This document shows positions 1 to 64,000 of a stretch of DNA of 64,000 nucleotides, piece by piece. The DNA is taken from positions 156,345-220,344 of the forward strand of contig CAVYIV010000015.1 of assembly GCA_963768675.1 (NCBI GenBank), in the 5' to 3' direction. The notes beneath the pieces are model-generated. The model made no database searches, was not told where the DNA came from, and was given only the letters and a program-made list of their open reading frames with translations. The position numbers and the translations under genes were made by a program. This DNA comes from an uncultured Chloroflexia bacterium. GTDB lineage: Bacteria; Chloroflexota; Limnocylindria; Limnocylindrales; CSP1-4. Within the stretch, counting starts at the first letter, position 1. Each line of letters starts with the position of its first letter.

Positions 1-1
1 G

Positions 2-346
2 TGCGGCGCGCTCGTGGCGGCCGCGACCCGGGCGAACCTCGCCGCGCTTGCGGAGCGGTCCCCCGGCTCGCCGGCCCTGCGCCGCTACGCGGAGGCCGGG
101 CTCCTCCTTGCCGGCACCGGGCTGCCCGGACACGCGCAAACCTTCGAGGACACCGCCCCGGAGACGCTGCCCGACGCGCTGGACCGGCTCGCGGCGGCGC
201 TGCGGATCCCCCGGCTGGCCGCCTGCGGGGTCAGCGAGGAGGCGTTCCCGGCCCTCGTCGCCGAGAGCCGCGGCAGCAGCATGCGAACGAACCCGGCGAC
301 CCTGACCGACGCGGAGATCGCGGCGATCCTCGCCGCGTCGCTCTGA
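2..346 (+). CDS. iron-containing alcohol dehydrogenase family protein, C-terminal portion; the 5' end lies outside the window
   Basis: Frame-2 ORF (track 14..346). Its tail ...EAFPALVAESRGSSMRTNPATLTDAEIAAILAASL resembles the C-terminal helical domain of Fe-ADH and maleylacetate-reductase type enzymes. The frame is open to the window edge. Confidence 0.45.
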   Translation, partial: CGALVAAATRANLAALAERSPGSPALRRYAEAGLLLAGTGLPGHAQTFEDTAPETLPDALDRLAAALRIPRLAACGVSEEAFPALVAESRGSSMRTNPATLTDAEIAAILAASL

Positions 347-354
347 GCGGTCGC

Positions 355-1788
355 TCAGCCTGCGCGCGTCGGCTGAGTCATCTCCTCCGGCTTCACCCAG
401 GCGTCGAACTCCTCGGCCGTCAGGAAGCCGGACTCGATGGCGGCCGCCCGGAGCGTCGAGCCTGCGTGGTGGGCGCTCTTCGCGATCTTCGACGCCCTGT
501 CGTAGCCGATGTGCGGGGCGAGCGCGGTGACCAGCATGAGCGAGCTCGCGACGTGCTCGCCAATGCGTCCCTCGTCGGGCTCCAGCCCGTCGACGCAGTG
601 TTCGCGGAACGATCGGCAGCCGTCGGTGAGCAGCTCGATGGCGTGCAGGAGGTCGTGGGCGATGATCGGCTTGAAGACGTTGAGCTCGAAGTTCCCCTGG
701 CTGCCGGCCATCCCGATCGCGACGTCGTAGGCCATCACCTGGACCGCAACCATGGTGAGCATCTCGCTCTGGGTGGGGTTCACCTTTCCGGGCATGATCG
801 ACGAGCCCGGCTCGTTCTCCGGCAGGCGCAGCTCCCCCAGGCCAGCGCGCGGGCCGGACCCCAGCCAGCGCACGTCGTTCGCGATCTTCATGAGGCTCGT
901 CGCTAGCGTTCGAAGGGCGCCCGAGGCGAACACGGTCGCCTCCTGGCCGGCGAGCGCGGCGAACTTGTTCGGCGCGGAGACGAGCGGGAGGCCGGTGAGC
1001 TCGGCGATCCGGGCGGCCGACCGGTCGGCGAACTCCGGGTGGGCGTTCAGCCCGGTTCCCACCGCGGTTCCGCCGAGGGCAATCTCGTGCAGCCCGGGCA
1101 GGGCCGCCCGGAGCCGGGCGAGGTCGCCATCGAGCATCGCAACGTAGCCGGAGAACTCCTGGCCGAGCGTGATCGGGACCGCGTCCTGGAGATGCGTCCG
1201 CCCGATCTTCACGATCCCCATCCACGCCTGCGCCTTTGCGTCGAGGGCATCCCGGAGCGCGGCCACCGAGGGGAGGAGGCGCCGCTCGATCTCCGTCGCG
1301 ACGGCCATGTGAAGCGCGGTCGGGAACGTGTCGTTCGAGGACTGGCTCATGTTCACGTCGTCGTTCGGATGGACCGGCGTCTTGCCGCCGCGCACCCCCG
1401 TGGCGAGCTCGTTGGCCCGCCCGGCGATCACCTCGTTGACGTTCATGTTCGACTGGGTGCCCGAGCCCGTCTGCCAGACGCGGAGCGGGAACTCCGCCGC
1501 GAGCGACCCGGAGACGACCTCGTCCGCCGCGCGGACGATCAGGTCGCGCTTGTCGGCGGGGAGCAGGCCCAGGTCCGCGTTCACCTCGGCGGCGGCGCGC
1601 TTGAGGATCCCGAACGCGTGCACGATCGGGACCGGCATCGTGTCCCGACCGATCGCGAAGTGGTGGAGCGAGCGCTGGGTCTGGGCGCCCCAGTAGTGGT
1701 CGGCCGGGACCTCGATCGGGCCCATCGAATCCGACTCGGTGCGGGTGCCGCCGGCGGGGGTATGGCGGTCGGTCGCGGTCATGGGCAC
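355..1788 (-). CDS. fumC: class II fumarate hydratase
   Basis: 477-aa ORF carrying the [13 protein letters not shown] signature and the [14 protein letters not shown] and [20 protein letters not shown] motifs. These are fumarase C motifs, not aspartase motifs. Confidence 0.9.
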
Positions 1789-1810
1789 CTCGCCGCCGGT
1801 CGTCGTCAGG

Positions 1811-2683
1811 TCAGCTGCGGGCGCGGACCGGCAGCGCTTCGCCCGGCTTCGAGCGCTTCGGCTCCCGCAGGACGGCCGGCGCCCCCTCGTCGCCCGGAAG
1901 GGCCGGCAGGAACGGCGCGAGGCCCACGAGCATCGCCGTCGTCTTGAGGTCGAGCCAGGCGAGCGCCAGCGTCCCGGCCACGATCACCGTCCACGGGCGG
2001 TTCGTGCGGGCACCCCAGATCACGAGGAGCGCGGCCCCCAGCACGCGAGCGGCGGTCATCAGCGGGGCGGGCCGGCCTTGGACCTCCAGGATCGAGCGCG
2101 GCCACTCGAGCCAGAGCCCCGGGGCGATCGCGAACGAGATGCCGACGACGACGGCCGTGGCGCCCAGCGCGATGGCCAGGTTCCGCCACTCCCGGCGCGC
2201 GACGAACCAGAGCAGCCCGATGCCGGGCGTCACCTTCGTGAGGAGCACGAAGGACCAGGCTGCCGGCTTCCGGAACCCGAGCACGATTGCCGCAGCCATG
2301 AGGATCTCGATGTTGCCGAGGTAGGCGTCCCAGACGATCGGGAAGAAGACCAGGATCGCGAGCGACCACCGGCGGCCCAGCCACGCCACCACCAGCGCGA
2401 GGAAGGCGAACCAGCCGATGGCGAACACCGGCCAGGGCAGCAGATGGAAGAGCGAGAAGAGCTGGGCGATCGCGGGGCTGTACCGGAACGCGCCGTACTG
2501 GTCCGGGCTGAAGTCGAAGTGGTAGGGCGCAGCCGGGTTGACGACCCAGTAGGCGTAGGCGTCATAGGCAACCCACGAGCCGCCATAGGCCGCGAACCAG
2601 GCGAGAATGGCGATGCCGCCCAGCGAGAGCCGGTCGCGAAGCACGACCGGGTCCAGCTGGCCGAGCAGCCCCACGGCCCGCAT
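1811..2683 (-). CDS. polytopic membrane protein, DUF2029 / glycosyltransferase family 87-like
   Basis: The C-terminal ~290 aa of the 372-aa ORF are multi-TM and aromatic-rich ([13 protein letters not shown]...[20 protein letters not shown]). The Arg-rich N-terminal 80 aa look non-coding, so the start was placed at the internal Met (MRAVGLLGQ). Confidence 0.45.
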
Positions 2684-2972
2684 GCGGAGGTCGCGAACGC
2701 CGACCCCCACGCGTGCGGCGTTGCGAAGGCCAGACACGTGTACCACCGAATGGCGGCCGAATCGAGCCGCCTCTACGGCGCGATCGGTGCGGGATGAGTC
2801 TACCGCGACCTCGGGCTTCGCTGCCGATCGGGGTGCCCGGGATGGGCATCGAACACGACTGCCGTACACTGCCCGTGCCTGGCGATCGCCCGATCGCGGC
2901 ACGAGCGAGGGACGAATGACGAAGGACACCCAGGGCCGGCCGATGCCGGCGCAGACGCAGGGGATGCGCTAG

Positions 2973-3290
2973 GTGCCGCCGCGCAAGCGCAAGATCACCT
3001 ACCCGCCCGCCCGGACGGCGAACCGGCCGGCACCGCCGCCGGGACTTGCCGGCGAGCCGTACGTCCGCCCGACCGTTGTCGCGATCGACCTCTCCGCCCG
3101 GGCGGGCCGGCCCGGTCTCGCGATCGGTGATCGCGTCCAGATCGGGGGCAGGGGGCTCTACGCCGGCGAGGCCGCCGTGATCGAGCGCTTCAGCAACGGG
3201 GCGATCCCGGCAGCCGTCGTCCGCACCGAGGCGGGACGCACGCGCCAGGTCCGCACCATCGACCTGGAGCCGATCCAGCCCGAGCGCTGA
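2973..3290 (+). CDS. hypothetical protein
   Basis: 105-aa ORF in the fumC-pgm intergenic region. No recognisable domain; codon usage acceptable. Confidence 0.25.
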   Translation: MPPRKRKITYPPARTANRPAPPPGLAGEPYVRPTVVAIDLSARAGRPGLAIGDRVQIGGRGLYAGEAAVIERFSNGAIPAAVVRTEAGRTRQVRTIDLEPIQPER

Positions 3291-3371
3291 TCCGCACCGC
3301 ACACGGATCCCCCGCGGAGGGGGCCAGGGCCGGCCCCGCGGGTGCCAGCACGCCGGCCCCCGGAGGAATGC

Positions 3372-5021
3372 ACGATGGCGGTGAGCGAGCATGCGGGGCG
3401 ACCGGCACCGCAGTCGCTGCTGGTGGACGTCGACAGCCTGGTCGCCGCCTACTACGATCGCCGGCCCGACGTCGCCGTGCCATCGCAACGGGTCGCCTTC
3501 GGGACGTCCGGCCACCGCGGGTCGTCGCTCGACACGTCCTTCAACGAGGCGCACATCGTCGCCACGAGCGCGGCGATCTGCCGCTACCGTCGCCGCGCCG
3601 GGATCGACGGGCCGCTCTTCATCGGCCGCGACACGCACGCGCTCTCCGAGCCGGCAACCCGGACCGCGATCGAGGTCCTCGTCGCCGACGGCGTCGATGT
3701 CCGTGTCGACAGGGGGGCAGGCTACACGCCCACCCCGGCCGTCTCCCACGCGATCCTCGTCCACAACCGCGGCCGGCGCCAGGGCCTGGCCGACGGCATC
3801 GTCGTCACGCCGTCGCACAACCCCCCGGCGGACGGCGGCTTCAAGTACAACCCGCCGACCGGCGGGCCGGCCGACGCCTCGATCACGGGCGCGATCGAGC
3901 GCGAGGCGAACGCGATCCTGGCCGGCGGCCCCGGCGACGGCCTCGACGGCGTGCGCAGGGTCCCCTTCGAGCGTGCGCGCGAGGCCACTCACGGCCACGA
4001 CTTCATGGGAGCCTACGTCGCCGACCTCGGCTCGGTCGTCGACATGGAGGCGATCCGCGCCTCGGACCTGCACCTCGGGGTGGACCCGCTCGGCGGCGCG
4101 AGCGTGGCCTACTGGGGCGCCATCGGCGAGCGCTACGGCCTGGACCTGACCGTCACGAACGACCGCGTCGATCCCCGGTTCGCGTTCATGACGGTGGACT
4201 GGGACGGCAGGATCCGGATGGACCCGTCGTCGCCCTACGCGATGGCGGGCCTCGTGGGCCTCAAGGATCGCTTCGACCTCGCGTTCGCCAACGACACCGA
4301 TGCCGACCGCCACGGGATCGTGACGCGCAGCGCCGGCCTCCTCAACCCGAACCACTTCCTGTCCGCCGCGGTCGCGTACCTGTTCGGCGGCGGTCGGGAC
4401 TGGCCGGACGAGGTCGCTGTGGGCAAGACGCTCGTCTCGACGAGCATGCTCGACCGGGTGGTCGCGTCGCTCGGGCGGCGCCTGCTGGAGGTCCCGGTCG
4501 GCTTCAAGTGGTTCGTCGAGGGCCTGCTCGACGGGAGCGTCGGCTTCGGAGGGGAGGAGAGCGCTGGGGCCTCCTTCCTCCGCCGCGATCGGTCCGTCTG
4601 GACCACCGACAAGGACGGCCTGATCGCGTGCCTGCTGGCCGCCGAGATGACCGCCCGCAGCGGCCGGGACCCGGGCACGACCTACCGCGAGCTGACCGAA
4701 CGGTTCGGCTCACCGGCCTACCGGCGGATCGACGCCCCGGCCAGCCCGGAGCAGAAGGCCGTGCTGACGCGCCTCTCGCCCGGGCAGGTGGCCGCGACGG
4801 AGCTCGCCGGCGAGCCGATCACGACCAAGCTGACGACCGCCCCCGGCAACGGCGCGCCGATCGGCGGCCTGAAGGTGGTGACGGAGCACGCCTGGTTCGC
4901 GGCGCGCCCGTCCGGAACGGAAAACGTCTACAAGGTTTACGCCGAGAGCTTCCTCGGCGAGGAGCACCTCGCCCGCGTGATCCAGGAAGCGCAGGCGGTG
5001 GTCAGCGCGGCGCTCGCGTAG
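3372..5021 (+). CDS. pgm: phosphoglucomutase, alpha-D-glucose phosphate-specific
   Basis: Carries the GTSGHRG active-site loop and shows whole-length similarity to the Pgm family (~550 aa). The start was moved to the internal Met ([10 protein letters not shown]). Confidence 0.9.
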
Positions 5022-5046
5022 GCGTCCGCCGCGCGGCCGGGATCTC

Positions 5047-5481
5047 CTACTGCACCTGGACGCGCAGCATCCAGGCGTGCTTTTCGAAGATCTCTTCGAT
5101 CCCGATCAGGATCCCCTGGCTGACCGGATCGACACCGAGACGCTCGATCCGCTCCCGAAGGTGCGCGTTGAGGACGTCGATGCGGGACCCGATAAGGCTC
5201 ACTGCGTCTCGATCCGCGACGGTCCCGGCCGGGAAGGGCTCGAGCGGGGTGGCGGCGGCCACCGTGGCGGCGCGCCCGTCGGGGACTTCACGCAGAGCGG
5301 AGAGGCGCTCGGCCACGGTGTCGACCGAAGCGTGGGCCGACTCGACGATCTCATCGAGCTCGAGATGGACGGGCCGGAACAGCGGGCCGACGACGTTCCA
5401 GTGGGCCTGCTTACCCTGCAGAGCCAGGTCGAGCAGCTCGACGAGGCTGGCCTGAAGATCGGCTGTTGCGGGTGCGGACAT
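5047..5481 (-). CDS. dps: Dps family DNA-protection/ferritin-like protein
   Basis: Ferroxidase-site motifs HWNVVGPLF and HLELDEIVE are present, and the length (~145 aa) fits. Convergent with pgm. Confidence 0.85.
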   Translation of the reverse strand: MSAPATADLQASLVELLDLALQGKQAHWNVVGPLFRPVHLELDEIVESAHASVDTVAERLSALREVPDGRAATVAAATPLEPFPAGTVADRDAVSLIGSRIDVLNAHLRERIERLGVDPVSQGILIGIEEIFEKHAWMLRVQVQ

Positions 5482-5725
5482 GAGTTGAACCTCCACGATG
5501 GGCGAAGCGCGCCCGGTCGCACTCGTCGCTTCGTGTCATCGTCGAGCACCGTGAGCCCGACGGACAGGGCCCAAAGTCCCGATCAAACCCGGGCCGCGGC
5601 ATCATGACCGTGGCCGCCGCGGCCGGAGCGAAGCCGAGCGGGGTCGGGCGCCCGGCTGGCGGGCGGGGCACTTTCGGGTGATGGCCAGCGAGGAGCCGGA
5701 AGCATACGGTGACCGTCCTCACGCT

Positions 5726-6490
5726 ATGAACCGCACTGCCTCGCGCCTCCTCCTGCTGTGCCTGGGGATCCTTCTGGCCCTCGGGGCCTTCGGGCTGGCG
5801 CGCGCTGCCGGCGCGTCGTGCAGCCCGCTCGCATCCTCCCCGTGCGTTCGCGTGCTGTTCCTCGGCAACAGCTACACGTACGTCAACGACCTGCCAACTG
5901 TCTTCCGGGATCTCGCCCGGGCCGGCGGGCAAAACGTCGAGACGGGCATGGTCGCGAACGGCGGCGAGACGCTCGCGCAGCACGCGGTCTCGCCCGTGTC
6001 GCTCGACGCGATCCGGGGTTCGAGTTGGCGGTACGTCGTGCTCCAGGAGCAGAGCGAGATCCCGGCGCTCGCCTCGGTCTGGCGGAGCCAGATGTTCCCC
6101 GCCGCGGAGACGCTCGTTGCGGCCATCCGAGCAGCCTCGGCAACGCCGATCCTGCTCGAGACGTGGGCCCATCGCGACGGATGGCCGGAGCAGGGCCTCG
6201 ACCGCGCTGCGATGCAGGCCGCGATCAGCGAGGGTTACCGATCGCTCGGCGCCGACCTCGGGGTCGCCGTCGCACCGGCAGGCGACGCATGGCAGACGGT
6301 GCTGCGCGACGACCCGGCGATCGAACTCTGGCAGCCGGACGGAAGCCACCCCAGCCCAGCCGGGACATATCTCGCGGCGTGCGCGCTCTACAGGAGCATC
6401 TTCAGGGCCGACCCCGTCGGGATTCCCGACACCGCTGGCCTGGCGCCGGACGTGGCCCGGGCGCTCCAAGTCGCGGCCGGGCAGCCATAA
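5726..6490 (+). CDS. secreted SGNH/GDSL-like hydrolase, DUF4886-like
   Basis: Signal peptide plus an Ala-rich lipobox-like region. FLGNSYTYVNDLP is a GDSL-type block I, and the C-terminal DGSHPSPAGTYLAA is a block V-like motif. Confidence 0.55.
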   Translation: MNRTASRLLLLCLGILLALGAFGLARAAGASCSPLASSPCVRVLFLGNSYTYVNDLPTVFRDLARAGGQNVETGMVANGGETLAQHAVSPVSLDAIRGSSWRYVVLQEQSEIPALASVWRSQMFPAAETLVAAIRAASATPILLETWAHRDGWPEQGLDRAAMQAAISEGYRSLGADLGVAVAPAGDAWQTVLRDDPAIELWQPDGSHPSPAGTYLAACALYRSIFRADPVGIPDTAGLAPDVARALQVAAGQP

Positions 6491-6554
6491 CGGCACCCGC
6501 CGAGTAGCCGCGGCGCCCAACGTTCTCCCGCAGCGGCGGGAGACGCGGACCCGC

Positions 6555-6791
6555 TCAGCGCCGAACGGCAGCGACGTGCCCGCGGACGGATGATGTGGCC
6601 ACGGCGTCAACTCGCTCGGGCGGGGACGGCGGCGAGAGCGCGTCCACCACGTAGTGGACCGGATCGCCCTCCTGGACCCCGGCCGGCCACGGCGCCGGGC
6701 GGCTGTCCGGGTCGGGCCGGCTCCCGACGTGCCAGATCAGCACGCCCCACATCGCCGCGTAGAGCGCCAGGAGCGGGATCCAGGCGGGCAC
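6555..6791 (-). CDS. hypothetical small membrane protein
   Basis: 78-aa ORF with a GTG start and an N-terminal TM helix. No homolog recognised. It sits in a region otherwise devoid of convincing genes. Confidence 0.2.
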   Translation of the reverse strand: MPAWIPLLALYAAMWGVLIWHVGSRPDPDSRPAPWPAGVQEGDPVHYVVDALSPPSPPERVDAVATSSVRGHVAAVRR

Positions 6792-7396
6792 AGGCGGAAC
6801 CTCGAATCGACGTCGATGCTGGCTACGACGCCGAGGTCAACACCAGCAGGGCGATGTAGACCCACGACGACCGCGACCGCCAGGTAGACCCAGAGCGGGA
6901 GGCGACGTCGAGCCGACCGCAGGCGAGGGGCCGCGGTCCCACCACCGCTGTTCAGATCAGGCGCGCCAGCCGCCCCGGGACTGGCCTGGCTGCGGAACGT
7001 GTTGGGAGTTCGCTGGTCACGAAGAGTGTTGGGGCGGACCTCGGGGGAGCCGCCCGGCCGGTACGTCATGCGCCGCCTCTCCCCTGCCGGCCGGAAACGG
7101 CCTGGCTACCACTTAGCGTGCCACTGGAACGCAATGCGTGCAGGCCTCGACGCGCACGCTCGTCGATGGGTCGCGGCTGCACGCCGGATGGACGACGGCC
7201 TAACGGACCATGGCATGTAGATGGTGATGGCACCCGATCTGCGGCCGAACGGCCCTTGAACGCGGGGGGCGACGGGACGATGGTTCAGAAGTCGGGGTGT
7301 CGATGCCAGGACCTGTTGATGCGCGGGTCGATCGGGTCGCCGAACCGCGCAGGGTCGCTGGCGAAGCTGGGCTCGTCGACCCGGTGGAGGCGCACC

Positions 7397-7585
7397 ATGG
7401 CGCTCCAGCACTCGACCCGCGAGCAGAGGGCCGCACTCAACCCGGATTTCCTGCGGGCACTCCTCATCGTGGCCGCGGTCATCGTGGTGATGATCGTCCT
7501 GACCGCGATCGTCGGGGTCGGACAGACTGGCCCCTCCTACCAGATCGTGCCTGACCCAGCCAGCGGTCTCGGCCTTCCCTTCTGA
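7397..7585 (+). CDS. hypothetical small membrane protein
   Basis: 62 aa, MALQHSTREQRAALNPDFLRALLIVAAVIVVMIVLTAIVGV..., with a GGTGGAGG RBS 7 nt upstream of the ATG. Confidence 0.3.
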   Translation: MALQHSTREQRAALNPDFLRALLIVAAVIVVMIVLTAIVGVGQTGPSYQIVPDPASGLGLPF

Positions 7586-7672
7586 GCAGCCGCCTATCCG
7601 GGCGGCTCGACAAGCGCGACGTCCTTCGCCCGGTTCGTTGACATACGCCATGTTTGGCGTCAGGTTGCGGCC

Positions 7673-7897
7673 GTGGACAAGACGACGCTGTACCTGACGC
7701 CGGAGCTTCGACGCCGCCTGCGTGGCGTTGCCCGGCGCAGTAGCCGGCGGCATGCCGACGTGACCCGCTCGGCCCTCGACGCCTACCTCGACCAAGCCGG
7801 CGCGAACCGCCCGCGTTTCATCGGGGCTGGCGAGGATGACACGCTGGACGCCCGAGACACGGAGGCGTGGCTCCGCGAACGGTGGGGTCCTGCTTGA
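7673..7897 (+). CDS. vapB: ribbon-helix-helix (CopG/VapB-type) antitoxin
   Basis: 74 aa. LYLTPELRRRLRGVARRSSRRHADVTRSALDAYLD is a RHH fold signature. Its stop overlaps the start of the downstream PIN gene. Confidence 0.6.
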   Translation: MDKTTLYLTPELRRRLRGVARRSSRRHADVTRSALDAYLDQAGANRPRFIGAGEDDTLDARDTEAWLRERWGPA

Positions 7898-8303
7898 TCT
7901 CGCTCGACACATCCTGGCTCGATGCGCTGCTCAACCGGCGCGATCGGGCCCACCAGGCGGCCGGGCAGGAGCTGGAGAGTGATCCGGGCCGTATCTCGTG
8001 CCGGCGGCGACGCTCGGGGAGCTCACCTTCCTCGTCGAACAGCGGCTGGGACTGCGGGTGCTCGACCTCGTTCTCGGTGACCTCGAGTCCGGTGCTTACA
8101 CGCTCGACTGTGGCGAGGCCGATCTGGCACGCACGCGGCAGCTCGTCGGGCGCTACGCGGACCTGTCTCTCGGATTTGTCGACGCCGCCGTCGTCGCCTG
8201 CGCCGAGGGCAGCGGCGGGCGGGTACTGACATTCGACCTCGGTGACCTCGGGGTCGTGGCGGCCGAGGGGACGATCAGAGTCCTGTCGGCACCGGCCTCG
8301 TAG
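7882..8303 (+). pseudogene. vapC: PIN-domain toxin VapC, disrupted by a 1-nt frameshift near codon 37
   Basis: The N-terminal piece MGSCLISLDTSWLDALLNRRDRAHQAAGQ sits in the frame of ORF 7867..8229 (GTG at 7882). The C-terminal piece ...LTFDLGDLGVVAAEGTIRVLSAP sits in the frame of ORF 7998..8303. The frames switch at about 7990. Confidence 0.6.
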
Positions 8304-8327
8304 GCCGGCCCGCCGCCGCATGTTGAC

Positions 8328-9371
8328 CTAGACGCGCTGGTCGGTGCTTGGCTTCTCCCACAGGTTGACGCCGCTGTCGACGGCGTAGAGGTCGATCTCG
8401 GCCAGCTCGTGGGGCGAGAAGGACAGGTTCGCAAGCGCCGCGACGTTCTCGCGCACCTGCGCGGGTGAGCTTGCCCCGATGAGCGTCGAGGTCACGCGCG
8501 GGTCGCGGAGCACCCAGGCGTAGGCCATCTGGGCCAGGGTCTGCCCGCGTCGAAGGGCGATCGCGTTGAGCCCCCGCACGCGCGCCAGGTTCTGCTCGCT
8601 CAGCATTTCCCGTTCGAACGAGTCGCCGCCGGGGCGATTGATACGCGAATCGGCGGGGATGCCGTCGAGGTACTTGCTCGTCAGGAGCCCCTGCGCGACC
8701 GCCGTGAACGCGATCATGCCGGCGCCGACCTCCTCGAGCGCGTCGAGCAGCTCCGGTTCGACCCACCGGTTCAAAAGGTTATAGGACGGCTGGTGGATCA
8801 GCAGGGGCACGCCCTCCGAGCGAAGGATCGCGGCTGCCTCGCGCGTCTTGGTCGCGGAGTACGACGAGATCCCCACGTAGAGCGCCTTGCCCTGGCGGAC
8901 CGCCGTGGCAAGCGCTCCCATCGTCTCCTCGAGCGGCGTGTCGACGTCAAAGCGGTGCGAGTAGAAGATGTCAAAGTAGTCGACGCCGACGCGACGAAGG
9001 CTCTGGTCGAGGCTCGCGAGGACGTACTTGCGCGAGCCGCCGCCCTGGCCGTATGGCCCCGGCCACATGTCCCAACCGGCCTTGCTGGAGATGATCAGCT
9101 CGTCGCGGTGAGCGGCGAGATCCTCGCGCAGGATGCGCCCGAAGTTGATCTCGGCGCTGCCGTACGGTGGTCCGTAGTTGTTCGCAAGGTCGAAGTGCGT
9201 GATCCCGAGGTCGAAGGCGGTTCGCACGATCTCCCGCTGCGTCGCCATCGGCGTGTAGTCGCCGAAGTTGTGCCACAGGCCCAGGGAGAGCAGCGGAAGC
9301 CGCAGGCCGGTCCTCCCGCAGGCCCGGTACGTCATCACGTCGTAGCGCTCGGGTGCTGATAGATAGGTCAT
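8328..9371 (-). CDS. aldo/keto reductase, YghZ / L-glyceraldehyde-3-phosphate reductase-like (Kv-beta family)
   Basis: 347 aa from ATG 9371, with a GGAGGA RBS. Motifs: MTYRACGRTGLRLPLLSLGLWHNFG, DLANNYGP and SHRFDVDTPLEETMGAL. The upstream part of the 656-aa ORF belongs to a separate gene remnant. Confidence 0.85.
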   Translation of the reverse strand: MTYLSAPERYDVMTYRACGRTGLRLPLLSLGLWHNFGDYTPMATQREIVRTAFDLGITHFDLANNYGPPYGSAEINFGRILREDLAAHRDELIISSKAGWDMWPGPYGQGGGSRKYVLASLDQSLRRVGVDYFDIFYSHRFDVDTPLEETMGALATAVRQGKALYVGISSYSATKTREAAAILRSEGVPLLIHQPSYNLLNRWVEPELLDALEEVGAGMIAFTAVAQGLLTSKYLDGIPADSRINRPGGDSFEREMLSEQNLARVRGLNAIALRRGQTLAQMAYAWVLRDPRVTSTLIGASSPAQVRENVAALANLSFSPHELAEIDLYAVDSGVNLWEKPSTDQRV

Positions 9372-9405
9372 CCTTGTGCATCCTCCAGGCTGACGGGGTC
9401 GAGCC

Positions 9406-10112
9406 TCAGCCCGCTGCGGTCCACTCCAGCCCCAGGCGGGCGATCGTGTCCGGCGTGGGGTTGCCCGTTCGGCCGTCCCAGCCGGCCATCCGGTAGTAGT
9501 CGTCGAGGGCGCCCTCGATCTCCGCGTGGTCGAGCGCGACACCGGCCGTGGGGCCCGTCCCCGCGAGCGGCCGGAACATCTTGGCGGGCAGGCAGTCCTC
9601 GCTGCGTCCAGGCCCTCCCGGGCGTTGACGGTGCGCAGCATGTTGAGGCGCCGCTCGACGATCTCCATGAGCTCGTCGAGGTCGAAGTCGTCCCAGCCCG
9701 TCACGGCCCGCACAAGATCGACCGTCTCCTGCGGCCCGAACAGCGTCCAGGCCGGGCCCCACACGAACTGGCACAGCGAGGCCGTGTCGAGGAACAAGTA
9801 GAACTGCTGGGTCCGGAGCGCGAAGCGGACCTTGTCCGGGCCGAGCGACAGGAACCCCTGCGCGGCGTCGAACCCGAGGAGCTTGAGCCGCTCGAGGGAG
9901 AGATCTGCGGCGCCCTCCTCGATCATCGGGTCGTGCTCGGACGACTGGTGGTCCGCCCCGAACGGGTTCACCGCGTAGACGACCGCGAGCGATCGCTTCG
10001 CCTGGGGCATGTGGCCGGGCGCCTCGGCTCCCTTGACCGTGACGAGCAGGTCGTGGCACTTCCCGATCAGGTCGGCGGCGCGCCGCGATCCGTGCGCCAG
10101 GATGTCGCCGAA
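9406..10112 (-). pseudogene. aldehyde:ferredoxin oxidoreductase (AOR, tungsten-type) C-terminal fragment, truncated and frameshifted
   Basis: GDILAHGSRRAADLIGK...VKGAEAPGHMP...TGWDDFDLDELMEIVERRLNMLRTVNAREGL lies in the ORF 8328..10298 frame. The tail ...DCLPAKMFRPLAGTGPTAGVALDHAEIEGALDDYYRMAGWDGRTGNPTPDTIARLGLEW lies in the ORF 9406..10296 frame. Only about 235 of ~600 aa are present, and the N-terminal W-binding domain is absent. Confidence 0.55.
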
Positions 10113-10367
10113 GCCCTCGCGCCTGGCCGACGTGGAGGATCCGGCCGGTGAACTCGCCTGGCACTCGCCTGCCTCCCATCGGTTGACCTGGGCACGCGCC
10201 CCGGAACCGGCGCCCGGGAGCCCCGGCTGCCGGGAGCCCGAACCCGCGTCCGCGACGCCTCTCTCGCGCATCTTCTTCCACGGCGAGGGCCGACACAACG
10301 GGAACCGGGAGAGCAGGTGGCGGAAGAGCGGGCCGGCCGCGGCGGAAGAGCGGGCGGCGGCGGCGCG

Positions 10368-10967
10368 CTACGCCCGGCGGACGAGCGCCTCGCGCTGGAT
10401 GGCGAGGAGCGACAGGGCATCAGTGATCCGCCCGTCCATGGTCATCGCCAGGGCGTCGTCGAAGGACACCCATTGCGTCGCCAGCTCCTCTGTCCCCTCG
10501 GGCGAAGGCGCGCCGGCGGCGAGGTCGGTCGCCACGAAGAAGACCGCGAGCTCATCCGTCACGGAGTTCGAGAGCGCGGCCCGGCCGAGCTCCCGCCACG
10601 TCGCCGCCTGGTACCCGGTCTCCTCGGCGAGCTCGCGCCTGGCCGCATCGAGAGCCGACTCGCCCGGGCCACCGCCGCCCTCCGGGATCTCCCACGAGTA
10701 CGCGTCGAGCGGGTAGCGATGCTGCCCGACGAGGACGACCCGATCGCCCTCGTCGATGGCGAGGATCCCGATCGCGCGATGGGCGAAGTGCACCACGCCG
10801 TAGATGCCGGGCGCGCCGTCGGGCCGGATGACGTCGTCGTGCCAGACGGTCAGCCACGGGTTCTCGTACACGACCCGGCGGGCCGTGCGCCGCCAGGGGC
10901 TCTCCGCCCGCGCCGGCCGGGCGACGGCAGGAGCTTCCGCCGGAGCTGATCCTCTGCGCCTGGCCAT
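10368..10967 (-). CDS. NUDIX hydrolase (ADP-ribose pyrophosphatase-like)
   Basis: Carries the Nudix box GGGGPGESALDAARRELAEETG. Confidence 0.8.
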   Translation of the reverse strand: MARRRGSAPAEAPAVARPARAESPWRRTARRVVYENPWLTVWHDDVIRPDGAPGIYGVVHFAHRAIGILAIDEGDRVVLVGQHRYPLDAYSWEIPEGGGGPGESALDAARRELAEETGYQAATWRELGRAALSNSVTDELAVFFVATDLAAGAPSPEGTEELATQWVSFDDALAMTMDGRITDALSLLAIQREALVRRA

Positions 10968-11171
10968 CGGTGATCTCCCTCCGCCTGCGCTTGCGACCGG
11001 AACGTCTGGGCCGGCCTCACAGACGGCCCAGGATGAACCTGGTGAGCGTCTTCGTATGGTCCATGCTGCCGGAGCTCACCTCGAGGATCCGGACCCGGAT
11101 CACCCGGGCTCCCAATCCGTGCCGCCGTCGGCCGCGAACCACGGTCGACTGCATCCCGCACCCGGCGCTCA

Positions 11172-11574
11172 TCGTGAAACTCAACGGCGACCCTCTCGCC
11201 CTGCTGCGCAGGCCGAGCACCGGCTACCTTGCTACCTCGATGGCCGATGGTTTGCCCCAGGTGACCCAGAGCCTGGGTCGATACGGACGGCGAGCATGTC
11301 ATCATCAATACGGTCCAGTCCCACCTCAAGGTCAGGAACATCGAGCGCGACCCTCGCGTGGCTGTCGCGATCTCGAGCCCGGAGGTCGCTGCCCGCTACT
11401 ATCAGGTTCGCGGTCGGATGGTGAGCACGACGACCGACGGCGGCGGCGAACACATCGAGATGCTCTCCATGAAGTAAACCGGCAGGCCCTATCCCTGGTA
11501 TGGGGGCGGGACCAGGTGCGGGTGATCCTGACGATAGAGCCGGAACACGTGAGCGGCATCAGGTAGAGCGCGGC
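11172..11574 (+). pseudogene. PPOX-class F420-dependent enzyme (pyridoxamine 5'-phosphate oxidase fold), three lesions
   Basis: Pieces in three frames: ...LLRRPSTGYLATSMADGLPQVT | (+1 shift) WVDTDGEHVIINTVQSHLKVRNIERDPRVAVAI...YYQVRGRMVSTTTDGGGEHIEMLSMK-TAA(in-frame stop at ~11476)-TGRPYPWYGG | (shift in a G-run) RDQVRVILTIEPEHVSGIR. Confidence 0.5.
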
Positions 11575-11736
11575 GGTTCGGGCCGAGGAACCGTGGCCGC
11601 GTTGGCCAGCGCTCGTCGACGCGTACAGCCGGGACGTTCAGGCCGGCGGCTGGATCACCGGGAGCGCGCTAGGCTGTGGCAGCGGAGTGGCCGGACCGAG
11701 CCCACCCGCCGCGCCGGGCCCGCGAAGAGGAGATCC

Positions 11737-12543
11737 ATGACCACGGAGACGATCCACGAGGAGGTCCGCGCCCGGTATGCGGCCGCGGCGCTCCAGGCAA
11801 GCGCCGGCGGCTGCTGCTCGGGCGAGCCCAAGCCGATCGGCCTGGCGCTCTACTCCGCGCTCGAGCGGGCGGAACTGCCCGAGGCGGCGGTCCTCGCTTC
11901 GCTCGGCTGCGGCAACCCGATCGCCGTGGCGGAGCTGCGCGAGGGCGAGCGCGTGCTTGACCTCGGCTCGGGTGGGGGGATCGACGTGCTCCTGTCCGCC
12001 AAGCGGGTGGGACCCACCGGGCGCGCCATCGGCCTCGACATGACCGACGAGATGCTGGCCCTGGCCCAGCGCAATGTCGCCGCGGCCGGGGCAACGAACG
12101 TGGAGTTCGTGCGCGGCCACATCGAGGAGATCCCGCTCCCCGCCGAGTCCGTCGACGTGGTCATCAGCAACTGCGTCATCAACCTCGCCGCCGACAAGCC
12201 CGCGGTGTTCCGGGAGATCGCGCGCGTGCTGCGGCCCGGCGGACGGATGGGCGTGACCGACATCGTCGCCGAGGACCGGCTCACCGCCGAGGAGCGTGCC
12301 GCGCGCGGCTCCTACGCCGGCTGCATCGCGGGTGCGCTCTCCTTCTCGGAGTTCCGGGCGGGGCTCGAGGCGGTCGGTCTCAGCGACATCTCCGTCACGC
12401 CGATGCATGCCGTCGCCGACGGGATGGTTAGCGCCATCGTGAAGGCGACCAAGCCAGCCGACGCGAAGCCGATGATCGACCTCAAGCTGCCCGAGCTGCC
12501 GGTCGTCAGCAGCGGCTGCTGCGGGGGAGAGGGCTGCTGCTGA
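11737..12543 (+). CDS. arsM: arsenite S-adenosylmethionine methyltransferase
   Basis: Carries the SAM-MTase motif [12 protein letters not shown], an N-terminal CCSGEP Cys pair and a C-terminal [11 protein letters not shown], which is typical of ArsM/AS3MT. A GAGGAG RBS precedes the start. Confidence 0.85.
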
Positions 12544-12974
12544 TGCGGATCGAGCGGGCGGAGCCGTTTGACGTCCCGGCCGTCGAGGCGCTCCTGACGA
12601 TGGCCGGGCTCCCGCTGGCGGGCGCAGCGGAGGCGCTCGAGACGGGCGTGGTCGCTCGCGACGGCGAGGCTGTCGTCGGTGCCGCATCTGTCGAGCGATA
12701 CGGCTCGGCCGGGCTCCTGCGGTCGGTCATCGTCGCGCCGGATCGACGGGGCGCAGGCCTCGGCCGCGACCTCGTGGCGGCTGCCGAAGAACTCGCCCGG
12801 GGCGAGGGCATCCGCGAGATCTACCTGCTCACCGAGACCGCGATTGGCTGGTTCCCGCGCCTGGGCTACGCGGCCGTGCCGCGCGGCGAGGCAGCGGCGG
12901 TCGTTGGCCGCTCGATCGAGTTCACCACGGCCTGCGCAGAGACAGCCGTCGCGATGCGCCGAGCGCTCGCCTGA
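12543..12974 (+). CDS. arsN2: GNAT N-acetyltransferase, arsenic-resistance ArsN2-like
   Basis: 143-aa GNAT protein (RRGAGLGRDLV...) whose start overlaps the arsM stop (ATGA). The ArsN2 family is commonly found in ars operons. Confidence 0.65.
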   Translation: MRIERAEPFDVPAVEALLTMAGLPLAGAAEALETGVVARDGEAVVGAASVERYGSAGLLRSVIVAPDRRGAGLGRDLVAAAEELARGEGIREIYLLTETAIGWFPRLGYAAVPRGEAAAVVGRSIEFTTACAETAVAMRRALA

Positions 12975-13002
12975 CGGGTCCGGCCGGCACGGGGTATCGG
13001 CA

Positions 13003-13454
13003 TCAGCGCGAAGCGAGCTCCCGCCGCGCGCGACGGGCAAGCTCGACGAACGGTCGAATGCGCATTGTGAGCTGCACCTGGGTCGCCCGGAAGGCCGCGA
13101 GCTTCTCTTCGTCGGACCCTCCAACTCGGCCGGGTCGTCGAGGCCCCAGTGGAGCGCGTTGTGCTCGCCCGGGAACACGGGGCAGGCCTGGCGGGCCCGG
13201 TCGCAGACGGTGATGACGTAGTCCCACGGCTGGTCTAGGAACTCCGCGACGGACTTCCCCCGCGCCAGGGACCAGTCGATCCCGACTCGGCGAGGACTCG
13301 CACGGTGTACGGGTTGACACCTTTCGGATCGGTGCCTGCGGAGTGGACCTCGAACTCCGGCCCGCCGATATGCCCGCAGGAGCGCCTCGGCGATCTGGCT
13401 GCGGGCAGAGTTGCCGGTGCACACGAAGAGGACGCGGATCGGTCTGCTCGGCAT
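13003..13454 (-). pseudogene. arsC: arsenate reductase, LMW-PTP/thioredoxin-coupled type, with three single-nt frameshifts
   Basis: CTGNSARSQIAEALL is the P-loop. GGPEFEVHSAGTDPKGVNPYTVRVLAESG lies in the ORF 13235..13582 frame. IDWSLARGKSVAEFLDQPWDYVITVCD...HWGLDDP lies in the ORF 12312..13832 frame. The C-terminal GSDEEKLAAFRATQVQLTMRIRPFVELAR lies in the ORF 13003..13422 frame. Indels fall in short G/C runs. Confidence 0.6.
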
Positions 13455-13832
13455 CGAGGTGGCCTCCATGGGGCGATGGGCTCGGCCGGCGGCGCGAACG
13501 GTCTGATCGAGATCACCCAGTTCAGCGTCGAGCCGCTCGAGTTCGACGCGATGGCGTTCGATGGCTGCCCGCTGCTCGGCAATCAGCGGCGCGAGGTCGG
13601 CGTCGATGTCGCCCCGTTCGAGACACAGCCGGGCAAGCCGTCCGGCATCCAGCGGCCTGAGTCCGAGCCGTCGGAGCGCGACCACGAGCCGCAGCCGGGC
13701 GAGGTCATCCGGGCCATAGGACCGATACCCATTCGGCTGCCGGGTTGCCGATGGGAGGACGCCGGTCTCCTCGTAGAAGCGGACAGCCGAGGCCGTCACG
13801 CTCGCCTGCTTCGCCAGCTCCGCCACGTTCAT
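13455..13832 (-). CDS. MerR-family HTH transcriptional regulator; reads in-frame into the downstream arsC
   Basis: The N-terminus MNVAELAKQASVTASAVRFYEETGVLP...GYRSYGPDDLARLRLVVALRRLGL is a MerR DNA-binding domain followed by a coiled coil. No stop codon occurs before the arsC start at 13454. Confidence 0.6.
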
Positions 13833-13838
13833 GCTTTG

Positions 13839-13869
13839 AGACTACACCTTCAAGTCAGTTTAAGGTCAA
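13839..13869 (-). promoter_or_regulatory. MerR-type promoter: -35 TTGACC, 19-nt spacer with dyad ACCTT-N9-AAGGT, -10 TAGTCT; the transcript is essentially leaderless
   Basis: Read on the minus strand the sequence is TTGACCttaaactgacttgaaggtgTAGTCTcaaagcATG. The overlong 19-bp spacer and the inverted repeat between the hexamers are the hallmark of MerR-family-regulated promoters. The ATG lies about 7 nt after the -10. Confidence 0.45.
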
Positions 13870-14012
13870 GCCAGCGCCTTGGCGTGGATCCTGCCGGGGA
13901 CAGGACTCGGGCCCGGGGGCATACTCCGCCGATCCGGGGGGCCGCGGACCGCCATGGCCAGGCCGAACCACCGGAAATGCGCATCTGGCGCGAGAGGGGG
14001 GTGGCCGTGAAC

Positions 14013-14674
14013 ATGGAACTTGTCGACCAGGTGTTGCACACCGCGGCGGCCGTGCTTGCGAGCGGGGCGATCTCAGGGAACGGGCACGGCAACGTCAGCC
14101 TGCGCGTTCCGGGCGCGGAGGAGATGTACTTCACCTCCGCCTCGTCCCTGAACGGGCTGGGGCCGGACGGCATCGCCCGCGTCGCGCTCGACGGGACGCT
14201 GCTGGAGGGCACCCTGCCTCCATCCAGGGCGCGGTCGTGGCGATGCACACGGCGATGTACCAGGATCGGCCCGACGTCGGCTGCGTGATCCACACGCACT
14301 CGCCGTTCGCGACCGCGTTCGCCGTGGCCAACCGCCCGATCGACTGCTGGATCGAGGCCCTCGCGATGTTCGGGCTGGCCGACGGCGTGCCGGTCGCGGC
14401 CTACGGGCCGCGCGGATCCGAGCAGGCCGTGGGCAACATCCGCGCGGCGGTGCGACCGGGAGTTCCGGCCGTCCTGCTCGCCAACCACGGCGTGCTCGTG
14501 TTCCACCGCACCCCGGACCTGGCCGTCCTCGTCGGCGGGGTGGTCGAGGAGGCCGCCCAGGCGGCGATCAACGCGCTCGCGCTGGGCGGTCCGGTCGAGA
14601 TCGCCGCCGACCTCCGCGCCGCGGCGCTGCAGCGGGCGATGACGTTCGAGACTGCCGGCACGAAGACCGCCTGA
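14013..14674 (+). pseudogene. class II aldolase/adducin-domain protein (FucA / MtnB-like) with one frameshift at ~14225
   Basis: The N-terminal piece NGHGNVSLRVPG...MYFTSASS...LDGTLLEGTLPPS lies in frame 0. The remainder IQGAVVAMHTAMYQDRPDVGCVIHTHSPFATAFA...ANHGVLVFHRT lies in the ORF 13745..14674 frame. Confidence 0.6.
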
Positions 14675-14728
14675 CACGGGCCCGTCGAGGGCGCGGAGGG
14701 CACACCGGGCGTGCCCCGGGGTGCCCGC

Positions 14729-15865
14729 TCAGGCGAGGGCGACTCCTGGTTCCGCCGATGCCTCGACGCGCCCGACGCACCAGGAGGCCACACCGGCGGC
14801 GGAGAACGCCTGCTCGACGGAGGCAACGCGGTCGGGCGCGATCGCGGCCAGCAGCCCGCCGCTCGTCTGCGGGTCGTGGGCCAGCGCGACGCGTGCCCCA
14901 TCGACGCCGGGCGCGACCACCAGGGCGGGCCCACGAACCGGCGGTTGTGGCCGGCACCGTCCGTCTCCAGGCCGGCGGCCGCCAGCGTGAGCGCGCCCGG
15001 CAGCGCCGGCAGTGCCGCCGCCTCGAAGACGAGCCGCGTCCCCGACGCGCGTGCCATCTCCAGCCCGTGCCCAAGGAGCCCGAAGCCGGTGACGTCCGTG
15101 GCGCCGCGAGTCCTGTGGGCGACGAGCACGTCGGCCGCAGCACGGTTCAGCGTGCGCATCGAGGCGATGGCAGCAGCTAGGTCGTCGGGTGCGGTCCGGC
15201 CCTGACGGGCACCCGAGACGAGCATCCCCGTTCCCAACGCCTTGGTGAGCAGAAGCACGTCGCCGGGCCGCGCGCCACCCTTGCGCGAGAAGTCGGTCCG
15301 GGTGCACGAGCCCGATGACGGCCAGCCCGAACTTCGGCTCGGGATCCCGGATCGTGTGGCCGCCGGCGAGCATCCCGCCGGCCTCGCGCACGACCCCCGC
15401 GGCGCCCTCGACGATGGCGGCCATCGCCGCCGGGTCCAGTGCCTCGGGGAACGCCGCCACCGAGAGCGCGAAGAGCACGCGCCCGCCCATCGCGAAGACG
15501 TCCGAGCAGGCGTTGGCGGCGGCGATCGCCCCGTAGGTCCGGGCGTCGTCCACGAGCGGAGGGAAGAAGTCGACCGTCCCGATGACGGCGAGCTCGTCGG
15601 TGAGCCGGTACACGGCCGCGTCATCGGGCGGATCCAGGCCGGCGATCAGGTCGACCGGCGCCGCGCCCGAGATCGCGCCGAGCCCGGCGAGCACGCCGGC
15701 CAGCACGTCGGCGCCGAGCTTCGCGGCGCAGCCCCCGCAATCGGTCAGGTCGGTCAGGCGCAGGCGCGGAGGGGCGAACCCGGAAGCCGCTGCGAGGGGC
15801 GCCCCGCACTCGATGCACAGCGGGCGGGTCGCATCGTTGTCGGCGCCGCAGCTTGCACAGATCAC
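14729..15865 (-). pseudogene. selD: selenide, water dikinase (selenophosphate synthetase) with two frameshifts
   Basis: The N-terminus has a Zn-ribbon and LTDLTDCGGCAAKLG (the GCGCK-type loop). The middle GDVLLLTKALGTGMLVSGA...ATDVTGFGLLGHGLEMARASG lies in the ORF 14401..15624 frame. The C-terminal TSGGLLAAIAPDRVASV is back in the ORF 14729..15865 frame. Confidence 0.7.
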
Positions 15866-16687
15866 CGGAGACTCCCCATCGCAGGCCAGGTGCCGAACAG
15901 TAGATCACGGAGTGCGGGACGTCGGCAGCTGCGGCGTCGCTGACGGCGGTGCCGCCCGCGACTGCGCCGCCGGTGATGGCTCAGGGGAGGGTGATCGCGC
16001 GGTCGACCCTGGAGTGCGAGGCGAGGATCGCGGCGAGCTCGGCCGCGAGGCCCGCCATGCGCCGGTTTCGGGCTCGTCGCCACCATCACGACCCGTGCCC
16101 CTGCCGGGATACCCTTGAGCCCGCCATCCGGGTGGAGCAGCACGCCCGCCGCGCCTCGGATCGTCAGGAGGTCGTCGGGATGCGCGTCCGATGAGACCCG
16201 CCAGGCGTTCGGGCCGGTGGGCAGACCGCGGAGATCGGCCCGCCGATGGCGGCCATGGAGGCGACCACGACGACCGTCGTGGAGGCGCTCGGGATGACCG
16301 GCTCGTGGTCGGCCGGAGCCTTGATCGCCATCCGGTGGGCACCGTCGGCTTCGACGATCACGTATGCAGCGCTCGTCTCGGCGAAGAGGCGGTCGATCGC
16401 CTCCGGCGGCGGGCCGCCGAGCTTGCCCTGCCCACGATCCACGGCGACGAACAGCGGGAGTCCGGGCACAAGGCCGCCTCGACGACGGCCGGCTCGGCGG
16501 ACCAGCAGATCGGTTTGCCCGGCTGGTCGGCTCCCACCCTGGTGGTCGTCGTGAGGATGACCCGGGCGCCGGCCGCAGCGAGGTCGCGGCCGAGGGTGAA
16601 CAGGATGGTCGACTTGCCACCGGCGCCGACGATCGACACCAGCTCGCGTTCGCCGAGCCCGAGCCGTTCCGCCAGGGAGAGGGTCAT
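15862..16687 (-). pseudogene. yqeC: selenium-dependent molybdenum hydroxylase system accessory protein YqeC, with two frameshifts
   Basis: ELVSIVGAGGKSTILFTLGRDLAAAGARVILTTTTRV lies in the ORF 16358..16687 frame. VPLFVAVDRGQGKLGGPPPEAIDRLFAETSAAYVIVEADGAHRMAIKAPADHEPVIP lies in the ORF 16164..16469 frame. The C-terminal GVLLHPDGGLKGIPAGARVVMV lies in the ORF 15862..16620 frame. Its stop overlaps the selD start (ATGA). Confidence 0.65.
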
Positions 16688-17491
16688 CGGCTCCCGTCGT
16701 TCAGCCAGGCCAGGATCGCCTCGAGCACGCCGCCGCCGACGGCGAGCGCCTTGTCCGAGACGTGGGCGATGGCGTCACGCTCCGATCGGGGATCGACGTC
16801 GCCGATCTTGAGCCCCACGGTCACGCGACCGGGAGCGATCATCCCGCGGACAATCCCGCCGATCGTGGCCCGGACCGGGGAATCGCCGATCGCCCCCAGT
16901 GGCTGGCCGGCCGTGACGATCTCGCCGAAGCCAACGCTCCAGGTGAGGTCTCCGTCCGCGTGCGCACGGAGGACGCGCTCGGCCGAGGCGCCGCCGAGCT
17001 CGCCCGGAACGCCCGTGTTGGGGAACGCGGGCCCGTTCCAGATCACGCTCCCGAGGCGGTACCCGCGCATCGTCTCGACTACCGCGTGAGCAGTCCACCC
17101 CTGCGACGAAGCCGGGGCCGAGCCCGACGACGAACGGCGCCTGATCGAGGCGGGTGTCGAGCGCCTCCTTGGCGACCCGTGCGTCGACGAGCACGGACAA
17201 CGGCACCGGGAACTCCGGCACGTCCGCGGAGACCAGCACCGGCACGGCGCCGCGGCGTGCCGTCGCCACCGCCTCCTCCGGCGTTCCGACGAGGACGCCC
17301 TCGATCCCGTCGATCTCGACCCGGCCGTCCGAGACCGCCGAGGAGAACGCGACGGTCCGGCGGACCGTCAGTGGCCGCGCGAGGTCGAGGACGACAACGG
17401 GAAACCCCGCCCGTCGGAGGCGCCAGGCGACGCCGGACCCGATGTCCCCGCCGCCGCGGACGACGACGAGATGCCCGGAGAAGAGGCTCAC
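16684..17491 (-). pseudogene. yqeB: selenium-dependent molybdenum hydroxylase system protein YqeB, with one +1 insertion at ~17090
   Basis: HLVVVRGGGDIGSGVAWRLRRAGFPVVVLDLARPLTVRRTVAF...GLGPGFVAGVDC lies in the ORF 16775..17491 frame. Then (an extra T shifts the frame) HAVVETMRGYRLGSVIWNGPAFPNTGVPGE...GLKIGDVDPR...SDKALAVGGGVLEAIL lies in the ORF 16684..17070 frame. Confidence 0.7.
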
Positions 17492-18279
17492 GAGGGGGCG
17501 CGGCGGTTCGAGGCGATGACCTCGGACATGATCGACACCGCGAGCTCCTCGACGGTCTCCGCGCCGATCTGGAGCCCGATGGGATTATGGATGCGCTCCA
17601 GCGTCCCCGACGTGACATCGGACGCGGCGAGGGCCTGCCTGGTCGCCTCCCAGCGGCGCCTGCTTCCCATCACCCCGATGTAGCGGGCCGGGGTCTCGAG
17701 CAGGAGCGGCACGATCTCGGCGTCGATGTCGTAGCTCCGCGTGACCGCGACCACCGAGGTGTCCTCCGTGATCGGGAATGCCGCCAGGGCCGCGGCGACG
17801 CTGCCGCCGAAACGGACGTCGGCGAGCGGCATCGCCTCGGCCGTGACCAGCTCGGTCCGCTCGTCGACCGCGACCGTGCGGTAGCCCAGCCAGTGGGCGA
17901 GGTCCACGACGGCCTTGCCGACGTGGCCCGCTCCGATGACGTACACCGTGTGCGGACTCATGTAGGGCTCAAGGTAGACGGTCATGGTGCCGCCGCACAC
18001 GCCCGGATCGCCGCGCTCGGGGTCCTGCAGCTGGTAGCTCCGGAGCGCCGTTTCGTTGCTCTGCATCGCCTCGAGCGCGTCGAGCCGGATCGCGTCCTCG
18101 ACCTTGCCTCCGCCGATCGTCCCGACGGTGGACCCATCGGCGTGGACGACCATCTTCGTCCCCGCATGGCGAGGCACGGAACCCTGCGTGGCAACGATGG
18201 TGGCGAGCACGACGCGCTGCCCGCCGCTGAGCGCCTCCGAGAGCTCCGCGAGGATGCGCTCGGGCCGGGTGACGCTCAC
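17488..18279 (-). CDS. xdhC: XdhC/CoxI-family molybdenum cofactor insertion chaperone
   Basis: Has the XdhC N-terminal domain (VVLATIVATQGSVPRHAGTKMVVHADGSTVGTIGGG) and a Rossmann-like C-terminal domain (TVYVIGAGHVGKAV). The GTG start overlaps the upstream TGA (GTGA). Confidence 0.75.
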   Translation of the reverse strand: MSVTRPERILAELSEALSGGQRVVLATIVATQGSVPRHAGTKMVVHADGSTVGTIGGGKVEDAIRLDALEAMQSNETALRSYQLQDPERGDPGVCGGTMTVYLEPYMSPHTVYVIGAGHVGKAVVDLAHWLGYRTVAVDERTELVTAEAMPLADVRFGGSVAAALAAFPITEDTSVVAVTRSYDIDAEIVPLLLETPARYIGVMGSRRRWEATRQALAASDVTSGTLERIHNPIGLQIGAETVEELAVSIMSEVIASNRRAPS

Positions 18280-21171
18280 GACGCCTGAAGCGCCCGCCAG
18301 ACCCGTTCCGGCGTGAACGGGATGTTGTTGATCCGGGCCCCGGTTGCGTACGCGATGGCGTTCCGGATGGCGGGCGCCGCGCCGTCCAGCGGGATCTCCG
18401 CGATCGCCTTGGCACCGAACGGCCCGCTGGTCTCCATGGTCTGCACCAGGATGGCTTCCAGCCGCGGCATCTCGTCGGCCCGGTAGATCTTGTACGGCCC
18501 GAACGCGGCGTTGACCATCCGCCCGTCGACGTCGTACGCCATCTCCTCGCAATGGGCGTAGCCGAGGGCCTGGACCATGCCGCCTTCGACCTGACCGGAC
18601 GCGGTGACCGGGTTGATCGGCACGCCGCAATCGACAGCCATGACGAGCTGTTGGACCGTGACCTGGCCGGTTTCGATGTCCACCTCGACCTCGGCGAACT
18701 GCGCCGCGTATGGTGGCGGCGATGCCGGCGACACGTACGAGGCGGTCGCCATGATCTGGTGCTGGCCCTGCTGGTGGAGGGACGACAGGGCGATCTCCCC
18801 AAGGGTCACCGACCGGCCGTCCGCCGACCAGGCGGCCCGGTCGTGGAGCTCGACCGAGGCGTTATCGACGCCGAGCAGGAGCGCGGCGCGGTCGATGATC
18901 TGGCCGCGGACCTGCTCCGCTGCGCGCTTGACGGCGGTTCCCGAGATGTAGGTCGTGCTCGAGGCGTAGGCCCCGGTGTCGAAGGGCGTGAGGTCGGTGT
19001 CGGACGAGTAGACGACGATGTCCTCGGTGCCCACGCCGACCACCTCTGCCGCGATCTGCGCGAGCACGGTGTCCGAGCCCGTCCCGAGGTCCGTCGCGCC
19101 AACGAGGAGGTTGAACGAGCCGTCGTCGTTGATCTTGAGGCTGGCGCCACCCATGTCGAGGCCGGGAATCGCGGTGCCGTGCATCGCCATCGCAAATCCG
19201 AGCCCGCGCCGGACGTGGGGCCGGTCAGCCGGCTGCCTCCAGGCAGGGTCGTCACGCCGCTGCCAGCCGATCGCCCGCTTGCCTTGGAGCACGGCCTCCT
19301 CGAGGCCGCTCGACATGATGATCGGCACGCTGCCCGCGCCCGGGTCGCCCTCGCCGAGCTGGGGCGCGATGTCGATCGGGTCGCCGACCTTCGTCCAGTT
19401 GCGTCGACGGAACTCGATCGGGTCCATCCCGATGGCTGCCGCGATGTCCTCCATGTGGGCCTCGAGCGCGAACAGCGCCTGCGGGGCGCCGTAGCCGCGG
19501 TAGGCGCCCGGCACGGGGATGTTCGTGTACGCGACTTGCAGTCGAAGCGCTTGAGCGGGCTGTTGTACGAGCTGAGGCCGCGCATGCCCGACACCATCTG
19601 GACGGTCAGCCCGTGGGTCCCGTAGGCGCCGGTGTTCGCGACGATCCGCATCTCCTGCGCCGTGAGCTTCGCGTCCGCGTCGACGCCGGTCCGGAAGGTG
19701 ATCGTCTGGGGATGCCGGGTCCGGGAGCGAGATGAACTCCTCCTCCCGTGTCAGCTCGAGCCGGACGGGACGGCCGGTCGCGATCGTGAGGTGGGCGACG
19801 ATGTCCTCGATGAGCATTTCCTGCTTCGCCCCGAAGCCGCCGCCGATCCGCGGCTTGATGACCCGGATCTGGCGCACCGGGAAGCCCGAGGAGCGGCGCA
19901 ATCATGCGCCGGACGTGGAACGGGACCTGCGTCGATGACGTAATCTCCAGTCGGTCGTCGCTGTCCCAGCGCGCGATCGCGATGTGCGTCTCGATCGGCG
20001 TCTGCTGCACCTGGTGCACGCGGAAGGTCTGCTCGAAGACGCGCTCGGCCGCGGCGAACCCCTTCTCCACGTCGCCGGTCTCGGCCTGGATGTGGTGGAC
20101 GATGTTGTGGCCCGCGTCGTGGGCGCCGTCGAGGTCGGGCTCGTCGTGGATCACCGGGGCGCCGTCGAGGATCGCCTCGTTCTCGTCGAAGACCGCGGGG
20201 AGTACCTCGTAGGTCACCTTGATCAGGTCGAGCGCCGCGAGCGCGATCTCCTCGGTGTCGGCCGCGACGGCCGCGACCCGGTCGCCGACGTAGCGCACCT
20301 TGTCGTCGAAGCTCACCTGGTCGTAGGGCCTAGGGTTCGGGTAGCTCTGGCCGCCCGACGCGTAGCGCACCCTCCGCACGTTCCCATGGTGGAGCACGGC
20401 GTGGACACCGGGGAGCACCCTTGCTGCGGTGTCGTCGATCGACACGATGCGGGCATGGGCGTACGGGCTGTAGAGGACTTTGGCGATCAGCGTCCCCGTG
20501 AGGTCCCGGTCGTCCGTGAACGCGGGGTTTCCCTTGGCCAGCTTCACCGCGTCGGTCTTCGTCTCGGCATGGCCCACGACGCGCGTGGCGGGCACGTCCT
20601 CGCTGAGGACGACCCGTGGCGAGATCGGTCCGAGCCCGTCTCGATCGTGGTGCGGCGCGTCCGATCCCGTGAGCCGGTCGAGATGCGCCACCTCGACGTT
20701 GTCGGGGGCCTCCCCGCGTATGATCGCGGCCGCCCGCAGGACCGCGTGCACCGGGCGCAGGTAGCCGGTTTCCCGGTCGAGGATCCCCGAGAGCGCAGAC
20801 CTGACGTCGGCTTCCGTCGGCGTGGGGTTCTTCTCGATCAGCGCCTTCGCCGCGAGGATCATCGCGGGAGTCGAGTAGCCGGACTGGATCGCGCCGGTGT
20901 CGATGAAGGCCTGTTGGATCGGGTGCATCCCCCCGGGGACGGCGAGACCTTCGACCGTCTCGATCTCGTGCCCCTCGGCCTGGGCAGCCAACATCACGTC
21001 CCCGGACACCAGCCGGCCGTCGACGAGCACCGCCGCCGCGCCGGTCTCGCCCGTGCCGGAGCCATACCGCACGCTGTGGAAGCCGGCGCGCCTCAGCACC
21101 GCCCGCAGCGACTCGTGCGGCTCGCAGGTCAGCGTTCGGCGTGCCCCGTTGATGTTGAGCGTGATCGTCAC
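18276..21171 (-). pseudogene. xanthine dehydrogenase-family molybdopterin enzyme: fused cysteine-less [2Fe-2S]-like domain plus Mo-binding large subunit, with one frameshift at ~19880
   Basis: The GTG at 21171 overlaps the stop of the FAD-subunit gene, and a GGAGGGGG RBS precedes it. The first ~155 aa have the 2Fe-2S-subunit fold (ITLNINGARRTLTCEPHESLRAVLRR...ETVEGL...NPTPTEADVRSALSGIL), but every Cys ligand is substituted: RYGSGTGETGAAAV, AIQSGYSTP and ILDRETGY. Then come Mo-subunit blocks (LYSPYAHARIVSID, RIGGGFGAKQ). The frame switches from ORF 19606..21909 to ORF 18276..19901. Confidence 0.65.
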
Positions 21172-21909
21172 GCCTGATCGCCCCCTCCGATTGTGGTCAG
21201 CGCGCGTGCCGTGAGCACCGCCGCGAGATGGGCCCGGTAGACAGACGAGCCGCGGAAGTCCGCGGGCGGATCCAGCTCCGCGATTTGCTCCGGATCCACG
21301 AGCACCGGGTGGGCGGCGACCCCCGACATGGCAGTCCGCGTCGTGCCGGCGGCGTCGCGGTGAGCCACGACCATCACGATGGGACGGTCCATCGGCGTGC
21401 GAGCGGTTCCGTGCGCCGCGGCCTGACCGCCCACGGGGACCGTGACGCTCGTGATCACGGCTCCCGCGAGCACGTGTGGGTCGCCCAGGACCGCCTCGAG
21501 CGGGATGTCGGCGATCGAGCCGGGCCGCGCGATGCTGACCCGGGCGCCGAAGGCGAGAAGCCCGGTGAGCAGCGGGCTCTCCGGGTCGGCCGCCCCGACG
21601 GTGCCGCCCACGGTCGCCGCCTCGCGGATGGTGCCCGGCGCCTCGAGACGCGCCAGATCGCGAAGCGTCCCGGGGACCAGGCCCGAGTCGACGACCTCCT
21701 GGAGTCGGGTCATCGCCCCCAGGCGGACCCATCCGCTGCCCGGTCTCGATGCCGCCGAGGTGCAGCGCCTGCAGGTCGACCGCCGCGGCGGACGTCCGGC
21801 CGGGACGTGCGTTGAGGGTCGTTCCGCCGGCAAGGACGACAGCGTCGGGGAGCGCAAGTAGCGTGAGCGCCTCTTCGAGCGTGAGCGGCCGGTAGTACTT
21901 CATGTTCAC
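21168..21909 (-). pseudogene. xanthine dehydrogenase-family FAD-binding subunit (CoxM/XdhB-like) with one frameshift at ~21740
   Basis: The N-terminal piece MKYYRPLTLEEALTLLALPDAVVLAGGTTL lies in the ORF 19606..21909 frame. The remainder GWVRLGAMTRLQEVVDS...GTIREAATVGGTVGAAD...FRGSSVYRAHLAAVL lies in the ORF 21168..21857 frame. Confidence 0.6.
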
Positions 21910-21919
21910 GTCCGACTCT

Positions 21920-22912
21920 TCACTCTTCCAGCCTGTCGTTCACGCCCTCCCGGGCGGCCGCGCAGGCAAGCTCAGGCGCAGGGGATGATGCGGGACGGCA
22001 CTCGCCCAATGGTACAGGCCTGCTCAACGGGCGACGCCTCGCAGCCGCCCTACGAGGGCCGCGCGCACCCGCTTCGGGATGCGCGCGACGAAACGAGCGC
22101 CGGAGCAGGCCGACGTGTGGCTCGGCGGGACGCGCCTTCGCGGGCAGGGCAAGGTAGGTCCGGTCTCGCGGGTGCGGCGGCAACCGGTTCGAGGGCTCCC
22201 GGTTGGCGCCCCGCTCGACGAAGGCGAGGTTGTGGTAGAAGCTCACCGACCTCACGGACAGGTCGAGGGTGCTCGGCACATAGCCCGGAACGTCGAGCTC
22301 GGCGTAATTGAGCCCGTCGGTGAGCGCCTGCAGGAAGGTCATCGACGTTCCTGACCGATCGGCCCCGCTGGAGCCTCCATACGTTCGCTCCCAGTACGAC
22401 GTCTGAAGGTCTTCGATAGCGTAGATCCCGCCCTCGGTGAGGTGACCGAACAGGTGCCTGAAGCTCGCGATCACGTGCGCGCAGACGTGGCTGCCGTCGT
22501 CGACGATGACGTCGAACGGGCCATACCGGCTCGCGACCTCGTCAAGGAACCGCGGGTCGCTCTGGTCCCCCTGGAGAACGACGATCCGGTCCTCGGCGAT
22601 CCCCGTCTTCGGTTGGATGTCGATGCCGACGATGCGCGCCAGGGGGAAGAACTCCTTCCACATCCGGAGTGACTCCCCGCCCCTCTCGGGATCGGCGTAG
22701 CCGCCGATGCCGATCTCGAGGAGCGTGATCGCCCGTTCGCGCAGGTGGCCGAGATGCCGCTCGTAGGCATCCGCGTACGAGTGGGCGCCCTCCTTGTCGG
22801 TGCGCATCTCCCGCGCGATCTCGCGGAGTGACCGTTCGCTCACGACGAGGTGCCTCCTGGGTGTGGAGCGGGCCGGACCGGCTACGCCGGGGGCCGGCGG
22901 AGACGCCACCAA
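21920..22912 (-). CDS. class I SAM-dependent methyltransferase (Methyltransf_24 / TylF-MycF-like O-methyltransferase); the C-terminal ~90 aa are low-complexity, possibly a lost stop
   Basis: LLEIGIGGYADPERGGESLRMWKEFFPLARIVGIDI is a SAM-binding motif I, and DVIVDDGSH is present. The family is normally ~230-260 aa, whereas the ORF is 330 aa. Confidence 0.45.
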   Translation of the reverse strand: MVASPPAPGVAGPARSTPRRHLVVSERSLREIAREMRTDKEGAHSYADAYERHLGHLRERAITLLEIGIGGYADPERGGESLRMWKEFFPLARIVGIDIQPKTGIAEDRIVVLQGDQSDPRFLDEVASRYGPFDVIVDDGSHVCAHVIASFRHLFGHLTEGGIYAIEDLQTSYWERTYGGSSGADRSGTSMTFLQALTDGLNYAELDVPGYVPSTLDLSVRSVSFYHNLAFVERGANREPSNRLPPHPRDRTYLALPAKARPAEPHVGLLRRSFRRAHPEAGARGPRRAAARRRPLSRPVPLGECRPASSPAPELACAAAREGVNDRLEE

Positions 22913-23039
22913 ACGCGCCGCGAGGATAGCAGCCGGTTCCGGAGGCCTCGTCGTACCGGGTCAGGGCCGCTCAACGGGCGACGAGCCGGGTTCGGGGCCC
23001 GCGGGCGATGCTAGGATCGGCAGCGTGGCAGCGCGCTGG

Positions 23040-24078
23040 ATGGTCCTCCGGGAAGGCTCGCGCCTCCGGTGGGGCGGGGACCTGCGGCGGCATTACGTCC
23101 TTGCGGCGCTGGCCTCGCGAAGGGACGCCGCCGATGTCGACGGCTGGTCGGCCGGCCGACTCCGCGACGCGCTCCGGGCGGACCGCCGCCGACCCTGGGA
23201 CGCCAGGCCTCGGCTCGCCGCGGCCACGATGCTGGGCACCGAGGTCCTCGGCCGCGGCCGCCGGGCGAACAATCCCCTTCGCCGTCGACTTCCACGATGA
23301 CCCGGTCGCGCAGAACGCGGCCTTGAGCGTCGAGGTCGATCGGGCGTGGCTGGAGCGGGCGGTCGAGCGCAAGCGGCGCAACCTCGATGCGTTCCGCTGG
23401 CTGGTGGTCCCGTCCCCCGAGCTCGCCGCGCTCGCCGGGCTCGAAGCCGACCGGACGATCGTGGCGGGCAACGGCAGCGACACGACGCTCATCCGGCCGC
23501 TGCCCTGGCCGCGCGAACCGGCGATCGGCTTCATCTCCGGCGCGGCCGCGGGACGCGGCATCGAAACCCTGATCGAGGCGGCCCGCCTGGTCCGCATCGC
23601 GGTGCCGGAGCTTCGCCTGCTCCTCTGGCTGGCAGCGACCGGCCCGGCCGGCGAGACCTACCTGGACGATCTGCGGCGATCGACCACGCCCGACCCGTGG
23701 ATCGAGTACGCCGCGGCCCCATACCCGGAGATCGGGGCGCAGCTGGGCCGGGCAACGGTCCTGTGCGTGCCGAACCCGTCCGTCGCCTACTGGGACGCGG
23801 TCTCGCCCGTCAAGCTCTTCGACTGCATGGCCGCGGGACGCCCGGTGGTCGTCACCCCCAGGACGGTCATGCGTGCCGACGTCGAGCGACATCGCGCCGG
23901 CCTCGTGGCGCCCGGCGACCGCGCGGAGGACCTGGCGGGTTCGATCGCCCGCTTGCTGGCCGACGAGCCGCTGGCCCGTCAGCTCGGGGAGAACGGGAGG
24001 GCCGCGGTCGTCGCCGAGCACGACTGGCGCTCCATCTCGGAGTCCCTGGCTGCCGAGCTCGTCCGCCGGGACGCCTGA
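23040..24078 (+). pseudogene. GT-B glycosyltransferase (GT1/GT4-like) with one frameshift at ~23290
   Basis: The C-terminal domain (ORF 23008..24078 frame) is PVKLFDCMAAGRPVVVTP...GENGRAAVVAEHDW. The N-terminus MVLREGSRLRWGGDLRRHYVLAALA lies in the ORF 22794..23300 frame. Confidence 0.45.
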
Positions 24079-24200
24079 GACGGACGCCATGGCCTCGTGG
24101 GCCCGCCGGTCTCGACGACCGCGGACGAATGCAGGACGACGCGTGGCGTGAGGATCGACCCGTTCGGCGGAGCCCGCAATCGGTACGGCCGCGCCGACGG

Positions 24201-26326
24201 ATGGCGACGGCCGGAAGAGGCGTTCTCCTGCTGGCCGCCGCCGCGCTCGTGGTCGGGGTGGCATCGCGCCAGGCCGATCCGATCGAGGGCTTCTCGCCCG
24301 GGGGCGCCGTGGCCGGGCTGGCCGCCGAGCTGCCGACGACGCTGCCGGCGGCGATCGTCGTCTCGATCGCCATGCTCCTCAACCTCGCCGCGGGCGCCGT
24401 GGTGCTCCGCCTGGTTCGTCGGGCCCCGTTCGCCACTTGGTCCGATCTTCTGCTGGGCGGATTCGCCGGAGCCGTACTCCTCGACGTGCTGCTCGTGTTC
24501 GCGCTGGGCGGGGTCGGGACGTTTCGCCAGCTCCCGCTGGTCGTGATCCTCGCCGTCACGGTGGTCGCGGGATCGCGTGCGCGCCCCTTCGTCGCGCAGC
24601 CGTTCCGGGGTGGGCGCACGTGCTCCCGGCCCGCTGGCTGCTGGTCGGCCTCGTCTGGTCGGTGCCGCTGCTCCTCGCGCTCTCCTCGCCGGTCGTCCCG
24701 TTCGTGGATGAGCTGCCGAACCATGTCGCGCCGGCTGAGCACCTCCGGGTGTTCGGCCAGATCGCGTCGCTGGCCACGTATCCATCGCCGCTGTACGGCC
24801 CGTCGCGGCTCTTCCTCGGCTATGCCGGGCTGATGGCCATGCTCTCGACGCTCGCCGGCATCCCCGCCGCACTGGCGATGTCGGCGTCGGTTGGATCGCT
24901 CACCTTCCTTTCGGCGGTCGCCGCGCGACGGCTCGCATCCGCACTGTTCGGCCGCGATGCGGGTTTCTGGGCGCTGCTGGCCTTCCCGCTCTCGTTCACG
25001 TTTGTCCGGCTCTCTGACGCGCGGGACAGCGTCGTGGCCCTGCCGCTGGCCGCGCTCGCACTGGCGATCCTGGTGGTCCGTGGAAGGCAGGGAGGAGCGG
25101 CCGGTCCGGCCCGCGCAGGGCCCGACTGGCTGCTTGCGGCCTCTCTCACGGCATCGATCCTCGTCCACCCCCTCGTGGGGGCGCTGACCGTCGGCACGGT
25201 TGCCCTCCTGGTCGTCGCCGACCCCGGCCGCTACGCTGGACGCGCGATCCCGGCACTCTCGGCGGCGGCATCGCGGTGCTTCCCGAGGTGGCGGTGATGG
25301 TGGGGCTCGCGCCGGCACCGCCATGGGGGATTGCGGCCTTCGCGGCCGCAGTGGTCGTCGCGATCTGGGTGAGCCGCGCACTGCATCTCGCACCCTGGAC
25401 GAAGATCCCGCCGTTGCTGGCGACCGCCGGCCTTCTTCTCGCTGGCGCGCTGGCGCTTGCGATCGTCGCTGTCGCCCTGCCGGGGGCGCCGGCGCAGGCA
25501 GCCCGGTGGATCAACCCCGCGTTTCCGTTTCTGTTCGCGACGGCAGGCCTGGCCGCTCTCGGACTGGGGGCGGCGTGTCGTGGTGGTCGCCGGGTCCTGC
25601 TGGCGCCGCTCGCCGCCGGCGGCGTCGCGCTTCTCGCGGTGGCCGTCATCCCGGGCTCGTCGATCCTCGCGCAGGCATTCCACTACGAGGTCCCCAAAGC
25701 CGTTGGGTACTGGCTGCCATGGGCCTGCGTCCCGGCGGCCGCGGGCCTCGTGGCGGCCGTCACCCGCCGGCGCGGTCCGGCGATCGTCCGCGCGGGGCTC
25801 GTCGCGGGCTTCCTGGCGGTCGTGCTCCTGCCGTTCGGGTCACCCGTTCCGGACTCGGTCCAGGCTTCGCACGCCGTGGCCGACGATCTCGCGTACGACC
25901 TGCGGACCGCCGAGCTGGGCGGCTGGCAGGGCTACGGCGACTCCCGGCTCGTCGTGGATGGGGCCGGCCGTTCGCTCCTCGACTTCCTTCGCCAGGAGAT
26001 CGCGACTGGACGATTCACGGCGGACACGCGGGTGCTCCACGTCGCGAGCAGCTACCAGCCGTGGGCCAACGTGCCGATCGCGGTCTTCACCGGTCTCGAG
26101 GAGACGGTGCGTGTCCGCGGACGCCACCGTCGACATCTTCACGGCCGGAGGCCGCATCTACCCCCTGTCGACGCTGGATGCGGATCTCCACGCCGGGTTC
26201 ACGGCCGTAGTCCTGGAGCCGGCCGGCCTGCCCGCCTCGGTCCGGTTGGCCATCCTCGATGCCGGCTATCGGTCGGTCTTCGCGAACAGCTCGGGGGAGG
26301 TCCTGGTCGCCCCGGCGCCCGGGTGA
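24201..26326 (+). pseudogene. large polytopic membrane protein with a C-terminal soluble domain (GT-C-like glycosyltransferase or polysaccharide polymerase?), spread over four ORF fragments
   Basis: Successive TM-rich pieces lie in ORFs 23346..24833 (from MATAGRGVLLLAAAAL), 24437..25297, 25276..26376 and 25457..26326. No diagnostic motif was recognised. It is adjacent to a GT and an MT, which suggests a degraded glycan locus. Confidence 0.3.
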
Positions 26327-26456
26327 CCTCGCTGATCGGTCCGATGCGAGACAATCCGATCGGTCGAGGCCCATGAGTTCCAGCGGTACCTCGACGTGCT
26401 GCGCCGGACGCGCCACCGTCCGCGAACGTGAGCAGGCCAGCGATGGGAGAGCCAGC

Positions 26457-26831
26457 ATGACCGAGGTCGAGATCGCGGACGGTCACCTGCACGTTGTGGT
26501 CGAGGGTTTCGACAAGGTCCTCGCCCTGCGCAGCACGCTGGACATACCCCTCGTCCACGTGCGCGGCGCTTCGCAGGACCCCGACGCCCTCCGAGAACGG
26601 CATGGGCTGCGACTCGCGGGCACCTCGCTCCCCGGCGTCGTCGCGGCGGGCACCTTCTTCGATGGACAGTGGTGGTTCCTGGACGTTCACCACCCTGAGG
26701 ACGCGGTGAAGATCGACCTCGACCACGAGCACTATGTCGCGCTGATCGTCGAGGTCGCCGACCCCGTCGCGACCGTGAGGGCGATCAACGCCGCCGTCGC
26801 GGCCCTGCCATCGAGGACGGCCGCTGACTGA
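26457..26831 (+). CDS. hypothetical protein
   Basis: 124 aa (MTEVEIADGHLHVVVEGFDKVLALRS...) with a GGGAGAG RBS. No family recognised. Confidence 0.4.
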   Translation: MTEVEIADGHLHVVVEGFDKVLALRSTLDIPLVHVRGASQDPDALRERHGLRLAGTSLPGVVAAGTFFDGQWWFLDVHHPEDAVKIDLDHEHYVALIVEVADPVATVRAINAAVAALPSRTAAD

Positions 26832-26853
26832 GCCGACGGGACGTCTCCCGCCG

Positions 26854-27369
26854 ATGGCCTGGCTGGTCGAGCAGGCTGATCCGTCGGATGGCCCGGAGAT
26901 CCACGAGGTCGTTGCCCGAGCCTTCGGGCGGGAGGACGAAGCGGAGCTCGTCGAGCGGCTGCGTGCCTCGGATGTCTGGATTTAAGGGCTCGCGCTCGTG
27001 GCCCGGCCGCCCGGAGAACCTCACGGCCCGATCGTCGGCTTCGCGGCGCTGAGCCGGATCACGGTCGGCGGACGCCCGGCGCTCGCGCTCGCACCCGTCG
27101 CGGTGGCGCCCGAGCGGCAGCAGACGGGGGCGGGCTCGGCGCTCGTGCGAACGGGCATTGCGCGTGCCGCAGACCGTGGCGAGCGCCTGATCCTCGTCCT
27201 CGGTGACCCGCGCTACTACGGCCGGTTCGGGTTCCGGGCCGCCATCCCCATGGGCATCCATGGAGCCTACGACGAGGCGGGCCCAGCCTTCCAAGCGCTC
27301 GCGCTGCGCGGAGCGGGCCTGATCCCGAGTGGGCTCGCCGTCTACCCGGACCTGTTCGCCGGGCTGTGA
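26854..27369 (+). pseudogene. GNAT N-acetyltransferase, YhbS-like, interrupted by an in-frame TAA at 26983..26985
   Basis: MAWLVEQADPSDGPEIHEVVARAFGREDEAELVERLRASDVWI-TAA-GLALVARPPGEPHGPIVGFAALSRITVGG...YYGRFGF. The two parts are collinear with E. coli YhbS (LREDGFLTLGLVA...) and lie in the same frame. The stop sits where a sense codon is expected. Confidence 0.5.
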
Positions 27370-27460
27370 CGGAGCCCGGCCGGCCGAGAACCGCAGGGGG
27401 CGTCGGCGTACCGTGATCAAGCGCCCATCGACCGTTGAACTTGGCTGCTGGAGGAGTGCA

Positions 27461-28377
27461 ATGCAGATCGACGACGTGCGCCGCGTCCTCATCATTGGCA
27501 GCGGCACGATGGGCCTGCAGATCGGGCTCCAGTGCGCGACCCATGGGTACGAAGTTGCCCTGTACGACATCGAGCCGGCCGCCCTGGACGCCGGGATGAC
27601 TCGCCTCCGCGCCTATGCGGATGAGCAGGTCAGGGCGGGCGTCATCGATGCCGGGTCGCGCGAGCGGGCGCTCGCCGCCATCACGACCACGACCGATCCG
27701 GCAAGGGCAGCCGAAGAGGTCGACTTGGTGAGTGAGTCGGTGCCCGAGGATCCGGCGCTGAAGGGACGGGTGCTCGGCCAGTTCGACGCGCTCTGCCCGA
27801 CTCGGACGATCTTCACGACCAACACCTCGTCGCTGCTGCCGTCGATGTTCGCCGCCGAGACGGGACGGCCCGACCGCTTCGCGGCCTTCCACTTCCACCT
27901 GCCGGTCTGGGCGGCTAACGTGGTCGACGTGATGCCCCACCCCGGAACCTCATCGAGACGATCGAGGTGCTCCTGGCCTTCGCCCGACGTATCGGGCAGA
28001 TCCCGATCCACCTGCGCCAGGAGAGCTACGGCTACGTCTTCAACGCGATGTACACCGCGGTCAACGAGGCGGCACTCACGCTCGTCGCGAACGGCGTCGC
28101 CTCGCTCGAGGACGTCGACCGGGCCTGGATGGGGATCTTCAAGATGCCCATCGGCCCGTTCGGGATGCTCGACGGCGTCGGGCTCGACACCACCTGGCAC
28201 ATCGCCGACTACTGGGCACGCCAGACGGGAGACTCGCAGCGGCGCCGCAACGCCGACTTCCTCAAGACGTACCTCGATCGCGGCTGCCTAGGCGCCAAGA
28301 GCGGCGAGGGCTTCTACCGCTACCCCGACCCCGCCTACGCCCGATCCGGCTTTGTCGAGGTAGAGGGCCGGATCTAG
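27461..28377 (+). pseudogene. hbd: 3-hydroxyacyl-CoA (3-hydroxybutyryl-CoA) dehydrogenase with one frameshift at ~27950
   Basis: The N-terminal Rossmann piece VLIIGSGTMGLQIGLQCATHGYEVALYDI...FTTNTSSLLPSMFA lies in the ORF 27329 frame. The C-terminal dimerisation domain ...IHLRQESYGYVFNAMY...GPFGMLDGVGLDT lies in the ORF 27967..28377 frame. A GGAGGAG RBS precedes the start. Confidence 0.65.
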
Positions 28378-28413
28378 GAACCATCGCCGGGAGACGAAGG
28401 GCGCGCCCATTCA

Positions 28414-28443
28414 TATACTCACCGTCGTCGCAGTGGGGGGCGT
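28414..28443 (+). promoter_or_regulatory. conserved promoter/leader motif copy A: TATACTCACCGTCGTCGCAGTGGGGGGCGT
   Basis: 63 nt upstream of the VOC gene start. A -10-like TATACT is followed by a conserved 24-nt block. Confidence 0.4.
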
Positions 28444-28476
28444 CACACCCTGTCGGCAAATAGACAAGGAGACGGC

Positions 28477-28836
28477 GTGAACCTGAACAGCATCCTGATC
28501 GGATCGGCGGATCCGCAGCGTCTGAAGGACTACTACGCCAGGCTCTTCGGCACGCCCGGCTGGAACGAGGGTCCGTACAGCGGGTGGCAGCTCGGGACGG
28601 GCTTCCTCAGCGTCGGGCCGCACGACCAGGTCACGGGCGGCAACGCTCAGCCGGGACGGCTGATCTGGAACATCGAGACCTCCGACGTCAAGGGCGACTT
28701 CGAGCGGCTCAAGGCGGCCGGTGCCACTGTGATCCAAGAGCCCTACCAGTTCGGTGATCCCGCCGAAACCTGGATCGCCACGTTCGCCGATCCCGACAAC
28801 AACTACTTCCAGCTCCTCAGCCCGATGTCGATGTAG
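28477..28836 (+). CDS. VOC / glyoxalase-bleomycin resistance family protein
   Basis: 119 aa with a GTG start after an AAGGAGA RBS. The paired beta-alpha-beta-beta-beta architecture is plausible. Preceded by the conserved TATACT leader motif (see findings). Confidence 0.6.
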   Translation: MNLNSILIGSADPQRLKDYYARLFGTPGWNEGPYSGWQLGTGFLSVGPHDQVTGGNAQPGRLIWNIETSDVKGDFERLKAAGATVIQEPYQFGDPAETWIATFADPDNNYFQLLSPMSM

Positions 28837-28886
28837 CTGTAGCTGTGCTTCGCAGGGACGACAGGCGGGCCTGCCTGTCAGCGCCC

Positions 28887-29324
28887 CTACCCGAGGCGCT
28901 CGAGGACCACCACGGGGATGACGCGGGTCGTGCGGCGCTGGTACTCGGCGAAGTTCGGGTTGAGCGCGGCGTGCCGGGCGAAGAGCCGGTCGCGCTCCGC
29001 CCCCTCGGTCAGGCGCGCCCGCGCCTCGAACGCCTCGCCGCCCACCTCGACGGTAACGAGCGGGTTCGCGACAAGGTTGTGGTACCAGGCCGGGTGGACC
29101 GGAGCGCCGCCCCTCGAGGCCACGATCACGTGGTGCTCGCCCGCGCGGGAGTAGACGAGCGGGGCGAGGCGCGGCTGACCGCTTCGCGCGCCCGTCGTCG
29201 TCAGGAGCAGGACCGGGCGACCGGCGAAGGGGCCGCTCGTGACCTGGCCGCCGCTGGCCCGGAAGTCGGCGATGAGCGCCGTCGTCATCGCCGCGTAGGC
29301 GGCCCGGGGATCTGGCTGGGTCAT
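28887..29324 (-). CDS. deazaflavin (F420)-dependent nitroreductase family protein, Ddn/DUF385-like
   Basis: Has the split-barrel signature ...VLLLTTTGARSGQPRLAPLVY...HPAWYHNLVANP...VEV. Confidence 0.7.
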   Translation of the reverse strand: MTQPDPRAAYAAMTTALIADFRASGGQVTSGPFAGRPVLLLTTTGARSGQPRLAPLVYSRAGEHHVIVASRGGAPVHPAWYHNLVANPLVTVEVGGEAFEARARLTEGAERDRLFARHAALNPNFAEYQRRTTRVIPVVVLERLG

Positions 29325-29335
29325 AGATTCAACCC

Positions 29336-29797
29336 TCAGGCTCGGATCGTCTCAACGAGGGCCCGTCGATCGAGAAGCAGGTCGAGGGCATCGGTGATCG
29401 AGCGGCACACCACATCCGCGACCCCGAGCGTGGGACCCGCGGCTCCCTCCGGCCCGAGGATCGCGATCCCCAGCCGGGATGCGCGGAACATCGCCTCGTC
29501 GTTGCGTCCGTTGCCGATCGCGACCGTGTGGTGGGCACCGATCCCCCGGACAAACGCCGCCTTGTCGGCGCCGGTTCGAATGGTCGTGACCGACACGCCA
29601 AGCCGGTCCCCGAGGGCATTCGCGGTGCCCAGCGTGTCCGCGGTAACGATGTGCAGCGCGAGGTCGCCGGCCAACTTCTCGAGTCGCTCCGCCACGCCAT
29701 CGATCAGCTCGCCCCGGTTTGTCAGGGTGCCGTTGATATCGAGGACGAGGTGCTCGAGCCGGATCGGATCGGCGCCCGGGATCTCGATCGTGAGCAA
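29336..29797 (-). CDS. HAD-superfamily hydrolase, COG4087-type small phosphatase
   Basis: Carries LVLDINGTL (HAD motif I), ...HIVTADT... and AIGNGRNDEAMF (motifs III/IV). Confidence 0.65.
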   Translation of the reverse strand: MLTIEIPGADPIRLEHLVLDINGTLTNRGELIDGVAERLEKLAGDLALHIVTADTLGTANALGDRLGVSVTTIRTGADKAAFVRGIGAHHTVAIGNGRNDEAMFRASRLGIAILGPEGAAGPTLGVADVVCRSITDALDLLLDRRALVETIRA

Positions 29798-29820
29798 GTT
29801 TCCAGCCCTCCTGTCTGTGT

Positions 29821-30226
29821 TCAGGCGGTCACGACCGTCAGGCCAAGCGCGCGCGCAGCCTGCGCCTGGCGGAGATCGAACGTCACGAAGCCGAACCCGG
29901 GTGCGGAGACTCGTTGCGCGGCCGCGAGATGGAGGGCATCGAGGGTTCGCACGCCGGTGGTCTCCGCGATCGAGGCCGCCGATTCGCAGGTTGCCTCGTC
30001 GAGCTCGATGATCGAGAAAGAGCGCAGATCGTCGGCGAACGCGGCTCGGGCGGCGACGAGGTCGCGTCCCGAGAGCAGGCGAGCGAGGTTGCGGCGAACC
30101 TCAACGATCGTATGGCGGGCAGTGAGCAGCTCGCCGTCGGCTCGCAGCAACGCGTCCGCGGCGGCCGAGTCGGCCTCCTCGACGTACCGCTTGAGGAGGG
30201 CGCTCGAAATCGACGTAGGCGCTCAC
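29821..30226 (-). pseudogene. vapC: PIN-domain toxin VapC with a +1 insertion at codon ~7
   Basis: The GTG at 30226 overlaps the antitoxin TGA. VSAYVD is followed by an extra T in a TTT run, and then SSALLKRYVEEADSAAADALLRADGELLTARHTIVEVRRN... continues in the ORF 29821..30150 frame to ...FVTFDLRQAQAARALGL. Confidence 0.6.
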
Positions 30227-30483
30227 TCGCCGCGATCCTCGGCCAGCGCGTCGAGCACCCGCCTGGACGCCATCGACCGGCGCACCGGACCAAGCGGCGA
30301 ACCGGTGCCCGGCGTGATCCAACCTGCGCGAATCCCGTCCTCGATGCGCGCGCGACCGGGCACCGGACCGAGCACCGCCTTCGGCCGTCCGCGGTCGGTT
30401 ACCCGCAGCACCTCTCCCCGCTCTGCCCGATCCAGGTACTCGGAGAGGCGCTGTTTCAGCTCCCGGATCCCGACATCAGCCAT
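30223..30483 (-). CDS. Phd/YefM-type antitoxin
   Basis: The 86-aa N-terminus MADVGIRELKQRLSEYLDRAERGEVLRVTDRGRPKAVL is characteristic of Phd/YefM. It sits immediately upstream of vapC. Confidence 0.6.
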   Translation of the reverse strand: MADVGIRELKQRLSEYLDRAERGEVLRVTDRGRPKAVLGPVPGRARIEDGIRAGWITPGTGSPLGPVRRSMASRRVLDALAEDRGE

Positions 30484-30613
30484 GTAGGCACATTACCACA
30501 GCGATGTGTCTACATCACGGAGAGGCCGCCTGTGCTCGCGCTGCGCTCGCCAGGCTCTAGGGATGCGGCCGATGACCCTTGCCCGAGGCCGGGGACTTCA
30601 CCGGGGAACGTCG

Positions 30614-30877
30614 CTACCACAGCCGGATGAGCAGCACCACGGCGATCAGGACCCCCGCCACGCCCGTCGCGGCCGCGGCCCGCGGTCCCAAGCGGACCCT
30701 GGCGACCGCGACGAAGACCGTGACGATCACCGCCGCAGCGAGGCGGGCAACGATCGGCGAGGCGACGTGGGACGGTGAGCTGCGATTGATGATGATGCCG
30801 GCCGCCGCGATCGCCACGATGAGGACGACGGAAACGAGCCAGAGCCTCCTGTTCCCAGGACTCTTGATCCATGTCAT
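30614..30877 (-). CDS. small two-TM membrane protein, paralog 1
   Basis: 87 aa: MTWIKSPGNRRLWLVSVVLIVAIAAAG...AAAATGVAGVLIAVVLLIRLW. Similar to the adjacent ORF. Confidence 0.4.
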   Translation of the reverse strand: MTWIKSPGNRRLWLVSVVLIVAIAAAGIIINRSSPSHVASPIVARLAAAVIVTVFVAVARVRLGPRAAAATGVAGVLIAVVLLIRLW

Positions 30878-30891
30878 GAGGGCACGGCCTC

Positions 30892-31179
30892 TCAGCGCCG
30901 CGTACGAGAGATCGGGGGGATGCGTGCGTAGCCTGTCAGGTTGAGCACCACGATCGCGACCAGGACCCCCGCCACGCCGGTCACGGCCGCGGCCAGCGGC
31001 CCGGCCGCGAGCTTGGCGGCGACCACAAGGGCCGTCACGGCCACGACCACCACGAGCCGTACGGCGAGGACGGGACCGAGGCCGGGCTGAGGCCGCTGCG
31101 GGCGCCAGGTACGAGCGACCACGGCGCCGACCGCCACCATGGCGACGATGATGACAAGGGTGGCGAGCCAGAGCTCCAC
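30892..31179 (-). CDS. small two-TM membrane protein, paralog 2
   Basis: 95 aa: MELWLATLVIIVAMVAVG...AAAVTGVAGVLVAIVVLNL. Shares its TM2 motif (AAA(A/V)TGVAGVL) with the neighbouring ORF. Confidence 0.4.
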   Translation of the reverse strand: MELWLATLVIIVAMVAVGAVVARTWRPQRPQPGLGPVLAVRLVVVVAVTALVVAAKLAAGPLAAAVTGVAGVLVAIVVLNLTGYARIPPISRTRR

Positions 31180-31318
31180 GCGACACGACCTTTCTAGGCA
31201 AGCATCGCACCTCGCCTGTCGCCGTCAATGACGTGCCGTCGTGCGGCGGGCGGGAACGTCGGCGGCAACGCGCCGTCGCAATCAGCCACAGCCGTGGACT
31301 ACTTCCTGCGGGACGGGC

Positions 31319-31738
31319 TCAGAGCCATTTCTCCATGAAGACAAGCTCACGGCGCACGTAACCGACCCGGTCGTAGAAGCCCGCGACCTCCACGTTGTCC
31401 GGCTCGACGTGGAGGTTGATCTTGGCACAGCCGTGTGTCCGCAGGCGGGCCTCCACCTCGGCCACGAGGCGACGGCCCACGCCGGAGCCCTGCCGCGCCG
31501 GCGCCACGGCAAGATGGTGGAGCCAGCCGCGACGGCCATCGAACGTTCCGAGCACCGCGCCCATGATCTGGCCCTCGGCTTCCGCCACGACGAAGAGGTC
31601 GGCGGCATGGTCGAGCGTTGCCGCCAGCGCAGCACGGGAGTCGGAAACGGTAAGCCTGAGCCCGACCGCCTGCCACAGTGCCACCACCTCCTCGTAGTCG
31701 GGCCAGTCGAATGTGCGGATGGTGACCGTAGGCGGCAT
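31319..31738 (-). CDS. GNAT family N-acetyltransferase
   Basis: HLAVAPARQGSGVGRRLV is acetyl-CoA-binding motif A. The start was placed at the second Met. Confidence 0.65.
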   Translation of the reverse strand: MPPTVTIRTFDWPDYEEVVALWQAVGLRLTVSDSRAALAATLDHAADLFVVAEAEGQIMGAVLGTFDGRRGWLHHLAVAPARQGSGVGRRLVAEVEARLRTHGCAKINLHVEPDNVEVAGFYDRVGYVRRELVFMEKWL

Positions 31739-31964
31739 CGCGGCCAGTGTATCGGGATGCCACGCCGGCCCCAACAGCGTTCAAGCGGAGCCAGCCAGGT
31801 TGCCCGGGCAGAGGAGAGTGCCGACAAGGCGGAGGTCTGCGACCACCTCGTCCCGCAGCGGCTCGATCGCATCCACATCGGGGCGGCCACGGAGAAGACG
31901 CGAACATGCCGGGGTTCCCGTACCGCTCGCTGGCCTCGTCGGGGGCGGGAGGCATGCCTGCTCC

Positions 31965-31994
31965 TATACTCCCCGTCTTCGCACTGGGGGGCGT
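31965..31994 (+). promoter_or_regulatory. conserved promoter/leader motif copy B: TATACTCCCCGTCTTCGCACTGGGGGGCGT
   Basis: 76 nt upstream of the 89-aa ORF start. 27/30 identical to copy A. Confidence 0.4.
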
Positions 31995-32040
31995 TCCAGC
32001 CATCAGGCTGTCGAGACGTGCCTCCCCAAGGGGGGCAGAA

Positions 32041-32310
32041 ATGCCGAAGATCGTGGTCACTGCGGCGGTCAAGGATGTCGAGGCGTGGCTGAAGTACAAG
32101 CCGCAGCTCATCGCCCAGCTGTCCGCCGTCGCGTCGGACGGGGCCAGCTACGTCGCGGCGGATGGCAGCAACCGCGTCGCCAGCACGTGGGACGTCCCCG
32201 ACCTGGAGGCATTCCAGGCAGCCCAGAGCGCACCCGCCTCTCCCGAGATGGCGGCGGCGATGGAAGCGTACGGGATGATCCCGCCGATGACGGTCTACGT
32301 CGAGAAGTAG
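32041..32310 (+). CDS. hypothetical small protein (89 aa)
   Basis: MPKIVVTAAVKDVEAWLKYKPQLIAQLSAV...MTVYVEK, preceded by an AAGGGGGG RBS and the conserved TATACT leader motif. Confidence 0.45.
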   Translation: MPKIVVTAAVKDVEAWLKYKPQLIAQLSAVASDGASYVAADGSNRVASTWDVPDLEAFQAAQSAPASPEMAAAMEAYGMIPPMTVYVEK

Positions 32311-32406
32311 CCCGACCACCACAGACGAGGCGCCGCGAGAGTCACGGTCATCGCGGCGTCTCGCGGTCTTTGGGCGGCGCCATGCCAGGGTCGCGTCAGC
32401 AACCGC

Positions 32407-33087
32407 CTACCTGCCGGCGGCGACCAGCTCGATCCGCTGGGTGAACGAGAGCCGCCACGGCCAACGCCACGGTGTTGCGCTCACGAACCGAAGGGGCGAG
32501 CCTGCGACCTTGTCGAGTGGTTCCGGCTGGTGGCGGTGGACCGGCACGACGCCCGGTTGGATGTCCCAGATGAGCGCCCGACCGCCGGGACGCAACACCC
32601 GGCCGATCTCCGCCAGCCCGGTCGTCGCATCGGCCCAGTGGTGCATCGAGAGGGTGCTCACGACGACGTCGAACGAGGCGTCGGGGAACGGAAGCGCGGC
32701 CACGCCACCGGCCACGAAGGTCGGGTGGCGCTCGGCGGTGACCGCCCGCTCCGCGTTGGCGCGGGCCCGCTCGATCATCGCCGGGTCGAGGTCGAGTCCC
32801 GTCACCTCGAGGCCGTGATCGCGGGCCAGCCGGTTCGGGAGGTGCCCGGGGCCGCAGCCCACGTCGAGGACCCGACCACCGACCGGTGCGGTGGCGGCGA
32901 CATCGGCCGCGACCGAGTCGTAGAAGGACCCGAGCAGAACCCCGGTGAGTGAGTCGTAGCGGGCGGCGTCGGCCATGACGATCCCATCGGGTGCATGGAG
33001 CGCCACGGAGCCGCGCCTGTGTCGCAGGACCGCGACGCCCGCCACGGCGCCGCCGAGCATCACCGCCACACTGCGCCGCCGGGGCAT
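32407..33087 (-). CDS. class I SAM-dependent methyltransferase (Methyltransf_11 / UbiE-like)
   Basis: Carries the SAM motif VLDVGCGPGHL and the post-I acidic motif VTGLDLDPAMI. Confidence 0.7.
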   Translation of the reverse strand: MPRRRSVAVMLGGAVAGVAVLRHRRGSVALHAPDGIVMADAARYDSLTGVLLGSFYDSVAADVAATAPVGGRVLDVGCGPGHLPNRLARDHGLEVTGLDLDPAMIERARANAERAVTAERHPTFVAGGVAALPFPDASFDVVVSTLSMHHWADATTGLAEIGRVLRPGGRALIWDIQPGVVPVHRHQPEPLDKVAGSPLRFVSATPWRWPWRLSFTQRIELVAAGR

Positions 33088-33617
33088 GTCGACCTCCTAT
33101 CTAGCGAGGATGTCCGAAAGCGTAGGAGATGGCAGGCCTGTCTGCCCGTACAGCCGGATGCGTAGCGCGTTCGGCGGGCTGTTCGCCAAGGCGAGAGGAC
33201 GGCCTCGGACACAGTGGCGTGCCCAAGAACGCGCCGGGGAGCGGCTTCGCGGGAACGGCGGCGACGCATGCGCGTGACGCGTCGGCGGTCTCGACCAGCC
33301 GATCGCGCCACGGACCGCGAGGTCGGCGTCGTCGCGGCTGTGCTGGCGACCGGCTCGGAGAAGGCGGCAGCCCACTGCTTGGGCCTGTTGCCGTCGGGCA
33401 GCGGGCTTCGTGACGAGATGCCAGCAGAGGACCGCAGCTTTTGTCCCGAAGTCCGGATAGGCCTCTACAACGGCGAGGCCGGCCTGCGGAGCGGTCAGCG
33501 CGGAATCCGACAGACCGATCCAGTTGAAGTCGGCGATGAGCTCAACTGGCACCCCGGACGCACGGACACTCAGCAACACGCTCTTGAGACGTGGCCGCGC
33601 CCGCGTCCCGTCCCGAG

Positions 33618-33965
33618 TCAGCCCCGGCCGAGCAGCGTGTCGATCCCGGCGAGGACCAGCTCGAGACTCGACGCCGAGAGGCGACCGGCGCGCTCGGTGA
33701 GCGACGCGCGATCGAGCGTGACGAGCTGGGTGACGTTCGCGACCGACGGCTTCGCGAGCCCGGTCGCCCGGGCAGCCAGCAGGACATTGCCCGGGGCGTC
33801 CGCCCACCTGAGGTTGCTCGTGAGCGCGACGCAGACGACGGTGCGGAGGCTGCTGGCGTTGAAGGCGTCACCCTGGACCACCACGACCGGCCGGCGGTAC
33901 CCGGGCTCCGAGCCGGCGGGCTCGGCGAGGTCCGCCCACCAGACTTCGCCCTGGGCGATTACCAC
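33618..33965 (-). CDS. mazF: MazF/PemK-family endoribonuclease toxin
   Basis: GEVWWADLAEPAGSEPGYRRPVVVVQGDAFNASSLRTVVCVALTSNLR...VTLDRASLTERAGRLS. The GTG start overlaps the antitoxin stop. Confidence 0.75.
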   Translation of the reverse strand: MVIAQGEVWWADLAEPAGSEPGYRRPVVVVQGDAFNASSLRTVVCVALTSNLRWADAPGNVLLAARATGLAKPSVANVTQLVTLDRASLTERAGRLSASSLELVLAGIDTLLGRG

Positions 33966-34198
33966 TCGGCGGCGCCGAGCGTCCGGCGGGCGGCCGCCGC
34001 GGGGAACGGGTCGGTGGGCGGCCCGCCGATGTCCGCGAGCACGGCGTCGAGGCCCGCGGTGACCTCGTCGGGTGCGTGACGGGCGACGTAGTCGCGCAGG
34101 GCCGCGCTGTACACCTCGCTTCGCGACCGGCGGGAGCGCTTCGCGAGGCGGTCCACCTGGGCGAACAGGTCGTCGGGCACCGAGACGGCTGTCTTCAT
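33959..34198 (-). CDS. mazE: ribbon-helix-helix antitoxin (MazE/ParD-like)
   Basis: MKTAVSVPDDLFAQVDRLAKRSRRSRSEVYSAALRDYV is a RHH motif. Confidence 0.6.
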   Translation of the reverse strand: MKTAVSVPDDLFAQVDRLAKRSRRSRSEVYSAALRDYVARHAPDEVTAGLDAVLADIGGPPTDPFPAAAARRTLGAAEW

Positions 34199-34957
34199 AC
34201 CGGGAGTATAACCGCGTACCACGCCCGCAGCAAGAAGGCCGGACCGCGGCGGTCCGGCTTCGGTGTGTCTCGCGAGCTGGTCGGGGCGAGAGGAATTCCG
34301 CCGTCGTGTCTAGCGCTGGCGCCGCGGTCCGGTTCGTGCGTAGAACCGCCGCCCGGGAGCACGCGCACGCGGGTTGACGGGTCAGCCCAAGGCACCGAGG
34401 CAAGGCACCGTCATGCCCCGGGGCGTGACGGTGCGCGTCCCAGCCCGCGGTCGAATTGGACGGCCTCCGGTGAGAGTGGACCGCGCCCTATGGGGCAGGC
34501 CGATCCGGCCTCAGTCGAAGAACGTCCAGTCGGAACGGTAGTCAGCGGGGGCCGCCATCGAATTCGTTCCAGCCACGTCCGCTCGGCGGGCGCTGCGGGC
34601 TTGTCGTCGTGGTCGGGCTGGGAGATCAAGCCGGGGTCCATCACCGCCGGGTCACCCACCACGGGTTGTGCGGAGATGGGCCGCTCTAGGCGGGTGCTGT
34701 CGGGAACTGTTGAGCCGGGACGCATCTCGTCTACACCTTGGCGTCAACCACCGCATCCGCGACGCCCGACGGGCGACGAGCACCTGCCGGCGTAGTGACC
34801 ACTTGCCAAGAGTCAGACGGCATCTGGCCAACAGACACCATCAGCGTCGACCCTCGGGTCGCCCGGTGCGCGTCCCCCCAGATAAGTGCGGAGCGCCCGG
34901 CGAGGAGCCGGGCTCACGTTGGCGCTCATCGGGAACGCGCCGCCCTATCCTCGTCCG

Positions 34958-35557
34958 GTGACCTTGACCGTCGCCGTCGCCGTCTTCCCGGTCATCTTCT
35001 TGGCCGAACTGCCGGACAAGACCATGTTCGCCTCGGTGCTCCTCGCGACGCGAGGCCGACCAGTGTCGGTCTGGGCCGGAGCGGCGCTGGCCTTCGTCGT
35101 CCATGTGGCGCTCGCGGTGACCGTCGGTGGGGTGCTGTTCGCCCTCCTGCCACCCCGCGCCGTGGAGGCCATCGTGGCGGTGCTGTTCCTCGGCGGTGGG
35201 GTCTTCGCTCTGCGCGACAGCGTGGCCGTCGAGTCATCCGAAGGCGAGCGGGCCACACAGGTCGCTGGGGCACGGCGCACCCTCGCCACCGCGTTCCTCG
35301 TCATCTTCCTCGCTGAGTGGGGCGACCTTACCCAGATCCTCACCGCGACCCTCGCCGCCCAGTACCACGACCCTCTTGCCGTAGGGCTCGGCGCGGTCAG
35401 CGCGCTGTGGGCCGTGGCTGCCCTTGCGGTCGGTGCCGGGCGACTTCTGGAACGGCTCCCCATGAGCCTTGTGCGACGCCTGACCGGGATCGTCCTCATC
35501 GTGTTGGCCGTACTCGTCGGGGTCGAAGCCGCGACGGGGCTCAGCGGCCCGCTCTGA
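34958..35557 (+). CDS. UPF0016 / GDT1-TMEM165 family cation (Ca2+/Mn2+) transporter
   Basis: Carries two E-x-G-D-(K/L)-T repeats (AELPDKT and AEWGDLTQ) in a 6-TM protein. The GTG start was chosen just before TM1. Confidence 0.7.
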   Translation: MTLTVAVAVFPVIFLAELPDKTMFASVLLATRGRPVSVWAGAALAFVVHVALAVTVGGVLFALLPPRAVEAIVAVLFLGGGVFALRDSVAVESSEGERATQVAGARRTLATAFLVIFLAEWGDLTQILTATLAAQYHDPLAVGLGAVSALWAVAALAVGAGRLLERLPMSLVRRLTGIVLIVLAVLVGVEAATGLSGPL

Positions 35558-36022
35558 GCGTCAGGCTGCTCACGGTCGAGGAGGCCTCGTCGACGCGGCG
35601 CGACCAGGGGCTCCGTCACGACCGACGTCTCGCCGTAGTACTCGGCCCGCCTGACCTCGCGGAGATCGGCCTCATCGAGCGCCGCCTGCTTGACGGTCAG
35701 GTCGTGTGTGTTGGCCGCCGCGTCCTGGTCCATGCCCAAGCCGCTCATGATCACGGTGCCGACGATGGATGGGTTCGGGGGCTGCATGGCTGCAACGCGC
35801 GCCGCCATCGATGCCCCGTCGAAACGACGACGGTCGCTCCGGCTCGGCCGGCGCCCAGTCGACTGCTTCTGCCTCCACTACGGTGAGGATCGGCGGACGA
35901 GACGATCAAGCAGGCGTCGAACAAGACTCGGAGGCTCGACCGGACCGCGGTGGTTATCCAACCGTTCGACCCGGCGGAGCGACGGCTTGCCGTCCTCCGG
36001 ACGCTCCGGGCGGACATGACGA

Positions 36023-37429
36023 TCAGGAGGGCAGGCCGAGGCGGGCGAGATCGTCCCCGGTGAACGGTGCCGCCGCCACGGAGACTCCCTTCGGGCTGAT
36101 CGTGAACGGCCGGAGGAACAGGTCATGGCCGCTCCCCCGGGTCTTCAGGACCGCCAGCGCTCGCCCGATCTCGCGTCCCTGCAGGGTGTAGCGCAGCAGC
36201 ATCACGTTGTCGGCGAGATTCGAGACCGCCTTGCCTTCCGAGACCGAGCCGAGGCCGGTCAACTCGGCGGTCTCGAACGTCAGAAGGAGCGAGATCCCCA
36301 ACCGTGAACACCGCTGCGACAGCGAGTAGAGGTATTCGCGGAGGCGGGTTTCCTCGCCCACGGTGATCCCCAGGTCGTTGATGCTGTCGATGACGATCCG
36401 GCGCGCGCCGATCCGCGCCGCGGTGTCGAGGACCTCGTACACCCACTCATCGATGTACAGGTCGACGGGCGAGCGATAGAGGATCTCGAAGCGAGACTGG
36501 TCGATACCGAAGACTTCGAGCGTCTGGCGAATCTGGCTCTCATTCTCCTGCAGGCTCGCCAGGAGCACAGGCTCTCCCGCCTCGGCGCCGGCGCCCAGGT
36601 AATGCAGCGCGAGGACGGTCTTCCCTGCGCCGGATGGGCCGGCCAGGAGGGTCGACGAGGAGCGGAAGATCCCCCCGTCCAGCATCCGGTCGATCTCGGG
36701 GATACCCATCGATAGCCGCCCGAGTCCGACCTCGTAGCCGGTCGTCGGCGGCACGTCAGCGAGCCGTGGAAACACGTGGACACCATCAGCCGACAGGCGA
36801 TACGCGTGCTCGCCCGAAAGGTATGCGCTGCCCCGCAGCTTGAGCACGCGCAGCGTCCGCATCTGCCGGGTGCCCACGACGTCCGTGCGGAACGTGATGA
36901 TGGCGTCGGCAACGGCGAACTCGGGAGCCTCGTTGGGCTCCTCCGAGGCGTATTCGCCGACCCAGAAGACGCTCGTGGGTGTGGCGCTCAGACGCTCGGC
37001 CAGCTCGGACGCGAAACGGCGGAAGCTCTGGGCGTCCGGCGCGAAGGCTGCCATGGCCTTGAAGCTGTCGATGACGAGGATGCCCGGCGTGCGCTCGCGG
37101 AGGATCGTGGTGATCTCGTCGAGCGCGCCGTCGAGTCCCCGCCGCTGCAGGGCATCGCTCAGGCTGCCAAAGAACACCCGCCGGCCGATGGCATGCCGGT
37201 CGAAGAAGCTGAGTTCCTGCCCGTAGCGGATCATCTTGTCGAACGGCTCCGACATGGTCGCCAGGTACACAGCGGGGCGCTGCTCGGTCGCATTCTCGAA
37301 GACGTACTGCTCGGCGAGCATCGTCTTTCCCGACCCCGGCAGACCCGAAATCAGGTTGATCCCGTTGACCGGAAGACCGCCGCCCAGCACCTCGTCGAGG
37401 CGCGCGCTGCCGCTGAGGAGACGATCCAT
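36023..37429 (-). CDS. kaiC: KaiC-family double-RecA-domain ATPase
   Basis: 468 aa with two Walker A loops (GLPGSGKT and AGPSGAGKT) and an N-terminus MDRLLSGSARLDEVLGGGLPVNGINLISG. No kaiA or kaiB nearby. Confidence 0.8.
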   Translation of the reverse strand: MDRLLSGSARLDEVLGGGLPVNGINLISGLPGSGKTMLAEQYVFENATEQRPAVYLATMSEPFDKMIRYGQELSFFDRHAIGRRVFFGSLSDALQRRGLDGALDEITTILRERTPGILVIDSFKAMAAFAPDAQSFRRFASELAERLSATPTSVFWVGEYASEEPNEAPEFAVADAIITFRTDVVGTRQMRTLRVLKLRGSAYLSGEHAYRLSADGVHVFPRLADVPPTTGYEVGLGRLSMGIPEIDRMLDGGIFRSSSTLLAGPSGAGKTVLALHYLGAGAEAGEPVLLASLQENESQIRQTLEVFGIDQSRFEILYRSPVDLYIDEWVYEVLDTAARIGARRIVIDSINDLGITVGEETRLREYLYSLSQRCSRLGISLLLTFETAELTGLGSVSEGKAVSNLADNVMLLRYTLQGREIGRALAVLKTRGSGHDLFLRPFTISPKGVSVAAAPFTGDDLARLGLPS

Positions 37430-37436
37430 CAGGCTG

Positions 37437-38093
37437 TCATCTCCCTCTGATCAAGGCGCTCTCGCCGAGCAGATCCCTGACGGTCGACACGAGCACCAGT
37501 GGATCGAGCGGCTTCTTGAGGAACGCGTCCGCGCCGGCGTCGACAGCCTCTCCGGGAATGTCGAGACCGGAGATCGCCAGGATCGGCGTCGATGAGCGCG
37601 CCCTCAGGCGGCGGCAGAGATCGATCCCGGTCCCGCCCGAGATGAGGAGCTCGACGACGGCCAAGTCAGGCTGGGTCTGCCCGAATCGCTCTTCCGCATC
37701 GGCAGCGTCGAGGGTCAGAAGCACCTCATAGCCCTCGGTGCGCAGGAAGTACTCGCTCAACTCCGCGGCATAGCGATCACGCTCCGCCAGCAGGATCAGC
37801 AGCCGTCGCCCACCAGGCATCGCCGGTACGTCTCCGTCGTCGGCCATGCCGAACTGGTCCACGAGCAGGCGATGCGCTTCGGCCGGGGTCGCTCCCTCGG
37901 CGATCTGGGTCTTCAGGAACTGGAGCTGTTCGAGCTGATCTCGCGAGTAGAGCCGCTGCCCCCCCGAAGTCCGGGCGGGACGAACCGTCCCGTAGCGGGC
38001 CTCCCATGAGCGGAGCGTGCCGACCGGAACACCGAGCATGCGCGACACGGCCCCGATCGTGTAGATGGGCCGGGGATTGGATGAGGTCGTCAT
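37437..38093 (-). CDS. MerR-family HTH regulator fused to a response-regulator receiver (REC) domain
   Basis: The N-terminus YTIGAVSRMLGVPVGTLRSWEARYG is a MerR HTH. The C-terminus RRLLILLAERDRYAAELSE...DLAVVELLISGGTGIDLCRRLR...AFLKKP is a REC domain. It sits 8 nt upstream of kaiC on the same strand. Confidence 0.7.
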   Translation of the reverse strand: MTTSSNPRPIYTIGAVSRMLGVPVGTLRSWEARYGTVRPARTSGGQRLYSRDQLEQLQFLKTQIAEGATPAEAHRLLVDQFGMADDGDVPAMPGGRRLLILLAERDRYAAELSEYFLRTEGYEVLLTLDAADAEERFGQTQPDLAVVELLISGGTGIDLCRRLRARSSTPILAISGLDIPGEAVDAGADAFLKKPLDPLVLVSTVRDLLGESALIRGR

Positions 38094-38316
38094 CGACGGC
38101 GATGGTACCCGGTCATGCTGTCATCTGCAAGACATCTACACACTCTCGCTGGAACATGGCCGAGATAGTTCCCAGGCACCTCTATGCAACCTTCACAATA
38201 CATGCTATCCTCCTCGACACAAGAGATGTAGGGGGGGCGACGAGAACCAGGTGTTGCAGGTCGGGATCACCCTGGAGCCGCGCGCCAGCGGCGACGTACC
38301 GGGGTCGCGCTCCCTG

Positions 38317-39093
38317 ATGCTCGGTTTGGGCAACGCCCCTGCCGCCGAACCACGCCGGGCGCTCGTGCTCCACGATCGGCCGCCTGTTGTGGATCTCATC
38401 GAGCTGACGCTGAACCACGGCCTGTTCGTCGTCAAGGCTGCCCACAACCTGCCCGAGGCCGATGTCATCCTGGCCCGATGGCAACCGCACCTCGTGGTGG
38501 TGGACATGGATCACGATGACTCGACGGCCTTGCTCCACAGCTTGGAGACCTTGAACACCCTGACGAGGAGCTTCACGCCAGCTCTCGGCCTCACCCCCCG
38601 GGGCGACCTTGCCACGAAATTGCGGGCCTTCGAACTCGGGGTCGACGACATCCTGACGATGCCGTTCATGCCCGATGAACTGATCGCACGAGCGCTCGTC
38701 CTCGGCCGCCGGGCCACGGGGACCGAGCGGCCCTTGGTCACGGTCGTGAAGGTCGGCGAGATCGAGGTTGATATCGCCAATCACGAAATCCGGATCGGTC
38801 GGTCCGTGACCGTCCTCAGCCGGACCGAGCAGGCCCTGCTGTACCTGCTTGCCAGCCGTGCCGGACGCGTCGTGACCAGGGAAGAGATCCTCGACGTCGT
38901 CTGGGGTCCCGACTTCGTGGCCGAGAGCAACATCGTCGATCGCCACATCCGGAGCCTGCGGGTTAAGCTCCATGACGACCACCGCGACCCGCGCTTCATC
39001 GCCACGGTCTCCGGCGTCGGCTACCGCTTCATCCCGACCTTCTCGAATGCGGGCTGGACCGGCGACGCCACGCGGGACGCGCCGAGACAGTAG
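38317..39093 (+). CDS. OmpR/PhoB-family response regulator (REC plus winged-helix)
   Basis: The REC domain is RALVLHDRPPVVDLIEL...LVVVDMDHDD. The C-terminus ...EILDVVWGPDFVAESNIVDRHIRSLRVKL...VSGVGYRF is a trans_reg_C domain. Divergent from the MerR-REC/kaiC operon. Confidence 0.7.
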   Translation: MLGLGNAPAAEPRRALVLHDRPPVVDLIELTLNHGLFVVKAAHNLPEADVILARWQPHLVVVDMDHDDSTALLHSLETLNTLTRSFTPALGLTPRGDLATKLRAFELGVDDILTMPFMPDELIARALVLGRRATGTERPLVTVVKVGEIEVDIANHEIRIGRSVTVLSRTEQALLYLLASRAGRVVTREEILDVVWGPDFVAESNIVDRHIRSLRVKLHDDHRDPRFIATVSGVGYRFIPTFSNAGWTGDATRDAPRQ

Positions 39094-39882
39094 CAAGCGT
39101 TCAGCGCGTGGACCTCGTACGTGCCGGCTCCCAGCTGCGCGGTCACGGCTCGGTGGCCCTTGCCCACGGCGTCCGAGAATGACTGGACGGGAGCGGCGAC
39201 GGTCAGGCGCGCGACCGCCTCGCCACCTCGCTCGTAGCGGACCTGGGTCTCCATCCCGTAGATGTCGGTGCTCCTGACGCCCAGCTCGGCCGGCTCGCAG
39301 CCGATCAAGCCCGCGACCCAGGCCCGCGCATCCCACGTCCCCACGTCAGGACTCGACGCGATGTGCGCCGGGGCGCGAGGCGATGGCCGCGCCGATGATC
39401 AGCGCCGGCGCCATCCCGGCCGCGACCACCAGGCGCGGTGCCCCGGCCAGGGAAAGCCCCGCGCCGAGACCGACCGAGCCCGCGGCGAGCCACCGGAGCA
39501 TCGGGTCCGGGAGCATCTGCAGGGCGCTCCTTGTTCCGCCGGCCCCGGTCCGCGTCGCGCGAATTGTCCCGGGGACACGACTCGCGAGCGCCCTGCCGGC
39601 GGTCCGGGCGATCGTCAGCGCCCCCGCCAGGCGCCGCCCGGCACGCGCGTGGCGGCGGCGAGGATCATGCGCGGGCGGCGACGTGCTTGTGGCGCGCCGC
39701 CTGCCTTTCACGACGTTCATGTCTGACTCCTGCTCAGCGATGGCCGGCGCGAGAACCAGCACAGGAGCGGCCCGAAGCGGAGCCGGTCCTGCCTGACACC
39801 CGCGCCGAGCCGAGCTGCCGCCTGCATCGCTGCTACGCGGTGCAGGCCGCCTTCCGACCAGGCTTCAGCGAGGAACGGTGAG

Positions 39883-40140
39883 CTAGCCTTCCGTGTCGGC
39901 GAACGTGCCCTTCACGTCGTCTGCCGCGGTCAGCGGCTCGGTGCGCTCGCCGGACGCGAAGTCGCCGTGGAGGCCCGCCTCCAGCTTCTCTTCCGAGGTT
40001 TCTGCTTCGGTCCGCTCGCCCGCCGCGAAGTCGCCCTGGAGACCTGCTTCCAGGACTTCCTCCGGTGTTCGTGCTTCGGTCCGCTCGCCGGACGCGAAGT
40101 CGCCCGGCGGTGTTGCCATCGGCGGTGTGTTGATGCTCAC
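39883..40140 (-). CDS. acidic tandem-repeat protein (3 x 23-aa GDFA[SA]GERTE... units)
   Basis: GTG start with an AAGGAG RBS 6 nt upstream. VSINTPPMATPPGDFASGERTEARTPEEVLEAGLQ GDFAAGERTEAETSEEKLEAGLH GDFASGERTEPLTAADDVKG. Encoded by three 69-bp DNA repeats. Confidence 0.45.
   Translation of the reverse strand: MSINTPPMATPPGDFASGERTEARTPEEVLEAGLQGDFAAGERTEAETSEEKLEAGLHGDFASGERTEPLTAADDVKGTFADTEG
39915..40120. repeat. 3 x 69-bp tandem repeat (coding, inside the acidic repeat-protein gene)
   Basis: The unit ...cggtccgctcgccggacgcgaagtcgcc... recurs at ~39930, ~39999 and ~40068. Confidence 0.5.
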
Positions 40141-40266
40141 GGGAGTCTCCTTCTCGCTTTCCCAGCGACTGGGGTTGCGGCATCGCGGATCCCGCAGGCG
40201 TCGAGCAGGAGCAGTGATGGGCGACGGGCCGTCCCAATCGCGAGTCTGCTGCCTGCGCGTCTGCGC

Positions 40267-40287
40267 GTCATGACGGTCCGTCATCTC
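40267..40287. repeat. double-palindrome motif copy 1 (GTCATGAC-GGTCC-GTCATCTC)
   Basis: ~125 bp upstream of the acidic repeat-protein gene. Confidence 0.5.
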
Positions 40288-40501
40288 GCCGACACGATGC
40301 GGCGTTGCAGCCACGAATTGTTGCTCCCGGTGCGCCAGGAGGGAGTCTCGGCAGCACCGGGAGCAGTGCGGAGGGGAGGTATTCGACGTGTGCGCCTGGA
40401 TCCACGATCGATCCAGAGGCGTGCGCAATGTGCACCGTGCGGACGAGCGCGTCATTACGGCTCGTCATGAGGCTCGTCACGGCCCGATCCCGCGGAACTT
40501 G

Positions 40502-40672
40502 TCAGCCGTGCGGCGCGCCGCCCATCGTCATCGCGACGACGAGGAGGACCAGGAGGATCCCGACCAGGAGCACAGCCGACTCGAGCTTGACTCTCCGGCC
40601 CGCCCGGACCTCGGCCTGGATCTCCAGCCCGTAGCCAGAATCGTCATTGCCGCTGCGGGCTTCGATGCTCGC
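40502..40672 (-). CDS. hypothetical C-terminally anchored small protein (56 aa)
   Basis: GTG with a GGAGA RBS: VASIEARSGNDDSGYGLEIQAEVRAGRRVKLESAVLLVGILLVLLVVAMTMGGAPHG. Below the ORF-track threshold. A degenerate copy of the palindromic motif lies ~65 bp upstream. Confidence 0.2.
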   Translation of the reverse strand, partial: ASIEARSGNDDSGYGLEIQAEVRAGRRVKLESAVLLVGILLVLLVVAMTMGGAPHG

Positions 40673-40735
40673 CACAGGATCTCCGGGTGCTCCGTGGGGT
40701 CAACGAGCGGTACTCTCGGGCCTCGAGGCGCTCGT

Positions 40736-40756
40736 GTCATTACCCCCCGTCATCTC
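40736..40756. repeat. double-palindrome motif copy 2, degenerate (GTCATTAC-CCCCC-GTCATCTC)
   Basis: Upstream of the 56-aa minus-strand ORF. Confidence 0.35.
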
Positions 40757-40997
40757 GCCGGTGTCGGGCGTCGCGGACGTCGCCATGAGCCCGGCCGGAC
40801 GCGAGAGCGGGCGCTCAGGCGGTGCTTCGTCGGCCCACGAGCAGCCTCCCGCGACGTTCGGCTGATCCGAGCCACCAGGGGCGACGCTCGACGAGCGCGA
40901 CCGCGACCGTCTCGCCCTTGCCCTGCTGATCGATCGCGCCGGCCGCGGCGCCGGCCGGCGCGGCGCGAAGGCCACTCTGCGGTCTGCGCCCAGACGC

Positions 40998-41018
40998 GTC
41001 ATGACGGTCGGTCATGAC
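40998..41018. repeat. double-palindrome motif copy 3 (GTCATGAC-GGTCG-GTCATGAC)
   Basis: A perfect direct repeat of the 8-bp palindrome with a 5-bp spacer. Confidence 0.5.
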
Positions 41019-41144
41019 ACCCCGTCAACGGGATCTCGGAAACCTGGCGCGTTCAGTGCTCGAGCCGCTCGGGGCCGGCTACCCCGGCGGCGCTCAGCGA
41101 GTCGGCCGCTCGCCGGCGCTCCGCCCGCCCCAGCCCTCGGCCGG

Positions 41145-41165
41145 CGTCATGACGCGCCGTCATGA
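41145..41165. repeat. double-palindrome motif copy 4 (GTCATGAC-GCGCC-GTCATGAC)
   Basis: ~145 bp upstream of the yggT-like gene. Confidence 0.5.
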
Positions 41166-41310
41166 CACGGCGATCCGTGGGCCACACAGTGGTGCCACGC
41201 CCGCGAAGTCAGTGCGGGTGCCAAGACCGGCAACTCAAGTTGGGAGGGTGCGCAGGCCCACGATGAAGCCGCCGTGAATGGCGAGTGGATCGGCGCACAA
41301 GGAGAACAGC

Positions 41311-41745
41311 ATGGCCATCGATCAGGTCGACCAGACGGTCGTCACCCGGCAACCCACGGTGGTCGCCACGCAGGAGTCGGGACCTGCGGCGACGAGCCAG
41401 GAGACGGTGCGGACGGAAAGCCGCCAACTCACGCGGTCGGGACCCGGCGGCTCCGAGATGGCCCGCCGGATCATCGTCCTGCTGTTCGGGCTCATCCAGA
41501 TCGTCATCGGGCTGCGGATCATCCTGCTCCTGCTCGACGCGCGCACCGGCAATGCGCTGGTGTCCGGCATCCTCGACCTCAGCAAGATCTTCGTCGCACC
41601 GTTCGACGGGATCCTCAACACGAATGCCCTTTCGTCGGGTGGTTCGACCCTCGACGTGGCGGCCGTGGTCGCCTTCGTCGGCTGGTCGGTCCTCGAGCTG
41701 ATCGTGATCTGGGCCATCGGCATCTTCCGGCGCGAGCCGGCCTGA
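41311..41745 (+). CDS. YggT-family membrane protein
   Basis: AAGGAGA RBS. RRIIVLLFGLIQIVIGLRIILLLLDARTGNALVSGILDLSKIFVAPFDGIL is characteristic of YggT. Confidence 0.5.
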   Translation: MAIDQVDQTVVTRQPTVVATQESGPAATSQETVRTESRQLTRSGPGGSEMARRIIVLLFGLIQIVIGLRIILLLLDARTGNALVSGILDLSKIFVAPFDGILNTNALSSGGSTLDVAAVVAFVGWSVLELIVIWAIGIFRREPA

Positions 41746-41774
41746 CTCCCGAGCACAGGGAAGGAGCGAGCGCA

Positions 41775-42044
41775 ATGGGCCTCATCGCCTGGATCGTCGT
41801 CGGCGCGATCGCCGGCTTCCTGGCCAGCCATCTCATGCGTGCCCGCGAGAGCCTTCTGATGATGATCGTCCTTGGCATCGTCGGCGGACTCGTGGGCGGG
41901 TTCGTTGCCGCGACCGTCCTCAAGATGGGCACGGTCGACGGGATCAACATCGAGAGCATCCTCATCGCCACAGTCGGCGCGATCGCGGTCATCTTCCTCG
42001 TCCACCTCGCGACCGGCTCGCGCGGTCTTCTGAGTCGCAGGTGA
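41775..42044 (+). CDS. GlsB/YeaQ/YmgE (transglycosylase-associated) family stress membrane protein
   Basis: MGLIAWIVVGAIAGFLASHLM...IVLGIVGGLVGGFVA, with a GAAGGAG RBS. Confidence 0.65.
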   Translation: MGLIAWIVVGAIAGFLASHLMRARESLLMMIVLGIVGGLVGGFVAATVLKMGTVDGINIESILIATVGAIAVIFLVHLATGSRGLLSRR

Positions 42045-42070
42045 GGACACGCGGCAGGACGGACATTGTG

Positions 42071-42256
42071 ATGGCTGATCAGCACGTCAAAGGCACGCTG
42101 AGCCAGGCCCGGGGCAGGGTTGAGGAAGGGCTCGGCAAGGTGACCGGGGACAAGCGGGAGCAACTGCGCGGCAAGGCCAGGCAGGTCCAGGGCGACGCCC
42201 AGAAGGGACTGGGTGATCTCCAGGACGCCGTCCGAAAGCCGAAGAGCAGGCCCTGA
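42071..42256 (+). CDS. CsbD-family general stress protein
   Basis: MADQHVKGTLSQARGRVEEGLGKVTGDKREQLRGKARQVQGDAQKGLGDLQDAV is a typical CsbD repeat architecture. Confidence 0.65.
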   Translation: MADQHVKGTLSQARGRVEEGLGKVTGDKREQLRGKARQVQGDAQKGLGDLQDAVRKPKSRP

Positions 42257-42305
42257 CCCCGGACCGGGGCCTGACCGGAATGCGGTCGGCGACCGGCTCC
42301 CGCCG

Positions 42306-42326
42306 ATCATGACGGGCCGTCATGAC
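42306..42326. repeat. double-palindrome motif copy 5 (ATCATGAC-GGGCC-GTCATGAC)
   Basis: ~75 bp upstream of the glycine-zipper gene. Confidence 0.5.
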
Positions 42327-42402
42327 TCCTTCCCGTGTTGACAACACACTCAGGTTCGCAAGCGGCACTGTTCCGCTCGCACCCAGGCCAGGAGATCACG
42401 TC

Positions 42403-42690
42403 ATGACCGAGCACACGACCATCGAGCGCCAGACCGTCACCGAGACCAGCGCGGCGCCGCTCGAAACGGTCGAGAAGGACTACGCGAAGGGCGTCCCGCA
42501 CGGTGACGAGGAGGTCGGCGGCGCCTTCCTCGGCGGTGCAGCTGGTGCAGTCGCCGGAGCGATCGTTGGCGGGCCCGTCGGAGCCGTCGTCGGTGGCGCG
42601 ATCGGCGCAGCGGCCGGCGCAACGGGCGGTGCGATCGACCAGAAGCACAAGGACGACACGGTCGTCGTCACGCGCGAAGTGCGGCGCTGA
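42403..42690 (+). CDS. glycine-zipper small protein
   Basis: AGGAGA RBS. GGAFLGGAAGAVAGAIVGGPVGAVVGGAIGAAAGATGGAI contains GxxxG repeats. Confidence 0.5.
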   Translation: MTEHTTIERQTVTETSAAPLETVEKDYAKGVPHGDEEVGGAFLGGAAGAVAGAIVGGPVGAVVGGAIGAAAGATGGAIDQKHKDDTVVVTREVRR

Positions 42691-42866
42691 TCGCTCGGGT
42701 CAGCCCGGCCGGTCCTCGCTCCACTCATGTCACGACCCACCGCGCCGTATCGCGTGGCCGGTCGTGACGCAGTGAGCGCCGCGCCCCGGGCGACCGTCGA
42801 GCAAAGACGGATCGCTGGGCGCAATTCCCGGTCGAGGCCTTGCGGGCGAACAGCGGGGAGTTGGGC

Positions 42867-43043
42867 ATGAGATCCGGCTTTTCGTCTCTCGTGAGCCTCG
42901 TCTACCTCATTGTCGGTCTGGTCGTTGCGTCGAACCACTCGTTCTTCGCGAGTCTCAACGCCCTGATGCCGATCCTCTCGGCGGTCCTTGCGGTTGTGCT
43001 GTGGCCGCTCGTGCTCCTGGGTGTCGACCTGCACCTCCATTGA
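42867..43043 (+). CDS. hypothetical small membrane protein
   Basis: 58 aa: MRSGFSSLVSLVYLIVGLVVASNHSFFASLNALMPILSAVLAVVLWPLVLLG. Confidence 0.3.
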   Translation: MRSGFSSLVSLVYLIVGLVVASNHSFFASLNALMPILSAVLAVVLWPLVLLGVDLHLH

Positions 43044-43168
43044 AACAGGCGGCGGCTCTGACGGATGGCGGCGCCGATGGGGAGCATCCCCGGCCGCTGG
43101 CATCGGTGAAGCGAGAAGGTTGATGAATGGACGACATCGGTCTTCATAGTCACAGATGGGAGATCGAG

Positions 43169-43249
43169 ATGAACAGAGGCGGCGGTGTCGGGATCGTCGG
43201 CGTGATCGTGATCGTGTTGGTGATCCTCTGGTTGGTACACGTGATCTAG
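43169..43249 (+). CDS. 26-aa hydrophobic peptide
   Basis: MNRGGGVGIVGVIVIVLVILWLVHVI with a GGGAGA RBS 5 nt upstream of the ATG. A single TM helix. Confidence 0.35.
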   Translation: MNRGGGVGIVGVIVIVLVILWLVHVI

Positions 43250-43688
<439 letters not shown>

Positions 43689-43780
43689 ACCGAGGGTGCC
43701 CGTTCACAGGGCCGACGGAGTATACCGCAGGCGGTTCGTCCGGACCGGCGGGCGGCCGTCACCGTCCGGGCATCGGATCG

Positions 43781-44488
43781 TCAGCGCGCGCCCGCGGCCT
43801 CCGGCTCGGAGACGCGGACCGTCCGAAAGGCGAAGAGCTGGGTCCGCGGGTCGTGCCAGGCATGCCGGTTGAGGCCGGCCTTCTCGCAGACGGCGTCGAA
43901 CGTCTCGTCGGCGCCCCAGCCCTGGTCTGTCGCAACCTCCGGGAGGAAGAGCGCACGCCGGCCGTCGCGGACCACGATGATCCCGTCAATTCCGGGTCGG
44001 AACGCCATCGGGTCGCGGAGCGGGACGGCCGGACCGAGGATCGAGACGTCGATGTGGATCGAGGCCAGCTCGCGCTCGGTCACGGGCATGAAGCGGGGAT
44101 CTCGAACCGCCGCGGACGCACCGGCCGAGGCGACGGCGCGGCCGAGCGGTTCGTCGGCCGCGAGCGACCCGATGCAGCCGCGGAGCGAGCCGTGCTCGGT
44201 CAGCGTGACGAACGCGGCACCGGGTTGGGCGAGCGCGGTAGCAACCTCGGGCGACGGCGACGGAGCCGACGAACTGCCCGCGCTCGACGGGCCGGCAGTC
44301 ACCGCGGCGCCCGAGCGGCTTGACCGCGCGCTCCAGCGCAGGACGGCGGTGGTCACCGCGTCGCGCGCGATCCGCAGGAGCTCGCCGGCAACCTCCGGGT
44401 CAAGGGCCACCGGCTCGGGAAGGCCCGGGGACGGATCGAGCTGCGGCTCGGCCGGGCCGTCGTGGACGTGCGCGTTCGGGATGGACAT
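43781..44488 (-). CDS. AMMECR1-domain protein (AmmeMemoRadiSam system protein A)
   Basis: [29 protein letters not shown] and CEKAGL are present. Confidence 0.75.
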
Positions 44489-44628
44489 GCGGCACCTCTC
44501 TCGCCGCGGGCGACGCTAGCGACGGGCGGTGTGTCCGGCCAGAGCACAAGGTCGCGCCGTTTCCGGGCCGGGCGGCACTCGCGGGCGTCAGGCTGCCCGC
44601 AGAGACTCGGGGCGACAGGAGTTCACGC

Positions 44629-45732
44629 GTGCCGTTCGTCCACCCCCTGATCCGTTCCGCCGTGCGCGCCGCCATGCCGGCTCGCCTCGCCGAGCCGCTG
44701 CCCGACGGGAGCGTCCGCTGCGCCGTCTGCGCCCACCGCTGCCTGGTGCGGCCCGACCGCACCGGCATCTGCGGCGTACGCGTGAACCGCGACGGCAGCC
44801 TCGTGAGCACGGTCTACGGCGCCGTGGCGGCGATCGGCGTCGACCCGATCGAGAAGAAGCCGCTCTTCCACGTCGCCCCGGGGACGATCGCCTACTCGAT
44901 CGCCACACCGGGCTGCCCGTTCCACTGCAGCTTCTGCCAGAACTGGGAACTCGCCCAGGCGCCACGGCTAGGGATCTCGATCCCGACCCGGCACATGTCC
45001 CCCGACAGCGTAGTGGACGCCGCGCTCGACCACGACGCGGCCGCCATCGCCTACACGTACGTCGAGCCGACGGTCTTCCTGGAATTCGCGCTCGACACGG
45101 CGCGCCGCGCCCGCGCGGCCGGGCTCCTGAACCTCTTCGTCACCGACGGCTACGCCACGCCCGAGGCGATCGGCCTGCTGGCGCCTGTGCTCGATGCTGC
45201 GAACGTCGACCTCAAGTTGTTCTCGGACGCGTTCTACCGCCGGCGCTGCGGCGCGCGGCTCGCGCCCGTGCTCGATGCGCTGGAGGCATATCACCGGGCT
45301 GGCACGTGGCTGGAGGTGACGACGCTCGTGATCCCAGGCGAGAACGACGACCCCGCCGAGCTGCGCGAGCTCGCCGGCTGGCTGGTGGAGTACCTCGGCG
45401 CCGAGACACCCTGGCACGTGAGCCGCTTCTTCCCGGCCTTCCGGATGCGCGACGTGCCCCCGACGCCGATCGAGACCGTGCGTCGCGCCGTCGAGATCGG
45501 GCGGGACGCCGGCCTGCTCCACGTCTACGCCGGCAACGCCCCGGAGCTTCGGCTCGAGGACACCAGCTGCGCGGGATGCGGCGCGGTCCTCATCGAACGG
45601 CGCGGCTATCGCGTGTTCTCCCACCTCGAGGCCGACGGGTCGTGCCCGACCTGCGGGCGCGCGCTCGCCGGACGCGAGCTTGCCCACGGGCCCGGGAGCC
45701 CCGGGGCGCCCCGCGGCGCGCCGTGCGGGTGA
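44629..45732 (+). CDS. AmmeMemoRadiSam system radical SAM enzyme
   Basis: GTG with a GACAGGAG RBS. CPFHCSFCQNW is the CxxxCxxC motif. An N-terminal C-x2-C-x-HRC Zn/auxiliary motif and a C-terminal CAGCG...CPTCG are also present. Confidence 0.8.
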   Translation: MPFVHPLIRSAVRAAMPARLAEPLPDGSVRCAVCAHRCLVRPDRTGICGVRVNRDGSLVSTVYGAVAAIGVDPIEKKPLFHVAPGTIAYSIATPGCPFHCSFCQNWELAQAPRLGISIPTRHMSPDSVVDAALDHDAAAIAYTYVEPTVFLEFALDTARRARAAGLLNLFVTDGYATPEAIGLLAPVLDAANVDLKLFSDAFYRRRCGARLAPVLDALEAYHRAGTWLEVTTLVIPGENDDPAELRELAGWLVEYLGAETPWHVSRFFPAFRMRDVPPTPIETVRRAVEIGRDAGLLHVYAGNAPELRLEDTSCAGCGAVLIERRGYRVFSHLEADGSCPTCGRALAGRELAHGPGSPGAPRGAPCG

Positions 45733-45736
45733 TCCG

Positions 45737-46678
45737 ATGAGCGCCCGCGAAGCCGACGCCAGCGCCGTCGTGCGCCAGCCAGCGGTGGCTGGGACCTTCT
45801 ACCCCGACGATCCGGTCCGGCTCGAGCGGATGGCGAGGGCGCTGCTCGAGGGCGCGGCGGCGATGGCCGCGGCGCCGGCGGCGCCCAAGGCACCGGGGGC
45901 CCGCGACGCGCTCGGAGCGGCCGTGCCGTCCTCGCTGCGCGGAATCCTGGTGCCCCACGCCGGCCTCGCCTACAGCGGGCTCGTGGCCGCCGCAGGCTGG
46001 CGACAGGTTCCGGATCGCGCCACGGTCGTGATCCTGGGCACGAACCACACGGCGGCCTGGCTGCACGGGGTGGCCGCCTGGGAGGCCGGGTCCTGGCGGA
46101 CGCCGCTCGGCGACGTGACCGTCGACGCGGAGCTCGCAGCGGAGATCCTGGCACTGGGCCTGCCGTTCGGCACCGACCACGCGGCGCACCGCGGCGAGCA
46201 TTCGATCGAGGTCCAGCTGCCGCTCCTGCAGCTGGCGGTCCCGGCCGCCCGGTTCGTGCCGCTCGCCGTGGGCACCGGGACCGGGAGTGGTGCGATTGTG
46301 GCGGGCCAGCGGCTGGGGGTGCTGCTTGCCCGGCGCGTGGCCGCCGGGGCATCGATCGTCATCGCGATCAGCTCGGACATGGCGCATTACCCGCCCGCGG
46401 ACGCGTGCGCCCGCGTCACGGAGGCGCTCCGGCCGTCGATCCAGGGCCTGCTTCCTGAGGAGCTCGCGCGGCAGGAGGCGGCGGTGGGGCGCGGCGCCGC
46501 GGCAGGCCCGGGGATGGCCTGCGGGATGTGCGGCATCGAGCCCGCGGTCCTCGGCCTCGCGGCGCTCCGGGCGATGGGCGCGACGTCGGGGGTGGCGCTC
46601 GCATCGGCGACCTCCGCCGACGCCGGGGCAGACCCGCGGCGCACCGTCGGCTACCTGTCCGTGGCCTTCGGCGCGTGA
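45737..46678 (+). CDS. MEMO1-family protein (AmmeMemoRadiSam system protein B)
   Basis: VAGTFYPDDP, ILVPHAGLAYSG and ISSDMAHYP are present. Confidence 0.8.
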   Translation: MSAREADASAVVRQPAVAGTFYPDDPVRLERMARALLEGAAAMAAAPAAPKAPGARDALGAAVPSSLRGILVPHAGLAYSGLVAAAGWRQVPDRATVVILGTNHTAAWLHGVAAWEAGSWRTPLGDVTVDAELAAEILALGLPFGTDHAAHRGEHSIEVQLPLLQLAVPAARFVPLAVGTGTGSGAIVAGQRLGVLLARRVAAGASIVIAISSDMAHYPPADACARVTEALRPSIQGLLPEELARQEAAVGRGAAAGPGMACGMCGIEPAVLGLAALRAMGATSGVALASATSADAGADPRRTVGYLSVAFGA

Positions 46679-46695
46679 CCCGGTCGGCAGGCTCC

Positions 46696-49026
46696 ATGGG
46701 TCCTCGGTCACTTGACACGGGAGCACCGGTTCGTCATCGTCGGAACGTGGCCAGAGCCGTCGATGCGCCCCCCGCCCCACCCGAGACCCGCCCCGCACAC
46801 CGTCCAGCGGCGCCCTCCCGCGGCGTGATCGGGAAGTCGATACCCCGCCGCGACGGCCCAGCCAAGGTGACGGGCGTTGCGCTCTACGCCGACGACATCG
46901 AGGTCGAGGGGGCCTGGTTCGGCCTGACGATCCGCTCGACCGAGCCGCACGCACGGCTCCTCGGCATCGACCGCGATCCCGCCTTCGACTGGTCGCGGGT
47001 CGTCGTCGTCACGGCCGCCGACATCCCCGGCGACAACGTGATCGGCGTCGACCACGACGACCAGCCGGCGCTTGCCGTCGCCGAGATCCGGCATCACTCC
47101 GAGCCCGTCGCGCTCGTGGCGGCTGCCGACCCGGCGACCGCGCGCGCCGCGCGTGCGGCGATCTCCCTGCGGACCGAGCCGCTCCCGGCGATCCTGGACA
47201 TGCTGGCGGCCGAGCGATCCTGCGCCCGCTACGAGATCAACAAGGGCGACCTGGAGGTGGGCTTCGCCGAGGCCGACCGGATCTTCGAGGCGACGTACCG
47301 GGTCGGCCCGCAGGAGCACATCTACATCGAGCCCCAGGCGATGATCGCGGCCCCGGCGGCGGACGGCGGGATCACGGTCACGGGCTCGCTTCAGTGCCCC
47401 TACTTCGTCCACGCGGCCCTGGCCCGCGCCCTCGGCCTGCCGATCGCGAAGGTCAGGGTCGTCCAGTCGGAGACCGGCGGCGCCTTCGGGGGCAAGGAAG
47501 AGTACCCCTCCATGCTGGCGGTTCACGCGGCGCTCCTGGCGCGGGCGGCGGGCCGTCCCGTCCGGATGGTCTACGACCGCCACGAGGACATCGCCGCCAC
47601 CACGAAGCGCCATGCCGCCGTGATCCATCACCGGACGGGCGTCGCGGCCGACGGCCGCCTCGTGGCCCAGGACATCGACGTCGTGATGGACGCCGGGGCG
47701 TACACGACCCTGTCGCCGGTCGTCCTCTCGCGGGGCATCCTTCACGCCACGGGTCCCTACCGCTGCCCGAACGTGCGGGCCCGGGCGCGGGCCGTCATCA
47801 CGAACACCGTCCCCGCGGGGGCGTTCCGCGGGTTCGGGGCGCCGCAGACCGAGTTCGCTGCCGAGGTCCACATCTCGCGGATCGCAGAGGAACTCGGGAT
47901 CCCGGCCGCCGAACTCCGCCGCCGCCTCGCCTACCGGGAGGGCGACGTCACCGCCACGGGCCAGGTCCTCAAGCACAGCGTGGCCGCGATCGACGTGCTC
48001 GAGCGCGCGGAGGAGGAGTCGAACTTCGAGCGGGAACGGGCGCGGACGCGGCGGGGATCGCGCGACGGCGGGCGGACCGTGCCCGGCGTCGGCATCGCGC
48101 TCGGCTGGCACGGTGGCGGGTTCACCGGGAGCGGCGAGACGATCCTCGCGAGCGTCGCGGGGGTCGAGCTGACGGCGGACGGACGGATCTGGACCCTCAC
48201 CGCCCAGACCGAGATGGGCCAGGGCGCGGCGACCGTGCTTCCGCAGATCGCGGCGGAGGTCCTCGGGGTGGCGGCCGACGCGGTTGAGCCGGCCCCGCTC
48301 GACACCGCGATCGTCCCGAACAGCGGGCCGACGGTCGCCTCGCGCACGACGATGGTCGTGGGCAGCCTCGTCGCGGATGCCGCCGCGAAGCTGCGCGCGC
48401 TGGTCGAGGCGCGCACCGGTCGCCCGTTCGCCGAGAGCTGGCGCGACGACGTCGCCGCTCATGGCCCAACCCGGGTCGACGTCCGGTTCGAGGGCTTCCC
48501 GGGCATCGAGTGGGACCAGGAGCACTACCGCGGCGACGCCTATCCGGCCTTCAGCTGGGCCGCGGCGGTGGCGTTCGTGGACGTGGACCTCGACACCGGG
48601 CAGGTCGCCGTCCGGCGCGTCGTGGCGGTGGACGAGGTCGGGCGCGTCGTCAACCCGATCCTGGCGGCGGGCCAGGTCGAGGGCGGGACGCTGCAGGCCG
48701 TGGGCTACGCCACCATCGAGGAGATGCAGGTCGTGAACGGCCGGTTCCGCAACGACCGGCTCGCCACGTACCTCATCCCGACCTCCCTCGACGCCCCGGT
48801 AATCGAGGCGCACCTCCTGGAGTTCCCGTTCCTGGACTCGCCGACCGGCGCGAAGGGCCTCGGGGAGCTGCCCATGGACGTCGGCGCTCCGGCCGTGATC
48901 GACGCGATCCACGACGCGACGGGCGCCTGGATCACCGAGCTGCCGGCGACGCCGGCGCGGGTGCTGACCGCGATCCGCGCCGCCGAGGACGCCCGCGGTG
49001 GCGGGACCGCCGGGGCGCTGCCGTGA
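46696..49026 (+). CDS. xanthine dehydrogenase-family molybdopterin-binding large subunit
   Basis: IGKSIPRRDGPAKVTG, GGGFGGKE, the GFRGFGAPQ-type motif (GAFRGFGAPQT) and ELPMDVGAP are present. Intact 776-aa frame. Confidence 0.8.
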   Translation: MGPRSLDTGAPVRHRRNVARAVDAPPAPPETRPAHRPAAPSRGVIGKSIPRRDGPAKVTGVALYADDIEVEGAWFGLTIRSTEPHARLLGIDRDPAFDWSRVVVVTAADIPGDNVIGVDHDDQPALAVAEIRHHSEPVALVAAADPATARAARAAISLRTEPLPAILDMLAAERSCARYEINKGDLEVGFAEADRIFEATYRVGPQEHIYIEPQAMIAAPAADGGITVTGSLQCPYFVHAALARALGLPIAKVRVVQSETGGAFGGKEEYPSMLAVHAALLARAAGRPVRMVYDRHEDIAATTKRHAAVIHHRTGVAADGRLVAQDIDVVMDAGAYTTLSPVVLSRGILHATGPYRCPNVRARARAVITNTVPAGAFRGFGAPQTEFAAEVHISRIAEELGIPAAELRRRLAYREGDVTATGQVLKHSVAAIDVLERAEEESNFERERARTRRGSRDGGRTVPGVGIALGWHGGGFTGSGETILASVAGVELTADGRIWTLTAQTEMGQGAATVLPQIAAEVLGVAADAVEPAPLDTAIVPNSGPTVASRTTMVVGSLVADAAAKLRALVEARTGRPFAESWRDDVAAHGPTRVDVRFEGFPGIEWDQEHYRGDAYPAFSWAAAVAFVDVDLDTGQVAVRRVVAVDEVGRVVNPILAAGQVEGGTLQAVGYATIEEMQVVNGRFRNDRLATYLIPTSLDAPVIEAHLLEFPFLDSPTGAKGLGELPMDVGAPAVIDAIHDATGAWITELPATPARVLTAIRAAEDARGGGTAGALP

Positions 49027-50441
49027 GCGGCGCGCGCTCCGCCGGGACAGCCCGCTCGGCGTCCCCGGTCCACCACTTCACGGTCAACGGCCGGCCCGTC
49101 GAGGTCGCTGTCCCCGGCGGGCGTCGGCTCCTCGACGTCCTTCGGCTGGACCTCGGCCTGACCGGATCGAAGGAAGGTTGTGGCGAGGGCGAGTGCGGTG
49201 CGTGCTCGGTGCTCGTCGACGGCCGGGTGGTCGACAGCTGTCTCGTGCCTGTCTGCCAGGTCGAGGGCCGCGAGGTTCGCACGGTGGAGGGCCTGGCGAC
49301 CGACGGCTGGCTGGACCCGCTGCAGGCCGCGATCCTCGCGACCGGCGGCGTCCAGTGCGGGATCTGCACGCCGGGGATGATGATGGCGGGCCGCGCCTTC
49401 CTAGATTCTATTCCCGAAGGCGCGATCCTGACGGACGACGCGATCCGTGAGGCGATCTCCGGCAACCTGTGCCGCTGCACCGGGTACGGGAAGATCGTGA
49501 GTGCGATCCGGCTCGCGGCCGAGGCGCCCGTGGCCGACGCCCGTGCCGATGTCAGCCGCCCCGCATTTCAACGGCCCGAGGCGCCCCCGCTCGACCTCGA
49601 CGATCCCATCGCGGTCACGCCCGGCACGCTCCGCGAGGCCTATGCCCACCTCTCCAGTGGGGGCTGGCGGCCGCTCGCCGGGGGCACGGACGCGCTGGTG
49701 GAGCGCTCCGCGGGGATCGCCGATCGGCGCGGCTACCTCGATCTCGCCGCGCTCGAAGAGCTGCGCGGGATCCGCCTGGAGGCAGGGAGCCTGGTCCTAG
49801 GCACCGCGGTGACCTACGCGGAGCTCCGCCACGACCCCCTGGTCGCGGAGCACGCGCCGGTCCTGGCCGAGATGGCGGGGCAGGTCGGCGCAGCCCAGAT
49901 CCAGAACCGCGGCACGCTCGGCGGCAACCTCGCGACCGCGTCGCCGGCGGGAGACAGCCTGCCGGTCCTGCTCGCGCTCGACGCGGAGATCGTCGTCGGC
50001 GGCACGCGCGGCGAGCGAACCATCCCGGCGGCGGACTTCTTCCCGGCCTACCGGCGGACGGTGCTCGCCCAGGACGAGCTGATCCTGCGGATCCTCGTCC
50101 CCGTCCGCCCCGCCCGTAGGGTTGCCTTCCGCAAAGTCGGCACGCGCCGGGCCCAGTCGATCAGCGTCGTGGTGCTGGCGATTGCCTGGCGGATCGAGGC
50201 GGGCCGTATGCACGACGTCCGGGTGGCCCTCGGCTCGGTCGCGCCGACGCCCATCCGTGCCCGTGCGACCGAGGCGGCCATGGAAGGCGCGGCCCCGAGC
50301 GCCGAGGCGGCCGCCCACGCCGCCGCGACGCTCACCGCCGAGATCGCCCCGATCGACGACGTCCGCTCCACCGCGGAGTACCGCCGGGCGGTCGCCGGCC
50401 GCGTCCTGCGCCGGGTCATCCGCGACGCGGCTGGCGGGTAG
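49023..50441 (+). CDS. fused [2Fe-2S] ferredoxin-type plus FAD-binding subunit of an XDH-family enzyme
   Basis: The GTG overlaps the upstream TGA. Canonical Cys motifs are present: GCGEGECGACSV, VQCGICTPG and NLCRCTGY. The FAD-domain blocks are LAGGTDAL and GTLGGNLATASPAGD. Confidence 0.8.
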   Translation: MSGARSAGTARSASPVHHFTVNGRPVEVAVPGGRRLLDVLRLDLGLTGSKEGCGEGECGACSVLVDGRVVDSCLVPVCQVEGREVRTVEGLATDGWLDPLQAAILATGGVQCGICTPGMMMAGRAFLDSIPEGAILTDDAIREAISGNLCRCTGYGKIVSAIRLAAEAPVADARADVSRPAFQRPEAPPLDLDDPIAVTPGTLREAYAHLSSGGWRPLAGGTDALVERSAGIADRRGYLDLAALEELRGIRLEAGSLVLGTAVTYAELRHDPLVAEHAPVLAEMAGQVGAAQIQNRGTLGGNLATASPAGDSLPVLLALDAEIVVGGTRGERTIPAADFFPAYRRTVLAQDELILRILVPVRPARRVAFRKVGTRRAQSISVVVLAIAWRIEAGRMHDVRVALGSVAPTPIRARATEAAMEGAAPSAEAAAHAAATLTAEIAPIDDVRSTAEYRRAVAGRVLRRVIRDAAGG

Positions 50442-50454
50442 CGCGGCCGGCGTC

Positions 50455-50477
50455 ACGGCGGGCCTCCGGGTCCGCCG
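50455..50477. terminator. GC-rich hairpin between convergent genes (bidirectional terminator candidate)
   Basis: CGGCGGGCC-TCCG-GGTCCGCCG forms a 9-bp stem with one G-U pair. It lies in the 44-nt gap between the 50441 stop and the 50485 stop and is followed by CTAGCCGCTAGCCG. Confidence 0.35.
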
Positions 50478-50484
50478 CTAGCCG

Positions 50485-53877
<3,393 letters not shown>

Positions 53878-53937
53878 CGGGTGCTCCCTCGTCAGCGTGC
53901 GCGGAGTGGGACGGGGCCGGGCGGGGCGGAGGCTCCC

Positions 53938-54962
53938 TCAGAGGCGAGCGTGCAGGCGGGCCGCCTGCTCGCGGGCTTTGGCGCGGACCTCGTCCGCGTC
54001 GACGCGGGTGGGCTTCCCGTCGGCGAAGACCACCTCCCCGTCGATCACGATCTGCCGCGGCATGATCCCCGGGGTGAAGGCGATGTGCCAGGGGTCCATG
54101 GGGTCGTACGACCAAGTCGACCTCGTCGGTCCGCGCCTCGGGGACCAGGTTCCAGCCGTTCTCCAGCCACGACCAGGCCGTGTCCGGGCCGCATGTGACG
54201 TCCACCGAGCGCTGCATGACGTAGGCCAGCCGGAACATCCTCCAGGACGTTGCCGCCAATACCGTCCGTGCCGAGCGTGACCGGGTTGGAGAAGCGGGCC
54301 GGGTTGGCGTAGCCGACCGCATTGTTCAGGTTGGACCGCGGGTTGTGGAGGATCGTGCCGGCCAGCTCGTGATCGGTGGGCAGGTGGACGCAGTGGCTCA
54401 GCAGCCAGTCGTCCCGGGTGAGGCCGGCAAGGCGACGCGGCGCATCGATGTCGCCGATCCCCTCGCACACGTGGATGTGGACGCCGACTCCCAGGTCGCG
54501 CGCCAGGCCGGCCGCCGCGTGCAGGGATTCGTCGGAGCAGGTGAAGGCGGCGTGGATCCCGACGAGGCCGCGGCCCCCGGCCCTGAGGAAGCGCTCGTTC
54601 TCGGCGAGACCGCGCCGCGCGCCGTCCGGCCCGTGGCGATCGGTGATCCCGTAGGCGAGCAGCGACCGAACGCCGACCTCGGCACACGCCTCGGCGATCA
54701 CGTCGAGGCTACCCTCGATCGCCTCGGGCGACTCGTGGTGGTCGACGATCGCGGTGGTGCCGTTCTCGAGCGCCTCGAGGGCGCCGAGCATGGCTGACCA
54801 GCGGATCATCTCGAGGTCGAGCGCCGTGTCGAGGCGCCACCAGACCTGCTCGAGGATCTCCTGGAAGTTCGTGGCCACCTTCGGCGGCGCCGGCATCCCG
54901 CGGGCGAGCGCCGAGTACAGGTGGTGGTGCGCACAGACGAGGCCCGGCGTCACGGCCGACAT
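53938..54962 (-). pseudogene. ssnA: SsnA-like amidohydrolase (chlorohydrolase family) with two frameshifts near 54120-54260
   Basis: ATG with a GGGAGGA RBS, 2 nt after the upstream stop. VCAHHHLYSAL...HIHVCEG...GTDGIGGNVLED lies in the ORF 54045..57293 frame. The middle lies in the ORF 53114..54322 frame. The C-terminal HIAFTPGIMPRQIVIDGEVVFADGKP lies in the ORF 53938..54687 frame. Confidence 0.6.
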
Positions 54963-54964
54963 GG

Positions 54965-57654
54965 TCAGATTCCTCCCTGCGTCGCGACGGTCGCCCCGGC
55001 GTCCGTCGCGGCATCCCCGTTGGCAGTTCCATGGACGGCTCGCGGTGGTCGGGCAAGCCGCGGCACCGCAGCCCGCGCGGCCGCCGAATCCCGCATCGGC
55101 AGCGCCGTCCGGCGCACGCCGTCGAACGCGTAGAGCGCGCCGGCGACCGCCGCGGGCGTCGGCACGAGGACGGCCTCGCCGGCGCCCTTCGCGCCGTACG
55201 GTCCCTCGGGCTGGGCCTCCTCCACGATGATCACGTCCACCGGGGGCATCGACGCGGCCGGGATGATCCCCTGCGACTTGAGGGTGTCGCTGACGGGGAC
55301 GCCGCCCTCGGTAATGAACGCCTCCGTGAGCGCCAGGCCCAGGCCCATGTGGACGCCTCCCTCGACCTGGCCCTCGAGGAGGGTCGGGTTCATGGCCCGG
55401 CCGACGTCCTGGGCAGCGATCACCCGCGCCAGGCGACCCTCGTCGTCGAGGATCACGACCTGGGTCGCCCAGCCGTAGCCGAGGTGGGTCACCGGCTCGG
55501 CGTCGCCCTCCATCGTCCTGGTCGTCCAGTTGACGATGAACTCCCCGGCGAACTCGCGGCCGGCAAGGTCGCGGGTGGAGGCGCCGGGCCCCAGCGCGTC
55601 GAGGGCCGCCCGCAGCTTGCGCGCGGCATCGAGCACCGCCTGCCCCCCGAGCGTCGTCGCCCGGGACGCGGTCGTCTGGCCGGTGTCGAGCTCGCGTTCC
55701 GTGTCGACGAGGACGTGGACGCTGGCGGGGTCGATGCCCAGCTCCTGCGCCACGATCTGGGAGAAGACGGTGTGGACGCCCTGGCCCATCTCGGTCCACG
55801 AGTGCCACAGGGTGAGGGTCCCGTCGGCCTCGGCCCGCAGGATCGCCCGGCCGCCCTCGGGGATCCCGTTGCCCACCCCGACATTCTTCGCGCCGCAGCC
55901 GATCCCGGCGTAGCGCGCACCGCGGTACGCGTCGCGCACGGCGAGGAGCGTCTTCTCGAGGCCGACGCCCGGCCCGAGGAGCTGGCCGGTCCCGAAGCGG
56001 TCGCCGACCCGGAGGGCGTTGCGCCAGCGGATCTCCCAGCCGTCGATGCCGACGCGCTCGGCCAGCCGGTCGAGGAGCCCGTCGATCGCGAAGGTCACCT
56101 GGGGCACGCCGAAGCCGCGAAAGGCGCCCGCCGGCGGGTTGTTCGTGTAGACCGTGTACGCCTCGACGTCCACGTTCGGGACCCGGTAGGCCCCGCAGGC
56201 ATGCCCGGCGGCGCGCTCCAGGACCGCGATCCCCGACGCTCGCGTAGGCGCCCGTGTCGCCCACGATCCGGGCCCGGACGCCGACCAAACGTCCCTCGGC
56301 GTCGCAGCCGAGCTCGTAGTCCATGGTCAGCGCGTGGCGCTTGGGATGCAGGCGCAGGCTCTCCGCCCGCGTGATCGTCAGGAGGACCGGGCGGCCGGTG
56401 ACCCGGGCGAGGAGCGCGGTCTGCCCCTGGACCGCGAGGTCCTCCTTGCCGCCGAACCCGCCGCCGGCGGCCACCTGGGTGACCCGCACGCCCGTCTCGG
56501 GAAGGGCGAGCACGTCGGCGATCTGGCGCCGGTCCTCCCAGACGCCCTGCCCCTGGGAGAAGACCTGCAGCTCGGGCGCGCCGTCCCCCGTTCCGGGCAC
56601 CGCCAGGCAGGATTCCGGCTCGAGGAAGGCGTGCTCGATCGGGCTCGTCGTGAAGCGGTCGCGCACGACGTGGGCCGCGGCCGCCAGGGCAGCCGCCGCG
56701 TCGCCCCGCCGGACCACGGAGGTGTCAAGCAGATTGCCCGACGGATGGATGGCCGGGGCACCGGGCTCGAGCGCCGCGAACGGGTCGGTGACCGGCGCCA
56801 GAACCTCATACTCGACATCGATCAGGGCGGCCGCCGCGCGGGCCTGGCGGCGCGTCCGGGCCGCCACCGCGGCAAGCACGTCGCCGACGTAGCGGGTGGT
56901 CTCGCCTTCGGCGACGAAGACGGGCCAGTCGCGCGAGATCAGCCCGACGCTCCGCTCGCCGGGGACGTCGGCCGCGGTCACGATCGACACGACCCCGGGA
57001 GCCGTAACCGCACGGGACGTGTCGATGCGGCGGACGACCGCCCGGGGGTGGTCCGAGAAGCGAAGCGCGCCGTGCACCATCCTCGGTGCGGACATGTCGT
57101 TCACGAAAGGCCGGTCGCCGAGGGCGAGCTCGCGGGCGTCCCAGCGGACGGTGCGCGACCCGACCCCGCCGCCCCGCTCGACCTTCGGACCTGGCTCGCC
57201 GCGGCGAGCGGCGGCGACCATCTCGATCGCGTCGATGATCTTCACGTAGCCCGTGCAGCGGCACAGGTTCCCGGCGAGCGACCGCGCGACCACTTCTCGG
57301 GTGGGCGCGGCCTCGCGCTCGAGCAGCGACGTGGGCCTTCATGACGATCCCCGGCGAGCAGTAGCCGCACTGGGCCGCACCGGCGACGGCGAACGAATCC
57401 GCCCACACCGCCCGGACTTCCGTCGACAGCCCCTCGAGTGTCGTCACTTGCCTGTCGGCCACGCGGGACGCGGGCTGGGCGCACGAGACGACGGCGCGCC
57501 CATCGACGATGACGGTGCAGGCGCCACAGGACCCCTCCGGTGCGCAGCCGTCCTTCATCGAGCGCAGCCCGAAGCGTTCGCGCAGGACCTCGAGGAGGCT
57601 CTCGCCGGGTTCGACGTCGACGGAGACGAGGGCGCCGTTCAGCGCGAATTTCAC
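54965..57654 (-). pseudogene. xdhD: XdhD-like fused [2Fe-2S]-molybdopterin XDH-family enzyme with two frameshifts (~57300 and ~56200)
   Basis: GTG with a GGGGGAG RBS. The N-terminal FeS piece VKFALNGALVSVDVEPGESLL...DGCAPEGSCGACTV...AQCGYCSPG lies in the ORF 56806..57795 frame. NLCRCTGY followed by the Mo domain lies in the ORF 54045..57293 frame. The C-terminal GAFRGFGVPQ...PYGAKGAGE lies in the ORF 54965..56173 frame. Confidence 0.6.
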
Positions 57655-57890
57655 CGCTTCGTCTCCCCCTGCACGGCCGGCGCGCCGATCCCGATCGAGG
57701 CGCCGGTGCGCGGAAACGGCATGCCCACATCCACCCTTGTGCTGCGCGTGGACCCCCGACGCGGGCGCCTCGCCCGGACGCCCATTCTGCATCATGGGGT
57801 GGATTTGGGATAGTGCGGCGCGGGGGGCCGTCCCGGGCCCGGCGGCTCGGGACGCGGAGCGAACGCGACGCCGACGCGCCCCGGTTCTGC

Positions 57891-59240
57891 TCAGAACGCC
57901 TCGAGGTAGCGGTCAAGCTCCCACTGGGTGACCTGCGTCCGGTAGGCATCCCACTCGGCCTGCTTGGCCTCGAGGTAGTGCTCCAGGACGTGCTCGCCGA
58001 GCGCCTCGCAGATGATCGGGTCCGACCGCAGCTCCTCCATCGCCTCGCCGAGCGTCCCAGGGAGCTCCTTGATGCCGCGCTCGGAGACCCGGGCGGCGTC
58101 CATCTCGAACAGCGATTCCTCGACCGGGTCGGACAGCGACAGGCCCTTCTCCACGCCGTCCAGACCGGCCGCGATCATCACGGCGAAGGCGAGGTAGGTG
58201 TTGGACGACGGGTCGGGGCAGCGGAGCTCGGCGCGGGTTCCCTCGATCGTCTTGCCCGGCGAGATCATCGGAACCCGGATGAGCGCGGAGCGGTTCGTCC
58301 GGCCCCAGGTGATGTACGTCGGGGCCTCGTAGCCCGGCACGAGGCGCTTGTAGGAGTTCACCGTCGGGGCGAGGATCGCGATCATCGAGCGGGCGTGGGC
58401 CAGGATGCCGGCCATGTACGAACGCGCCAGGTCCGACAGCCCGTACCTGTTGGCGGGATCCGCGAACGCGTTCCGCTGCTCCGCGATCGAGTACAGGCTC
58501 TGGTGGGTGTGCATGCCGGAGCCATTGATCCCGAAGATCGGCTTGGGCATGAACGTGGCGTAGAGGCCGTGCTGCTGGGCGATCGCCTTGAGGGCGAACT
58601 TGAAGGTGACCGCGTTGTCCGCGGTCCGCAGAGCGTCGGAGTACTCGAAGTCGATCTCGTGCTGGCCGGCCGCCACCTCGTGGTGAGCGGCCTCGACCTT
58701 GATCCCGAAGGCCTCCAGGGCGTCCACCATGTCCTGGCGGACCTCCTGCGCCAGGTCGGTCGAGAAGTCGAAGTAGCCGGCGAGGTCGTGCGGAAGTGGC
58801 GCCACCTTCCCGTTCGCATCGCGATTGAAGAGGAAGAACTCCAGCTCCGGCCCCATGTTGACCAAGTAGCCGAGCTTCCTCGCCCGCTCCACCTGGCGGC
58901 GCAGCACGAAGCGGGGATCGCCCACGAATGGCTCGCCCCGTGGCGTGAAGACGTCGCAGATGATCCGGGCGGTCCCGCGGGGACCGCTCGCCGGCTGCCA
59001 GGGGATCTCGGCGAACGTGGTCATGTCGGGCATGAGGTACTGGTCAGACTCGGCGATCCGGGTGAACCCCTCGACCGACGAGCCGTCGAACCAGGTCCCG
59101 TGCTGCACCGAGCCCGCGAGCTGGCTGATCGGGATGGTCACCGCCTTCACGATGCCCAGGACGTCCGTGAACTGGAGCTGGATGAACCGGATCCCGTCGG
59201 CTTTCGCCTTCTCGATCACGGCGAGTGTGCCGTCGGCCAC
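57891..59240 (-). CDS. glnA: glutamine synthetase, type I (GSI-alpha, no adenylylation loop)
   Basis: GTG start with a GAGGAGGA RBS. WFDGSSVEGF, NGSGMHTHQS and SYKRLVPGYEAP are present. The 650-aa N-terminal extension of the 1119-aa track ORF is rejected. Confidence 0.85.
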   Translation of the reverse strand: MADGTLAVIEKAKADGIRFIQLQFTDVLGIVKAVTIPISQLAGSVQHGTWFDGSSVEGFTRIAESDQYLMPDMTTFAEIPWQPASGPRGTARIICDVFTPRGEPFVGDPRFVLRRQVERARKLGYLVNMGPELEFFLFNRDANGKVAPLPHDLAGYFDFSTDLAQEVRQDMVDALEAFGIKVEAAHHEVAAGQHEIDFEYSDALRTADNAVTFKFALKAIAQQHGLYATFMPKPIFGINGSGMHTHQSLYSIAEQRNAFADPANRYGLSDLARSYMAGILAHARSMIAILAPTVNSYKRLVPGYEAPTYITWGRTNRSALIRVPMISPGKTIEGTRAELRCPDPSSNTYLAFAVMIAAGLDGVEKGLSLSDPVEESLFEMDAARVSERGIKELPGTLGEAMEELRSDPIICEALGEHVLEHYLEAKQAEWDAYRTQVTQWELDRYLEAF

Positions 59241-59335
59241 GTCGTCCTCCTCGGGCAGGAGCGCGCGTCGGTCGCCCCCGCCCCTGCGAGCCGGCCGCGG
59301 ATCCCGAGCTTCCCCGGGAACCGGACCGGCGCGCC

Positions 59336-61480
59336 TCAATACTGGAACAGCAGCTCCCGGTACTTGGGGAGCGGCCACAGCTCGTCGGAGACGACGGTCT
59401 CCAGCTCGTCGACCACCTCGCGGAGGGCGTTCTGGGCCGGGATGACCTGGTCCACGAATGCCCTCGCTTCCGCCTGGACCGATCCCGCCTCGTGCGCCGC
59501 GTGCTGGGCATGCTCGAGCGCGTGGATGGCGTCCACGAGGCGGTCGGCCAGGCCGGCGACATGCCCGCCCATGGCCGCGATCCCCTTCGAGGAGGATCCT
59601 CCCGCGAGCTGGCCCAGGTAGGCTGCGGTGGCGGGCAGGATCATCGTCCGCGCGATGTCCAGGGCGCAGCTCGCCTCGATGTTCTGGACCTTGACGTAGC
59701 GCTCCCAGTGGATGTCCACCCGGGCGGCCAGCTCGCGCTCCGAGAGGACCCCGAACTTCGCGAAGACGTCCTTCGCCTTCTGCGTGGTCAGGGCCGGCAG
59801 CGCGTCGACGGTGGTGCGGTTGTTCGGCAGGCCGCGGCGAGCCGCTTCGGCGTGCCACTCCGGCGCGTAGTTGTTGCCCTCGAAGAGGACCTGCTTGTTG
59901 GCCCGAACGATGCCGGACAGGATCGTGGTCAGCCCCTCGAAGTCGCCGTGCTCGAGCTTCTCGAGCTCGTCGGCGAGCTGGTGGAGCGAGTCGGCCACGG
60001 CCGTGTTGAGGACCGTCTGGGGCCAGTAGATCGGCGCCGACGAGCCCACCGCCCGGAACTCGAACTTGTTGCCGGTGAAGGCGAAAGGCGAGGTCCGGTT
60101 GCGGTCTGTGGCGTCCTTGGGCAGGACCGGCAGCGACGTGACGCCCAGCTCGAGCGATCCGCCCTTCTTGGATGCGGACGCGGCGCCCCGCTCCAGCTGC
60201 TCGATGACATCCTCCAGCTGGGAGCCGAGGAAGACCGACATGATGGCCGGCGGGGCCTCGTTGGCCCCGAGACGGTGGTCCTGGCCGGCGTCGGCGATGC
60301 TCGCCCGAAGGATGTCGGCGTGCGTGTTGACCGCCCGGATCACGGCCACCAGAAAGGCCAGGAACTGCGCGTTCGCGTGCGGATCGTGGCCCGGGTCGAG
60401 CAGGTTCTCCCCGGCGTTCGTGCCCATCGACCAGTTGTTGTGCTTGCCCGAGCCGTTGATCCCGGCGAACGGCTTCTCGTGGGCGAGGAACATCAGGCCG
60501 TGCCGCGGCGCGAGGCGCCGCATCGTGCTGAGCACGATCATGTTGTGGTCGGAGCCCACCGAGGTCGGCTCGTACACCGGGGCCATCTCGAACTGGCCCG
60601 GCGCCACCTCGTTGTGGCGGGTCTTCGCGGGGATCCCGAGGCGCCACAGCTCGCGGTCGAGGTCCATCATGAAGGCCAGGATCCGCTCGCGGATGGGGCC
60701 GAAGTACTGGTCCTCGAGCTCCTGGCCCTTCGGCGACGGCGCACCGAAGAGGGTGCGCCCGGTCAGCACGAGGTCGGGGCGCTGCTCGGCGAGGCGCCGG
60801 TCGACGAGGAAGTACTCCTGCTCGGGCCCGATGTTGGTGAAGACCCGGTTGGCCGTCGTGTTGTCGAACCAGCGCAGGACGCGGAGGGCCTGCGTCCCGA
60901 GGGCCTCCTGCGAGCGGAGCATCGGGATCTTGTGGTCCAGCGCCTCGCCCGTGAACGAGACGAACGCGGTCGGGATGGTCAGGGTCACGCCGTTGGGCTC
61001 GACCTGCAGGAAGATCGGGCTGGTGACGTCCCAGGCCGTGTAGCCGCGTGCCTCGAAGGTGGCCCGGATTCCGCCCGACGGGAACGAGCTCGCGTCCGGC
61101 TCGCCCTGCAGCAGGTTCCGGCCCGAGAACTCGGCGATGGTCTGACCTTCGCCGGTCGGGCTCAGGAAGGAATCGTGCTTCTCGGCCGTCGTGCCGGTCA
61201 TCGGCACGAACCAGTGGGTGTAGTGGGTCGCGCCGTGGGCGAGCGCCCATTCCTTGACGCCATGGGCGACCGCGTCGGCGATGACCGGGTCGAACGGCTC
61301 GAGGCCCTGGATCGTCCGCTGGAGCCGCTCGAAGATCGGCTTGGCCAGGAACTGCCGCTGGGCGGCCCGGTGGAACACGTACTGGCCGTAGATCTCCTCG
61401 CCGGCGTGTTCCAGGTAGTCCTGGTTTGAGGCAACCCGGTGGTTGGCGATCGCCTCGATGGCCTTCTGACGAGCGGTCAT
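59336..61480 (-). CDS. glnN: glutamine synthetase, type III
   Basis: 714 aa from MTARQKAIEAI. NGSGKHNNWS is present, and the length and blocks are typical of GSIII. Confidence 0.85.
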   Translation of the reverse strand: MTARQKAIEAIANHRVASNQDYLEHAGEEIYGQYVFHRAAQRQFLAKPIFERLQRTIQGLEPFDPVIADAVAHGVKEWALAHGATHYTHWFVPMTGTTAEKHDSFLSPTGEGQTIAEFSGRNLLQGEPDASSFPSGGIRATFEARGYTAWDVTSPIFLQVEPNGVTLTIPTAFVSFTGEALDHKIPMLRSQEALGTQALRVLRWFDNTTANRVFTNIGPEQEYFLVDRRLAEQRPDLVLTGRTLFGAPSPKGQELEDQYFGPIRERILAFMMDLDRELWRLGIPAKTRHNEVAPGQFEMAPVYEPTSVGSDHNMIVLSTMRRLAPRHGLMFLAHEKPFAGINGSGKHNNWSMGTNAGENLLDPGHDPHANAQFLAFLVAVIRAVNTHADILRASIADAGQDHRLGANEAPPAIMSVFLGSQLEDVIEQLERGAASASKKGGSLELGVTSLPVLPKDATDRNRTSPFAFTGNKFEFRAVGSSAPIYWPQTVLNTAVADSLHQLADELEKLEHGDFEGLTTILSGIVRANKQVLFEGNNYAPEWHAEAARRGLPNNRTTVDALPALTTQKAKDVFAKFGVLSERELAARVDIHWERYVKVQNIEASCALDIARTMILPATAAYLGQLAGGSSSKGIAAMGGHVAGLADRLVDAIHALEHAQHAAHEAGSVQAEARAFVDQVIPAQNALREVVDELETVVSDELWPLPKYRELLFQY

Positions 61481-61696
61481 GTGACTCCTATCGCGACGTG
61501 CATGGGGGCGCTGCCCCGATCCTGCGTCGGGCACCCTGCCGTGCCCGGCTGCTCCTGGCCGACAGGACGAAGGGGACGCAGCCTGGGTCGGCACAGAAGG
61601 TAGTCGACCCCGGGGGTCAGTCCAAGACCCCCGGCCGGGTGGACTCCGAAATGACGCGCAAATGCAACTCGGCCGGCGTCCTCCCTCCACGCTCGA

Positions 61697-63166
61697 TCAA
61701 GGGTTCGACCCGCTCCCCGGCCGGCGCCGCGCCACGAGGTCCGAGAGAAGCGCCCCGAACTCGCGACGCAGGTCCACGTAGCGGTCTGCATGGGCGGCTA
61801 GGCGAACCTCGCCGGCCGCCGAGATGCGGGCCCAAACGCGTCGCCGTGGGAAGTAGAAGGTGATCGCCAGGCCGAGCACGAGGAGTACGAAGCTGATCCA
61901 CACCAGGGCCGCACCCGGATCGCGTCGCACGATGATGCCCGAGTAGGCGGAGATCGCGTCGACCGTCACGTCGAAGTCCACGTTCTCCGGCGCCGCGGAG
62001 TCACCCGGCCCGGCCAGCCCCTGGAAGAGCGTCTGGTAGGCAGTCGGGTTGCCGGCCGCGTCGAGCGCGGTCGGCTGCACGGCGACCACGAAGAGGGGCG
62101 TCGCGGTCCCCGGGTGCGCGAGGACGAGCTGGATGACCGCGTCGCGGCCCGGGACCACCAGCTGCCCGGTCGGCAGCCCGGAGGCGGTCGCGTCGAGCGG
62201 TACGGGTCCCGACCAAAGGAGTCCCCCGCTTCGCTCCCGGATCGTCAGGTCGATGGCCGGCCCGAAGAAGTTCTGGTGGAACGTGTAGCCAGCCGCGCTG
62301 AGCGGGTCGTTGACCCGGATCGTCTTGCGGGCGATCTCGTGCCCCCCCTGGTAGACGGCAAGGTCGGTCGCGAAGTCGGTGAAGCGGCCGCTGCTGTCCT
62401 GCGGGGCCCGGAAGGATAGGTTCTTGACGCTGATCAGATCCGCCGTGCCGACGCTCTCGACGGGGATCGCCTGGCCCACCGGGAGCAGGAGCCCCGCCTC
62501 GAAGCCGAAACGGCTCGTGACGGCTGCCGCGACCAGGAACCCGACCAGGCCTGCATGGCTGATCAGGGTCGCCATCTTGACGTACTGGTGACGGTCGCCG
62601 TAGAGGTAGCGCGTCCCGTCGGACCCCTCGGCCTCCCGGACGCGAAACCGGGCGCGCCGAAGCGCCGCCCGCACGTCGTCGGTCTCCAGGCCGGTCGCGA
62701 TCACGGCACGATCCGGAAGCGACGGCTCGTAGAAGGCATCCGGCTGGAGGACCCGGACATGCCTCGACTGGCGCCAGAGGCGCGGCATGCGGTCCAAGGT
62801 GCAGACCACGATCGAGACGGCGAGCAGCGCCAGCAGGAGCGTGAACCACCACGCGCTGAAGACCCGGAAGAGCTGGAGGCGCTCGAGAAACGCGACCGCC
62901 CCGGGCCCGAGCGACGGCTCGAGGCGCTCCCGGATGATGTCCATCTGGGCGGTGTAGTCGGCGGCGCTCTGGAAGGCGGCCGAGGGGAGCTGCGGCAGGA
63001 TGATCCCGGCTACCCCCGCCAGGGCGATCGTGATGATCTGGAGCACGGCGAACGGGACGGACGTCAGGAGGCCATGGATGCCGCGCCCGGCCCGCGCCAA
63101 AGGGTTCGCCGGGCGGCCGGCGAGGGTCGCCCGGACAGGGTCCGGCAGGGCCCGCGAGGCTGCCAC
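61697..63166 (-). CDS. resB: cytochrome c biogenesis protein ResB/Ccs1
   Basis: The N-terminal TM is followed by LLLALLAVSIVVCTLDRMPRLWR. A large periplasmic domain and a C-terminal TM follow. Confidence 0.8.
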   Translation of the reverse strand: MAASRALPDPVRATLAGRPANPLARAGRGIHGLLTSVPFAVLQIITIALAGVAGIILPQLPSAAFQSAADYTAQMDIIRERLEPSLGPGAVAFLERLQLFRVFSAWWFTLLLALLAVSIVVCTLDRMPRLWRQSRHVRVLQPDAFYEPSLPDRAVIATGLETDDVRAALRRARFRVREAEGSDGTRYLYGDRHQYVKMATLISHAGLVGFLVAAAVTSRFGFEAGLLLPVGQAIPVESVGTADLISVKNLSFRAPQDSSGRFTDFATDLAVYQGGHEIARKTIRVNDPLSAAGYTFHQNFFGPAIDLTIRERSGGLLWSGPVPLDATASGLPTGQLVVPGRDAVIQLVLAHPGTATPLFVVAVQPTALDAAGNPTAYQTLFQGLAGPGDSAAPENVDFDVTVDAISAYSGIIVRRDPGAALVWISFVLLVLGLAITFYFPRRRVWARISAAGEVRLAAHADRYVDLRREFGALLSDLVARRRPGSGSNP

Positions 63167-63169
63167 CGG

Positions 63170-64000
63170 TCAGGCGGTCGCGCGGGTCGCGGGGCCGGCG
63201 CGGGTCGCGGCCTCGAGGGCGCCCTCGAAGTCGGAGCACAGGTCCGCCGCGTCCTCTAGCCCCACCGAGACGCGGAGGAGCCCAGGGGCGATCCCGGCCT
63301 CGACGAGCTGGTCGGGGCTCAGCTGCCGGTGGGTCGTCGAGGGAGGGTGCACCACGATCGAATGGATGCTGCCGAGCGACGCCGTCCGCTCCGGGATCCG
63401 CAGCGCGTCGATGAAGGCACGCCCGGCCAGCGCCCCACCCGTCAGCTCGACGGCGAGCATCCCGCCGCCCCCGGACAGCTGCCGCGAGGCGAGCGCGTGC
63501 TGCGGGTGCGACGGGAGCGCCGGGTACCAGACCCGGGTCGCTCCCGGCTTCGACTCCAGGAGCGTCGCGAGCAGGGCCGCGGTCGCGCCATGGCGCTCCA
63601 TCCGGATCGCGAGCGTCGGCAGGCCGCGCAGGACGAGGAAGGCGCTGAAGGGTGCCAGCGTGCCACCGGTGTCCACGTGGAGCGCCCGGACAGTATCGAC
63701 CAGGGACCGCCGGCCCGCGACCACGCCCGCGAGCACGTCGGAGTGGCCCGCGATGTACTTCGTGGCGGACTCCACCACGAGGTCCGCCCCGTGGGCGAGC
63801 GGCCGGCACAGGTACGGCGAGGCGAACGTGTTGTCGACGACGACCGTCGCCCCGTGTCGGTGGGCGAGGTCGGCCAGCGCCGTGAGGTCCGGCACCACGA
63901 GGGTCGGGTTGGAGATGGTCTCGAGGTACAGGACCCGGGCCCGTGCTCCGGCAAGGGCCGTCTCCACAGCGTCGAGGTCCGTGACGTCCACGAAGGCGGT
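63170..64000 (-). CDS. Cys/Met-metabolism PLP-dependent enzyme (cystathionine gamma-synthase / gamma-lyase family), C-terminal part; the 5' end lies outside the window
   Basis: VVESATKYIAGHSDVLAGVV contains the PLP-lysine motif. Confidence 0.75.
   Translation of the reverse strand, partial: TAFVDVTDLDAVETALAGARARVLYLETISNPTLVVPDLTALADLAHRHGATVVVDNTFASPYLCRPLAHGADLVVESATKYIAGHSDVLAGVVAGRRSLVDTVRALHVDTGGTLAPFSAFLVLRGLPTLAIRMERHGATAALLATLLESKPGATRVWYPALPSHPQHALASRQLSGGGGMLAVELTGGALAGRAFIDALRIPERTASLGSIHSIVVHPPSTTHRQLSPDQLVEAGIAPGLLRVSVGLEDAADLCSDFEGALEAATRAGPATRATA

Follow-up and report, generated by a model that had tools for sequence, protein, structure and literature searches.

The window, by which we mean the whole 64-kb stretch of DNA that was analysed, contains a selenium-dependent Mo-hydroxylase module among other accessory genes, and we mapped 33 lesions in it, made up of 31 indels and two in-frame TAA codons. 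Lesions were called with a codon-usage HMM, Pfam scans of frame-corrected translations, blastn/tblastn against 80+80+8 related loci, and direct reading, and these methods were concordant. The whole set falls inside two zones: zone 1 (7310-27952, unstranded; called by HMM, Pfam and blastn/tblastn) holds 27 indels and both TAA codons (n = 29), and zone 2 (54118-57329, minus strand) holds four +1 insertions. All 33 lesions thus lie in 42% of the window (0.425^33 ~5e-13, for zones defined post hoc), and the 26.2-kb lesion-free gap between the zones has P ~1.5e-4 under a uniform rate, in agreement with the first-pass annotation, which had described the distribution as non-uniform. That annotation had placed its broken genes (vapC, PPOX with three lesions, arsC with three, an aldolase, the SDMH genes, a GT, a membrane protein, a GNAT, hbd and ssnA/xdhD) at 6500-30300. 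All methods agree that these genes are broken, and the list and range held, except that the ssnA/xdhD lesions lie outside the range and a Mo subunit at 18.3-21.2 kb is also broken. The genes it had considered uninterrupted, namely ygfK, two GS genes, the Mo subunit at 46.9-49.0 kb, pgm, fumC and kaiC, are indeed so. The lesion-free stretch from 30300 to 54100 (unstranded), with kaiC, AmmeMemoRadiSam genes, a second xdh operon and ygfK, served as an internal control.

Zone 1 begins with an unnamed gene that has a lesion at 7310, followed by vapC (PIN toxin; 7867-8303, plus strand), where a single frameshift near 7990, net -1, leaves the N- and C-terminal halves on two separate ORF pieces. Next is a remnant of an AFOR (aldehyde:ferredoxin oxidoreductase) gene (9418-10127, minus strand), an AFOR_C fragment that matches Pfam profile positions 178-385 only and carries a -1 at 9609. 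By synteny with two relatives (L005 and L006), a NUDIX-PPOX-arsM-GNAT-arsC block stands in place of the 5' part of AFOR, and relative to both of them this arsenic/NUDIX/PPOX block splits the AFOR gene. Two Logan contigs of the strain, from run ERR11594402, were compared with the window, and one of them (L002) spans the AFOR/NUDIX junction at 100% identity; the AFOR fragment is probably a real pseudogene. The PPOX/PNPOx-like gene (11174-11566, plus strand; direct reading and Pfam) has a +1 near 11273, a stop at 11475-11477 arising from TAC to TAA, and a -1 near 11507 that falls within GGGGGCGGG. L002, a contig built from raw-read k-mers, is 100% identical over 10064-11775 and reproduces these three lesions exactly, so real frameshifts do exist in the region, and PPOX too is probably a real pseudogene. 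Further along, arsC (LMW-PTP type; 13000-13470, minus strand) shares one ORF with a MerR-like HTH located upstream and has frameshifts near 13367 (+1), 13285 (-1) and 13118 (-1); its ORF pieces are in register once read together, and the HMM frames agree. The class II aldolase (13998-14669, plus strand) has a -1 at 14221, in the third position of a Pro codon.

The selenium-dependent Mo-hydroxylase genes of zone 1 follow, all on the minus strand. Here selD (selenophosphate synthetase; 14762-15845) has a -1 at 14928 and a +1 at 15287, yqeC (15987-16690) has +1 lesions at 16059, 16186 and 16223 and a -1 near 16465, and yqeB (16693-17494) has a +1 at 17089/17090. The large subunit (2Fe-2S and Mo-binding; 18276-21168) carries a -1 at 19535 and +1 lesions at 19728 and 19883, where one relative (L163) encodes an intact 964-aa subunit, and the FAD-binding subunit (21171-21915) has a +1 at 21742. 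Within this run xdhC (17488-18279) is intact. Both selD and the membrane-protein gene described below vary in presence and absence among relatives.

Beyond the module, a methyltransferase gene (22024-22843, minus strand) has a +1 at 22081, at its 3' end; the product is 307 aa long and ends in an out-of-frame tail, whereas relatives have 272 aa. A GT1-family glycosyltransferase gene (23212-24073, plus strand) has a +1 at 23249, and the gene for a large membrane protein (24150-26330, plus strand), whose L163 homologue is intact at 725 aa, has a -1 at 24218, a +2 at 24610, a -1 at 25269 and a +1 at 26110. The GNAT gene (YhbS-like, 171 codons; 26854-27369, plus strand) is interrupted by TAA at 26983-26985, which arises from a cluster of four substitutions (CTCCCA to ATTTAA) at a position occupied by Pro in close homologues; the GNAT of one relative (L003) is likewise 5'-truncated. 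The first-pass annotation had taken both TAA codons as real decay, which probably applies to PPOX, given the match to L002, and only possibly to GNAT. The 3-hydroxyacyl-CoA dehydrogenase gene hbd (27461-28377, plus strand) has a -1 at 27952, in the third position of a Ser codon. A second vapC (PIN; 29821-30222, minus strand), also reported as broken, has a Pfam match that starts at profile position 15, with no start codon after the upstream stop and no catalytic Asp ahead of the match, although no specific lesion was pinned. In zone 2 the insertions fall in ssnA (54118 and 54238) and xdhD (56231 and 57329). Pfam domains there are divided between frames, and the extra base is absent from all of the 10-31 relatives that cover each site.

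One way to view these lesions is as recent genuine pseudogenisation, in which the selenium-dependent Mo hydroxylase module (selD, yqeB, yqeC, the Mo and FAD subunits, ssnA and xdhD) is decaying together with neighbouring accessory genes. Functionally linked genes are affected at two separate loci with clean, unrelated genes between them, the region is structurally plastic, and both the PPOX lesions in raw-read k-mers and the truncated GNAT of L003 fit such a history. The indels themselves, however, do not match a natural spectrum of mixed sizes, deletion bias and repeat association: 30 of the 31 are of 1 nt (the +2 at 24610 is the exception), insertions outnumber deletions by 18 to 13, and the bulk of the lesions involve neither IS elements nor deletions or insertions of more than 2 nt. 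The blastn/tblastn comparison with relatives gave no window-specific in-frame or larger coding indels. The module members ygfK and xdhC, moreover, are intact.

Selection argues in the same direction. In zone 1, compared with L003 over 4,793 sites, window-unique and sister-unique substitutions number 180 and 153 (51 and 46 at codon positions 1+2), and in zone 2, compared with L084, they number 107 and 82; third positions dominate in both zones, which indicates that purifying selection has acted on the lineage of the window. Its number of substitutions is in line with that of intact sister lineages, and the triplet tests showed no relaxed selection in the broken genes of either zone. Substitutions outnumber indels 5-10 to 1 in mutation-accumulation studies. 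At that ratio, ~27-50 additional changes at positions 1 and 2 would be expected for eight neutral indels in 4.8 kb, against an observed excess of ~5. We regard pseudogenisation as quite unlikely to explain the bulk of the lesions. The first-pass annotation had proposed a decaying accessory region mixed with some error; the accessory, rearranged structure and a few genuine lesions stand, whereas the relaxed selection that decay implies is absent.

Comparison with related genomes, which had been suggested as a check, showed that the short-read relatives examined (those with k-mer-assembler contig names) and the JGI relatives carry all of the affected genes that they possess intact, except for GNAT in L003. 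Neither group had relative-specific frameshifts in ~50 kb. Three relatives that are Nanopore MFD MAGs, by contrast, had three frameshifts of their own in ~20 kb, and only Nanopore MAG relatives had any. The window itself, from an uncultured, soil-type, Limnocylindrales-like Chloroflexota, probably derives from a long-read Nanopore metagenome assembly, judging from its 398.5-kb source contig and its Nanopore MFD relatives; MFD long-read MAGs are Nanopore-only and were assembled with metaFlye and one round of Medaka (PMC12313526).

The first-pass annotation had placed several indels in short G/C runs and read these as sequencing error. Homopolymer error does not fit as the main error class, since homopolymer context is not enriched at lesion sites. 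At the 15 pinned insertions the longest run is 1 in ten cases, 2 in three, 3 in one and 4 in one, against background frequencies of 34%, 46%, 15% and 4% for runs of 1, 2, 3 and 4; most insertions therefore lie outside such runs, and ten have no repeated base. What the insertions share is their relation to synonymous variation. Thirteen of the 15 can be read as two synonymous alleles of a third codon position adjoining one another (null 0.316, binomial tail 1.7e-5), with pairs such as CTC/CTG, GCG/GCC, GGA/GGC, GTC/GTT, TGC/TGT, TCG/TCC, CTT/CTC, ACC/ACG and GTG/GTC. The 'T insertion' in yqeB is an example: relatives carry either TGC or TGT, and the window reads TGC+T, with the two synonymous alleles side by side at the third position of the codon. 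Indels outside G/C runs, this one included, had been offered as evidence of decay, and it is these that bear the signature of an artefact.

We used variation among related genomes as a proxy for population polymorphism at the indel sites. In a split test, we asked of each relative whether it matched the window best after removal of base q or after removal of the adjacent, different base q+1; relatives split between the two indicate that the window carries both alleles found among them. All eight zone 1 insertions had relatives of both kinds, compared with 26.8% of simulated random insertions (p = 2.7e-5). In zone 2 two of four did (null 0.37), one of the two others being 56231, in a C4 run, and the zones combined gave 10 of 12 testable insertions (p ~4e-4). 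Identity to the closest relative is 90.8-96.4% in zone 2 and 96-97.6% in its flanks, as expected for a SNP-rich stretch. The synonymous third-position pairs (p ~2e-5) are a further feature that a mutational process leading to pseudogenes would not predict.

The same results bear on random long-read errors, independent of strain SNPs, that are retained at very low depth, for example where only a minority of cells carry an accessory region. Such errors would be single-base events grouped over distances comparable to long reads, as the lesions are (24 kb and 3.4 kb), and they would account for the restriction of private frameshifts to Nanopore MAG relatives and for the sporadic coverage of the genome by the ERR11594402 Logan contigs; near-finished consensus from R10.4 requires about 40x coverage and worsens below it (PMC9262707). 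Random errors should, however, ignore both codon position and the bases of relatives, yet the split test (10/12) and the synonymous tandem pairs (13/15) both exceed their nulls, homopolymers are not enriched, and no excess of substitutions was detected alongside the indels, at low power. On balance we consider this explanation unlikely.

Instead, we think it fairly likely that most of the breaks are artefacts of the consensus, made at SNPs between two strains that a long-read metagenome assembly had collapsed. In the two stretches concerned, the sampled population would comprise at least two haplotypes differing mainly at synonymous sites, which the assembler would merge into a single contig. 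Where the alleles of a SNP column were presumably in rough balance, consensus or polishing, whose exact behaviour we infer, would sometimes retain the two of them, giving a +1 'tandem allele', and sometimes retain neither, giving a -1; the deletions lend this model weak support. Genes that real cells carry intact would thereby acquire runs of single-base frameshifts, and a homogeneous population would give no such errors and hence the clean 26-kb stretch. Real relics would lie on top of the artefact: PPOX as a pseudogene, AFOR as a fragment truncated at its 5' end and, perhaps, the nonsense cluster in GNAT. The two TAA codons, being substitutions, are outside the reach of this mechanism.

The indels, which coincide with positions that differ between relatives and lie in an accessory region prone to recombination, could also be real if recombination-linked mis-repair of heteroduplexes at interstrain polymorphic sites left both alleles or neither. 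We know of no precedent for a process that leaves the two alleles next to each other at such a density, about 1-2 sites per kb. A free-living organism would moreover have to lose the function of ~15 genes together, the selenium-dependent Mo hydroxylase module being knocked out at two loci at nearly the same time, while the short-read relatives examined keep the affected genes intact (GNAT in L003 excepted), and we judge this process very improbable.

The collapsed-strain reading matters chiefly for data quality: some 15 genes of this MAG would wrongly be annotated as pseudogenes or split proteins, among them a complete selD-yqeB-yqeC-xdh selenium-dependent hydroxylase module, and an account of the region as a decaying island would rest on consensus errors. 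The remaining biology is ordinary: a PPOX pseudogene, an AFOR remnant left by insertion of the arsenic/NUDIX block, and a GNAT that is possibly dead. Single-base insertions in the form of tandem synonymous third-position alleles are a footprint that can be computed from a sequence and its relatives alone, and it could flag collapsed-strain stretches in long-read MAGs for which reads are not at hand.

Several known systems resemble parts of this pattern. In the clean part, the window and the second Logan contig (L001) differ only by three G/A changes and one G indel. L001 has four AATTCG sites; three of them each hold one of these differences, and the remaining difference (G/A) is 5 nt away from one such site. 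The differences resemble the purine/purine Nanopore miscalls seen at methylation motifs and are a separate minor phenomenon, not the cause of the frameshifts. True pseudogene clusters likewise have several lesions per gene, and the AFOR remnant and the three k-mer-confirmed PPOX lesions are of that kind, but for the bulk of the lesions constraint is not relaxed and insertions exceed deletions. Nanopore homopolymer and low-coverage errors, as detected by the IDEEL test, are single-base, coverage-dependent indels that fragment genes in Nanopore-only MAGs (PMC9262707, PMC12313526); in the window, by contrast, a run of 4 or more bases is found at only one of the 15 insertions, ten of which have no repeated base, and the lesions go with positions that differ between relatives. 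The closest parallel to what we propose is strain-oblivious long-read consensus (Flye/metaFlye with Medaka or Racon), in which Flye merges conspecific strains into consensus contigs, consensus is poorer where strains differ, and indels, a main cause of frameshifts there, break ORFs (PMC8302730). We found no explicit description of a tandem-allele polishing artefact in the literature, and relative to published collapsed-haplotype consensus, the side-by-side synonymous third-position alleles are a footprint derived from the window itself.

Because raw ORF lists are useless at the GC content of the window (71%), we trained a codon-usage HMM in which the frame may switch, a frame plot based on GC3 only having proved too noisy, and scanned the frame-corrected translations against Pfam. 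Together with direct reading and comparison with related DNA (80 genome loci, 80 metagenome loci and 8 contigs around a GNAT homologue), this gave a total of 33 lesions, comprising 31 indels and 2 stop codons. The related DNA placed 24 indels to the exact base; the positions of the other 7 are good to about 10-20 nt (two in PPOX, three in arsC, one in the first vapC and one in yqeC at ~16465). Pfam domains continue across the frame switches in the AFOR_C fragment, PPOX, the class II aldolase, selD, yqeC, yqeB, the Mo-hydroxylase large subunit and its FAD subunit, hbd, ssnA and xdhD. Read directly, the sequence showed arsC spread over three frames, the first vapC split, and TAA codons in PPOX (11475-11477) and the GNAT gene (26983-26985); in the second vapC no particular lesion could be pinpointed.

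The lesions fall into two zones, 29 of them in 7310-27952 (zone 1) and 4 in 54118-57329 (zone 2, covering ssnA and xdhD), with none in the first 7.3 kb, the last 6.7 kb or the 26.2 kb between the zones; under a uniform rate a gap of this length has P ~1.5e-4, for zone limits that were drawn after the data had been seen. The clustering of broken genes described in the first-pass annotation, which placed it at 6500-30300, is thus borne out, and the genes it listed as intact are indeed intact, with the amendment that there is a second, smaller zone, which it had named only in passing. GC content was discarded as a cause of the clustering, lesion and clean zones alike having a GC of 0.69-0.75, as was a mobile-element boundary, the sole tRNA (Pro, 43612-43688) lying away from the zone edges. 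Presence in Logan was also tried as a proxy for read depth and did not discriminate: of the window's proteins found in the sequence collection searched, 7 of 7 intact lesion-zone proteins and 9 of 9 clean-zone proteins were absent from Logan.

Five results point to most of the lesions belonging to the assembly and not to the organism: their size, their sequence context, the selection acting on the broken genes, the technology behind the relatives' sequences and the footprint left by the insertions. With regard to size, 30 of the 31 indels (18 insertions, 13 deletions) are of exactly one base, the remaining one being +2. Comparison with the relatives revealed no in-frame indel or larger within-gene event specific to the window, and the relatives differ among themselves by events of just these kinds. 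To examine selection, we compared the window with an intact sister sequence, polarised with an outgroup. Over 4,793 sites in zone 1, the window carries 180 unique substitutions versus 153 in the related locus L003, distributed over codon positions 1, 2 and 3 as 30/21/126 and 24/22/99 respectively; in zone 2 the counts are 107 for the window and 82 for the related locus L084, and third positions again dominate. These counts and the dominance of third positions imply that purifying selection has acted on the broken genes through virtually all of the lineage's history. In bacterial mutation-accumulation experiments substitutions are several-fold commoner than indels. Assuming such an excess, the 8 indels in 4.8 kb, if neutral, should be accompanied by dozens of additional substitutions at codon positions 1 and 2, where about 5 are seen. 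Genuine decay of the whole region fails this test, and fails those of size spectrum and codon position as well, and we regard it as quite improbable.

The nearest genomes come from uncultured Chloroflexota and bear the label 'Candidatus Limnocylindrales'; several of them are Nanopore MAGs from the Microflora Danica (MFD) long-read catalogue, built from Nanopore data only with metaFlye and one round of Medaka (PMC12313526). In the cluster of the selenium-dependent molybdenum hydroxylase (SDMH) module, relatives taken to be short-read assemblies from their megahit/SPAdes-style contig names have no frameshifts of their own in ~50 kb, versus 3 in ~20 kb for three MFD MAGs. These are single-base insertions in the same SDMH genes (in L007 at about window position 21686, and in L009 at about 17026 and 21352), and give the catalogue a baseline error of about 0.15 per kb in this cluster. 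For genes broken in the window, a JGI relative at 93.7% nucleotide identity (L163) has intact products of 964, 244, 272, 282, 725, 171 and 305 aa. We infer that the window is itself the product of a long-read consensus assembly.

The sequence context of the insertions excludes simple homopolymer error. At 10 of the 15 pinned insertions there is no repeated base and at one there is a run of four, with no enrichment over background. The same figures dispose of the rule applied in the first-pass annotation, under which indels count as real when they lie outside G/C runs. What most of the insertions do share is a relationship to the alleles of the relatives. At 16223, GT-C-T-GCC in the window stands against GTC, GTT or GTG in relatives, and at 17089, the yqeB T insertion that had been singled out as not pointing to error, TG-C-T-CAC stands against TGC or TGT. 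Insertions at 19728 (TC-G-C), 16186 (GG-A-C) and 26110 (GT-G-C) follow the same pattern, so that at each of these five sites the extra base together with its neighbour gives, in succession, two synonymous third-position alleles of a single codon.

We assessed this tandem-allele footprint against nulls simulated on the window's own genes and relatives. All 8 insertions tested in zone 1 split the relatives between those matched by deleting base q and those matched by deleting base q+1, versus 26.8% of random simulated insertions (p = 2.7e-5); in zone 2 the split is seen in 2 of 4 (null 0.37). A synonymous third-position reading is possible for 13 of the 15 insertions, where the simulated null is 0.316 (binomial tail 1.7e-5). 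The corresponding test for deletions is affected by few relatives and ambiguous placement, with several removing a third-position base: this is so at 14221 and 27952, and at 19535, provided that the base lost there is the third of the Lys codon and not the adjacent G of GTC. Neither codon position nor the bases carried by relatives should matter to mutation or to random read error, and both should matter to a consensus of two co-occurring haplotypes that differ at synonymous sites; the footprint is the most specific of the five results. Random error at low read depth accounts for the clustering and the single-base size of the events but leaves both footprint tests unexplained, and we consider it unlikely. 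The only exotic reading left, a biological process that creates indels at sites polymorphic between strains, has the footprint itself as its sole support and is barely credible.

A few lesions are of a different kind. Two contigs belonging to the window's strain, L001 and L002, come from Logan assemblies of raw-read k-mers of run ERR11594402; Logan retains only k-mers seen at least twice and excludes no sequencing technology (PMC12424806). L002 matches window positions 10064-11775 at 100% and carries all three PPOX lesions (a C added beside a C, TAC changed to TAA, and a loss within GGGGGCGGG), together with the junction at 10127, at which the AFOR gene breaks off and a NUDIX block starts. A polishing artefact is impossible in raw k-mers, and none of the PPOX lesions is of the tandem-allele type, so both PPOX and the AFOR remnant are most reasonably regarded as genuine pseudogenes, although the G-run loss in PPOX could be a systematic base-calling error. 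L001 matches 32767-38938 at 99.935%. Only four positions differ (34565, 34570, 36533 and 37687), three by a G in the window against an A in L001 and one by an indel of G. L001 has four AATTCG sites, three of which coincide with one difference each; the remaining difference (G/A, 34570) is 5 nt from such a site. The pattern resembles base-calling ambiguity of a methylation type, specific to the motif, or strain SNPs linked to it.

The block beginning at 10127 extends for ~3.8 kb to 13900, and encodes NUDIX, PPOX, an ArsM-like SAM methyltransferase with Cys motifs, a GNAT, and a MerR-like HTH joined to arsC. In its place L005 and L006 have the 5' 1.4 kb of AFOR and a glyoxalase gene; these two relatives also have a further 1.8 kb between AFOR and the aldo-keto reductase. 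Since the aldo-keto reductase is in frame with the first piece of the AFOR fragment, one ORF of 656 aa (8328-10298, minus strand) spans both, and gene callers will report a chimeric protein. At 12312-13832 (minus strand) the MerR-type HTH runs without a stop into arsC, through fusion or a lost stop, and a spurious 506-aa ORF extends across the GNAT and methyltransferase genes on the opposite strand.

The stop codon in the second GNAT gene replaces a Pro kept in the 9 closest of 10 aligned homologues (Ala in the most distant), and arises by a change of CTCCCA to ATTTAA at 26980-26985. With four of the six bases substituted and every C replaced, and this in a genome of 71% GC, the change is not what a single mutation would usually produce. 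L003 is without the first ~50 codons of the gene (window 26842-27008), and truncated versions of 111 aa occur elsewhere; the gene may truly be on its way to loss in the window's clade, though a local miscall is possible. L003 also lacks the 725-aa membrane-protein gene (window 24143-26329), and L163 and L164 have both that gene and the full GNAT start. These presence/absence polymorphisms adjoin a glycosyltransferase.

Other parts of the region vary similarly. selD (14760-15845) lies beside yqeC in the window and some relatives (L007-L009, L015, L016) and is absent from L004, L005 and L006, where ~50 nt separate the end of yqeC from the aldolase; the SDMH module thus varies in this clade even in its selenium-donor gene. 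The yqeC-yqeB-xdhC-Mo/FAD cluster (15980-22030) is syntenic, at 75-88% protein identity, between Chloroflexota and many Acidimicrobiia/Actinomycetota MAGs (loci L010-L082), which suggests that the whole module may have spread horizontally, though MAG binning errors are possible. Elsewhere in the window, an intact AmmeMemoRadiSam trio (radical SAM, Memo and AMMECR1; 44629-46678 and 43781-44488) adjoins tRNA-Pro(CGG) at 43612-43688 and lies immediately upstream of the window's second xanthine-dehydrogenase-type operon, which is intact too (46.9-50.4 kb).

For most of the lesions, the best explanation is that they are consensus artefacts, left when a mixture of strains was collapsed in a long-read MAG. 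Two or more strains would have been present in the sampled population, almost the same along most of the contig but separated in 7.3-28 kb and 54.1-57.3 kb by numerous SNPs, the majority of them synonymous. At a balanced SNP column, a read with the other allele could be aligned as an insertion plus a deletion; a polisher taking the insertion and not the deletion would keep both alleles (+1), and one taking the deletion and not the insertion would lose the column (-1). Such a mechanism would account for single-base events of both signs that avoid homopolymers, cluster on a kilobase scale and bring no excess of substitutions, and for the position of both zones in variable, rearranged DNA. Identity to L084 is 90.8-96.4% in zone 2 and 96-97.6% in its flanks, and zone 1 differs from relatives in the presence or absence of selD, the 2.2-kb membrane-protein gene and the 3.8-kb arsenic/NUDIX/PPOX block. 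In the first-pass description of a decaying accessory region, 'accessory' is therefore apt, and there are a few true relics, but the lesions mark microdiversity, not decay. Their biological interest is low, and their use is as a curation warning and as a diagnostic that needs no reads. Our literature search found no published account of the tandem-allele polishing artefact itself; the collapse it would depend on has a known counterpart in Flye-type assemblers, which merge conspecific strains into one contig (PMC8302730).

Follow-up and report, generated by a model that had tools for sequence, protein, structure and literature searches.

A MerR-type regulator fused to a thioredoxin-type arsenate reductase domain in Limnocylindria, a candidate arsenic sensor

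To our knowledge, all characterised arsenic regulators are of the ArsR type or belong to two-component systems, and all those that act in the cytosol are ArsR/SmtB repressors that respond to trivalent arsenic. The pI258 arsenate reductase ArsC works by a catalytic cycle that closes in a thioredoxin-reducible disulfide. ArsR-fused enzymes, namely ArsR-ArsC and ArsRM (ArsR-ArsM; PMC10190100), place a regulator and an arsenic-detoxifying enzyme in one polypeptide, as is also the case at the locus described here. The MerR family is defined by promoter spacers of 19 to 20 bp and by activation through distortion (PMC9909328). For one MerR gene, the autoregulated gene of TipA, two translation products are established (PMC7762955). 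We found no description of a MerR-ArsC fusion in the literature, using searches that included exact phrases such as "MerR-ArsC." Nor does one appear in a 2024 metallostasis review or a 2021 MerR review, and the MerR review PMC9909328 contains no word starting with "arsen."

The fusion gene and its two halves

The stretch of DNA that was analysed (the window) is 64,000 nucleotides long and comes from a soil Chloroflexota genome. The gene under study and its parts are as follows.

13003 to 13832, minus strand: merR-arsC fusion gene, 276 aa after frame correction, with stop codon TGA at 13005-13003
13623 to 13832, minus strand: MerR winged-HTH DNA-binding domain, aa 1-70 (PF13411, PF00376)
13482 to 13622, minus strand: long dimerisation (coiled-coil) helix, aa 71-117 (AF2 model)
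13003 to 13454, minus strand: thioredoxin-type (pI258/LMW-PTP) arsenate reductase domain (PF01451, TIGR02691)
12312 to 13002, minus strand: read-through tail of a 506-aa ORF, antisense to arsN2 and arsM, non-coding and without homology

A preliminary description of this DNA had proposed that a MerR HTH runs without a stop into an LMW-PTP-type ArsC, and this was borne out. With three 1-nt indels corrected, the product read from 13832 to 13003 is a MerR HTH and coiled coil followed by a thioredoxin-type ArsC, in the domain order PF13411/PF00376 and then LMWPc, and the same order lies in a single ORF in more than 100 homologues. The Pfam scan of the ORF found MerR and LMWPc domains only; the TipAS effector domain (PF07739) was absent from it. 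The idea of a single open frame needs qualifying: the frame is open across the domain junction, but within the ArsC half three frame changes are needed. We rejected the 506-aa ORF (12312-13832) as the true product, because the homologues end at the equivalent of 13003. Its tail is an artefact that arises from a net -1 frame error.

The MerR-ArsC fusion is genuine. Over its full length (100%), the reconstructed protein shares 87% identity with P0001, and a sequence search returned 120 homologous fusions of 268 to 290 aa (70 to 87% identity, 96 to 100% query coverage). Other MerR-ArsC fusions, for which the preliminary description had suggested a database search, are thus common: more than 100 intact MerR+LMWPc fusions were found, every one from Limnocylindria (Chloroflexota). 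Limnocylindria are an abundant, uncultured class of soil and peat Chloroflexota. The sequences come from independent assemblies in NCBI, JGI, ENA, and Logan, and the stop-free fusion is retained in more than 100 of them, down to about 45 to 50% identity. In distant lineages, a representative search gave few full-length MerR-ArsC clusters, and sampling of the more distant two-domain matches yielded ArsR-ArsC fusions or LMWPc proteins in tandem. ArsR(HTH_5)-LMWPc fusions were present among the more distant relatives (P0126 and P0173).

Many indel errors can be demonstrated in the window, and the loss of a stop codon through a sequencing error could in principle have fused separate merR and arsC genes. 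However, the architecture is uninterrupted in more than 100 independently assembled sequences, including contig L081, in which all called genes are intact. Furthermore, the window sequence between the coiled coil and the ArsC domain has no stop codon in any of the three frames. A stop at this place after correction, which the preliminary description had named as evidence against a fusion, is therefore lacking, and we give an artefactual fusion practically no credence.

The DNA-binding half is clearly of the MerR family (PF13411, 51.9 bits with a cutoff of 21.6; PF00376, 42.8 bits with a cutoff of 28.2). It aligns one to one with CueR residues 1 to 106, and both this alignment and the AF2 monomer model place a long dimerisation helix directly after the HTH (helix 60-117, pLDDT about 85 to 90). 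The preliminary description had seen no obvious metal-binding Cys residues in the MerR domain, and the alignment agrees: there is no Cys between the coiled coil and the ArsC domain, and the metal-binding loop is missing. One residue of the HTH domain, Cys70, is conserved in at least 90% of 89 sequences. It aligns with CueR Phe70, and we rejected it as the counterpart of the ZntR/MerR metal ligand Cys79 or of AdhR/NmlR Cys52.

The ArsC half has the LMW-PTP fold signature with its CX5R motif (PF01451, 67.2 bits). The P-loop runs from C138 to R144 (C138-T-G-N-S-A-R144), C210 and C217 lie within VCDRARQxCP, and D233 lies within HWGLDDP. These catalytic residues are all at least 90% conserved, and C210, C217, and D233 align with the catalytic Cys pair and Asp of B. 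subtilis ArsC (C82, C89, and D105). The TIGR02691 score is 120 bits, below the equivalog cutoff of 174.3, so by profile the domain is a relative of that family and not a curated equivalog. The modelled structure of the domain superimposes on D. indicus ArsC2 (8P5N) with a TM score of 0.93, at 48% sequence identity. Both domains are modelled with confidence, but between them the linker (aa 118-126) has a pLDDT below 50 and the AF2 monomer has a pTM of 0.59. Therefore, the model gives no support for mechanical coupling of the ArsC domain to the DNA-binding domain.

Frame breaks in the arsC half

The three corrected positions are listed here.

13377, minus strand: first frame break, a 1-nt insertion relative to homologues (CTCCTgCGGGCA), from DNA alignment to L082 and L081
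13283 to 13285, minus strand: second frame break, a 1-nt deletion in a G run (GAGTCGGGGATC -> GAGTCGGGATC), after which the original frame is restored
13120 to 13126, minus strand: third frame break, a 1-nt deletion (GTGGAAGGG -> TTGGAGGG), by which the true C-terminal 37 aa are lost from the frame

Comparison of the window with the 93.7%-identical syntenic contig L081 revealed approximately 17 single-nucleotide indels in 9.6 kb, in genes that are intact in L081. Because this amounts to about 1 per 560 nt, the frame breaks are most likely assembly errors. Two of the three are single-base deletions in short homopolymer runs (G4 to G3 and AA to A). Programmed frameshifting in arsC was also considered but is not supported, since neither L081 nor L082 has the indels and similar ones break unrelated genes across the window.

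The indels could instead be real, and the fusion gene of the source genome a decaying pseudogene with a dead ArsC half, which would make a MerR protein with a scrambled tail or no product. Within its 830 nt there are 3 indels, or about 1 per 277 nt, whereas the flanks have about 1 per 565 nt, a rate roughly half as high. The gene is also more diverged from L081 than the flank is (82.8% versus 93.7% identity), and the left arm of its operator is off consensus (see below). However, about 1.5 indels would be expected at the flank rate, so that 3 are no significant excess. In the window, indels break housekeeping genes in the same way, although these are intact in L081, and the homopolymer context of two of the three breaks also argues for error. 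Furthermore, the corrected frames are free of stops and keep all catalytic residues, in a protein so close to P0001. We consider a pseudogene quite improbable. In general, the assembly of the window is rich in indels, and ORF-level readings anywhere within it need frame correction.

Promoter, internal start, and arsenic genes

The sequence elements around the gene and the two genes that face it are as follows.

13839 to 13869, minus strand: MerR-type promoter, with -35 TTGACC at 13869-13864, a 19-nt spacer at 13863-13845, and -10 TAGTCT at 13844-13839
13846 to 13866: operator dyad ACCTTaAAc-TGA-CTTGAAGGT, the sole copy in the 64-kb window
13452 to 13468, minus strand: internal Shine-Dalgarno sequence GGAGG (13468-13464) and in-frame ATG (13454-13452, Met127) in the interdomain linker
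11737 to 12543, plus strand: arsM, arsenite S-adenosylmethionine methyltransferase, 268 aa (NF008823, 281.2 bits with a cutoff of 263)
12543 to 12974, plus strand: arsN2, GNAT N-acetyltransferase, 143 aa (NF040501, 128.2 bits with a cutoff of 125)

The promoter fragment is TTGACCTTCAAGnnnCTTGAAGGTGTAnnnT. As first described, TTGACC, 19 nt, and TAGTCT lie directly upstream of the gene. The overlong spacer holds a palindromic operator, as in MerR promoters. An ACCTT...AAGGT dyad had been noted in the spacer and is present, but its arms are 11 nt apart (13846-13866) and not 9 as had been stated. In relatives, the family operator consensus is a 9+3+9 palindrome, ACCTTCAAG-N3-CTTGAAGGT, from which the left arm in the window (ACCTTaAAc) departs at two positions. 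The whole promoter is kept almost base for base in approximately 48 related loci, with the consensus TTGACCTTCAAG-N3-CTTGAAGGTGTAnnnT-N6-ATG/GTG (also given as cTTGACCTTCAAGnnnCTTGAAGGTGTAnnnT-N6-ATG/GTG), whereas the flanks are unconserved. TTGAC and TAnnnT each occur in 50 of the 54 matches. Within the window, the bare pattern is weakly unusual: ACCTT-N11-AAGGT with at most one mismatch matches once, and 20 of 100 shuffled sequences give at least one match. Judged from the aligned loci, however, conservation of the operator in about 48 independent loci beside unconserved flanks is not chance. Nearly every locus with a MerR domain also has the operator, whereas among loci with only a stand-alone arsC the sole trace of it is a degenerate remnant in L054. 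The MerR domain is predicted to bind the operator and to activate the promoter by distortion.

The 40 bp around the promoter are indeed relatively AT rich (45% GC, with 71% across the window). Between 11400 and 14100, standard scans for promoters and terminators found nothing, the region has no promoter with an optimal 16- to 18-nt spacer, and the window has no further operator copies, including before arsM. The start codon is 6 nt downstream of the -10 element, and because of this gap a leaderless mRNA is predicted. The preliminary description had likewise put the ATG at the transcription start, and recurrence of the N6 distance in 43 loci is consistent with that architecture. The promoter (TTGACC, a 19-nt spacer, and the ACCTT...AAGGT dyad) closely resembles the E. 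coli copA promoter.

An internal GGAGG...ATG at the fusion junction had also been proposed, and the signals are there: GGAGG lies 9 nt ahead of an in-frame ATG, from which a free ArsC of 150 aa is predicted. By alignment, Met127 corresponds to residue 4 of the free-standing D. indicus ArsC2 chain. All 41 fusions examined have an in-frame ATG or GTG at the ArsC N terminus, and 40 of them have an SD-like 4-mer 4 to 13 nt upstream of it, against a background for SD plus start of 0.43% per codon in the same genes. This codon varies between Met and Val, which fits a start codon better than a residue under constraint. The conserved signals imply that the gene may give two products, the fused protein and free ArsC, as with TipAL/TipAS, if the internal start is used as predicted.

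The plus-strand genes arsM and arsN2 pass their profile thresholds and converge on the minus-strand ORF, which starts at 13832, in agreement with the preliminary description. The arsM stop overlaps the arsN2 start (TGATG), and the arsN2 stop is 28 nt from that of the fusion gene. This arsM is 73 to 84% identical to the arsM genes that neighbour the fusion in 15 other loci. In the window, the promoter drives the fusion gene alone; arsM and arsN2, which lack an operator, run on the opposite strand. A tblastn search of the window with 144 neighbour proteins from related loci found no ArsR or Acr3 elsewhere; its matches were arsM, arsN2, the fusion gene, a second methyltransferase (about 32560-32880), and unrelated genes. 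The match at 44674-45690 is a radical-SAM protein and not a transporter. The reported lack of an ArsR/SmtB repressor therefore applies to the 64-kb window, in which ArsR was not detectable, but not to many relatives, where arsR lies directly upstream of the fusion. In the syntenic relative L081, arsR is 1.3 kb away.

In relatives, the same promoter precedes merR-arsC followed by acr3 (L007, L010, L023, and L030) or by a MIP channel (L011, L020, and L022), and it also faces a divergent second arsC (L008 and L012). The neighbourhoods of relatives are enriched in genes for Acr3, ArsM, ArsP, ArsR, GNAT proteins, and thioredoxin. Other promoter targets are not obviously related to arsenic: a metallophosphoesterase and a sulfite-oxidase-family (SUOX) Mo enzyme.

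A proposed arsenic switch and its closest relatives

We propose that MerR-ArsC is a one-component, self-activating, arsenic-responsive switch with the ArsC domain as its sensor, to which we assign a probability of roughly 55%. The fusion probably represents a type of arsenic sensor that has not been characterised before. The MerR domain would dimerise by its long helix on the palindrome in the 19-nt spacer of its own promoter. Where every MerR-family protein has its effector-binding domain, it carries a complete thioredoxin-type arsenate reductase domain. Entry of arsenic would change the state of the ArsC domain, most likely because arsenate turnover leaves a Cys210-Cys217 disulfide ("looped-out"), or alternatively because arsenite is bound by the ArsC thiols. 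This change would be passed to the MerR dimer, which would under-twist the DNA and turn the promoter on. The mRNA, starting at or next to the ATG, would yield the full-length regulator, and the linker SD with its ATG or GTG would yield free ArsC enzyme as well. Since acr3 or a MIP channel is under the same promoter in relatives, reduction and export would be induced together. Points against the proposal are the low-confidence linker, the ArsR genes beside many fusions, a promoter that in the window serves the fusion gene alone, the two deviations in the left operator arm, the TIGR02691 score below its cutoff, the targets with no obvious tie to arsenic, and the frame breaks, should they be real.

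A more specific version is that MerR-ArsC is the first MerR-class arsenic sensor and the first cytosolic regulator to detect As(V), with the catalysis-driven Cys210-Cys217 disulfide as its signal. We regard this as tentative and, taken as a whole, rather doubtful. Looping-out would be the allosteric signal for under-twisting, and thioredoxin would reset the switch. Free ArsC from the same leaderless mRNA would remove the inducer, closing a negative feedback loop, and a neighbouring ArsR would handle As(III), so that the two redox states would be sensed separately.

It is also conceivable, if unlikely, that there is no allostery. The MerR part would then be an ordinary autoregulator, constitutive or responsive to another cue (for example, through Cys70), and ArsC a tethered catalytic passenger. 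The fusion might ensure coexpression, or it might be a frozen loss of the stop between merR and arsC in which the old arsC ribosome-binding site is still used. The flexible, low-confidence linker fits this, and the internal SD and start look exactly like the start of a once-separate arsC. Conservation of Cys70 is a further point in its favour. Because many relatives carry an ArsR beside the fusion that could sense arsenic, arsenic sensing would not need the fusion there. However, a MerR promoter with a 19-nt spacer is inactive without an effector-induced change (PMC9909328), and the protein offers no alternative effector domain: the metal loop is missing, and ArsC follows directly after the coiled coil. 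Retention of the stop-free fusion in more than 100 sequences also speaks against a mere passenger. TipA-class proteins have a C-terminal domain that autoinhibits their MerR part (PMC7762955), and therefore even a passenger at that position would be expected to affect activity.

The proposed arsenic switch also has to be weighed against a general thiol switch, in which Cys210 and Cys217, with or without Cys70, are oxidised by any disulfide or electrophile stress and report the redox state. The disulfide that ends the ArsC cycle, being reducible by thioredoxin (PMC10483234), would lend itself to this. Redox-sensing MerR members are known (SoxR and NmlR, both weak matches in the profile search), and the metallophosphoesterase and SUOX-family targets are not specific to arsenic. 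However, most of the recognisable targets and neighbours are acr3, MIP, second arsC, arsM, arsP, and arsR genes. Moreover, a pure redox switch would need neither Asp233 nor an oxyanion-binding P-loop, yet both are fully conserved. This makes a general stress switch improbable.

If the proposed arsenic switch is correct, a MerR activator with a working arsenate reductase as its effector domain would be a second class of arsenic regulator. The catalytic cycle of an enzyme would serve as the sensing event, and As(V) itself might be what is sensed. With one gene and a 31-bp promoter, the system is compact; it is strongly conserved in Limnocylindria and might serve arsenate biosensors as a new chassis-independent part. 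Through the conserved internal start, the TipAL/TipAS design of a regulator plus a free effector domain would reach beyond antibiotic resistance.

Among described systems, the DNA-binding half is closest to the heavy-metal regulators CueR, ZntR, and MerR; its best matches are TIGR02044 (59.6 bits) and CueR structures (PDB 1Q05/4WLS, E about 1e-11). However, that score is far below the CueR equivalog cutoff of 147.4, which places the fusion outside this subfamily. It has no equivalents of CueR Cys112 and Cys120, its position 77 is Asp, and a whole enzyme domain replaces the metal loop at the sensor position. The enzyme half shares its fold (TM scores of 0.88 to 0.95) with the thioredoxin-coupled reductases S. 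aureus pI258 ArsC, B. subtilis ArsC, and D. indicus ArsC2. It also shares their CX5R P-loop, Cys82/Cys89 pair, and DDP motif (PMC10483234). It differs in its sub-cutoff TIGR02691 score and in that the predicted reductase sits behind a transcription factor module.

In overall design, the closest counterparts are TipAL/TipAS and AlbA/AlbAS. There, as here, one gene behind its own MerR-type promoter encodes an HTH, a coiled coil, and a C-terminal effector domain. In TipAL/TipAS, an internal in-frame start gives the C-terminal domain alone, which handles the toxic compound (PMC7762955), and free ArsC would be its predicted counterpart. However, the TipAS domain has the antibiotic-binding fold PF07739, whereas the fusion has a catalytic-type LMW-PTP arsenate reductase domain, and the TipA inducer is a thiopeptide, whereas that of the fusion is presumably an oxyanion or metalloid. 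In the ArsR fusions, finally, the enzyme is joined to a repressor of the ArsR/SmtB type that As(III) releases, whereas here its partner is an activator module of the MerR type, and the promoter is of the distortion type.

The merR-arsC gene and its family

The preliminary description had arsM and arsN2 on the plus strand converging on a minus-strand ORF in which a MerR regulator runs into an arsenate reductase. Profile searches agreed, with both plus-strand genes scoring above their cut-offs. Indels in the fusion gene were located by aligning the window DNA to the homologous loci L082 and L081.

Arsenic genes of the window and indels of the fusion gene
11737-12543, plus strand: arsM (NF008823, 281 bits; cut-off, 263)
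12543-12974, plus strand: arsN2 (NF040501, 128 bits; cut-off, 125)
13832-13003, minus strand: merR-arsC fusion gene
near 13377, fusion gene: extra base (indel 1)
near 13283-13285, fusion gene: missing G in a G4 run (indel 2)
near 13120-13126, fusion gene: missing base (indel 3)

The arsN2 ATG overlaps the arsM stop. In the minus-strand ORF starting at 13832, residues 1 to 60 match MerR HTH models and a low-molecular-weight phosphatase/ArsC match begins at residue 134, with no stop between them. The described read-through therefore holds at the junction. However, the ArsC half needs three frame changes, which had been missed. The starting frame holds ...VCTGNSARSQIAEALLRAY and the second frame holds GGPEFEVHSAGTDPKGVNPYTVRVLAES; the first frame then returns with GIDWS...HWGLDDPAELEG, and the third frame holds SDEEKLAAFRATQ...RRELASR and ends with a stop codon (13005-13003). 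Because the ArsC half is not in one frame, we rejected the 506-aa ORF (12312-13832) as the true product and consider it a read-through artefact.

These breaks might mark a true pseudogene or assembly errors. L081, an NCBI MAG contig, is syntenic with window positions 14008-23578 (93.7% identity), and over these 9.6 kb the window has approximately 17 single-nucleotide indels, which fall inside genes called intact, with full Pfam domain sets, on L081. For example, a SelD-like AIRS gene has compensating indels at 15287 and 14930 in the window, and the stretch between them no longer matches AIRS_C. At the flank rate of about 1 indel per 565 nt, the 830-nt fusion gene should carry about 1.5; the three observed are not a significant excess. 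The frame-corrected protein has zero stops, keeps all catalytic residues, and is 87% identical to P0001, an intact homologous fusion. The most likely cause of the frame breaks is therefore assembly error, the window being rich in indels and probably assembled from long reads; that this copy is a true pseudogene is improbable. Every ORF call in the window requires frame correction. Other frame-broken genes lie in the 8300-11600 region (aldehyde:ferredoxin oxidoreductase-like near 9480 and PPOX/F420-type at approximately 11150-11566).

A database search for further MerR-ArsC fusions, an idea raised in the preliminary description, was productive. At least 120 full-length cluster representatives from NCBI, JGI, ENA, and Logan assemblies matched the corrected 276-aa protein (268 to 290 aa; 69 to 87% identity over 92 to 100% of the query, and 96 to 100% in all but one), all having precomputed MerR and LMWPc domain assignments. 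Their source annotations are "MerR family transcriptional regulator," "arsenate reductase," or [quoted passage not shown] The fusion is almost certainly genuine, and an assembly chimera is refuted as its origin. In a species-level genome collection, all full-length loci were in Chloroflexota MAGs, many labelled Candidatus Limnocylindrales or Limnocylindria, save one binned as Actinomycetes. An exhaustive search of clusters at 50% identity found only a handful of full-length ones, and the more distant two-domain relatives sampled were ArsR-ArsC fusions or tandem LMWPc proteins. This argues that MerR-ArsC is a tight family restricted to one lineage.

Promoter, operator, and internal start

The promoter is the strongest result of the analysis. 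Directly upstream of the fusion gene, the minus strand reads TTGACC (13869-13864), 19 nt, TAGTCT (13844-13839), caaagc, and ATG, just as claimed, and the arrangement is conserved among relatives. The 40 bp here are indeed AT-richer (45% GC versus 71% for the whole window). Upstream of fusions whose proteins are 60 to 75% identical to the window's, a single block can be aligned, cTTGACCTTCAAGnnnCTTGAAGGTGTAnnnT-N6-ATG/GTG, and the remaining upstream DNA cannot. TTGAC occurs in 50 of 54 pattern hits, as does TAnnnT, and the spacer is 19 nt without exception. The start codon lies 6 nt past the -10 element in 43 loci, so that transcription is expected to begin at or beside it, giving a leaderless mRNA. 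In relatives the dyad forms a 9+3+9 palindrome, and the window's left arm, ACCTTaAAc, departs from it at two positions; the earlier rendering of the dyad as ACCTT-N9-AAGGT was wrong, the spacing being N11. The defining promoter of MerR-family activators has a 19-20-bp spacer containing a palindrome (PMC9909328). No promoter with an optimal 16-18-nt spacer was found when the fusion-gene promoter region was scanned.

Nearly every locus encoding the MerR domain has the operator. Where arsC occurs only as a stand-alone gene, the one instance is a degenerate remnant in L054. This co-occurrence is as expected if the MerR domain binds the operator, and the fusion protein very probably binds its own promoter. 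In L054 (1700-1760), the stand-alone arsC begins M-PIRVLF right behind the degenerate MerR-type promoter, which retains the right half-site and -10 but has lost the -35, as though the MerR domain had been cut precisely out of an earlier fusion.

The internal GGAGG...ATG reported at the fusion junction is also present (13468-13464 and 13454-13452). All 41 fusions examined have an in-frame ATG or GTG 4 to 7 codons ahead of the RVLF motif despite variable linker residues, the encoded residue alternating between Met and Val, and 40 of the 41 have an SD-like purine motif (GGAGG, AAGGAG, or AGGAGG) 4 to 13 nt upstream. The background frequency of such a start codon plus SD elsewhere in these genes is 0.43% of codons. 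Met127 coincides with the N terminus of aligned stand-alone ArsCs. Nucleotide conservation in a stretch of variable protein sequence suggests that a free ArsC of approximately 150 aa is made as a second product, and the internal start is probably used. In the precedent gene tipA, which belongs to the MerR family and is autoregulated, translation from two start codons gives TipAL and the more abundant TipAS (PMC7762955). AlbA/AlbAS is reported to have the same two-product design.

Genes around related fusions

The window promoter is predicted to drive the fusion gene alone, and its operator has no other copy in the 64 kb. Other arrangements occur in relatives.

Promoter targets in related loci
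L007, L010, L023, L030: merR-arsC then acr3
L011, L020, L022: merR-arsC then a MIP channel gene, stop and start codons overlapping
L018 (5080-5855), L039, L044, L035, L021: Metallophos_2 phosphoesterase gene first, with a leaderless start, merR-arsC second in the operon
L008:5174-5935, L012:5044-5805: second, divergent MerR-type promoter (TTGACATTCAACCAACTTGAAGGTCTAGCCT) driving a 226-aa ArsC
L028:1509-2960, L034:1140-2604: operator downstream of the fusion gene, ahead of a sulfite-oxidase-family Mo enzyme

The gene for the 226-aa ArsC has a 5'UTR and an AAGGAG SD, and the protein has a Phosphatase-like_N N-terminal extension and a CVHNAGRSQ P-loop. The Mo enzyme (Oxidored_molyb plus Mo-co_dimer; approximately 460 aa) comes as a surprise in the putative regulon. 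The two nearest genes per side of about 40 loci were enriched (counts given as downstream + upstream) in Acr3/SBF (6 + 2), ArsM-like methyltransferases (5-6 + 8), ArsR-type HTH_5 (3 + 9), ArsP (4), MIP (3), GNAT (3), and thioredoxin (2).

The claimed absence of an ArsR/SmtB repressor is true of the window, where tblastn with ArsR proteins neighbouring related fusions found none. However, it is no family trait, because arsR is frequent beside relatives' fusions, often immediately upstream of the MerR-type promoter; on L081 it is 1.3 kb away.

Synteny with L081 stops at the fusion gene (window 13003-13900 versus L081:9817-10850), where identity drops from 93.7% in the flank to 82.8%, and the downstream genes differ (arsN2-arsM in the window, a radical-SAM/SPASM gene and arsR in L081). 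Therefore, the arsenic module is at a recombination or replacement boundary. The convergent arsN2 and merR-arsC stops are 28 nt apart (12975-13002), with no intrinsic terminator predicted between them, and induced merR-arsC transcripts could extend antisense across arsN2 and arsM. Another methyltransferase gene, more distantly related and either ArsM-like or UbiE-like, lies at 32527-33033 on the minus strand and is 36 to 41% identical to the fusions' arsM neighbours. In L052, L060, L066, L070, and L075 (approximately 5980-6150 each), a stand-alone paralogous Limnocylindria arsC overlaps (ATGA/GTGA) the stop of phoU (PF01895), which suggests a translationally coupled pair that would tie arsenate reduction to the phosphate regulon.

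A putative arsenic-responsive regulator

Residues 1 to 106 align one-to-one with E. coli CueR, the best NCBIfam match of the MerR half, yet the score is 59.6 bits against a cut-off of 147. The AlphaFold model (mean pLDDT, 86; pTM, 0.59) has a confident wHTH, a long helix (60-117), a low-confidence linker (118-126), and a confident ArsC domain. As suspected earlier, metal-binding cysteines are lacking, in that the family alignment has no Cys-containing metal loop after the long helix. Position 77 is an invariant Asp, and the sole conserved cysteine of the MerR half, Cys70, corresponds to CueR Phe70. The ArsC domain resembles Deinococcus indicus ArsC2 (8P5N/8P6M; 48% identity, TM 0.91-0.95; PMC10483234) and is 34 to 39% identical to the B. 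subtilis and pI258 enzymes. It scores under the TIGR02691 equivalog threshold (120 versus 174 bits) and is, by sequence, a relative of the pI258 family rather than a curated member. Across 89 sequences, conservation reaches at least 90% for the P-loop C138-X5-R144, for Cys210 and Cys217 (which correspond to Cys82 and Cys89), and for the aspartate of the DDP motif.

We propose that the full-length protein, as a dimer on the dyad, would keep the promoter, with its 19-nt spacer, inactive. The ArsC domain lies in the exact position of the effector domain of MerR proteins, and a change in it would be relayed to the DNA-binding domains, under-twisting the DNA and turning on the regulator itself, free ArsC and, in relatives, an As(III) exporter. 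We put the probability that MerR-ArsC is arsenic-responsive at about two in three. A tethered enzyme with no allosteric role is unlikely given the effector position; a general thiol-redox switch, which the conserved Cys210-Cys217 pair would allow, is less likely still, and fusions often have arsenic genes as neighbours. For an arsenic-responsive regulator, the most attractive signal would be arsenate turnover pushing the ArsC domain into the Cys210-Cys217 disulfide state. Enzymes of the pI258 type undergo a large local change of structure on entering this state, which thioredoxin resets (PMC10483234; also established ArsC chemistry). As(V) or catalysis as the signal is a tentative assignment; the main alternative would be arsenite ligated by cysteines. 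The frequently adjoining ArsR hints that the two regulators might share the task, ArsR responding to As(III) and MerR-ArsC to As(V).

The literature searched, exact phrases included, held no description of a MerR-ArsC regulator. A MerR-family review has no word starting with "arsen" (PMC9909328), and a 2024 metallostasis review gives arsenic sensing to ArsR only. No prior description was found of the combination of MerR and ArsC or of the sensing logic it implies. Each part has known counterparts, namely MerR modules, Trx-type ArsC enzymes, and TipA-like dual translation.

Follow-up and report, generated by a model that had tools for sequence, protein, structure and literature searches.

The one-base frameshifts that interrupt a selenium-dependent molybdenum hydroxylase (SDMH) cassette in the window (the whole 64,000-nucleotide stretch of DNA analysed here) are best read, at a probability of about 0.8, as errors of the consensus or the assembly in low-quality patches of the record, and not as gene decay. 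We favour this reading because unrelated genes and intergenic sites are affected, relatives are intact and constraint is unchanged. The contig probably comes from a MAG of a Limnocylindria-like Chloroflexota organism. The cause would then be technical, for example a long-read consensus that was unpolished or of low depth, or one drawn from mixed strains. Base-call noise in two blocks would add or remove single bases irrespective of gene, function or coding status, and a gene caller would then report fragmented or garbled proteins. The initial annotation had preferred redundancy-driven decay and named a local sequencing problem as the alternative. The evidence reverses this order: unrelated neighbours are affected, selection is not relaxed, the lesions of the cassette are 1 nt only and the indel contexts are not those of slippage.

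The cassette and its frameshifts

Six genes lie on the minus strand from 21909 to 14729, in the order FAD subunit, FeS-Mo fusion, XdhC, YqeB, YqeC and SelD. Their identities and common strand, proposed at the outset, hold up in NCBIfam and Pfam matches of the frame-spliced translations. The FAD-binding subunit gene (21168..21909; 246 aa once corrected) gives PF00941 and TIGR03312-like matches as a spliced protein, and the [2Fe-2S]-molybdopterin fusion subunit gene (the Mo gene; 18276..21171; 962 aa once corrected) carries Fer2_2, Ald_Xan_dh_C, MoCoBD_1 and MoCoBD_2. Next comes the maturation-factor gene xdhC (17488..18279), with both XdhC domains (PF02625 and PF13478); it is intact, as first described, at 263 aa instead of the 264 given. 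It is followed by yqeB (16684..17491; 268 aa once corrected), yqeC (15981..16687, stop codon at 15981-15983; 234 aa once corrected) and selD (14729..15865; 378 aa), whose product has an N-terminal CxxC...CxxC extension.

The last three are the known marker set for the labile-selenium cofactor, an assignment that stands, since each exceeds its curated cutoff. YqeB, corrected by one base, scores 290.1 bits against TIGR03309 (cutoff 220; profile 1-255 of 256, across the splice). YqeC reaches 156.4 bits against TIGR03172 (cutoff 73) and 127 bits against PF19842, and spliced SelD 330.6 bits against TIGR00476 (cutoff 125; profile 1-310 of 311). The hydroxylase subunits are placed more loosely. TIGR03313 and TIGR03312 (Se_sel_red; YgfN/YgfM-type) are the best-matching families for the Mo and FAD subunits, respectively, yet by the NCBI thresholds neither is a member (704 bits against the TIGR03313 equivalog cutoff of 1101.9; 79.6 against 241.5 for TIGR03312). 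The other leading match of the fusion, XdhA (NF043082), is also below its cutoff (674 against 780); the fusion is matched over profile positions 1-753 of 758, across all splices. The overlapping stop and start codons noted initially are found at four junctions, each of 4 nt (GTGA three times, ATGA once; the FAD stop is overlapped by the Mo-gene start as GTGA), but not between yqeC and the downstream selD, which are separated by a 115-nt spacer. Taken as a whole, the cassette would very probably be an ordinary, functional SDMH operon of a Chloroflexota bacterium with high GC content and affinity to Ca. Limnocylindrales.

Within its 7.2 kb we count 11 frameshifts, eight insertions and three deletions, all of 1 nt. 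The initial total was seven, correct for the FAD gene (one), yqeB (one) and selD (two) and too low for the Mo gene (three, not one) and yqeC (four, not two). The FAD gene has an insertion at 21742; the Mo gene has insertions at 19882 and 19728 and a deletion at 19534. The inserted T in yqeB, reported near 17090, lies at 17089. In yqeC there is a deletion at 16469, followed by insertions at 16224, 16187 and 16060. The insertion at 15286 and deletion at 14930 in selD, seen against the relatives L002, L015 and L003, compensate each other and leave about 119 codons garbled. Eleven one-base corrections return six complete ORFs without internal stops or other lesions; the cassette holds neither nonsense codons nor indels of more than one base. 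The intact xdhC shows no indel against any relative (zero events in 792 nt at the local rate, P=0.34).

Two blocks of indels in the window

About 33 one-base indels are present in the window. They cluster in one block at 6.9-27.9 kb and another at 54.1-57.3 kb, with some 1.3-1.4 events per kb. The first, Block A (6863..27940), includes the cassette and holds 29 of the 33 (1.38 per kb). Its events were recognized from profile matches across splices, base-level alignments to relatives and points where a codon model changes frame with no stop codon; a GC3-only HMM and then a codon-usage HMM gave many 'non-coding' calls, which were checked by ORF inspection. Outside the cassette, Block A events fall in the genes for AOR (9610), PPOX (~11255 and ~11505), MerR-ArsC (~13110, ~13275 and ~13370), an aldolase (14222), a methyltransferase (22081), a glycosyltransferase (23249) and 3-hydroxyacyl-CoA dehydrogenase (~27940), in a membrane-protein gene at 24.2-26.3 kb (~24608, ~25256 and ~26108, from coding statistics only), at 24217 and at two intergenic sites (21979 and 22979). 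Two lesions of another kind occur in the same block: the AOR gene has lost about 1.1 kb internally, and PPOX shows what looks like a nonsense change, TAC to TAA (11476-11478). Simple indel noise does not explain these two.

Block B (54119..57327, minus strand) holds four 1-nt indels. Two are insertions in a short-form ssnA (54119 and 54237), seen against more than 10 relatives, and two are shifts in a Se-dependent XDH gene (54967-57646; ~56228 and ~57327), which scores 947 bits against TIGR03311 (cutoff 830; profile 8-845 of 848, across both splices). The suggestion of two better-preserved XDH paralogs is thus half right: the conventional XDH at 46771-50438 is intact and the Se-dependent one is not. 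That genes of the selenium trait lie in both blocks might suggest a pattern linked to function. Against such a pattern, YgfK is untouched and at least eight unrelated genes are affected.

Altogether, the 33 events touch two intergenic sites and 15 or more genes with unrelated functions, which rules out decay specific to the cassette. They all fall within 38% of the window. Outside the blocks, 21.3 kb of coding sequence confirmed by profile matches is free of them, for which the block rate gives P about 3e-13; the cassette has 11 in 7.2 kb, a density much higher than functional genes would show by chance. Uniform sequencing noise over the whole window is thereby ruled out as well. So is GC content as the source of the patchiness, given that the clean 44-52 kb region is as GC-rich (0.74) as the worst-affected stretch.

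This strong patchiness means that the artefact reading needs an extra assumption: depth or polishing that varied along the contig, or a mixture of strains. The last can be stated as a subtype of its own, in which collapsed reads from co-occurring relatives sharing these blocks at 90-95% identity leave spurious single-base gaps where alignments disagree. Metagenomes do hold close relatives of exactly this segment (91-93% identity), the region is syntenically flexible (at this locus selD is missing in L004, L005, L006 and L008, and the membrane-protein gene in L001), and the patchiness would be accounted for. On the other hand, the co-occurrence of strains is assumed, mosaic substitution patterns should also result, and the avoidance of homopolymers (described below) is not obviously explained, so we rate this particular route as very unlikely.

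Relatives, constraint and the kind of lesion

The closest sequence, L081, is an independent metagenome contig that aligns as a single 9-kb block at 93.2% identity with all genes intact. Its non-3n differences from the window amount to only 14 one-base events, all window-specific. Seven further relatives also have intact genes and agree at the cassette sites. The frameshifts reported initially are present in the sequence, each cassette indel being specific to the window in base-level alignments against eight relatives and against L081. In comparisons with the short-read contigs L001 and L005, any 1-nt difference within a cassette gene that is not compensated recurs in the comparisons with all other relatives, and is thus window-specific. 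The MFD-series MAG relatives, which their contig names suggest are long-read assemblies, carry sporadic private 1-nt indels of their own in the cassette. A search for same-species sequence found none, the nearest being L081 (93%) and L001 (91%), both intact; likewise, the exact XdhC of the window is absent from the protein collection, where the best cluster is 92% identical.

These comparisons bear on the main rival, a very recent genuine pseudogenisation, in which the labile-selenium cofactor fell into disuse or XDH became redundant, and frameshift mutations are now eroding the cassette, some of its neighbours and the second Se-XDH/ssnA locus. Several observations speak for it. Of the nine genes in the window that belong to the selenium trait, seven carry shifts, at two separate places; the intact conventional XDH could supply redundancy; and the bona fide AOR deletion, together with the apparent PPOX nonsense change, means that some real decay may occur in Block A. 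Yet YgfK (3.4 kb), which belongs to the same trait, is without any shift, unrelated genes and intergenic sites are affected at equal density, and the 93%-identical L081 is fully intact.

In counts of nonsynonymous (N) and synonymous (S) changes, the window branch does not differ from the intact L081 (44N:114S and 30N:76S; odds ratio 0.98, p=1.0), and the comparison with L001 gives 27N:89S for the window and 29N:79S for the relative (p=0.54); the Mo gene, with three shifts, has 13N:75S. Because N:S on the window branch is the same as in the intact sister, relaxed selection is not supported, and the raised N/S that marks a pseudogene-bearing lineage is not seen; the shifted genes show no nonsynonymous excess. 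Bacterial mutation spectra suggest, as a rough estimate, that tens of neutral substitutions would accompany eleven neutral indels. One gene does show a raised ratio on the window branch, the unshifted xdhC (10:3, against 3:18 for L001), which counts towards pseudogenisation. Hidden compensated shifts are ruled out as the source of its amino-acid excess, the changes being scattered single replacements.

The kind of lesion points the same way. Every one of the roughly 33 events is exactly 1 nt, whereas natural indels in the intergenic spacers between the same relatives span 2-18 nt. Insertions outnumber deletions among the typed events (14 to 7, n=21). An identical base is adjacent in only 4 of the 21 (2/14 insertions and 2/7 deletions; random expectation 0.44, P=0.016), and none of them lies in a run of four or more identical bases, though the window has 526 such runs. 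Homopolymer avoidance of this sort is the opposite of replication slippage. Single-base, insertion-biased, homopolymer-avoiding events contradict bacterial mutation spectra, and the cassette lacks the mixed spectrum of a pseudogene (nonsense codons, multi-base indels, deletion bias, slippage contexts). On balance, pseudogenisation is unlikely.

The consensus-error reading is itself not a textbook case. As expected of errors, the single-base indels occur without respect to what a gene does or whether the DNA is coding, and the sequence is otherwise conserved. The preference for homopolymers that marks Nanopore, 454 or HiFi consensus errors is, however, absent. Non-homopolymer, insertion-biased contexts differ from that classic signature and count against an artefact. 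A search of the 21 contexts for a shared motif, as in methylation-type systematic error, turned up nothing convincing.

Two further readings take the indels at face value. In one, they are real and record a very recent loss of the labile-selenium cofactor trait and neighbouring accessory genes in a Limnocylindria-like population, by an unusual process that makes clustered non-slippage 1-nt indels at ~1.4 per kb in two patches while sparing substitutions and the rest of the genome; we regard this as highly improbable. If the shifts were real, they would indicate a mutational process undescribed in bacteria. In the other, programmed ribosomal frameshifting or transcriptional slippage restores the frames in vivo, and its sole point is that every gene can be restored by +1 or -1 shifts. 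The ~33 sites share no common motif, are not slippery and lie mostly outside homopolymers; +1 and -1 shifts both occur within single genes, and intergenic sites are hit too. All relatives encode these proteins in one frame, by which recoding is effectively refuted.

Significance and known systems

On this assessment, the record is chiefly a data-quality warning. Its annotation will show SelD, YqeB, YqeC and XDH-family proteins as fragments or with scrambled sequence, plus at least nine other damaged genes, and any selenium-trait loss or pseudogene load inferred from it would be spurious.

Decay of the Mycobacterium leprae type combines mixed lesions (nonsense, multi-base indels, large deletions) with deletion bias, slippage contexts and raised dN/dS. 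The window resembles it in that several adjacent genes, a whole pathway, are interrupted, and differs in that all of these hallmarks are absent from the cassette.

The closer likeness is to indel errors of long-read or low-depth assemblies, which are documented sources of frameshift artefacts in (meta)genomes (Sereika et al. 2022, PMC9262707; proovframe, bioRxiv 10.1101/2021.08.23.457338; Kastor, PMC12007338). As there, events are single-base only in genes otherwise perfectly conserved, indifferent to function and also intergenic; reference proteins restore full-length ORFs, and long-read MAG relatives show similar private events. Unlike classic assembly errors, which concentrate in homopolymers and are spread along a contig, those of the window avoid homopolymers and are confined to two blocks.

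The cassette itself is to be compared with the SDMH accessory set of Haft & Self 2008 (PMC2276186), namely YqeB/TIGR03309, YqeC/TIGR03172 and SelD, with XdhC, SsnA/TIGR03314, YgfK and XDH-family enzymes. Examples include the E. coli xdhA-ygfO region, E. faecalis EF_2563-2582 and the C. difficile loci (PMC11448449). The window differs from these in its host, a high-GC Limnocylindria-like Chloroflexota and not a gut/anaerobic Firmicute or Proteobacterium; in showing no YgfJ/TIGR03310 or TIGR03527 gene in the cassette; in Mo and FAD subunits that fall under the TIGR03313/TIGR03312 cutoffs; in a short, 340-aa SsnA; in the CxxC...CxxC extension of SelD; and in the frameshifts of this record. In its gene content it follows the set closely. 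After frame correction the same marker proteins exceed their curated cutoffs, selD lies near yqeB and yqeC as in 'orphan SelD' genomes, and XdhC adjoins a hydroxylase with three cofactors (FAD, 2Fe-2S, Mo), all within an extended molybdenum-hydroxylase locus. A real but modest finding accompanies the warning: a near-complete Haft & Self set (selD, yqeB, yqeC, xdhC, hydroxylase, ygfK, ssnA and Se-dependent XDH) is under purifying selection in soil/freshwater Limnocylindria-like Chloroflexota and many Acidimicrobiia MAGs, which widens the known spread of the trait. The window matches that set at its second locus too, where YgfK, SsnA and the TIGR03311 Se-dependent XDH are found.

One-base indels within the cassette

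Cassette DNA was aligned to eight relatives (83–91% identity) and to L081 (Ga0182011_10006619), a metagenome contig that is closer still, at 93.2% identity to the window across a single 9-kb block. These alignments reveal eleven one-base indels private to the window: an insertion in the FAD gene (21742), two insertions and a deletion in the Mo gene (19882, 19728 and 19534, respectively), an inserted T in yqeB (17089), a deletion and three insertions in yqeC (16469; 16224, 16187 and 16060), and an insertion and a deletion in selD (15286 and 14930). The initial annotation had correctly described the cassette genes as interrupted, with xdhC intact (no indel in these alignments), but had counted only seven frameshifts. 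Once the eight insertions are taken out and each of the three deletions is padded, all six ORFs are complete again (246, 962, 263, 268, 234 and 378 aa, FAD to selD), with no internal stops and no further lesions.

The best explanation, to which we assign a probability of roughly 80%, is a working operon in the organism, with the shifts being consensus/assembly errors confined to two low-quality patches of the contig. The ‘pseudogenised state’ of the cassette is best not treated as a real feature.

Patchy distribution of one-base events in the window

The one-base events are not cassette-specific. A window-trained codon-usage HMM was used to flag same-strand frame switches without a stop codon, which were confirmed via profile matches spanning the splice (i.e. 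translation joined across the frameshift) or base-level alignment to relatives. An aldehyde:ferredoxin oxidoreductase (AOR) remnant (9412–10191, minus strand) has a 1-nt deletion at 9610, and a PPOX/PNPOx-family gene (~11150–11565, plus strand) is shifted at ~11255 and ~11505, its spliced protein matching PF01243 over positions 9–117 of 120. Three shifts interrupt a fusion of a MerR-family regulator to a thioredoxin-type arsenate reductase (MerR-ArsC; ~13000–13832, minus strand). Single events lie in a class II aldolase (14222), in a methyltransferase and a glycosyltransferase upstream of the cassette (22081 and 23249), in intergenic DNA (21979 and 22979) and at 24217. A membrane-protein gene has three shifts, called from coding statistics only, and a 3-hydroxyacyl-CoA dehydrogenase is shifted at ~27940 (NF006143, profile 3–290 of 291 spanning the splice). 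Adjoining MerR-ArsC is an intact SAM-dependent methyltransferase gene (11647–12540, plus strand), which reads as ArsM-like from its Cys-rich ends.

A second selenium-trait locus occupies 50488–57646 (minus strand). Its 3.4-kb YgfK gene (50488–53877; TIGR03315, 854 bits) is intact. The short-form SsnA (340 aa; 53939–54966) carries insertions at 54119 and 54237 relative to more than 10 relatives, and its short N-terminus is shared by relatives L031, L040 and L078. The Se-dependent XDH (54967–57646; TIGR03311, 947 bits spliced, cutoff 830) is shifted at ~56228 and ~57327, so one of the two XDH paralogs earlier described as apparently better preserved is itself shifted. The sole fully preserved one in the window is the intact conventional pair (46771–50438, plus strand), with an xdhB-like Mo subunit (profile 6–756 of 758) and an xdhA-like FeS/FAD small subunit (3–464 of 468).

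Altogether, ~33 one-base events are confined to two blocks: 29 at 6.86–27.94 kb (1.38 per kb) and four at 54.12–57.33 kb (1.25 per kb). Elsewhere in the window, none falls in 21.3 kb of coding sequence that was verified, against 29 expected at the block rate (P ~3e-13). Genes for fumC, pgm, a GDSL-type hydrolase, KaiC, the AMMECR1/radical-SAM/Memo trio, conventional XDH, YgfK, GlnA, GSIII, ResB and a PLP enzyme are full length in one frame. Given the block rate, the intact xdhC is unremarkable (zero events, P=0.34). Candidate causes of the patchiness are uneven depth, uneven polishing and a collapsed strain mixture. Synteny in the region is flexible: L004, L005, L006 and L008 lack selD at the locus and have the aldolase gene directly after yqeC, and L001 lacks the membrane-protein gene.

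Elsewhere in the window, a tRNA-Pro(CGG) (43612–43688) adjoins the intact AMMECR1/AmmeMemoRadiSam radical-SAM/Memo trio (43784–46675). Two segments of lower GC (39524–41287 and 42019–43784) contain neither a convincing high-GC3 ORF nor an Rfam match at the gathering threshold. Small intact minus-strand gene pairs at 29824–30492 and 33621–34309 look, by eye from their translations, like toxin–antitoxin-type modules (one pairs a PIN/VapC-like protein and an antitoxin, the other a MazF-like protein and a ribbon-helix-helix antitoxin).

Consensus error or genuine decay

That the selenium trait has genuinely and recently decayed, the reading favoured by the initial annotation, is supported only by the enrichment of shifts in selenium-trait genes and by the lesions in AOR and PPOX, and it is improbable: the 3.4-kb ygfK is intact, and all quantitative tests (independent assemblies, selection, lesion spectrum and context) point the other way. 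Every cassette gene is intact at all sites in L081, L001 and the other relatives, which are independent assemblies. The only indels between the window and L081 are fourteen 1-nt events and differences of 3 and 15 nt in the yqeC–selD spacer.

For selection, window-versus-sister differences in FAD, Mo, xdhC, yqeB and yqeC were polarised by outgroups. The window branch, with 44 nonsynonymous and 114 synonymous changes (44N:114S), matches that of intact L081 (30N:76S; odds ratio 0.98, p=1.0), and taking L001 as the sister gives 27N:89S versus 29N:79S (p=0.54). Even the Mo gene, with three shifts, shows 13N:75S on the window branch. When an added neutral component is solved for, it amounts to approximately zero extra substitutions, and at most a few tens (a hand estimate from the odds-ratio uncertainty). 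As a separate observation, xdhC, the sole unshifted cassette gene, has a window-branch replacement excess (10N:3S versus 3N:18S for L001; 9N:8S versus 4N:11S with L081 as sister), its replacements being scattered, mostly conservative and at sites invariant in the remaining relatives.

The one-base events are all exactly 1 nt, and natural spacer indels among the same sequences span 2 to 18 nt. Typed events comprise 14 insertions and 7 deletions, and the cassette contains no nonsense codons. Just two of the 14 insertions and two of the 7 deletions involve an identical neighbouring base (random expectation 44%, P=0.016), and no typed event falls inside a run of at least 4, despite 526 such runs in the window. 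Spontaneous 1-nt indels in bacteria mostly arise from slippage in runs; this spectrum is therefore not that of natural mutation. To our knowledge, such homopolymer avoidance fits no platform’s classic error profile either. Programmed recoding can, in practice, be excluded.

As a control, MFD-series long-read MAG relatives have sporadic private 1-nt indels in their cassette homologues (window-equivalent positions 21685 in L002, 21351 and 17025 in L015, and 20594 in L008), and artefacts of this sort seem to be frequent among the clade’s public MAGs. Against short-read L001 and L005, all non-compensated 1-nt differences in cassette genes are also seen against all other relatives, i.e. they are window-specific. 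Gene-fragmenting indels are documented in long-read (meta)genome assemblies (PMC9262707; bioRxiv 10.1101/2021.08.23.457338; PMC12007338).

Two lesions in the 6.86–27.94 kb block are of another kind. The AOR remnant retains only residues ~69–94 and 471–709 of the ~640-aa homologue in L006, a ~1.1-kb internal deletion; base-call noise cannot yield this, leaving a real pseudogene or a misassembly as the two options. In the PPOX gene, an in-frame TAA (11476–11478) stands where a Tyr codon TAC fits, an apparent TAC-to-TAA change and the sole apparent nonsense substitution detected.

Cassette identity and known SDMH systems

In this 71% GC window, the six co-directional minus-strand genes (21909 to 14729) are clearly identified by NCBIfam and Pfam profiles from their frame-spliced translations: an FAD-binding subunit (PF00941; top NCBIfam match TIGR03312), a [2Fe-2S]-molybdopterin fusion subunit (Fer2_2, Ald_Xan_dh_C, MoCoBD_1 and MoCoBD_2; spliced, TIGR03313 704 bits and XdhA 674 bits, XdhA profile 1–753 of 758), XdhC (17488–18279; PF02625 and PF13478), YqeB (TIGR03309, 290 bits, cutoff 220, profile 1–255 of 256), YqeC (TIGR03172, 156 bits, cutoff 73) and SelD (TIGR00476, 331 bits, cutoff 125, profile 1–310 of 311). 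Four junctions have 4-nt overlaps (GTGA at FAD/Mo, Mo/xdhC and xdhC/yqeB; ATGA at yqeB/yqeC), and 115 nt separate yqeC from selD. SelD has an N-terminal CxxC...CxxC extension of ~30 aa (15760–15865), zinc-ribbon-like and kept in L081 (8624–8700). The organism does not belong to the actinobacteria. Among relatives of the cassette, Chloroflexota MAGs with the label Ca. Limnocylindrales are the closest, and many Acidimicrobiia MAGs come next; XdhC has no identical entry in the protein collection (nearest cluster 92% identical).

The YqeB/YqeC/SelD marker set for selenium-dependent molybdenum hydroxylases (SDMH) was defined by Haft & Self (PMC2276186). As in their accessory system, YqeB, YqeC and SelD here score above cutoffs, with XdhC and the hydroxylase adjacent. 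Unlike the TIGR03313 and TIGR03312 equivalogs, the Mo and FAD subunits score below cutoffs and are therefore not filed in these families. By the defining markers, the cassette belongs to the SDMH accessory system as an ordinary member.

What the first reader, a model, noticed from the sequence alone, without database searches (positions are those of the whole stretch)
20700..21171. Cysteine-less [2Fe-2S]-type domain fused to a molybdenum hydroxylase large subunit
The N-terminal ~155 aa of the first XDH-family enzyme keep the fold-defining blocks of the small FeS subunit (NINGARRTL, LRxxGF, ETVEGL, SALSGIL..TGY). All eight cluster-ligating cysteines are replaced: GCGEGECGACTV becomes GSGTGETGAAAV, QCGFCTPG becomes QSGYSTP, and NLCRCTGY becomes ILDRETGY. 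Neutral decay would not remove exactly the ligands while leaving the scaffold intact. The sister enzyme at 49023 has all cysteines. Either this paralog has lost electron transfer to FAD and gained another role, or the locus is a recently inactivated copy. The same operon carries the selenium-cofactor genes yqeB, yqeC and selD.
Basis: seen in the sequence. Interest (0 to 1): 0.7.

Follow-up and report, generated by a model that had tools for sequence, protein, structure and literature searches.

The report
Iron-sulfur-free relic in molybdenum hydroxylase
A molybdenum enzyme gene here keeps the folded module that normally holds two iron-sulfur clusters but has none of the eight cysteines that bind them; hundreds of related genomes and E. 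coli XdhD share this state, so it is a selected feature rather than decay, and it leaves open how electrons reach the molybdenum.

Summary
On the minus strand, 21171-20701 encodes a [2Fe-2S]-type domain fused to a xanthine-oxidase-family molybdenum subunit. All eight ligand cysteines are replaced (S38 T43 A46 D58 / S97 S100 D132 E134).

This is not local decay:
- All 80 best relatives from species-representative genomes lack the cysteines, and nearly all are intact ORFs of about 964 aa.
- dN/dS of the domain is 0.09-0.21, the same as the catalytic part.
- The AlphaFold2 model superposes on real FeS subunits (TM 0.9-0.96).
- E. coli K-12 XdhD, recently shown with YgfM to be an NADH-dependent urate reductase, also lacks all eight.

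Cysteine-bearing relatives are closer to each cysteine-less lineage than the two lineages are to each other, so the loss happened more than once. The FAD-proximal cluster always goes first.

The FAD subunit gene (motifs intact) and xdhC, yqeB, yqeC and selD stay in the operon.

In this window the gene has three 1-nt frame breaks. About 18 occur across the window and 12 across this operon and the adjacent aldolase gene (14.2-21.8 kb). They are all single-base, insertion-biased and enriched near CCCGG/CCGGG, which points to long-read assembly error.

How electrons pass between FAD and molybdenum without clusters is unresolved. I found no discussion of it in the searchable literature.

The parts
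20701..21171 (-). Cysteine-less [2Fe-2S]-like domain (residues 1-157): an N-terminal beta-grasp half and a four-helix half.
   Evidence: Translation. Pfam Fer2_2 matches residues 72-144 at E = 1.6e-21, with no PF00111 hit. AF2 pLDDT is 76-97 over residues 1-155. Foldseek TM is 0.89-0.96 and rmsd 1.1-1.9 A to CoxS-type FeS subunits 8uem_C, 4zoh_C, 3hrd_D.
20998..21060 (-). Former ligand positions of the plant-type (FAD-proximal) cluster: S38 (21058-21060), T43 (21043-21045), A46 (21034-21036), D58 (20998-21000).
   Evidence: Alignment to cysteine-bearing modules. In 53 clade members: S 50, T 52, A 36 or S 10, D 43 or E 9.
20770..20883 (-). Former ligand positions of the molybdenum-proximal cluster: S97 (20881-20883), S100 (20872-20874), D132 (20776-20778), E134 (20770-20772).
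   Evidence: In 53 clade members: S97 52, S100 47, D132 53, E134 53. Codons were checked by hand.
18276..21171 (-). Whole XdhD-like gene (FeS-like domain, hammerhead domain and two Moco-binding domains). It is 964 aa after frame correction. As assembled it is broken by +1 nt at about 19880, +1 nt at 19728 and -1 nt at 19534.
   Evidence: Three-frame translation. Alignment to intact relatives L002 and L008-L011. Corrected protein: Pfam Fer2_2 + Ald_Xan_dh_C + MoCoBD_1 + MoCoBD_2. Best NCBIfam hit is TIGR03313 at 706.6 bits, below the cut-off of 1101.9. The closest relatives are intact ORFs of exactly 964 aa.
21168..21909 (-). YgfM-like FAD-binding subunit gene. Its stop overlaps the XdhD-like start (GTGA). 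There is one +1 nt frame break at about 21742.
   Evidence: Corrected 244-aa protein: PF00941 at E = 1.3e-22; TIGR03312 at 79.9 bits (cut-off 241.5). The (A/G)GGT and R-N-x-A-T-I/V-G-G motifs are conserved in about 70 of 74 relatives.
17488..18283 (-). XdhC-family Moco insertion chaperone, intact.
   Evidence: PF02625 + PF13478; NF045664 at 226 bits, TIGR02964 at 111.5 bits, both below their curated cut-offs (350 and 161.6).
16684..17494 (-). yqeB (selenium-dependent Moco maturation), with one +1 nt frame break at 17089.
   Evidence: Frame-corrected protein scores 290.1 bits on TIGR03309 (cut-off 220). Indel located.
15960..16693 (-). yqeC, with frame breaks at 16469, 16224, 16187 and about 16058.
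   Evidence: The joined first two pieces score 126 bits on TIGR03172 (cut-off 73.05). Indels located.
14729..15898 (-). selD (selenophosphate synthetase), with frame breaks at 15287 and about 14930. It has a Cys-rich N-terminal extension.
   Evidence: Frame-corrected protein scores 308.4 bits on TIGR00476 (cut-off 125). Indels located.

Best explanation
The region encodes the N-terminal module of an XdhD-like, selenium-dependent molybdenum hydroxylase. In this enzyme the two [2Fe-2S] clusters of the xanthine-oxidase family have been given up, but the protein module that held them has been kept.

Shown:
- All eight ligands are gone and replaced by a near-fixed set of residues (S/T/A/D and S/S/D/E).
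- The fold is retained.
- The domain evolves under the same purifying selection as the catalytic domains.
- The state is shared by a large clade of Acidimicrobiia/Actinomycetota and Chloroflexota genomes and, independently, by the E. coli XdhD lineage.
- Among relatives, the FAD-proximal cluster is always lost first.
- The FAD subunit, XdhC, YqeB and (where checked) YqeC stay linked to the gene.

Inferred:
- The module now works as a structural scaffold. It forms part of the Moco pocket and the docking surface for the YgfM-like FAD subunit.
- It is not an electron wire, so the textbook Moco-FeS I-FeS II-FAD chain does not operate.
- By analogy with E. coli XdhD-YgfM (urate to 2,8-dioxopurine with NADH), the enzyme probably hydroxylates or dehydroxylates an N-heterocycle at a Se-containing Moco. 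Reducing equivalents would be exchanged by a route that does not pass through this domain's former cluster sites.
- The three frame breaks in this copy, and the others nearby, are most likely long-read consensus errors rather than biology.
For: - Ligand replacement and scaffold retention.
- Fold: AF2 mean pLDDT 83.9, residues 1-155 at 76-97. Foldseek TM 0.89-0.96 to CoxS-type subunits. The whole model is closest to the fused Desulfovibrio aldehyde oxidoreductases 1sij and 1dgj.
- Selection: dN/dS 0.09-0.21 for the domain against 0.11-0.22 for residues 156-425, in six pairwise comparisons.
- Breadth: 373 relatives in species-representative genomes. All 80 best are cysteine-less, and about 62 of 66 fully covered genes are intact ORFs of 963-1008 aa.
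- First 120 protein hits: 29 have 8/8 Cys, 9 keep only the Mo-proximal four, 10 keep one, and about 71 keep none. None keeps only the FAD-proximal four.
- E. coli XdhD has DADS|SNSD at the eight positions. In its lineage 68 of 109 sequences have no cysteine and 33 have eight.
- Independent loss: the window protein is 57% identical to the all-Cys P0062 but 38% identical to EcXdhD. EcXdhD is 52-55% identical to the all-Cys P0138 and P0140.
- No compensating aromatic or other clade-specific residues appear in the domain.
- FAD subunit retention and motifs.
- Se accessory genes.
- E. coli function: PMC12507026 and PMC12990295.
- Frame breaks look like errors. Twelve window-specific indels lie between 14.2 and 21.8 kb, all 1 nt, 8 insertions to 4 deletions. 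About 18 frame changes affect at least 11 genes, including unrelated ones. Change points are enriched near CCCGG/CCGGG (9/18 within 15 nt against 23% expected) and GACTGC (3/18 against 0.9%). A long-read contig, L003, has an extra base at the same CCCGG site and many split genes.
Against: - The scaffold role is an inference; no structure or biochemistry exists for this clade.
- Retention of a FAD subunit with intact FAD motifs argues that FAD still communicates with something. E. coli XdhD-YgfM is reported to use NADH. That is hard to reconcile with a roughly 30 A FAD-Moco separation in the canonical architecture (my own recollection of the bovine XDH and CODH structures; not computed here).
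- D132 and E134 are invariant in this clade, which could mean more than packing. The E. coli lineage is variable at the same positions (S/I/N/D/H and D/A/S/G).
- The frame breaks are concentrated: about 12 of about 18 lie in roughly 10 kb of selenium-pathway genes, while 7.4 kb (46.5-53.9 kb) has none.
- Most long-read relatives in GTDB have the gene intact. A real, very recent inactivation of this particular copy therefore cannot be excluded.
- The NJ tree has no support values.
Confidence: 0.7

Rival explanations
1. This particular copy, and the selenium-dependent operon around it, is a real, recently inactivated pseudogene cluster. The organism is losing the Se-cofactor trait.
For: - The XdhD-like gene has three frame breaks with a net +1 shift, so no full-length product is possible as assembled.
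- ygfM-like, yqeB, yqeC, selD, ssnA and the TIGR03311 XDH are also broken.
- About 12 of about 18 breaks fall in roughly 10 kb of Se-pathway genes, while the XdhAB-like pair and ygfK (7.4 kb) are intact.
- A truly truncated AOR remnant shows that the genome does carry pseudogenes.
- Most long-read relatives have the gene intact.
Against: - All 12 located events are single-base with an insertion excess (8:4). There are no multi-base deletions and no in-frame stops inside the true frames.
- Breaks also hit unrelated genes: an aldolase, a 3-hydroxyacyl-CoA dehydrogenase and a membrane protein.
- Breaks are enriched near CCCGG/CCGGG and GACTGC. The same CCCGG site is affected in the independent long-read contig L003.
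- dN/dS and branch length of the window copy are normal.
- Even if true, this would not explain the cysteine-less state, which predates the copy.
Confidence: 0.15
2. The former cluster sites bind something else. For example, a mononuclear hard metal ion could be held by S97/S100/D132/E134, and perhaps another by S38/T43/D58. It could have a structural or even a redox role.
For: - The replacements are oxygen donors.
- They are almost invariant in this clade (D132 and E134 in 53/53).
- D and E at the last two positions recur in separately placed groups: STAD|SSDE, DTDQ|SNDE and P0098 DSDG|SCDE.
- The glycine-rich loops that wrapped the clusters are kept.
Against: - A46 cannot ligate.
- The E. 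coli lineage has S/I/N/H and D/A/S/G at the last two positions, so no common metal site is conserved across cysteine-less lineages.
- There is no direct evidence for any metal.
- Carboxylates could simply replace the cluster by hydrogen bonding, for example to the pterin amino group. From memory, that group contacts a cluster-ligating Cys in the Desulfovibrio gigas enzyme.
Confidence: 0.12
3. The domain still carries [2Fe-2S] clusters, using non-cysteine ligands or cysteines from elsewhere.
For: - Single Asp, His or Ser ligands occur in some FeS proteins (own knowledge).
- NCBIfam names the family 'Mo/Fe-S-binding subunit'.
Against: - No ligand cysteine is left at any of the eight positions in about 140 sequences and 80 genomic loci.
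- One position is Ala.
- The only Cys in the domain, C16, is not conserved in E. coli XdhD.
- The YgfM-like subunit has no cysteine at all (sequence used).
- To my knowledge no [2Fe-2S] site without any Cys ligand is known.
Confidence: 0.02
4. The cysteine-less codons are sequencing artefacts.
For: The assembly clearly contains indel errors.
Against: - Eight separate codons would have to be changed by substitutions.
- The same residues are found in independent short-read and long-read assemblies.
Confidence: 0.01

Closest known systems
E. coli XdhD (YgfN, b2881) with YgfM: NCBIfam TIGR03313/TIGR03312. Reported in 2025 as an NADH-dependent urate reductase (urate to 2,8-dioxopurine).
   Same: - Same Pfam architecture: Fer2_2 + Ald_Xan_dh_C + MoCoBD_1 + MoCoBD_2, with no PF00111 hit.
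- All eight FeS ligand cysteines are absent.
- A short FAD subunit is encoded immediately upstream.
- yqeB and yqeC are in the neighbourhood.
- It is the best-scoring NCBIfam family for the window protein.
   Different: - Only 38% identity over 430 aa.
- Scores are below the curated cut-offs: 706.6 against 1101.9, and 79.9 against 241.5.
- The replacement residues differ (DADS|SNSD against STAD|SSDE).
- Cysteine-bearing relatives lie between the two lineages, so the loss is convergent.
- In this window it is not next to ygfK and ssnA, which sit 30 kb away beside a different XDH.
- The substrate is unknown.
Desulfovibrio gigas / D. desulfuricans aldehyde oxidoreductase (MOP; PDB 1sij, 1vlb, 1dgj)
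   Same: - One polypeptide with the FeS module fused to the Moco domains.
- Best sequence and fold match for the whole 430-aa model.
   Different: - MOP binds both [2Fe-2S] clusters through the eight cysteines and has no FAD subunit.
- Identity is 28-29%.
Selenium-dependent XDH / 2,8-dioxopurine dehydrogenase of clostridia (TIGR03311; C. sporogenes XdhAC)
   Same: - A fused FeS-Moco protein that depends on SelD, YqeB and YqeC (bioRxiv 10.1101/2025.04.24.650524).
- A member of this family is present in the same window at 57654-54977.
   Different: - It keeps all eight cysteines.
- It has no FAD subunit.
- It does not use NAD(P)H.
Small FeS subunits of the family (CoxS 8uem_C and 1n60_A, glyceraldehyde oxidoreductase 4zoh_C, nicotinate dehydrogenase 3hrd_D)
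   Same: Same two-subdomain fold: TM 0.89-0.96, rmsd 1.1-1.9 A, 37-45% identity.
   Different: They are separate polypeptides, and all bind two clusters.

Membership tests
Xanthine oxidase / molybdenum hydroxylase family | Hammerhead domain plus two Moco-binding domains | tested here: met
   PF01315 at 2.5e-25, PF02738 at 1.5e-82 and PF20256 at 7.3e-75 on the frame-corrected protein.
Xanthine oxidase / molybdenum hydroxylase family | Active-site signatures (GGGFGxKQ loop and the C-terminal catalytic Glu) | tested here: met
   RIGGGFGAKQE and GPFGAKAIAEIP are read directly in the translation. Their equivalence to the bovine catalytic residues rests on my own knowledge, not on a structural test.
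Xanthine oxidase / molybdenum hydroxylase family | Two [2Fe-2S] clusters bound by eight conserved cysteines | tested here: not met
   0 of 8.
Xanthine oxidase / molybdenum hydroxylase family | FAD-binding subunit or domain | tested here: met
   The upstream gene matches PF00941 at 1.3e-22. FAD motifs are conserved in relatives. Actual FAD binding was not tested.
TIGR03313 (XdhD/YgfN, 'Mo/Fe-S-binding subunit') | Whole-protein score at or above the curated cut-off of 1101.9 bits | tested here: not met
   706.6 bits. This is the best family, but NF043082 XdhA follows closely at 679 bits. E. coli XdhD scores 2122.8.
TIGR03313 (XdhD/YgfN, 'Mo/Fe-S-binding subunit') | Partner FAD subunit of family TIGR03312 (cut-off 241.5 bits) | tested here: not met
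   79.9 bits. E. coli YgfM scores 489.7.
TIGR03313 (XdhD/YgfN, 'Mo/Fe-S-binding subunit') | Adjacency to ygfK and ssnA (reductive urate pathway cluster) | tested here: inconclusive
   ygfK (TIGR03315, 853.8 bits against a cut-off of 835.3) and ssnA are in the window. They lie 30 kb away in an operon with a TIGR03311 XDH.
TIGR03313 (XdhD/YgfN, 'Mo/Fe-S-binding subunit') | Urate to 2,8-dioxopurine activity | not testable with these tools
   Known only for E. coli XdhD-YgfM (PMC12507026).
Selenium-dependent molybdenum hydroxylase system (Haft and Self 2008) | Co-located yqeB, yqeC and selD | tested here: met
   After frame correction: TIGR03309 at 290.1 bits (cut-off 220), TIGR03172 at 126 (cut-off 73) and TIGR00476 at 308.4 (cut-off 125). 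All lie downstream on the same strand. yqeB follows the gene in 36 of 46 relatives.
Selenium-dependent molybdenum hydroxylase system (Haft and Self 2008) | Labile selenium in the active enzyme | not testable with these tools
   Requires biochemistry.

The most novel reading that the evidence does not exclude
XdhD-type enzymes, both this Actinomycetota/Chloroflexota clade and the E. coli lineage, may be a distinct mechanistic class of the xanthine-oxidase family. They would contain only FAD and a Se-Moco. The internal FeS wire has been discarded repeatedly and in a fixed order, FAD-proximal cluster first. Either both half-reactions take place at the molybdenum (a transhydroxylase-like ping-pong between two heterocycles), or FAD and Moco communicate through a new geometry or partner. 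The recurrent loss would then reflect selection, for example for iron economy or oxygen tolerance, rather than drift.
Probability: 0.3. Interest if true: 0.8.

Novelty: new variant of a known kind. Interest (0 to 1): 0.55.

Why it matters
Textbook descriptions of the xanthine-oxidase family put two [2Fe-2S] clusters between the molybdenum cofactor and FAD. Here a large, conserved and apparently functional set of enzymes has no way to bind them, yet keeps the FAD subunit.

The set includes E. coli XdhD, which performs the first step of the recently discovered gut urate-degradation pathway of interest for gout.

If confirmed biochemically, three things follow:
- The electron path of these enzymes has to be rethought.
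- The family name 'Mo/Fe-S-binding subunit' is misleading.
- Engineering or assaying these enzymes (choice of electron donor, FeS-assembly load, oxygen sensitivity) should take this into account.

The graded series of relatives (8, 4, 1 and 0 cysteines) offers a natural experiment on how a redox chain is dismantled.

Tried and rejected
1. Selenocysteine or programmed frameshifting as the reason why none of the 120 best protein hits exceeded about 755 aa. Rejected: the same ceiling appears for the 956-aa E. coli XdhD, so it is a property of the search. Genomic loci show intact ORFs of about 964 aa, and close short-read relatives read through all three sites in frame.

2. The idea that the FAD subunit is present only in cysteine-less forms, as the E. 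coli versus Clostridium contrast suggests. Rejected: the all-Cys relative P0109 has it directly upstream.

3. Compensating aromatic relay residues in the domain. None were found.

4. A universal acidic pair at the last two ligand positions. Rejected: it holds in this clade but not in the E. coli lineage.

5. The look-up of encoding contigs on the window's own product (P0001) found nothing, so the sample of origin is unknown.

6. One literature search was too generic and gave nothing. Targeted searches found no paper that mentions missing cysteines in XdhD. Subscription-only literature was not searchable.

7. My first regex test for upstream FAD genes was too strict. It was replaced by tblastn.

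8. Rfam and ARAGORN found only tRNA-Pro in the window, and nothing in this locus.
Full report
**What is there.** The window is 69-74% G+C. The finding lies on the minus strand. A GTG at 21171 overlaps the stop codon of the upstream gene (GTGA) and opens a frame that reads VTITLNINGARRTLTCEPHESLRAVLRRAGFHSVRYGSGTGETGAAAVLVDG...AIQSGYSTPAMIL...SGILDRETGYLRPV. Pfam finds Fer2_2 (residues 72-144, E = 1.6e-21), then the hammerhead domain and the first Moco-binding domain. I aligned the domain to the two cysteine-bearing FeS modules in the same window: 49023-50441 (+) and 57654-57328 (-). The eight ligand positions are S38, T43, A46, D58 and S97, S100, D132, E134.

**Gene structure and assembly quality.**
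- Downstream of the domain the gene changes frame three times.
- Against intact relatives at about 84% nucleotide identity (L008-L011) and against L002, the window has +1 nt at about 19880, +1 nt at 19728 and -1 nt at 19534.
- After correction the protein is 964 aa, exactly the length of the intact ORFs in the closest genomes.
- The same comparison finds 12 window-specific single-base indels between 14.2 and 21.8 kb. They hit the FAD-subunit gene, yqeB, yqeC, selD and a neighbouring aldolase gene.
- A GC3-based frame segmentation plus translation finds about 18 frame changes in at least 11 genes across the window. Some affected genes are unrelated to this pathway. Fumarase, phosphoglucomutase, the XdhAB-like pair, ygfK, the glutamine synthetases and others are intact.
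- All located events are 1 nt, with 8 insertions to 4 deletions.
- Change points are enriched near CCCGG/CCGGG (9 of 18 within 15 nt against 23% expected) and GACTGC (3 of 18 against 0.9%).
- An independent long-read contig, L003 (Flye-style name), carries an extra base at the same CCCGG site and many split genes.
- I read this as long-read consensus error, at about 0.8 probability. The clustering of breaks in selenium-pathway genes, and the fact that most long-read relatives are intact, leave room for a real recent inactivation of this copy.

**The cysteine-less state is conserved and selected.**
- Among the 120 best protein relatives, 29 have all eight cysteines and one has seven. Nine keep only the four of the Mo-proximal cluster, ten keep a single one, and about 71 have none. 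None keeps only the FAD-proximal four.
- In 53 members of the window's clade the replacements are nearly fixed: S38 50, T43 52, A46 36 (S 10), D58 43 (E 9), S97 52, S100 47, D132 53, E134 53. Only two other positions in the domain distinguish cysteine-less from cysteine-bearing relatives.
- Fourteen scaffold positions in the domain, including the glycines of the cluster loops, are invariant in both classes.
- Nei-Gojobori dN/dS is 0.09-0.21 for the domain and 0.11-0.22 for residues 156-425. The window lineage is no more divergent from the more distant relatives than its closest relative is.
- A scan of one genome per species found 373 relatives. The 80 best are 61-88% identical and come from Acidimicrobiia/Actinomycetota, Chloroflexia, Anaerolineae and Caldilineae MAGs. 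All are cysteine-less, and about 62 of 66 fully covered genes are single ORFs of 963-1008 aa.

**Fold.** AlphaFold2, run on residues 1-430 with a 66-sequence alignment, gives a mean pLDDT of 83.9. Residues 1-155 score 76-97, and the dips fall at the three former cluster loops. Foldseek places the domain on authentic FeS subunits: 8uem_C at TM 0.96 and rmsd 1.1 A, plus 4zoh_C, 3hrd_D, 1rm6_C and 1n60_A. The whole model is closest to the fused Desulfovibrio aldehyde oxidoreductases 1sij and 1dgj (the sequence search agrees). No structure of an XdhD-type protein appears among the solved chains searched.

**Relation to E. coli XdhD.**
- The best NCBIfam family is TIGR03313, whose founding member is E. 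coli XdhD/YgfN. The upstream gene best matches TIGR03312 (YgfM).
- I translated b2881 from MG1655. It too lacks all eight cysteines (RNSDDGFGFAGSDAIIF, VQSGYNDP, LFSRDAGW).
- In the E. coli lineage, 68 of 109 complete N-termini have no ligand cysteine and 33 have all eight.
- The window protein is only 38% identical to EcXdhD. It scores below the curated cut-offs: 706.6 against 1101.9, and its partner 79.9 against 241.5. I therefore call it XdhD-like and do not file it as a member.
- Each cysteine-less lineage is closer to cysteine-bearing proteins than to the other. The window protein is 57% identical to P0062; EcXdhD is 52-55% identical to P0138 and P0140. The replacement signatures also differ. 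The loss therefore happened at least twice.
- A rough NJ tree suggests three or four losses, with cluster-I-only forms nested in or next to each series (no support values).

**What is known about the family.**
- Haft and Self (PMC2276186) linked ygfK, ssnA, ygfM, ygfN, yqeB and yqeC to selenium-dependent molybdenum hydroxylases.
- In 2025, E. coli XdhD co-purified with a protein of about 30 kDa, presumed to be YgfM. With NADH it converted urate to 2,8-dioxopurine. YgfK, SsnA and others complete a reductive uricolytic pathway (PMC12507026; commentary PMC12990295).
- The clostridial counterpart XdhAC has FeS domains, needs selenium and does not use NAD(P)H (bioRxiv 10.1101/2025.04.24.650524).
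- None of these texts mentions cysteines or [2Fe-2S] in XdhD, and targeted searches found nothing else. Subscription-only literature could not be searched.

**Context in the window and in relatives.**
- The operon reads, on the minus strand: ygfM-like (21909-21168), XdhD-like (21171-18276), xdhC (18283-17488), yqeB (17494-16684), yqeC (16693 to about 15960) and selD (15898 to about 14729). After frame correction, YqeB, YqeC and SelD pass their curated cut-offs.
- In relatives, the FAD gene lies within 250 nt upstream in about 68 of 75 loci. xdhC follows in 35 of 46 and yqeB in 36 of 46.
- The FAD-binding signatures (A/G)GGT and R-N-x-A-T-I/V-G-G are conserved in about 70 of 74 relatives.
- The FAD gene is also present next to all-Cys relatives (L005, in a Chloroflexota-type uricolytic cluster with a luciferase-like gene) and near intermediate forms. 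Its presence does not track the cysteine state.
- Elsewhere the window carries a second, cysteine-bearing Se-dependent XDH (TIGR03311) in an operon with ssnA and an intact ygfK. It also carries a conventional XdhAB-like pair.

**How it most likely works.**
- Shown: the clusters cannot be bound, the fold and the FAD partner are kept, and selection is strong.
- Inferred: the module is now a structural part of the enzyme, serving as Moco pocket and FAD-subunit dock. The usual Moco-FeS I-FeS II-FAD wire is not used.
- From my recollection of the bovine XDH and CODH structures, FAD and Moco are about 30 A apart, bridged by the two clusters in steps of 8-15 A. Without the clusters that gap exceeds the roughly 14 A limit for physiological tunnelling.
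- The order of loss, FAD-proximal cluster first, fits a scenario in which FAD-to-Mo wiring was abandoned first and the orphaned second cluster followed.
- Remaining options are: (a) both half-reactions at the molybdenum; (b) a different FAD-Moco geometry or partner; (c) a new ligand in the former sites. I cannot discriminate between them with these tools.

**Verdict.**
- The 'recent pseudogene' reading is wrong for the domain, although this copy's frame breaks remain to be checked against reads.
- The feature is a conserved variant shared, convergently, with E. coli XdhD.
- The gene family is known. The cluster-free state and its ordered, repeated origin appear undocumented, and they pose a concrete, testable mechanistic question.

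Noticed in passing
window 14221-21742 and elsewhere (about 9604, 24606, 25235, 26109, 27941, 54107, 54237, 56229, 57327): There are about 18 single-base frame breaks in at least 11 genes. Twelve were located precisely against relatives. All are 1 nt, insertions outnumber deletions, and they are enriched near CCCGG/CCGGG and GACTGC. This is probably long-read consensus error, so any gene call in this window should be frame-checked.
   Followed up: partly
window 57654-50485 (-): A second selenium-type operon. It holds a fused FeS-Moco XDH of family TIGR03311 with all eight cysteines (three frame pieces summing to about 909 bits), then ssnA (at least 2 breaks, first ~54 profile positions not found), then an intact ygfK (TIGR03315, 853.8 bits). 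This looks like the clostridial-type 2,8-dioxopurine module. The genome therefore has both a cluster-bearing and a cluster-free Se-dependent hydroxylase.
   Followed up: partly
window 46528-50441 (+): An intact conventional XDH pair: a Mo subunit (46528-49026) followed by an XdhA-type FeS+FAD small subunit (49023-50441, TIGR02963-like, 312 bits, below the cut-off of 467).
   Followed up: yes
window about 9406-10160 (-): Only the C-terminal part of a tungsten-type aldehyde:ferredoxin oxidoreductase is present (PF01314 positions 174-328 of 385), with a frame break near 9604. A Nudix gene occupies the place of the missing N-terminal part. This is likely a true gene remnant.
   Followed up: partly
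E. coli K-12 L001:21317-24187 and NCBIfam TIGR03313: The curated family name is 'Mo/Fe-S-binding subunit' and the K-12 annotation says 'Fe-S binding subunit'. Yet XdhD has none of the eight ligand cysteines, and about two thirds of its close relatives have none either.
   Followed up: yes
Homologous-protein output: No hit longer than about 755 aa was returned, even for a query from the 956-aa E. coli XdhD. The hit lists are therefore enriched in fragments and frame-shifted calls. Lengths from that tool should not be read as gene integrity.
   Followed up: yes
L005 (ERZ25039495 contig_50333) 1300-8674: An all-Cys relative sits in a cluster with two amidohydrolases, a luciferase-like (F420-type) oxidoreductase and a FAD subunit. 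This matches the Chloroflexota variant of the uricolytic cluster described in PMC12507026.
   Followed up: no
L003 7610-9198: In one cysteine-less relative, a nicotinate phosphoribosyltransferase gene lies directly upstream of the FAD subunit gene. This may hint at a pyridine or nicotinate-type substrate for part of the clade.
   Followed up: no
window 15840-15898 (-): SelD carries a Cys-rich N-terminal extension (CASCGADNDATRPLCIECG) resembling a zinc ribbon, ahead of the normal SelD core.
   Followed up: no
window 43612-43688 (-), 43781-46678: tRNA-Pro(CGG) lies next to an apparently intact three-gene set that I take, from reading the translations only, to be AmmeMemoRadiSam-like (AMMECR1-like, radical SAM, MEMO-like). 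No family scan was run on it.
   Followed up: no
window 33621-34187 (-), 36029-38988: A MazF/PemK-like toxin with an RHH antitoxin, and a KaiC-like ATPase flanked by two response-regulator genes. These calls rest on reading the translations only; no family scan was run.
   Followed up: no
window 6486-8028, 29800-32041, 34188-36028, 39348-41291, 42025-43783: These stretches have weaker GC3 periodicity and lower G+C (0.67-0.70). The simple coding model did not assign them to a frame. They may be foreign or non-coding segments.
   Followed up: no
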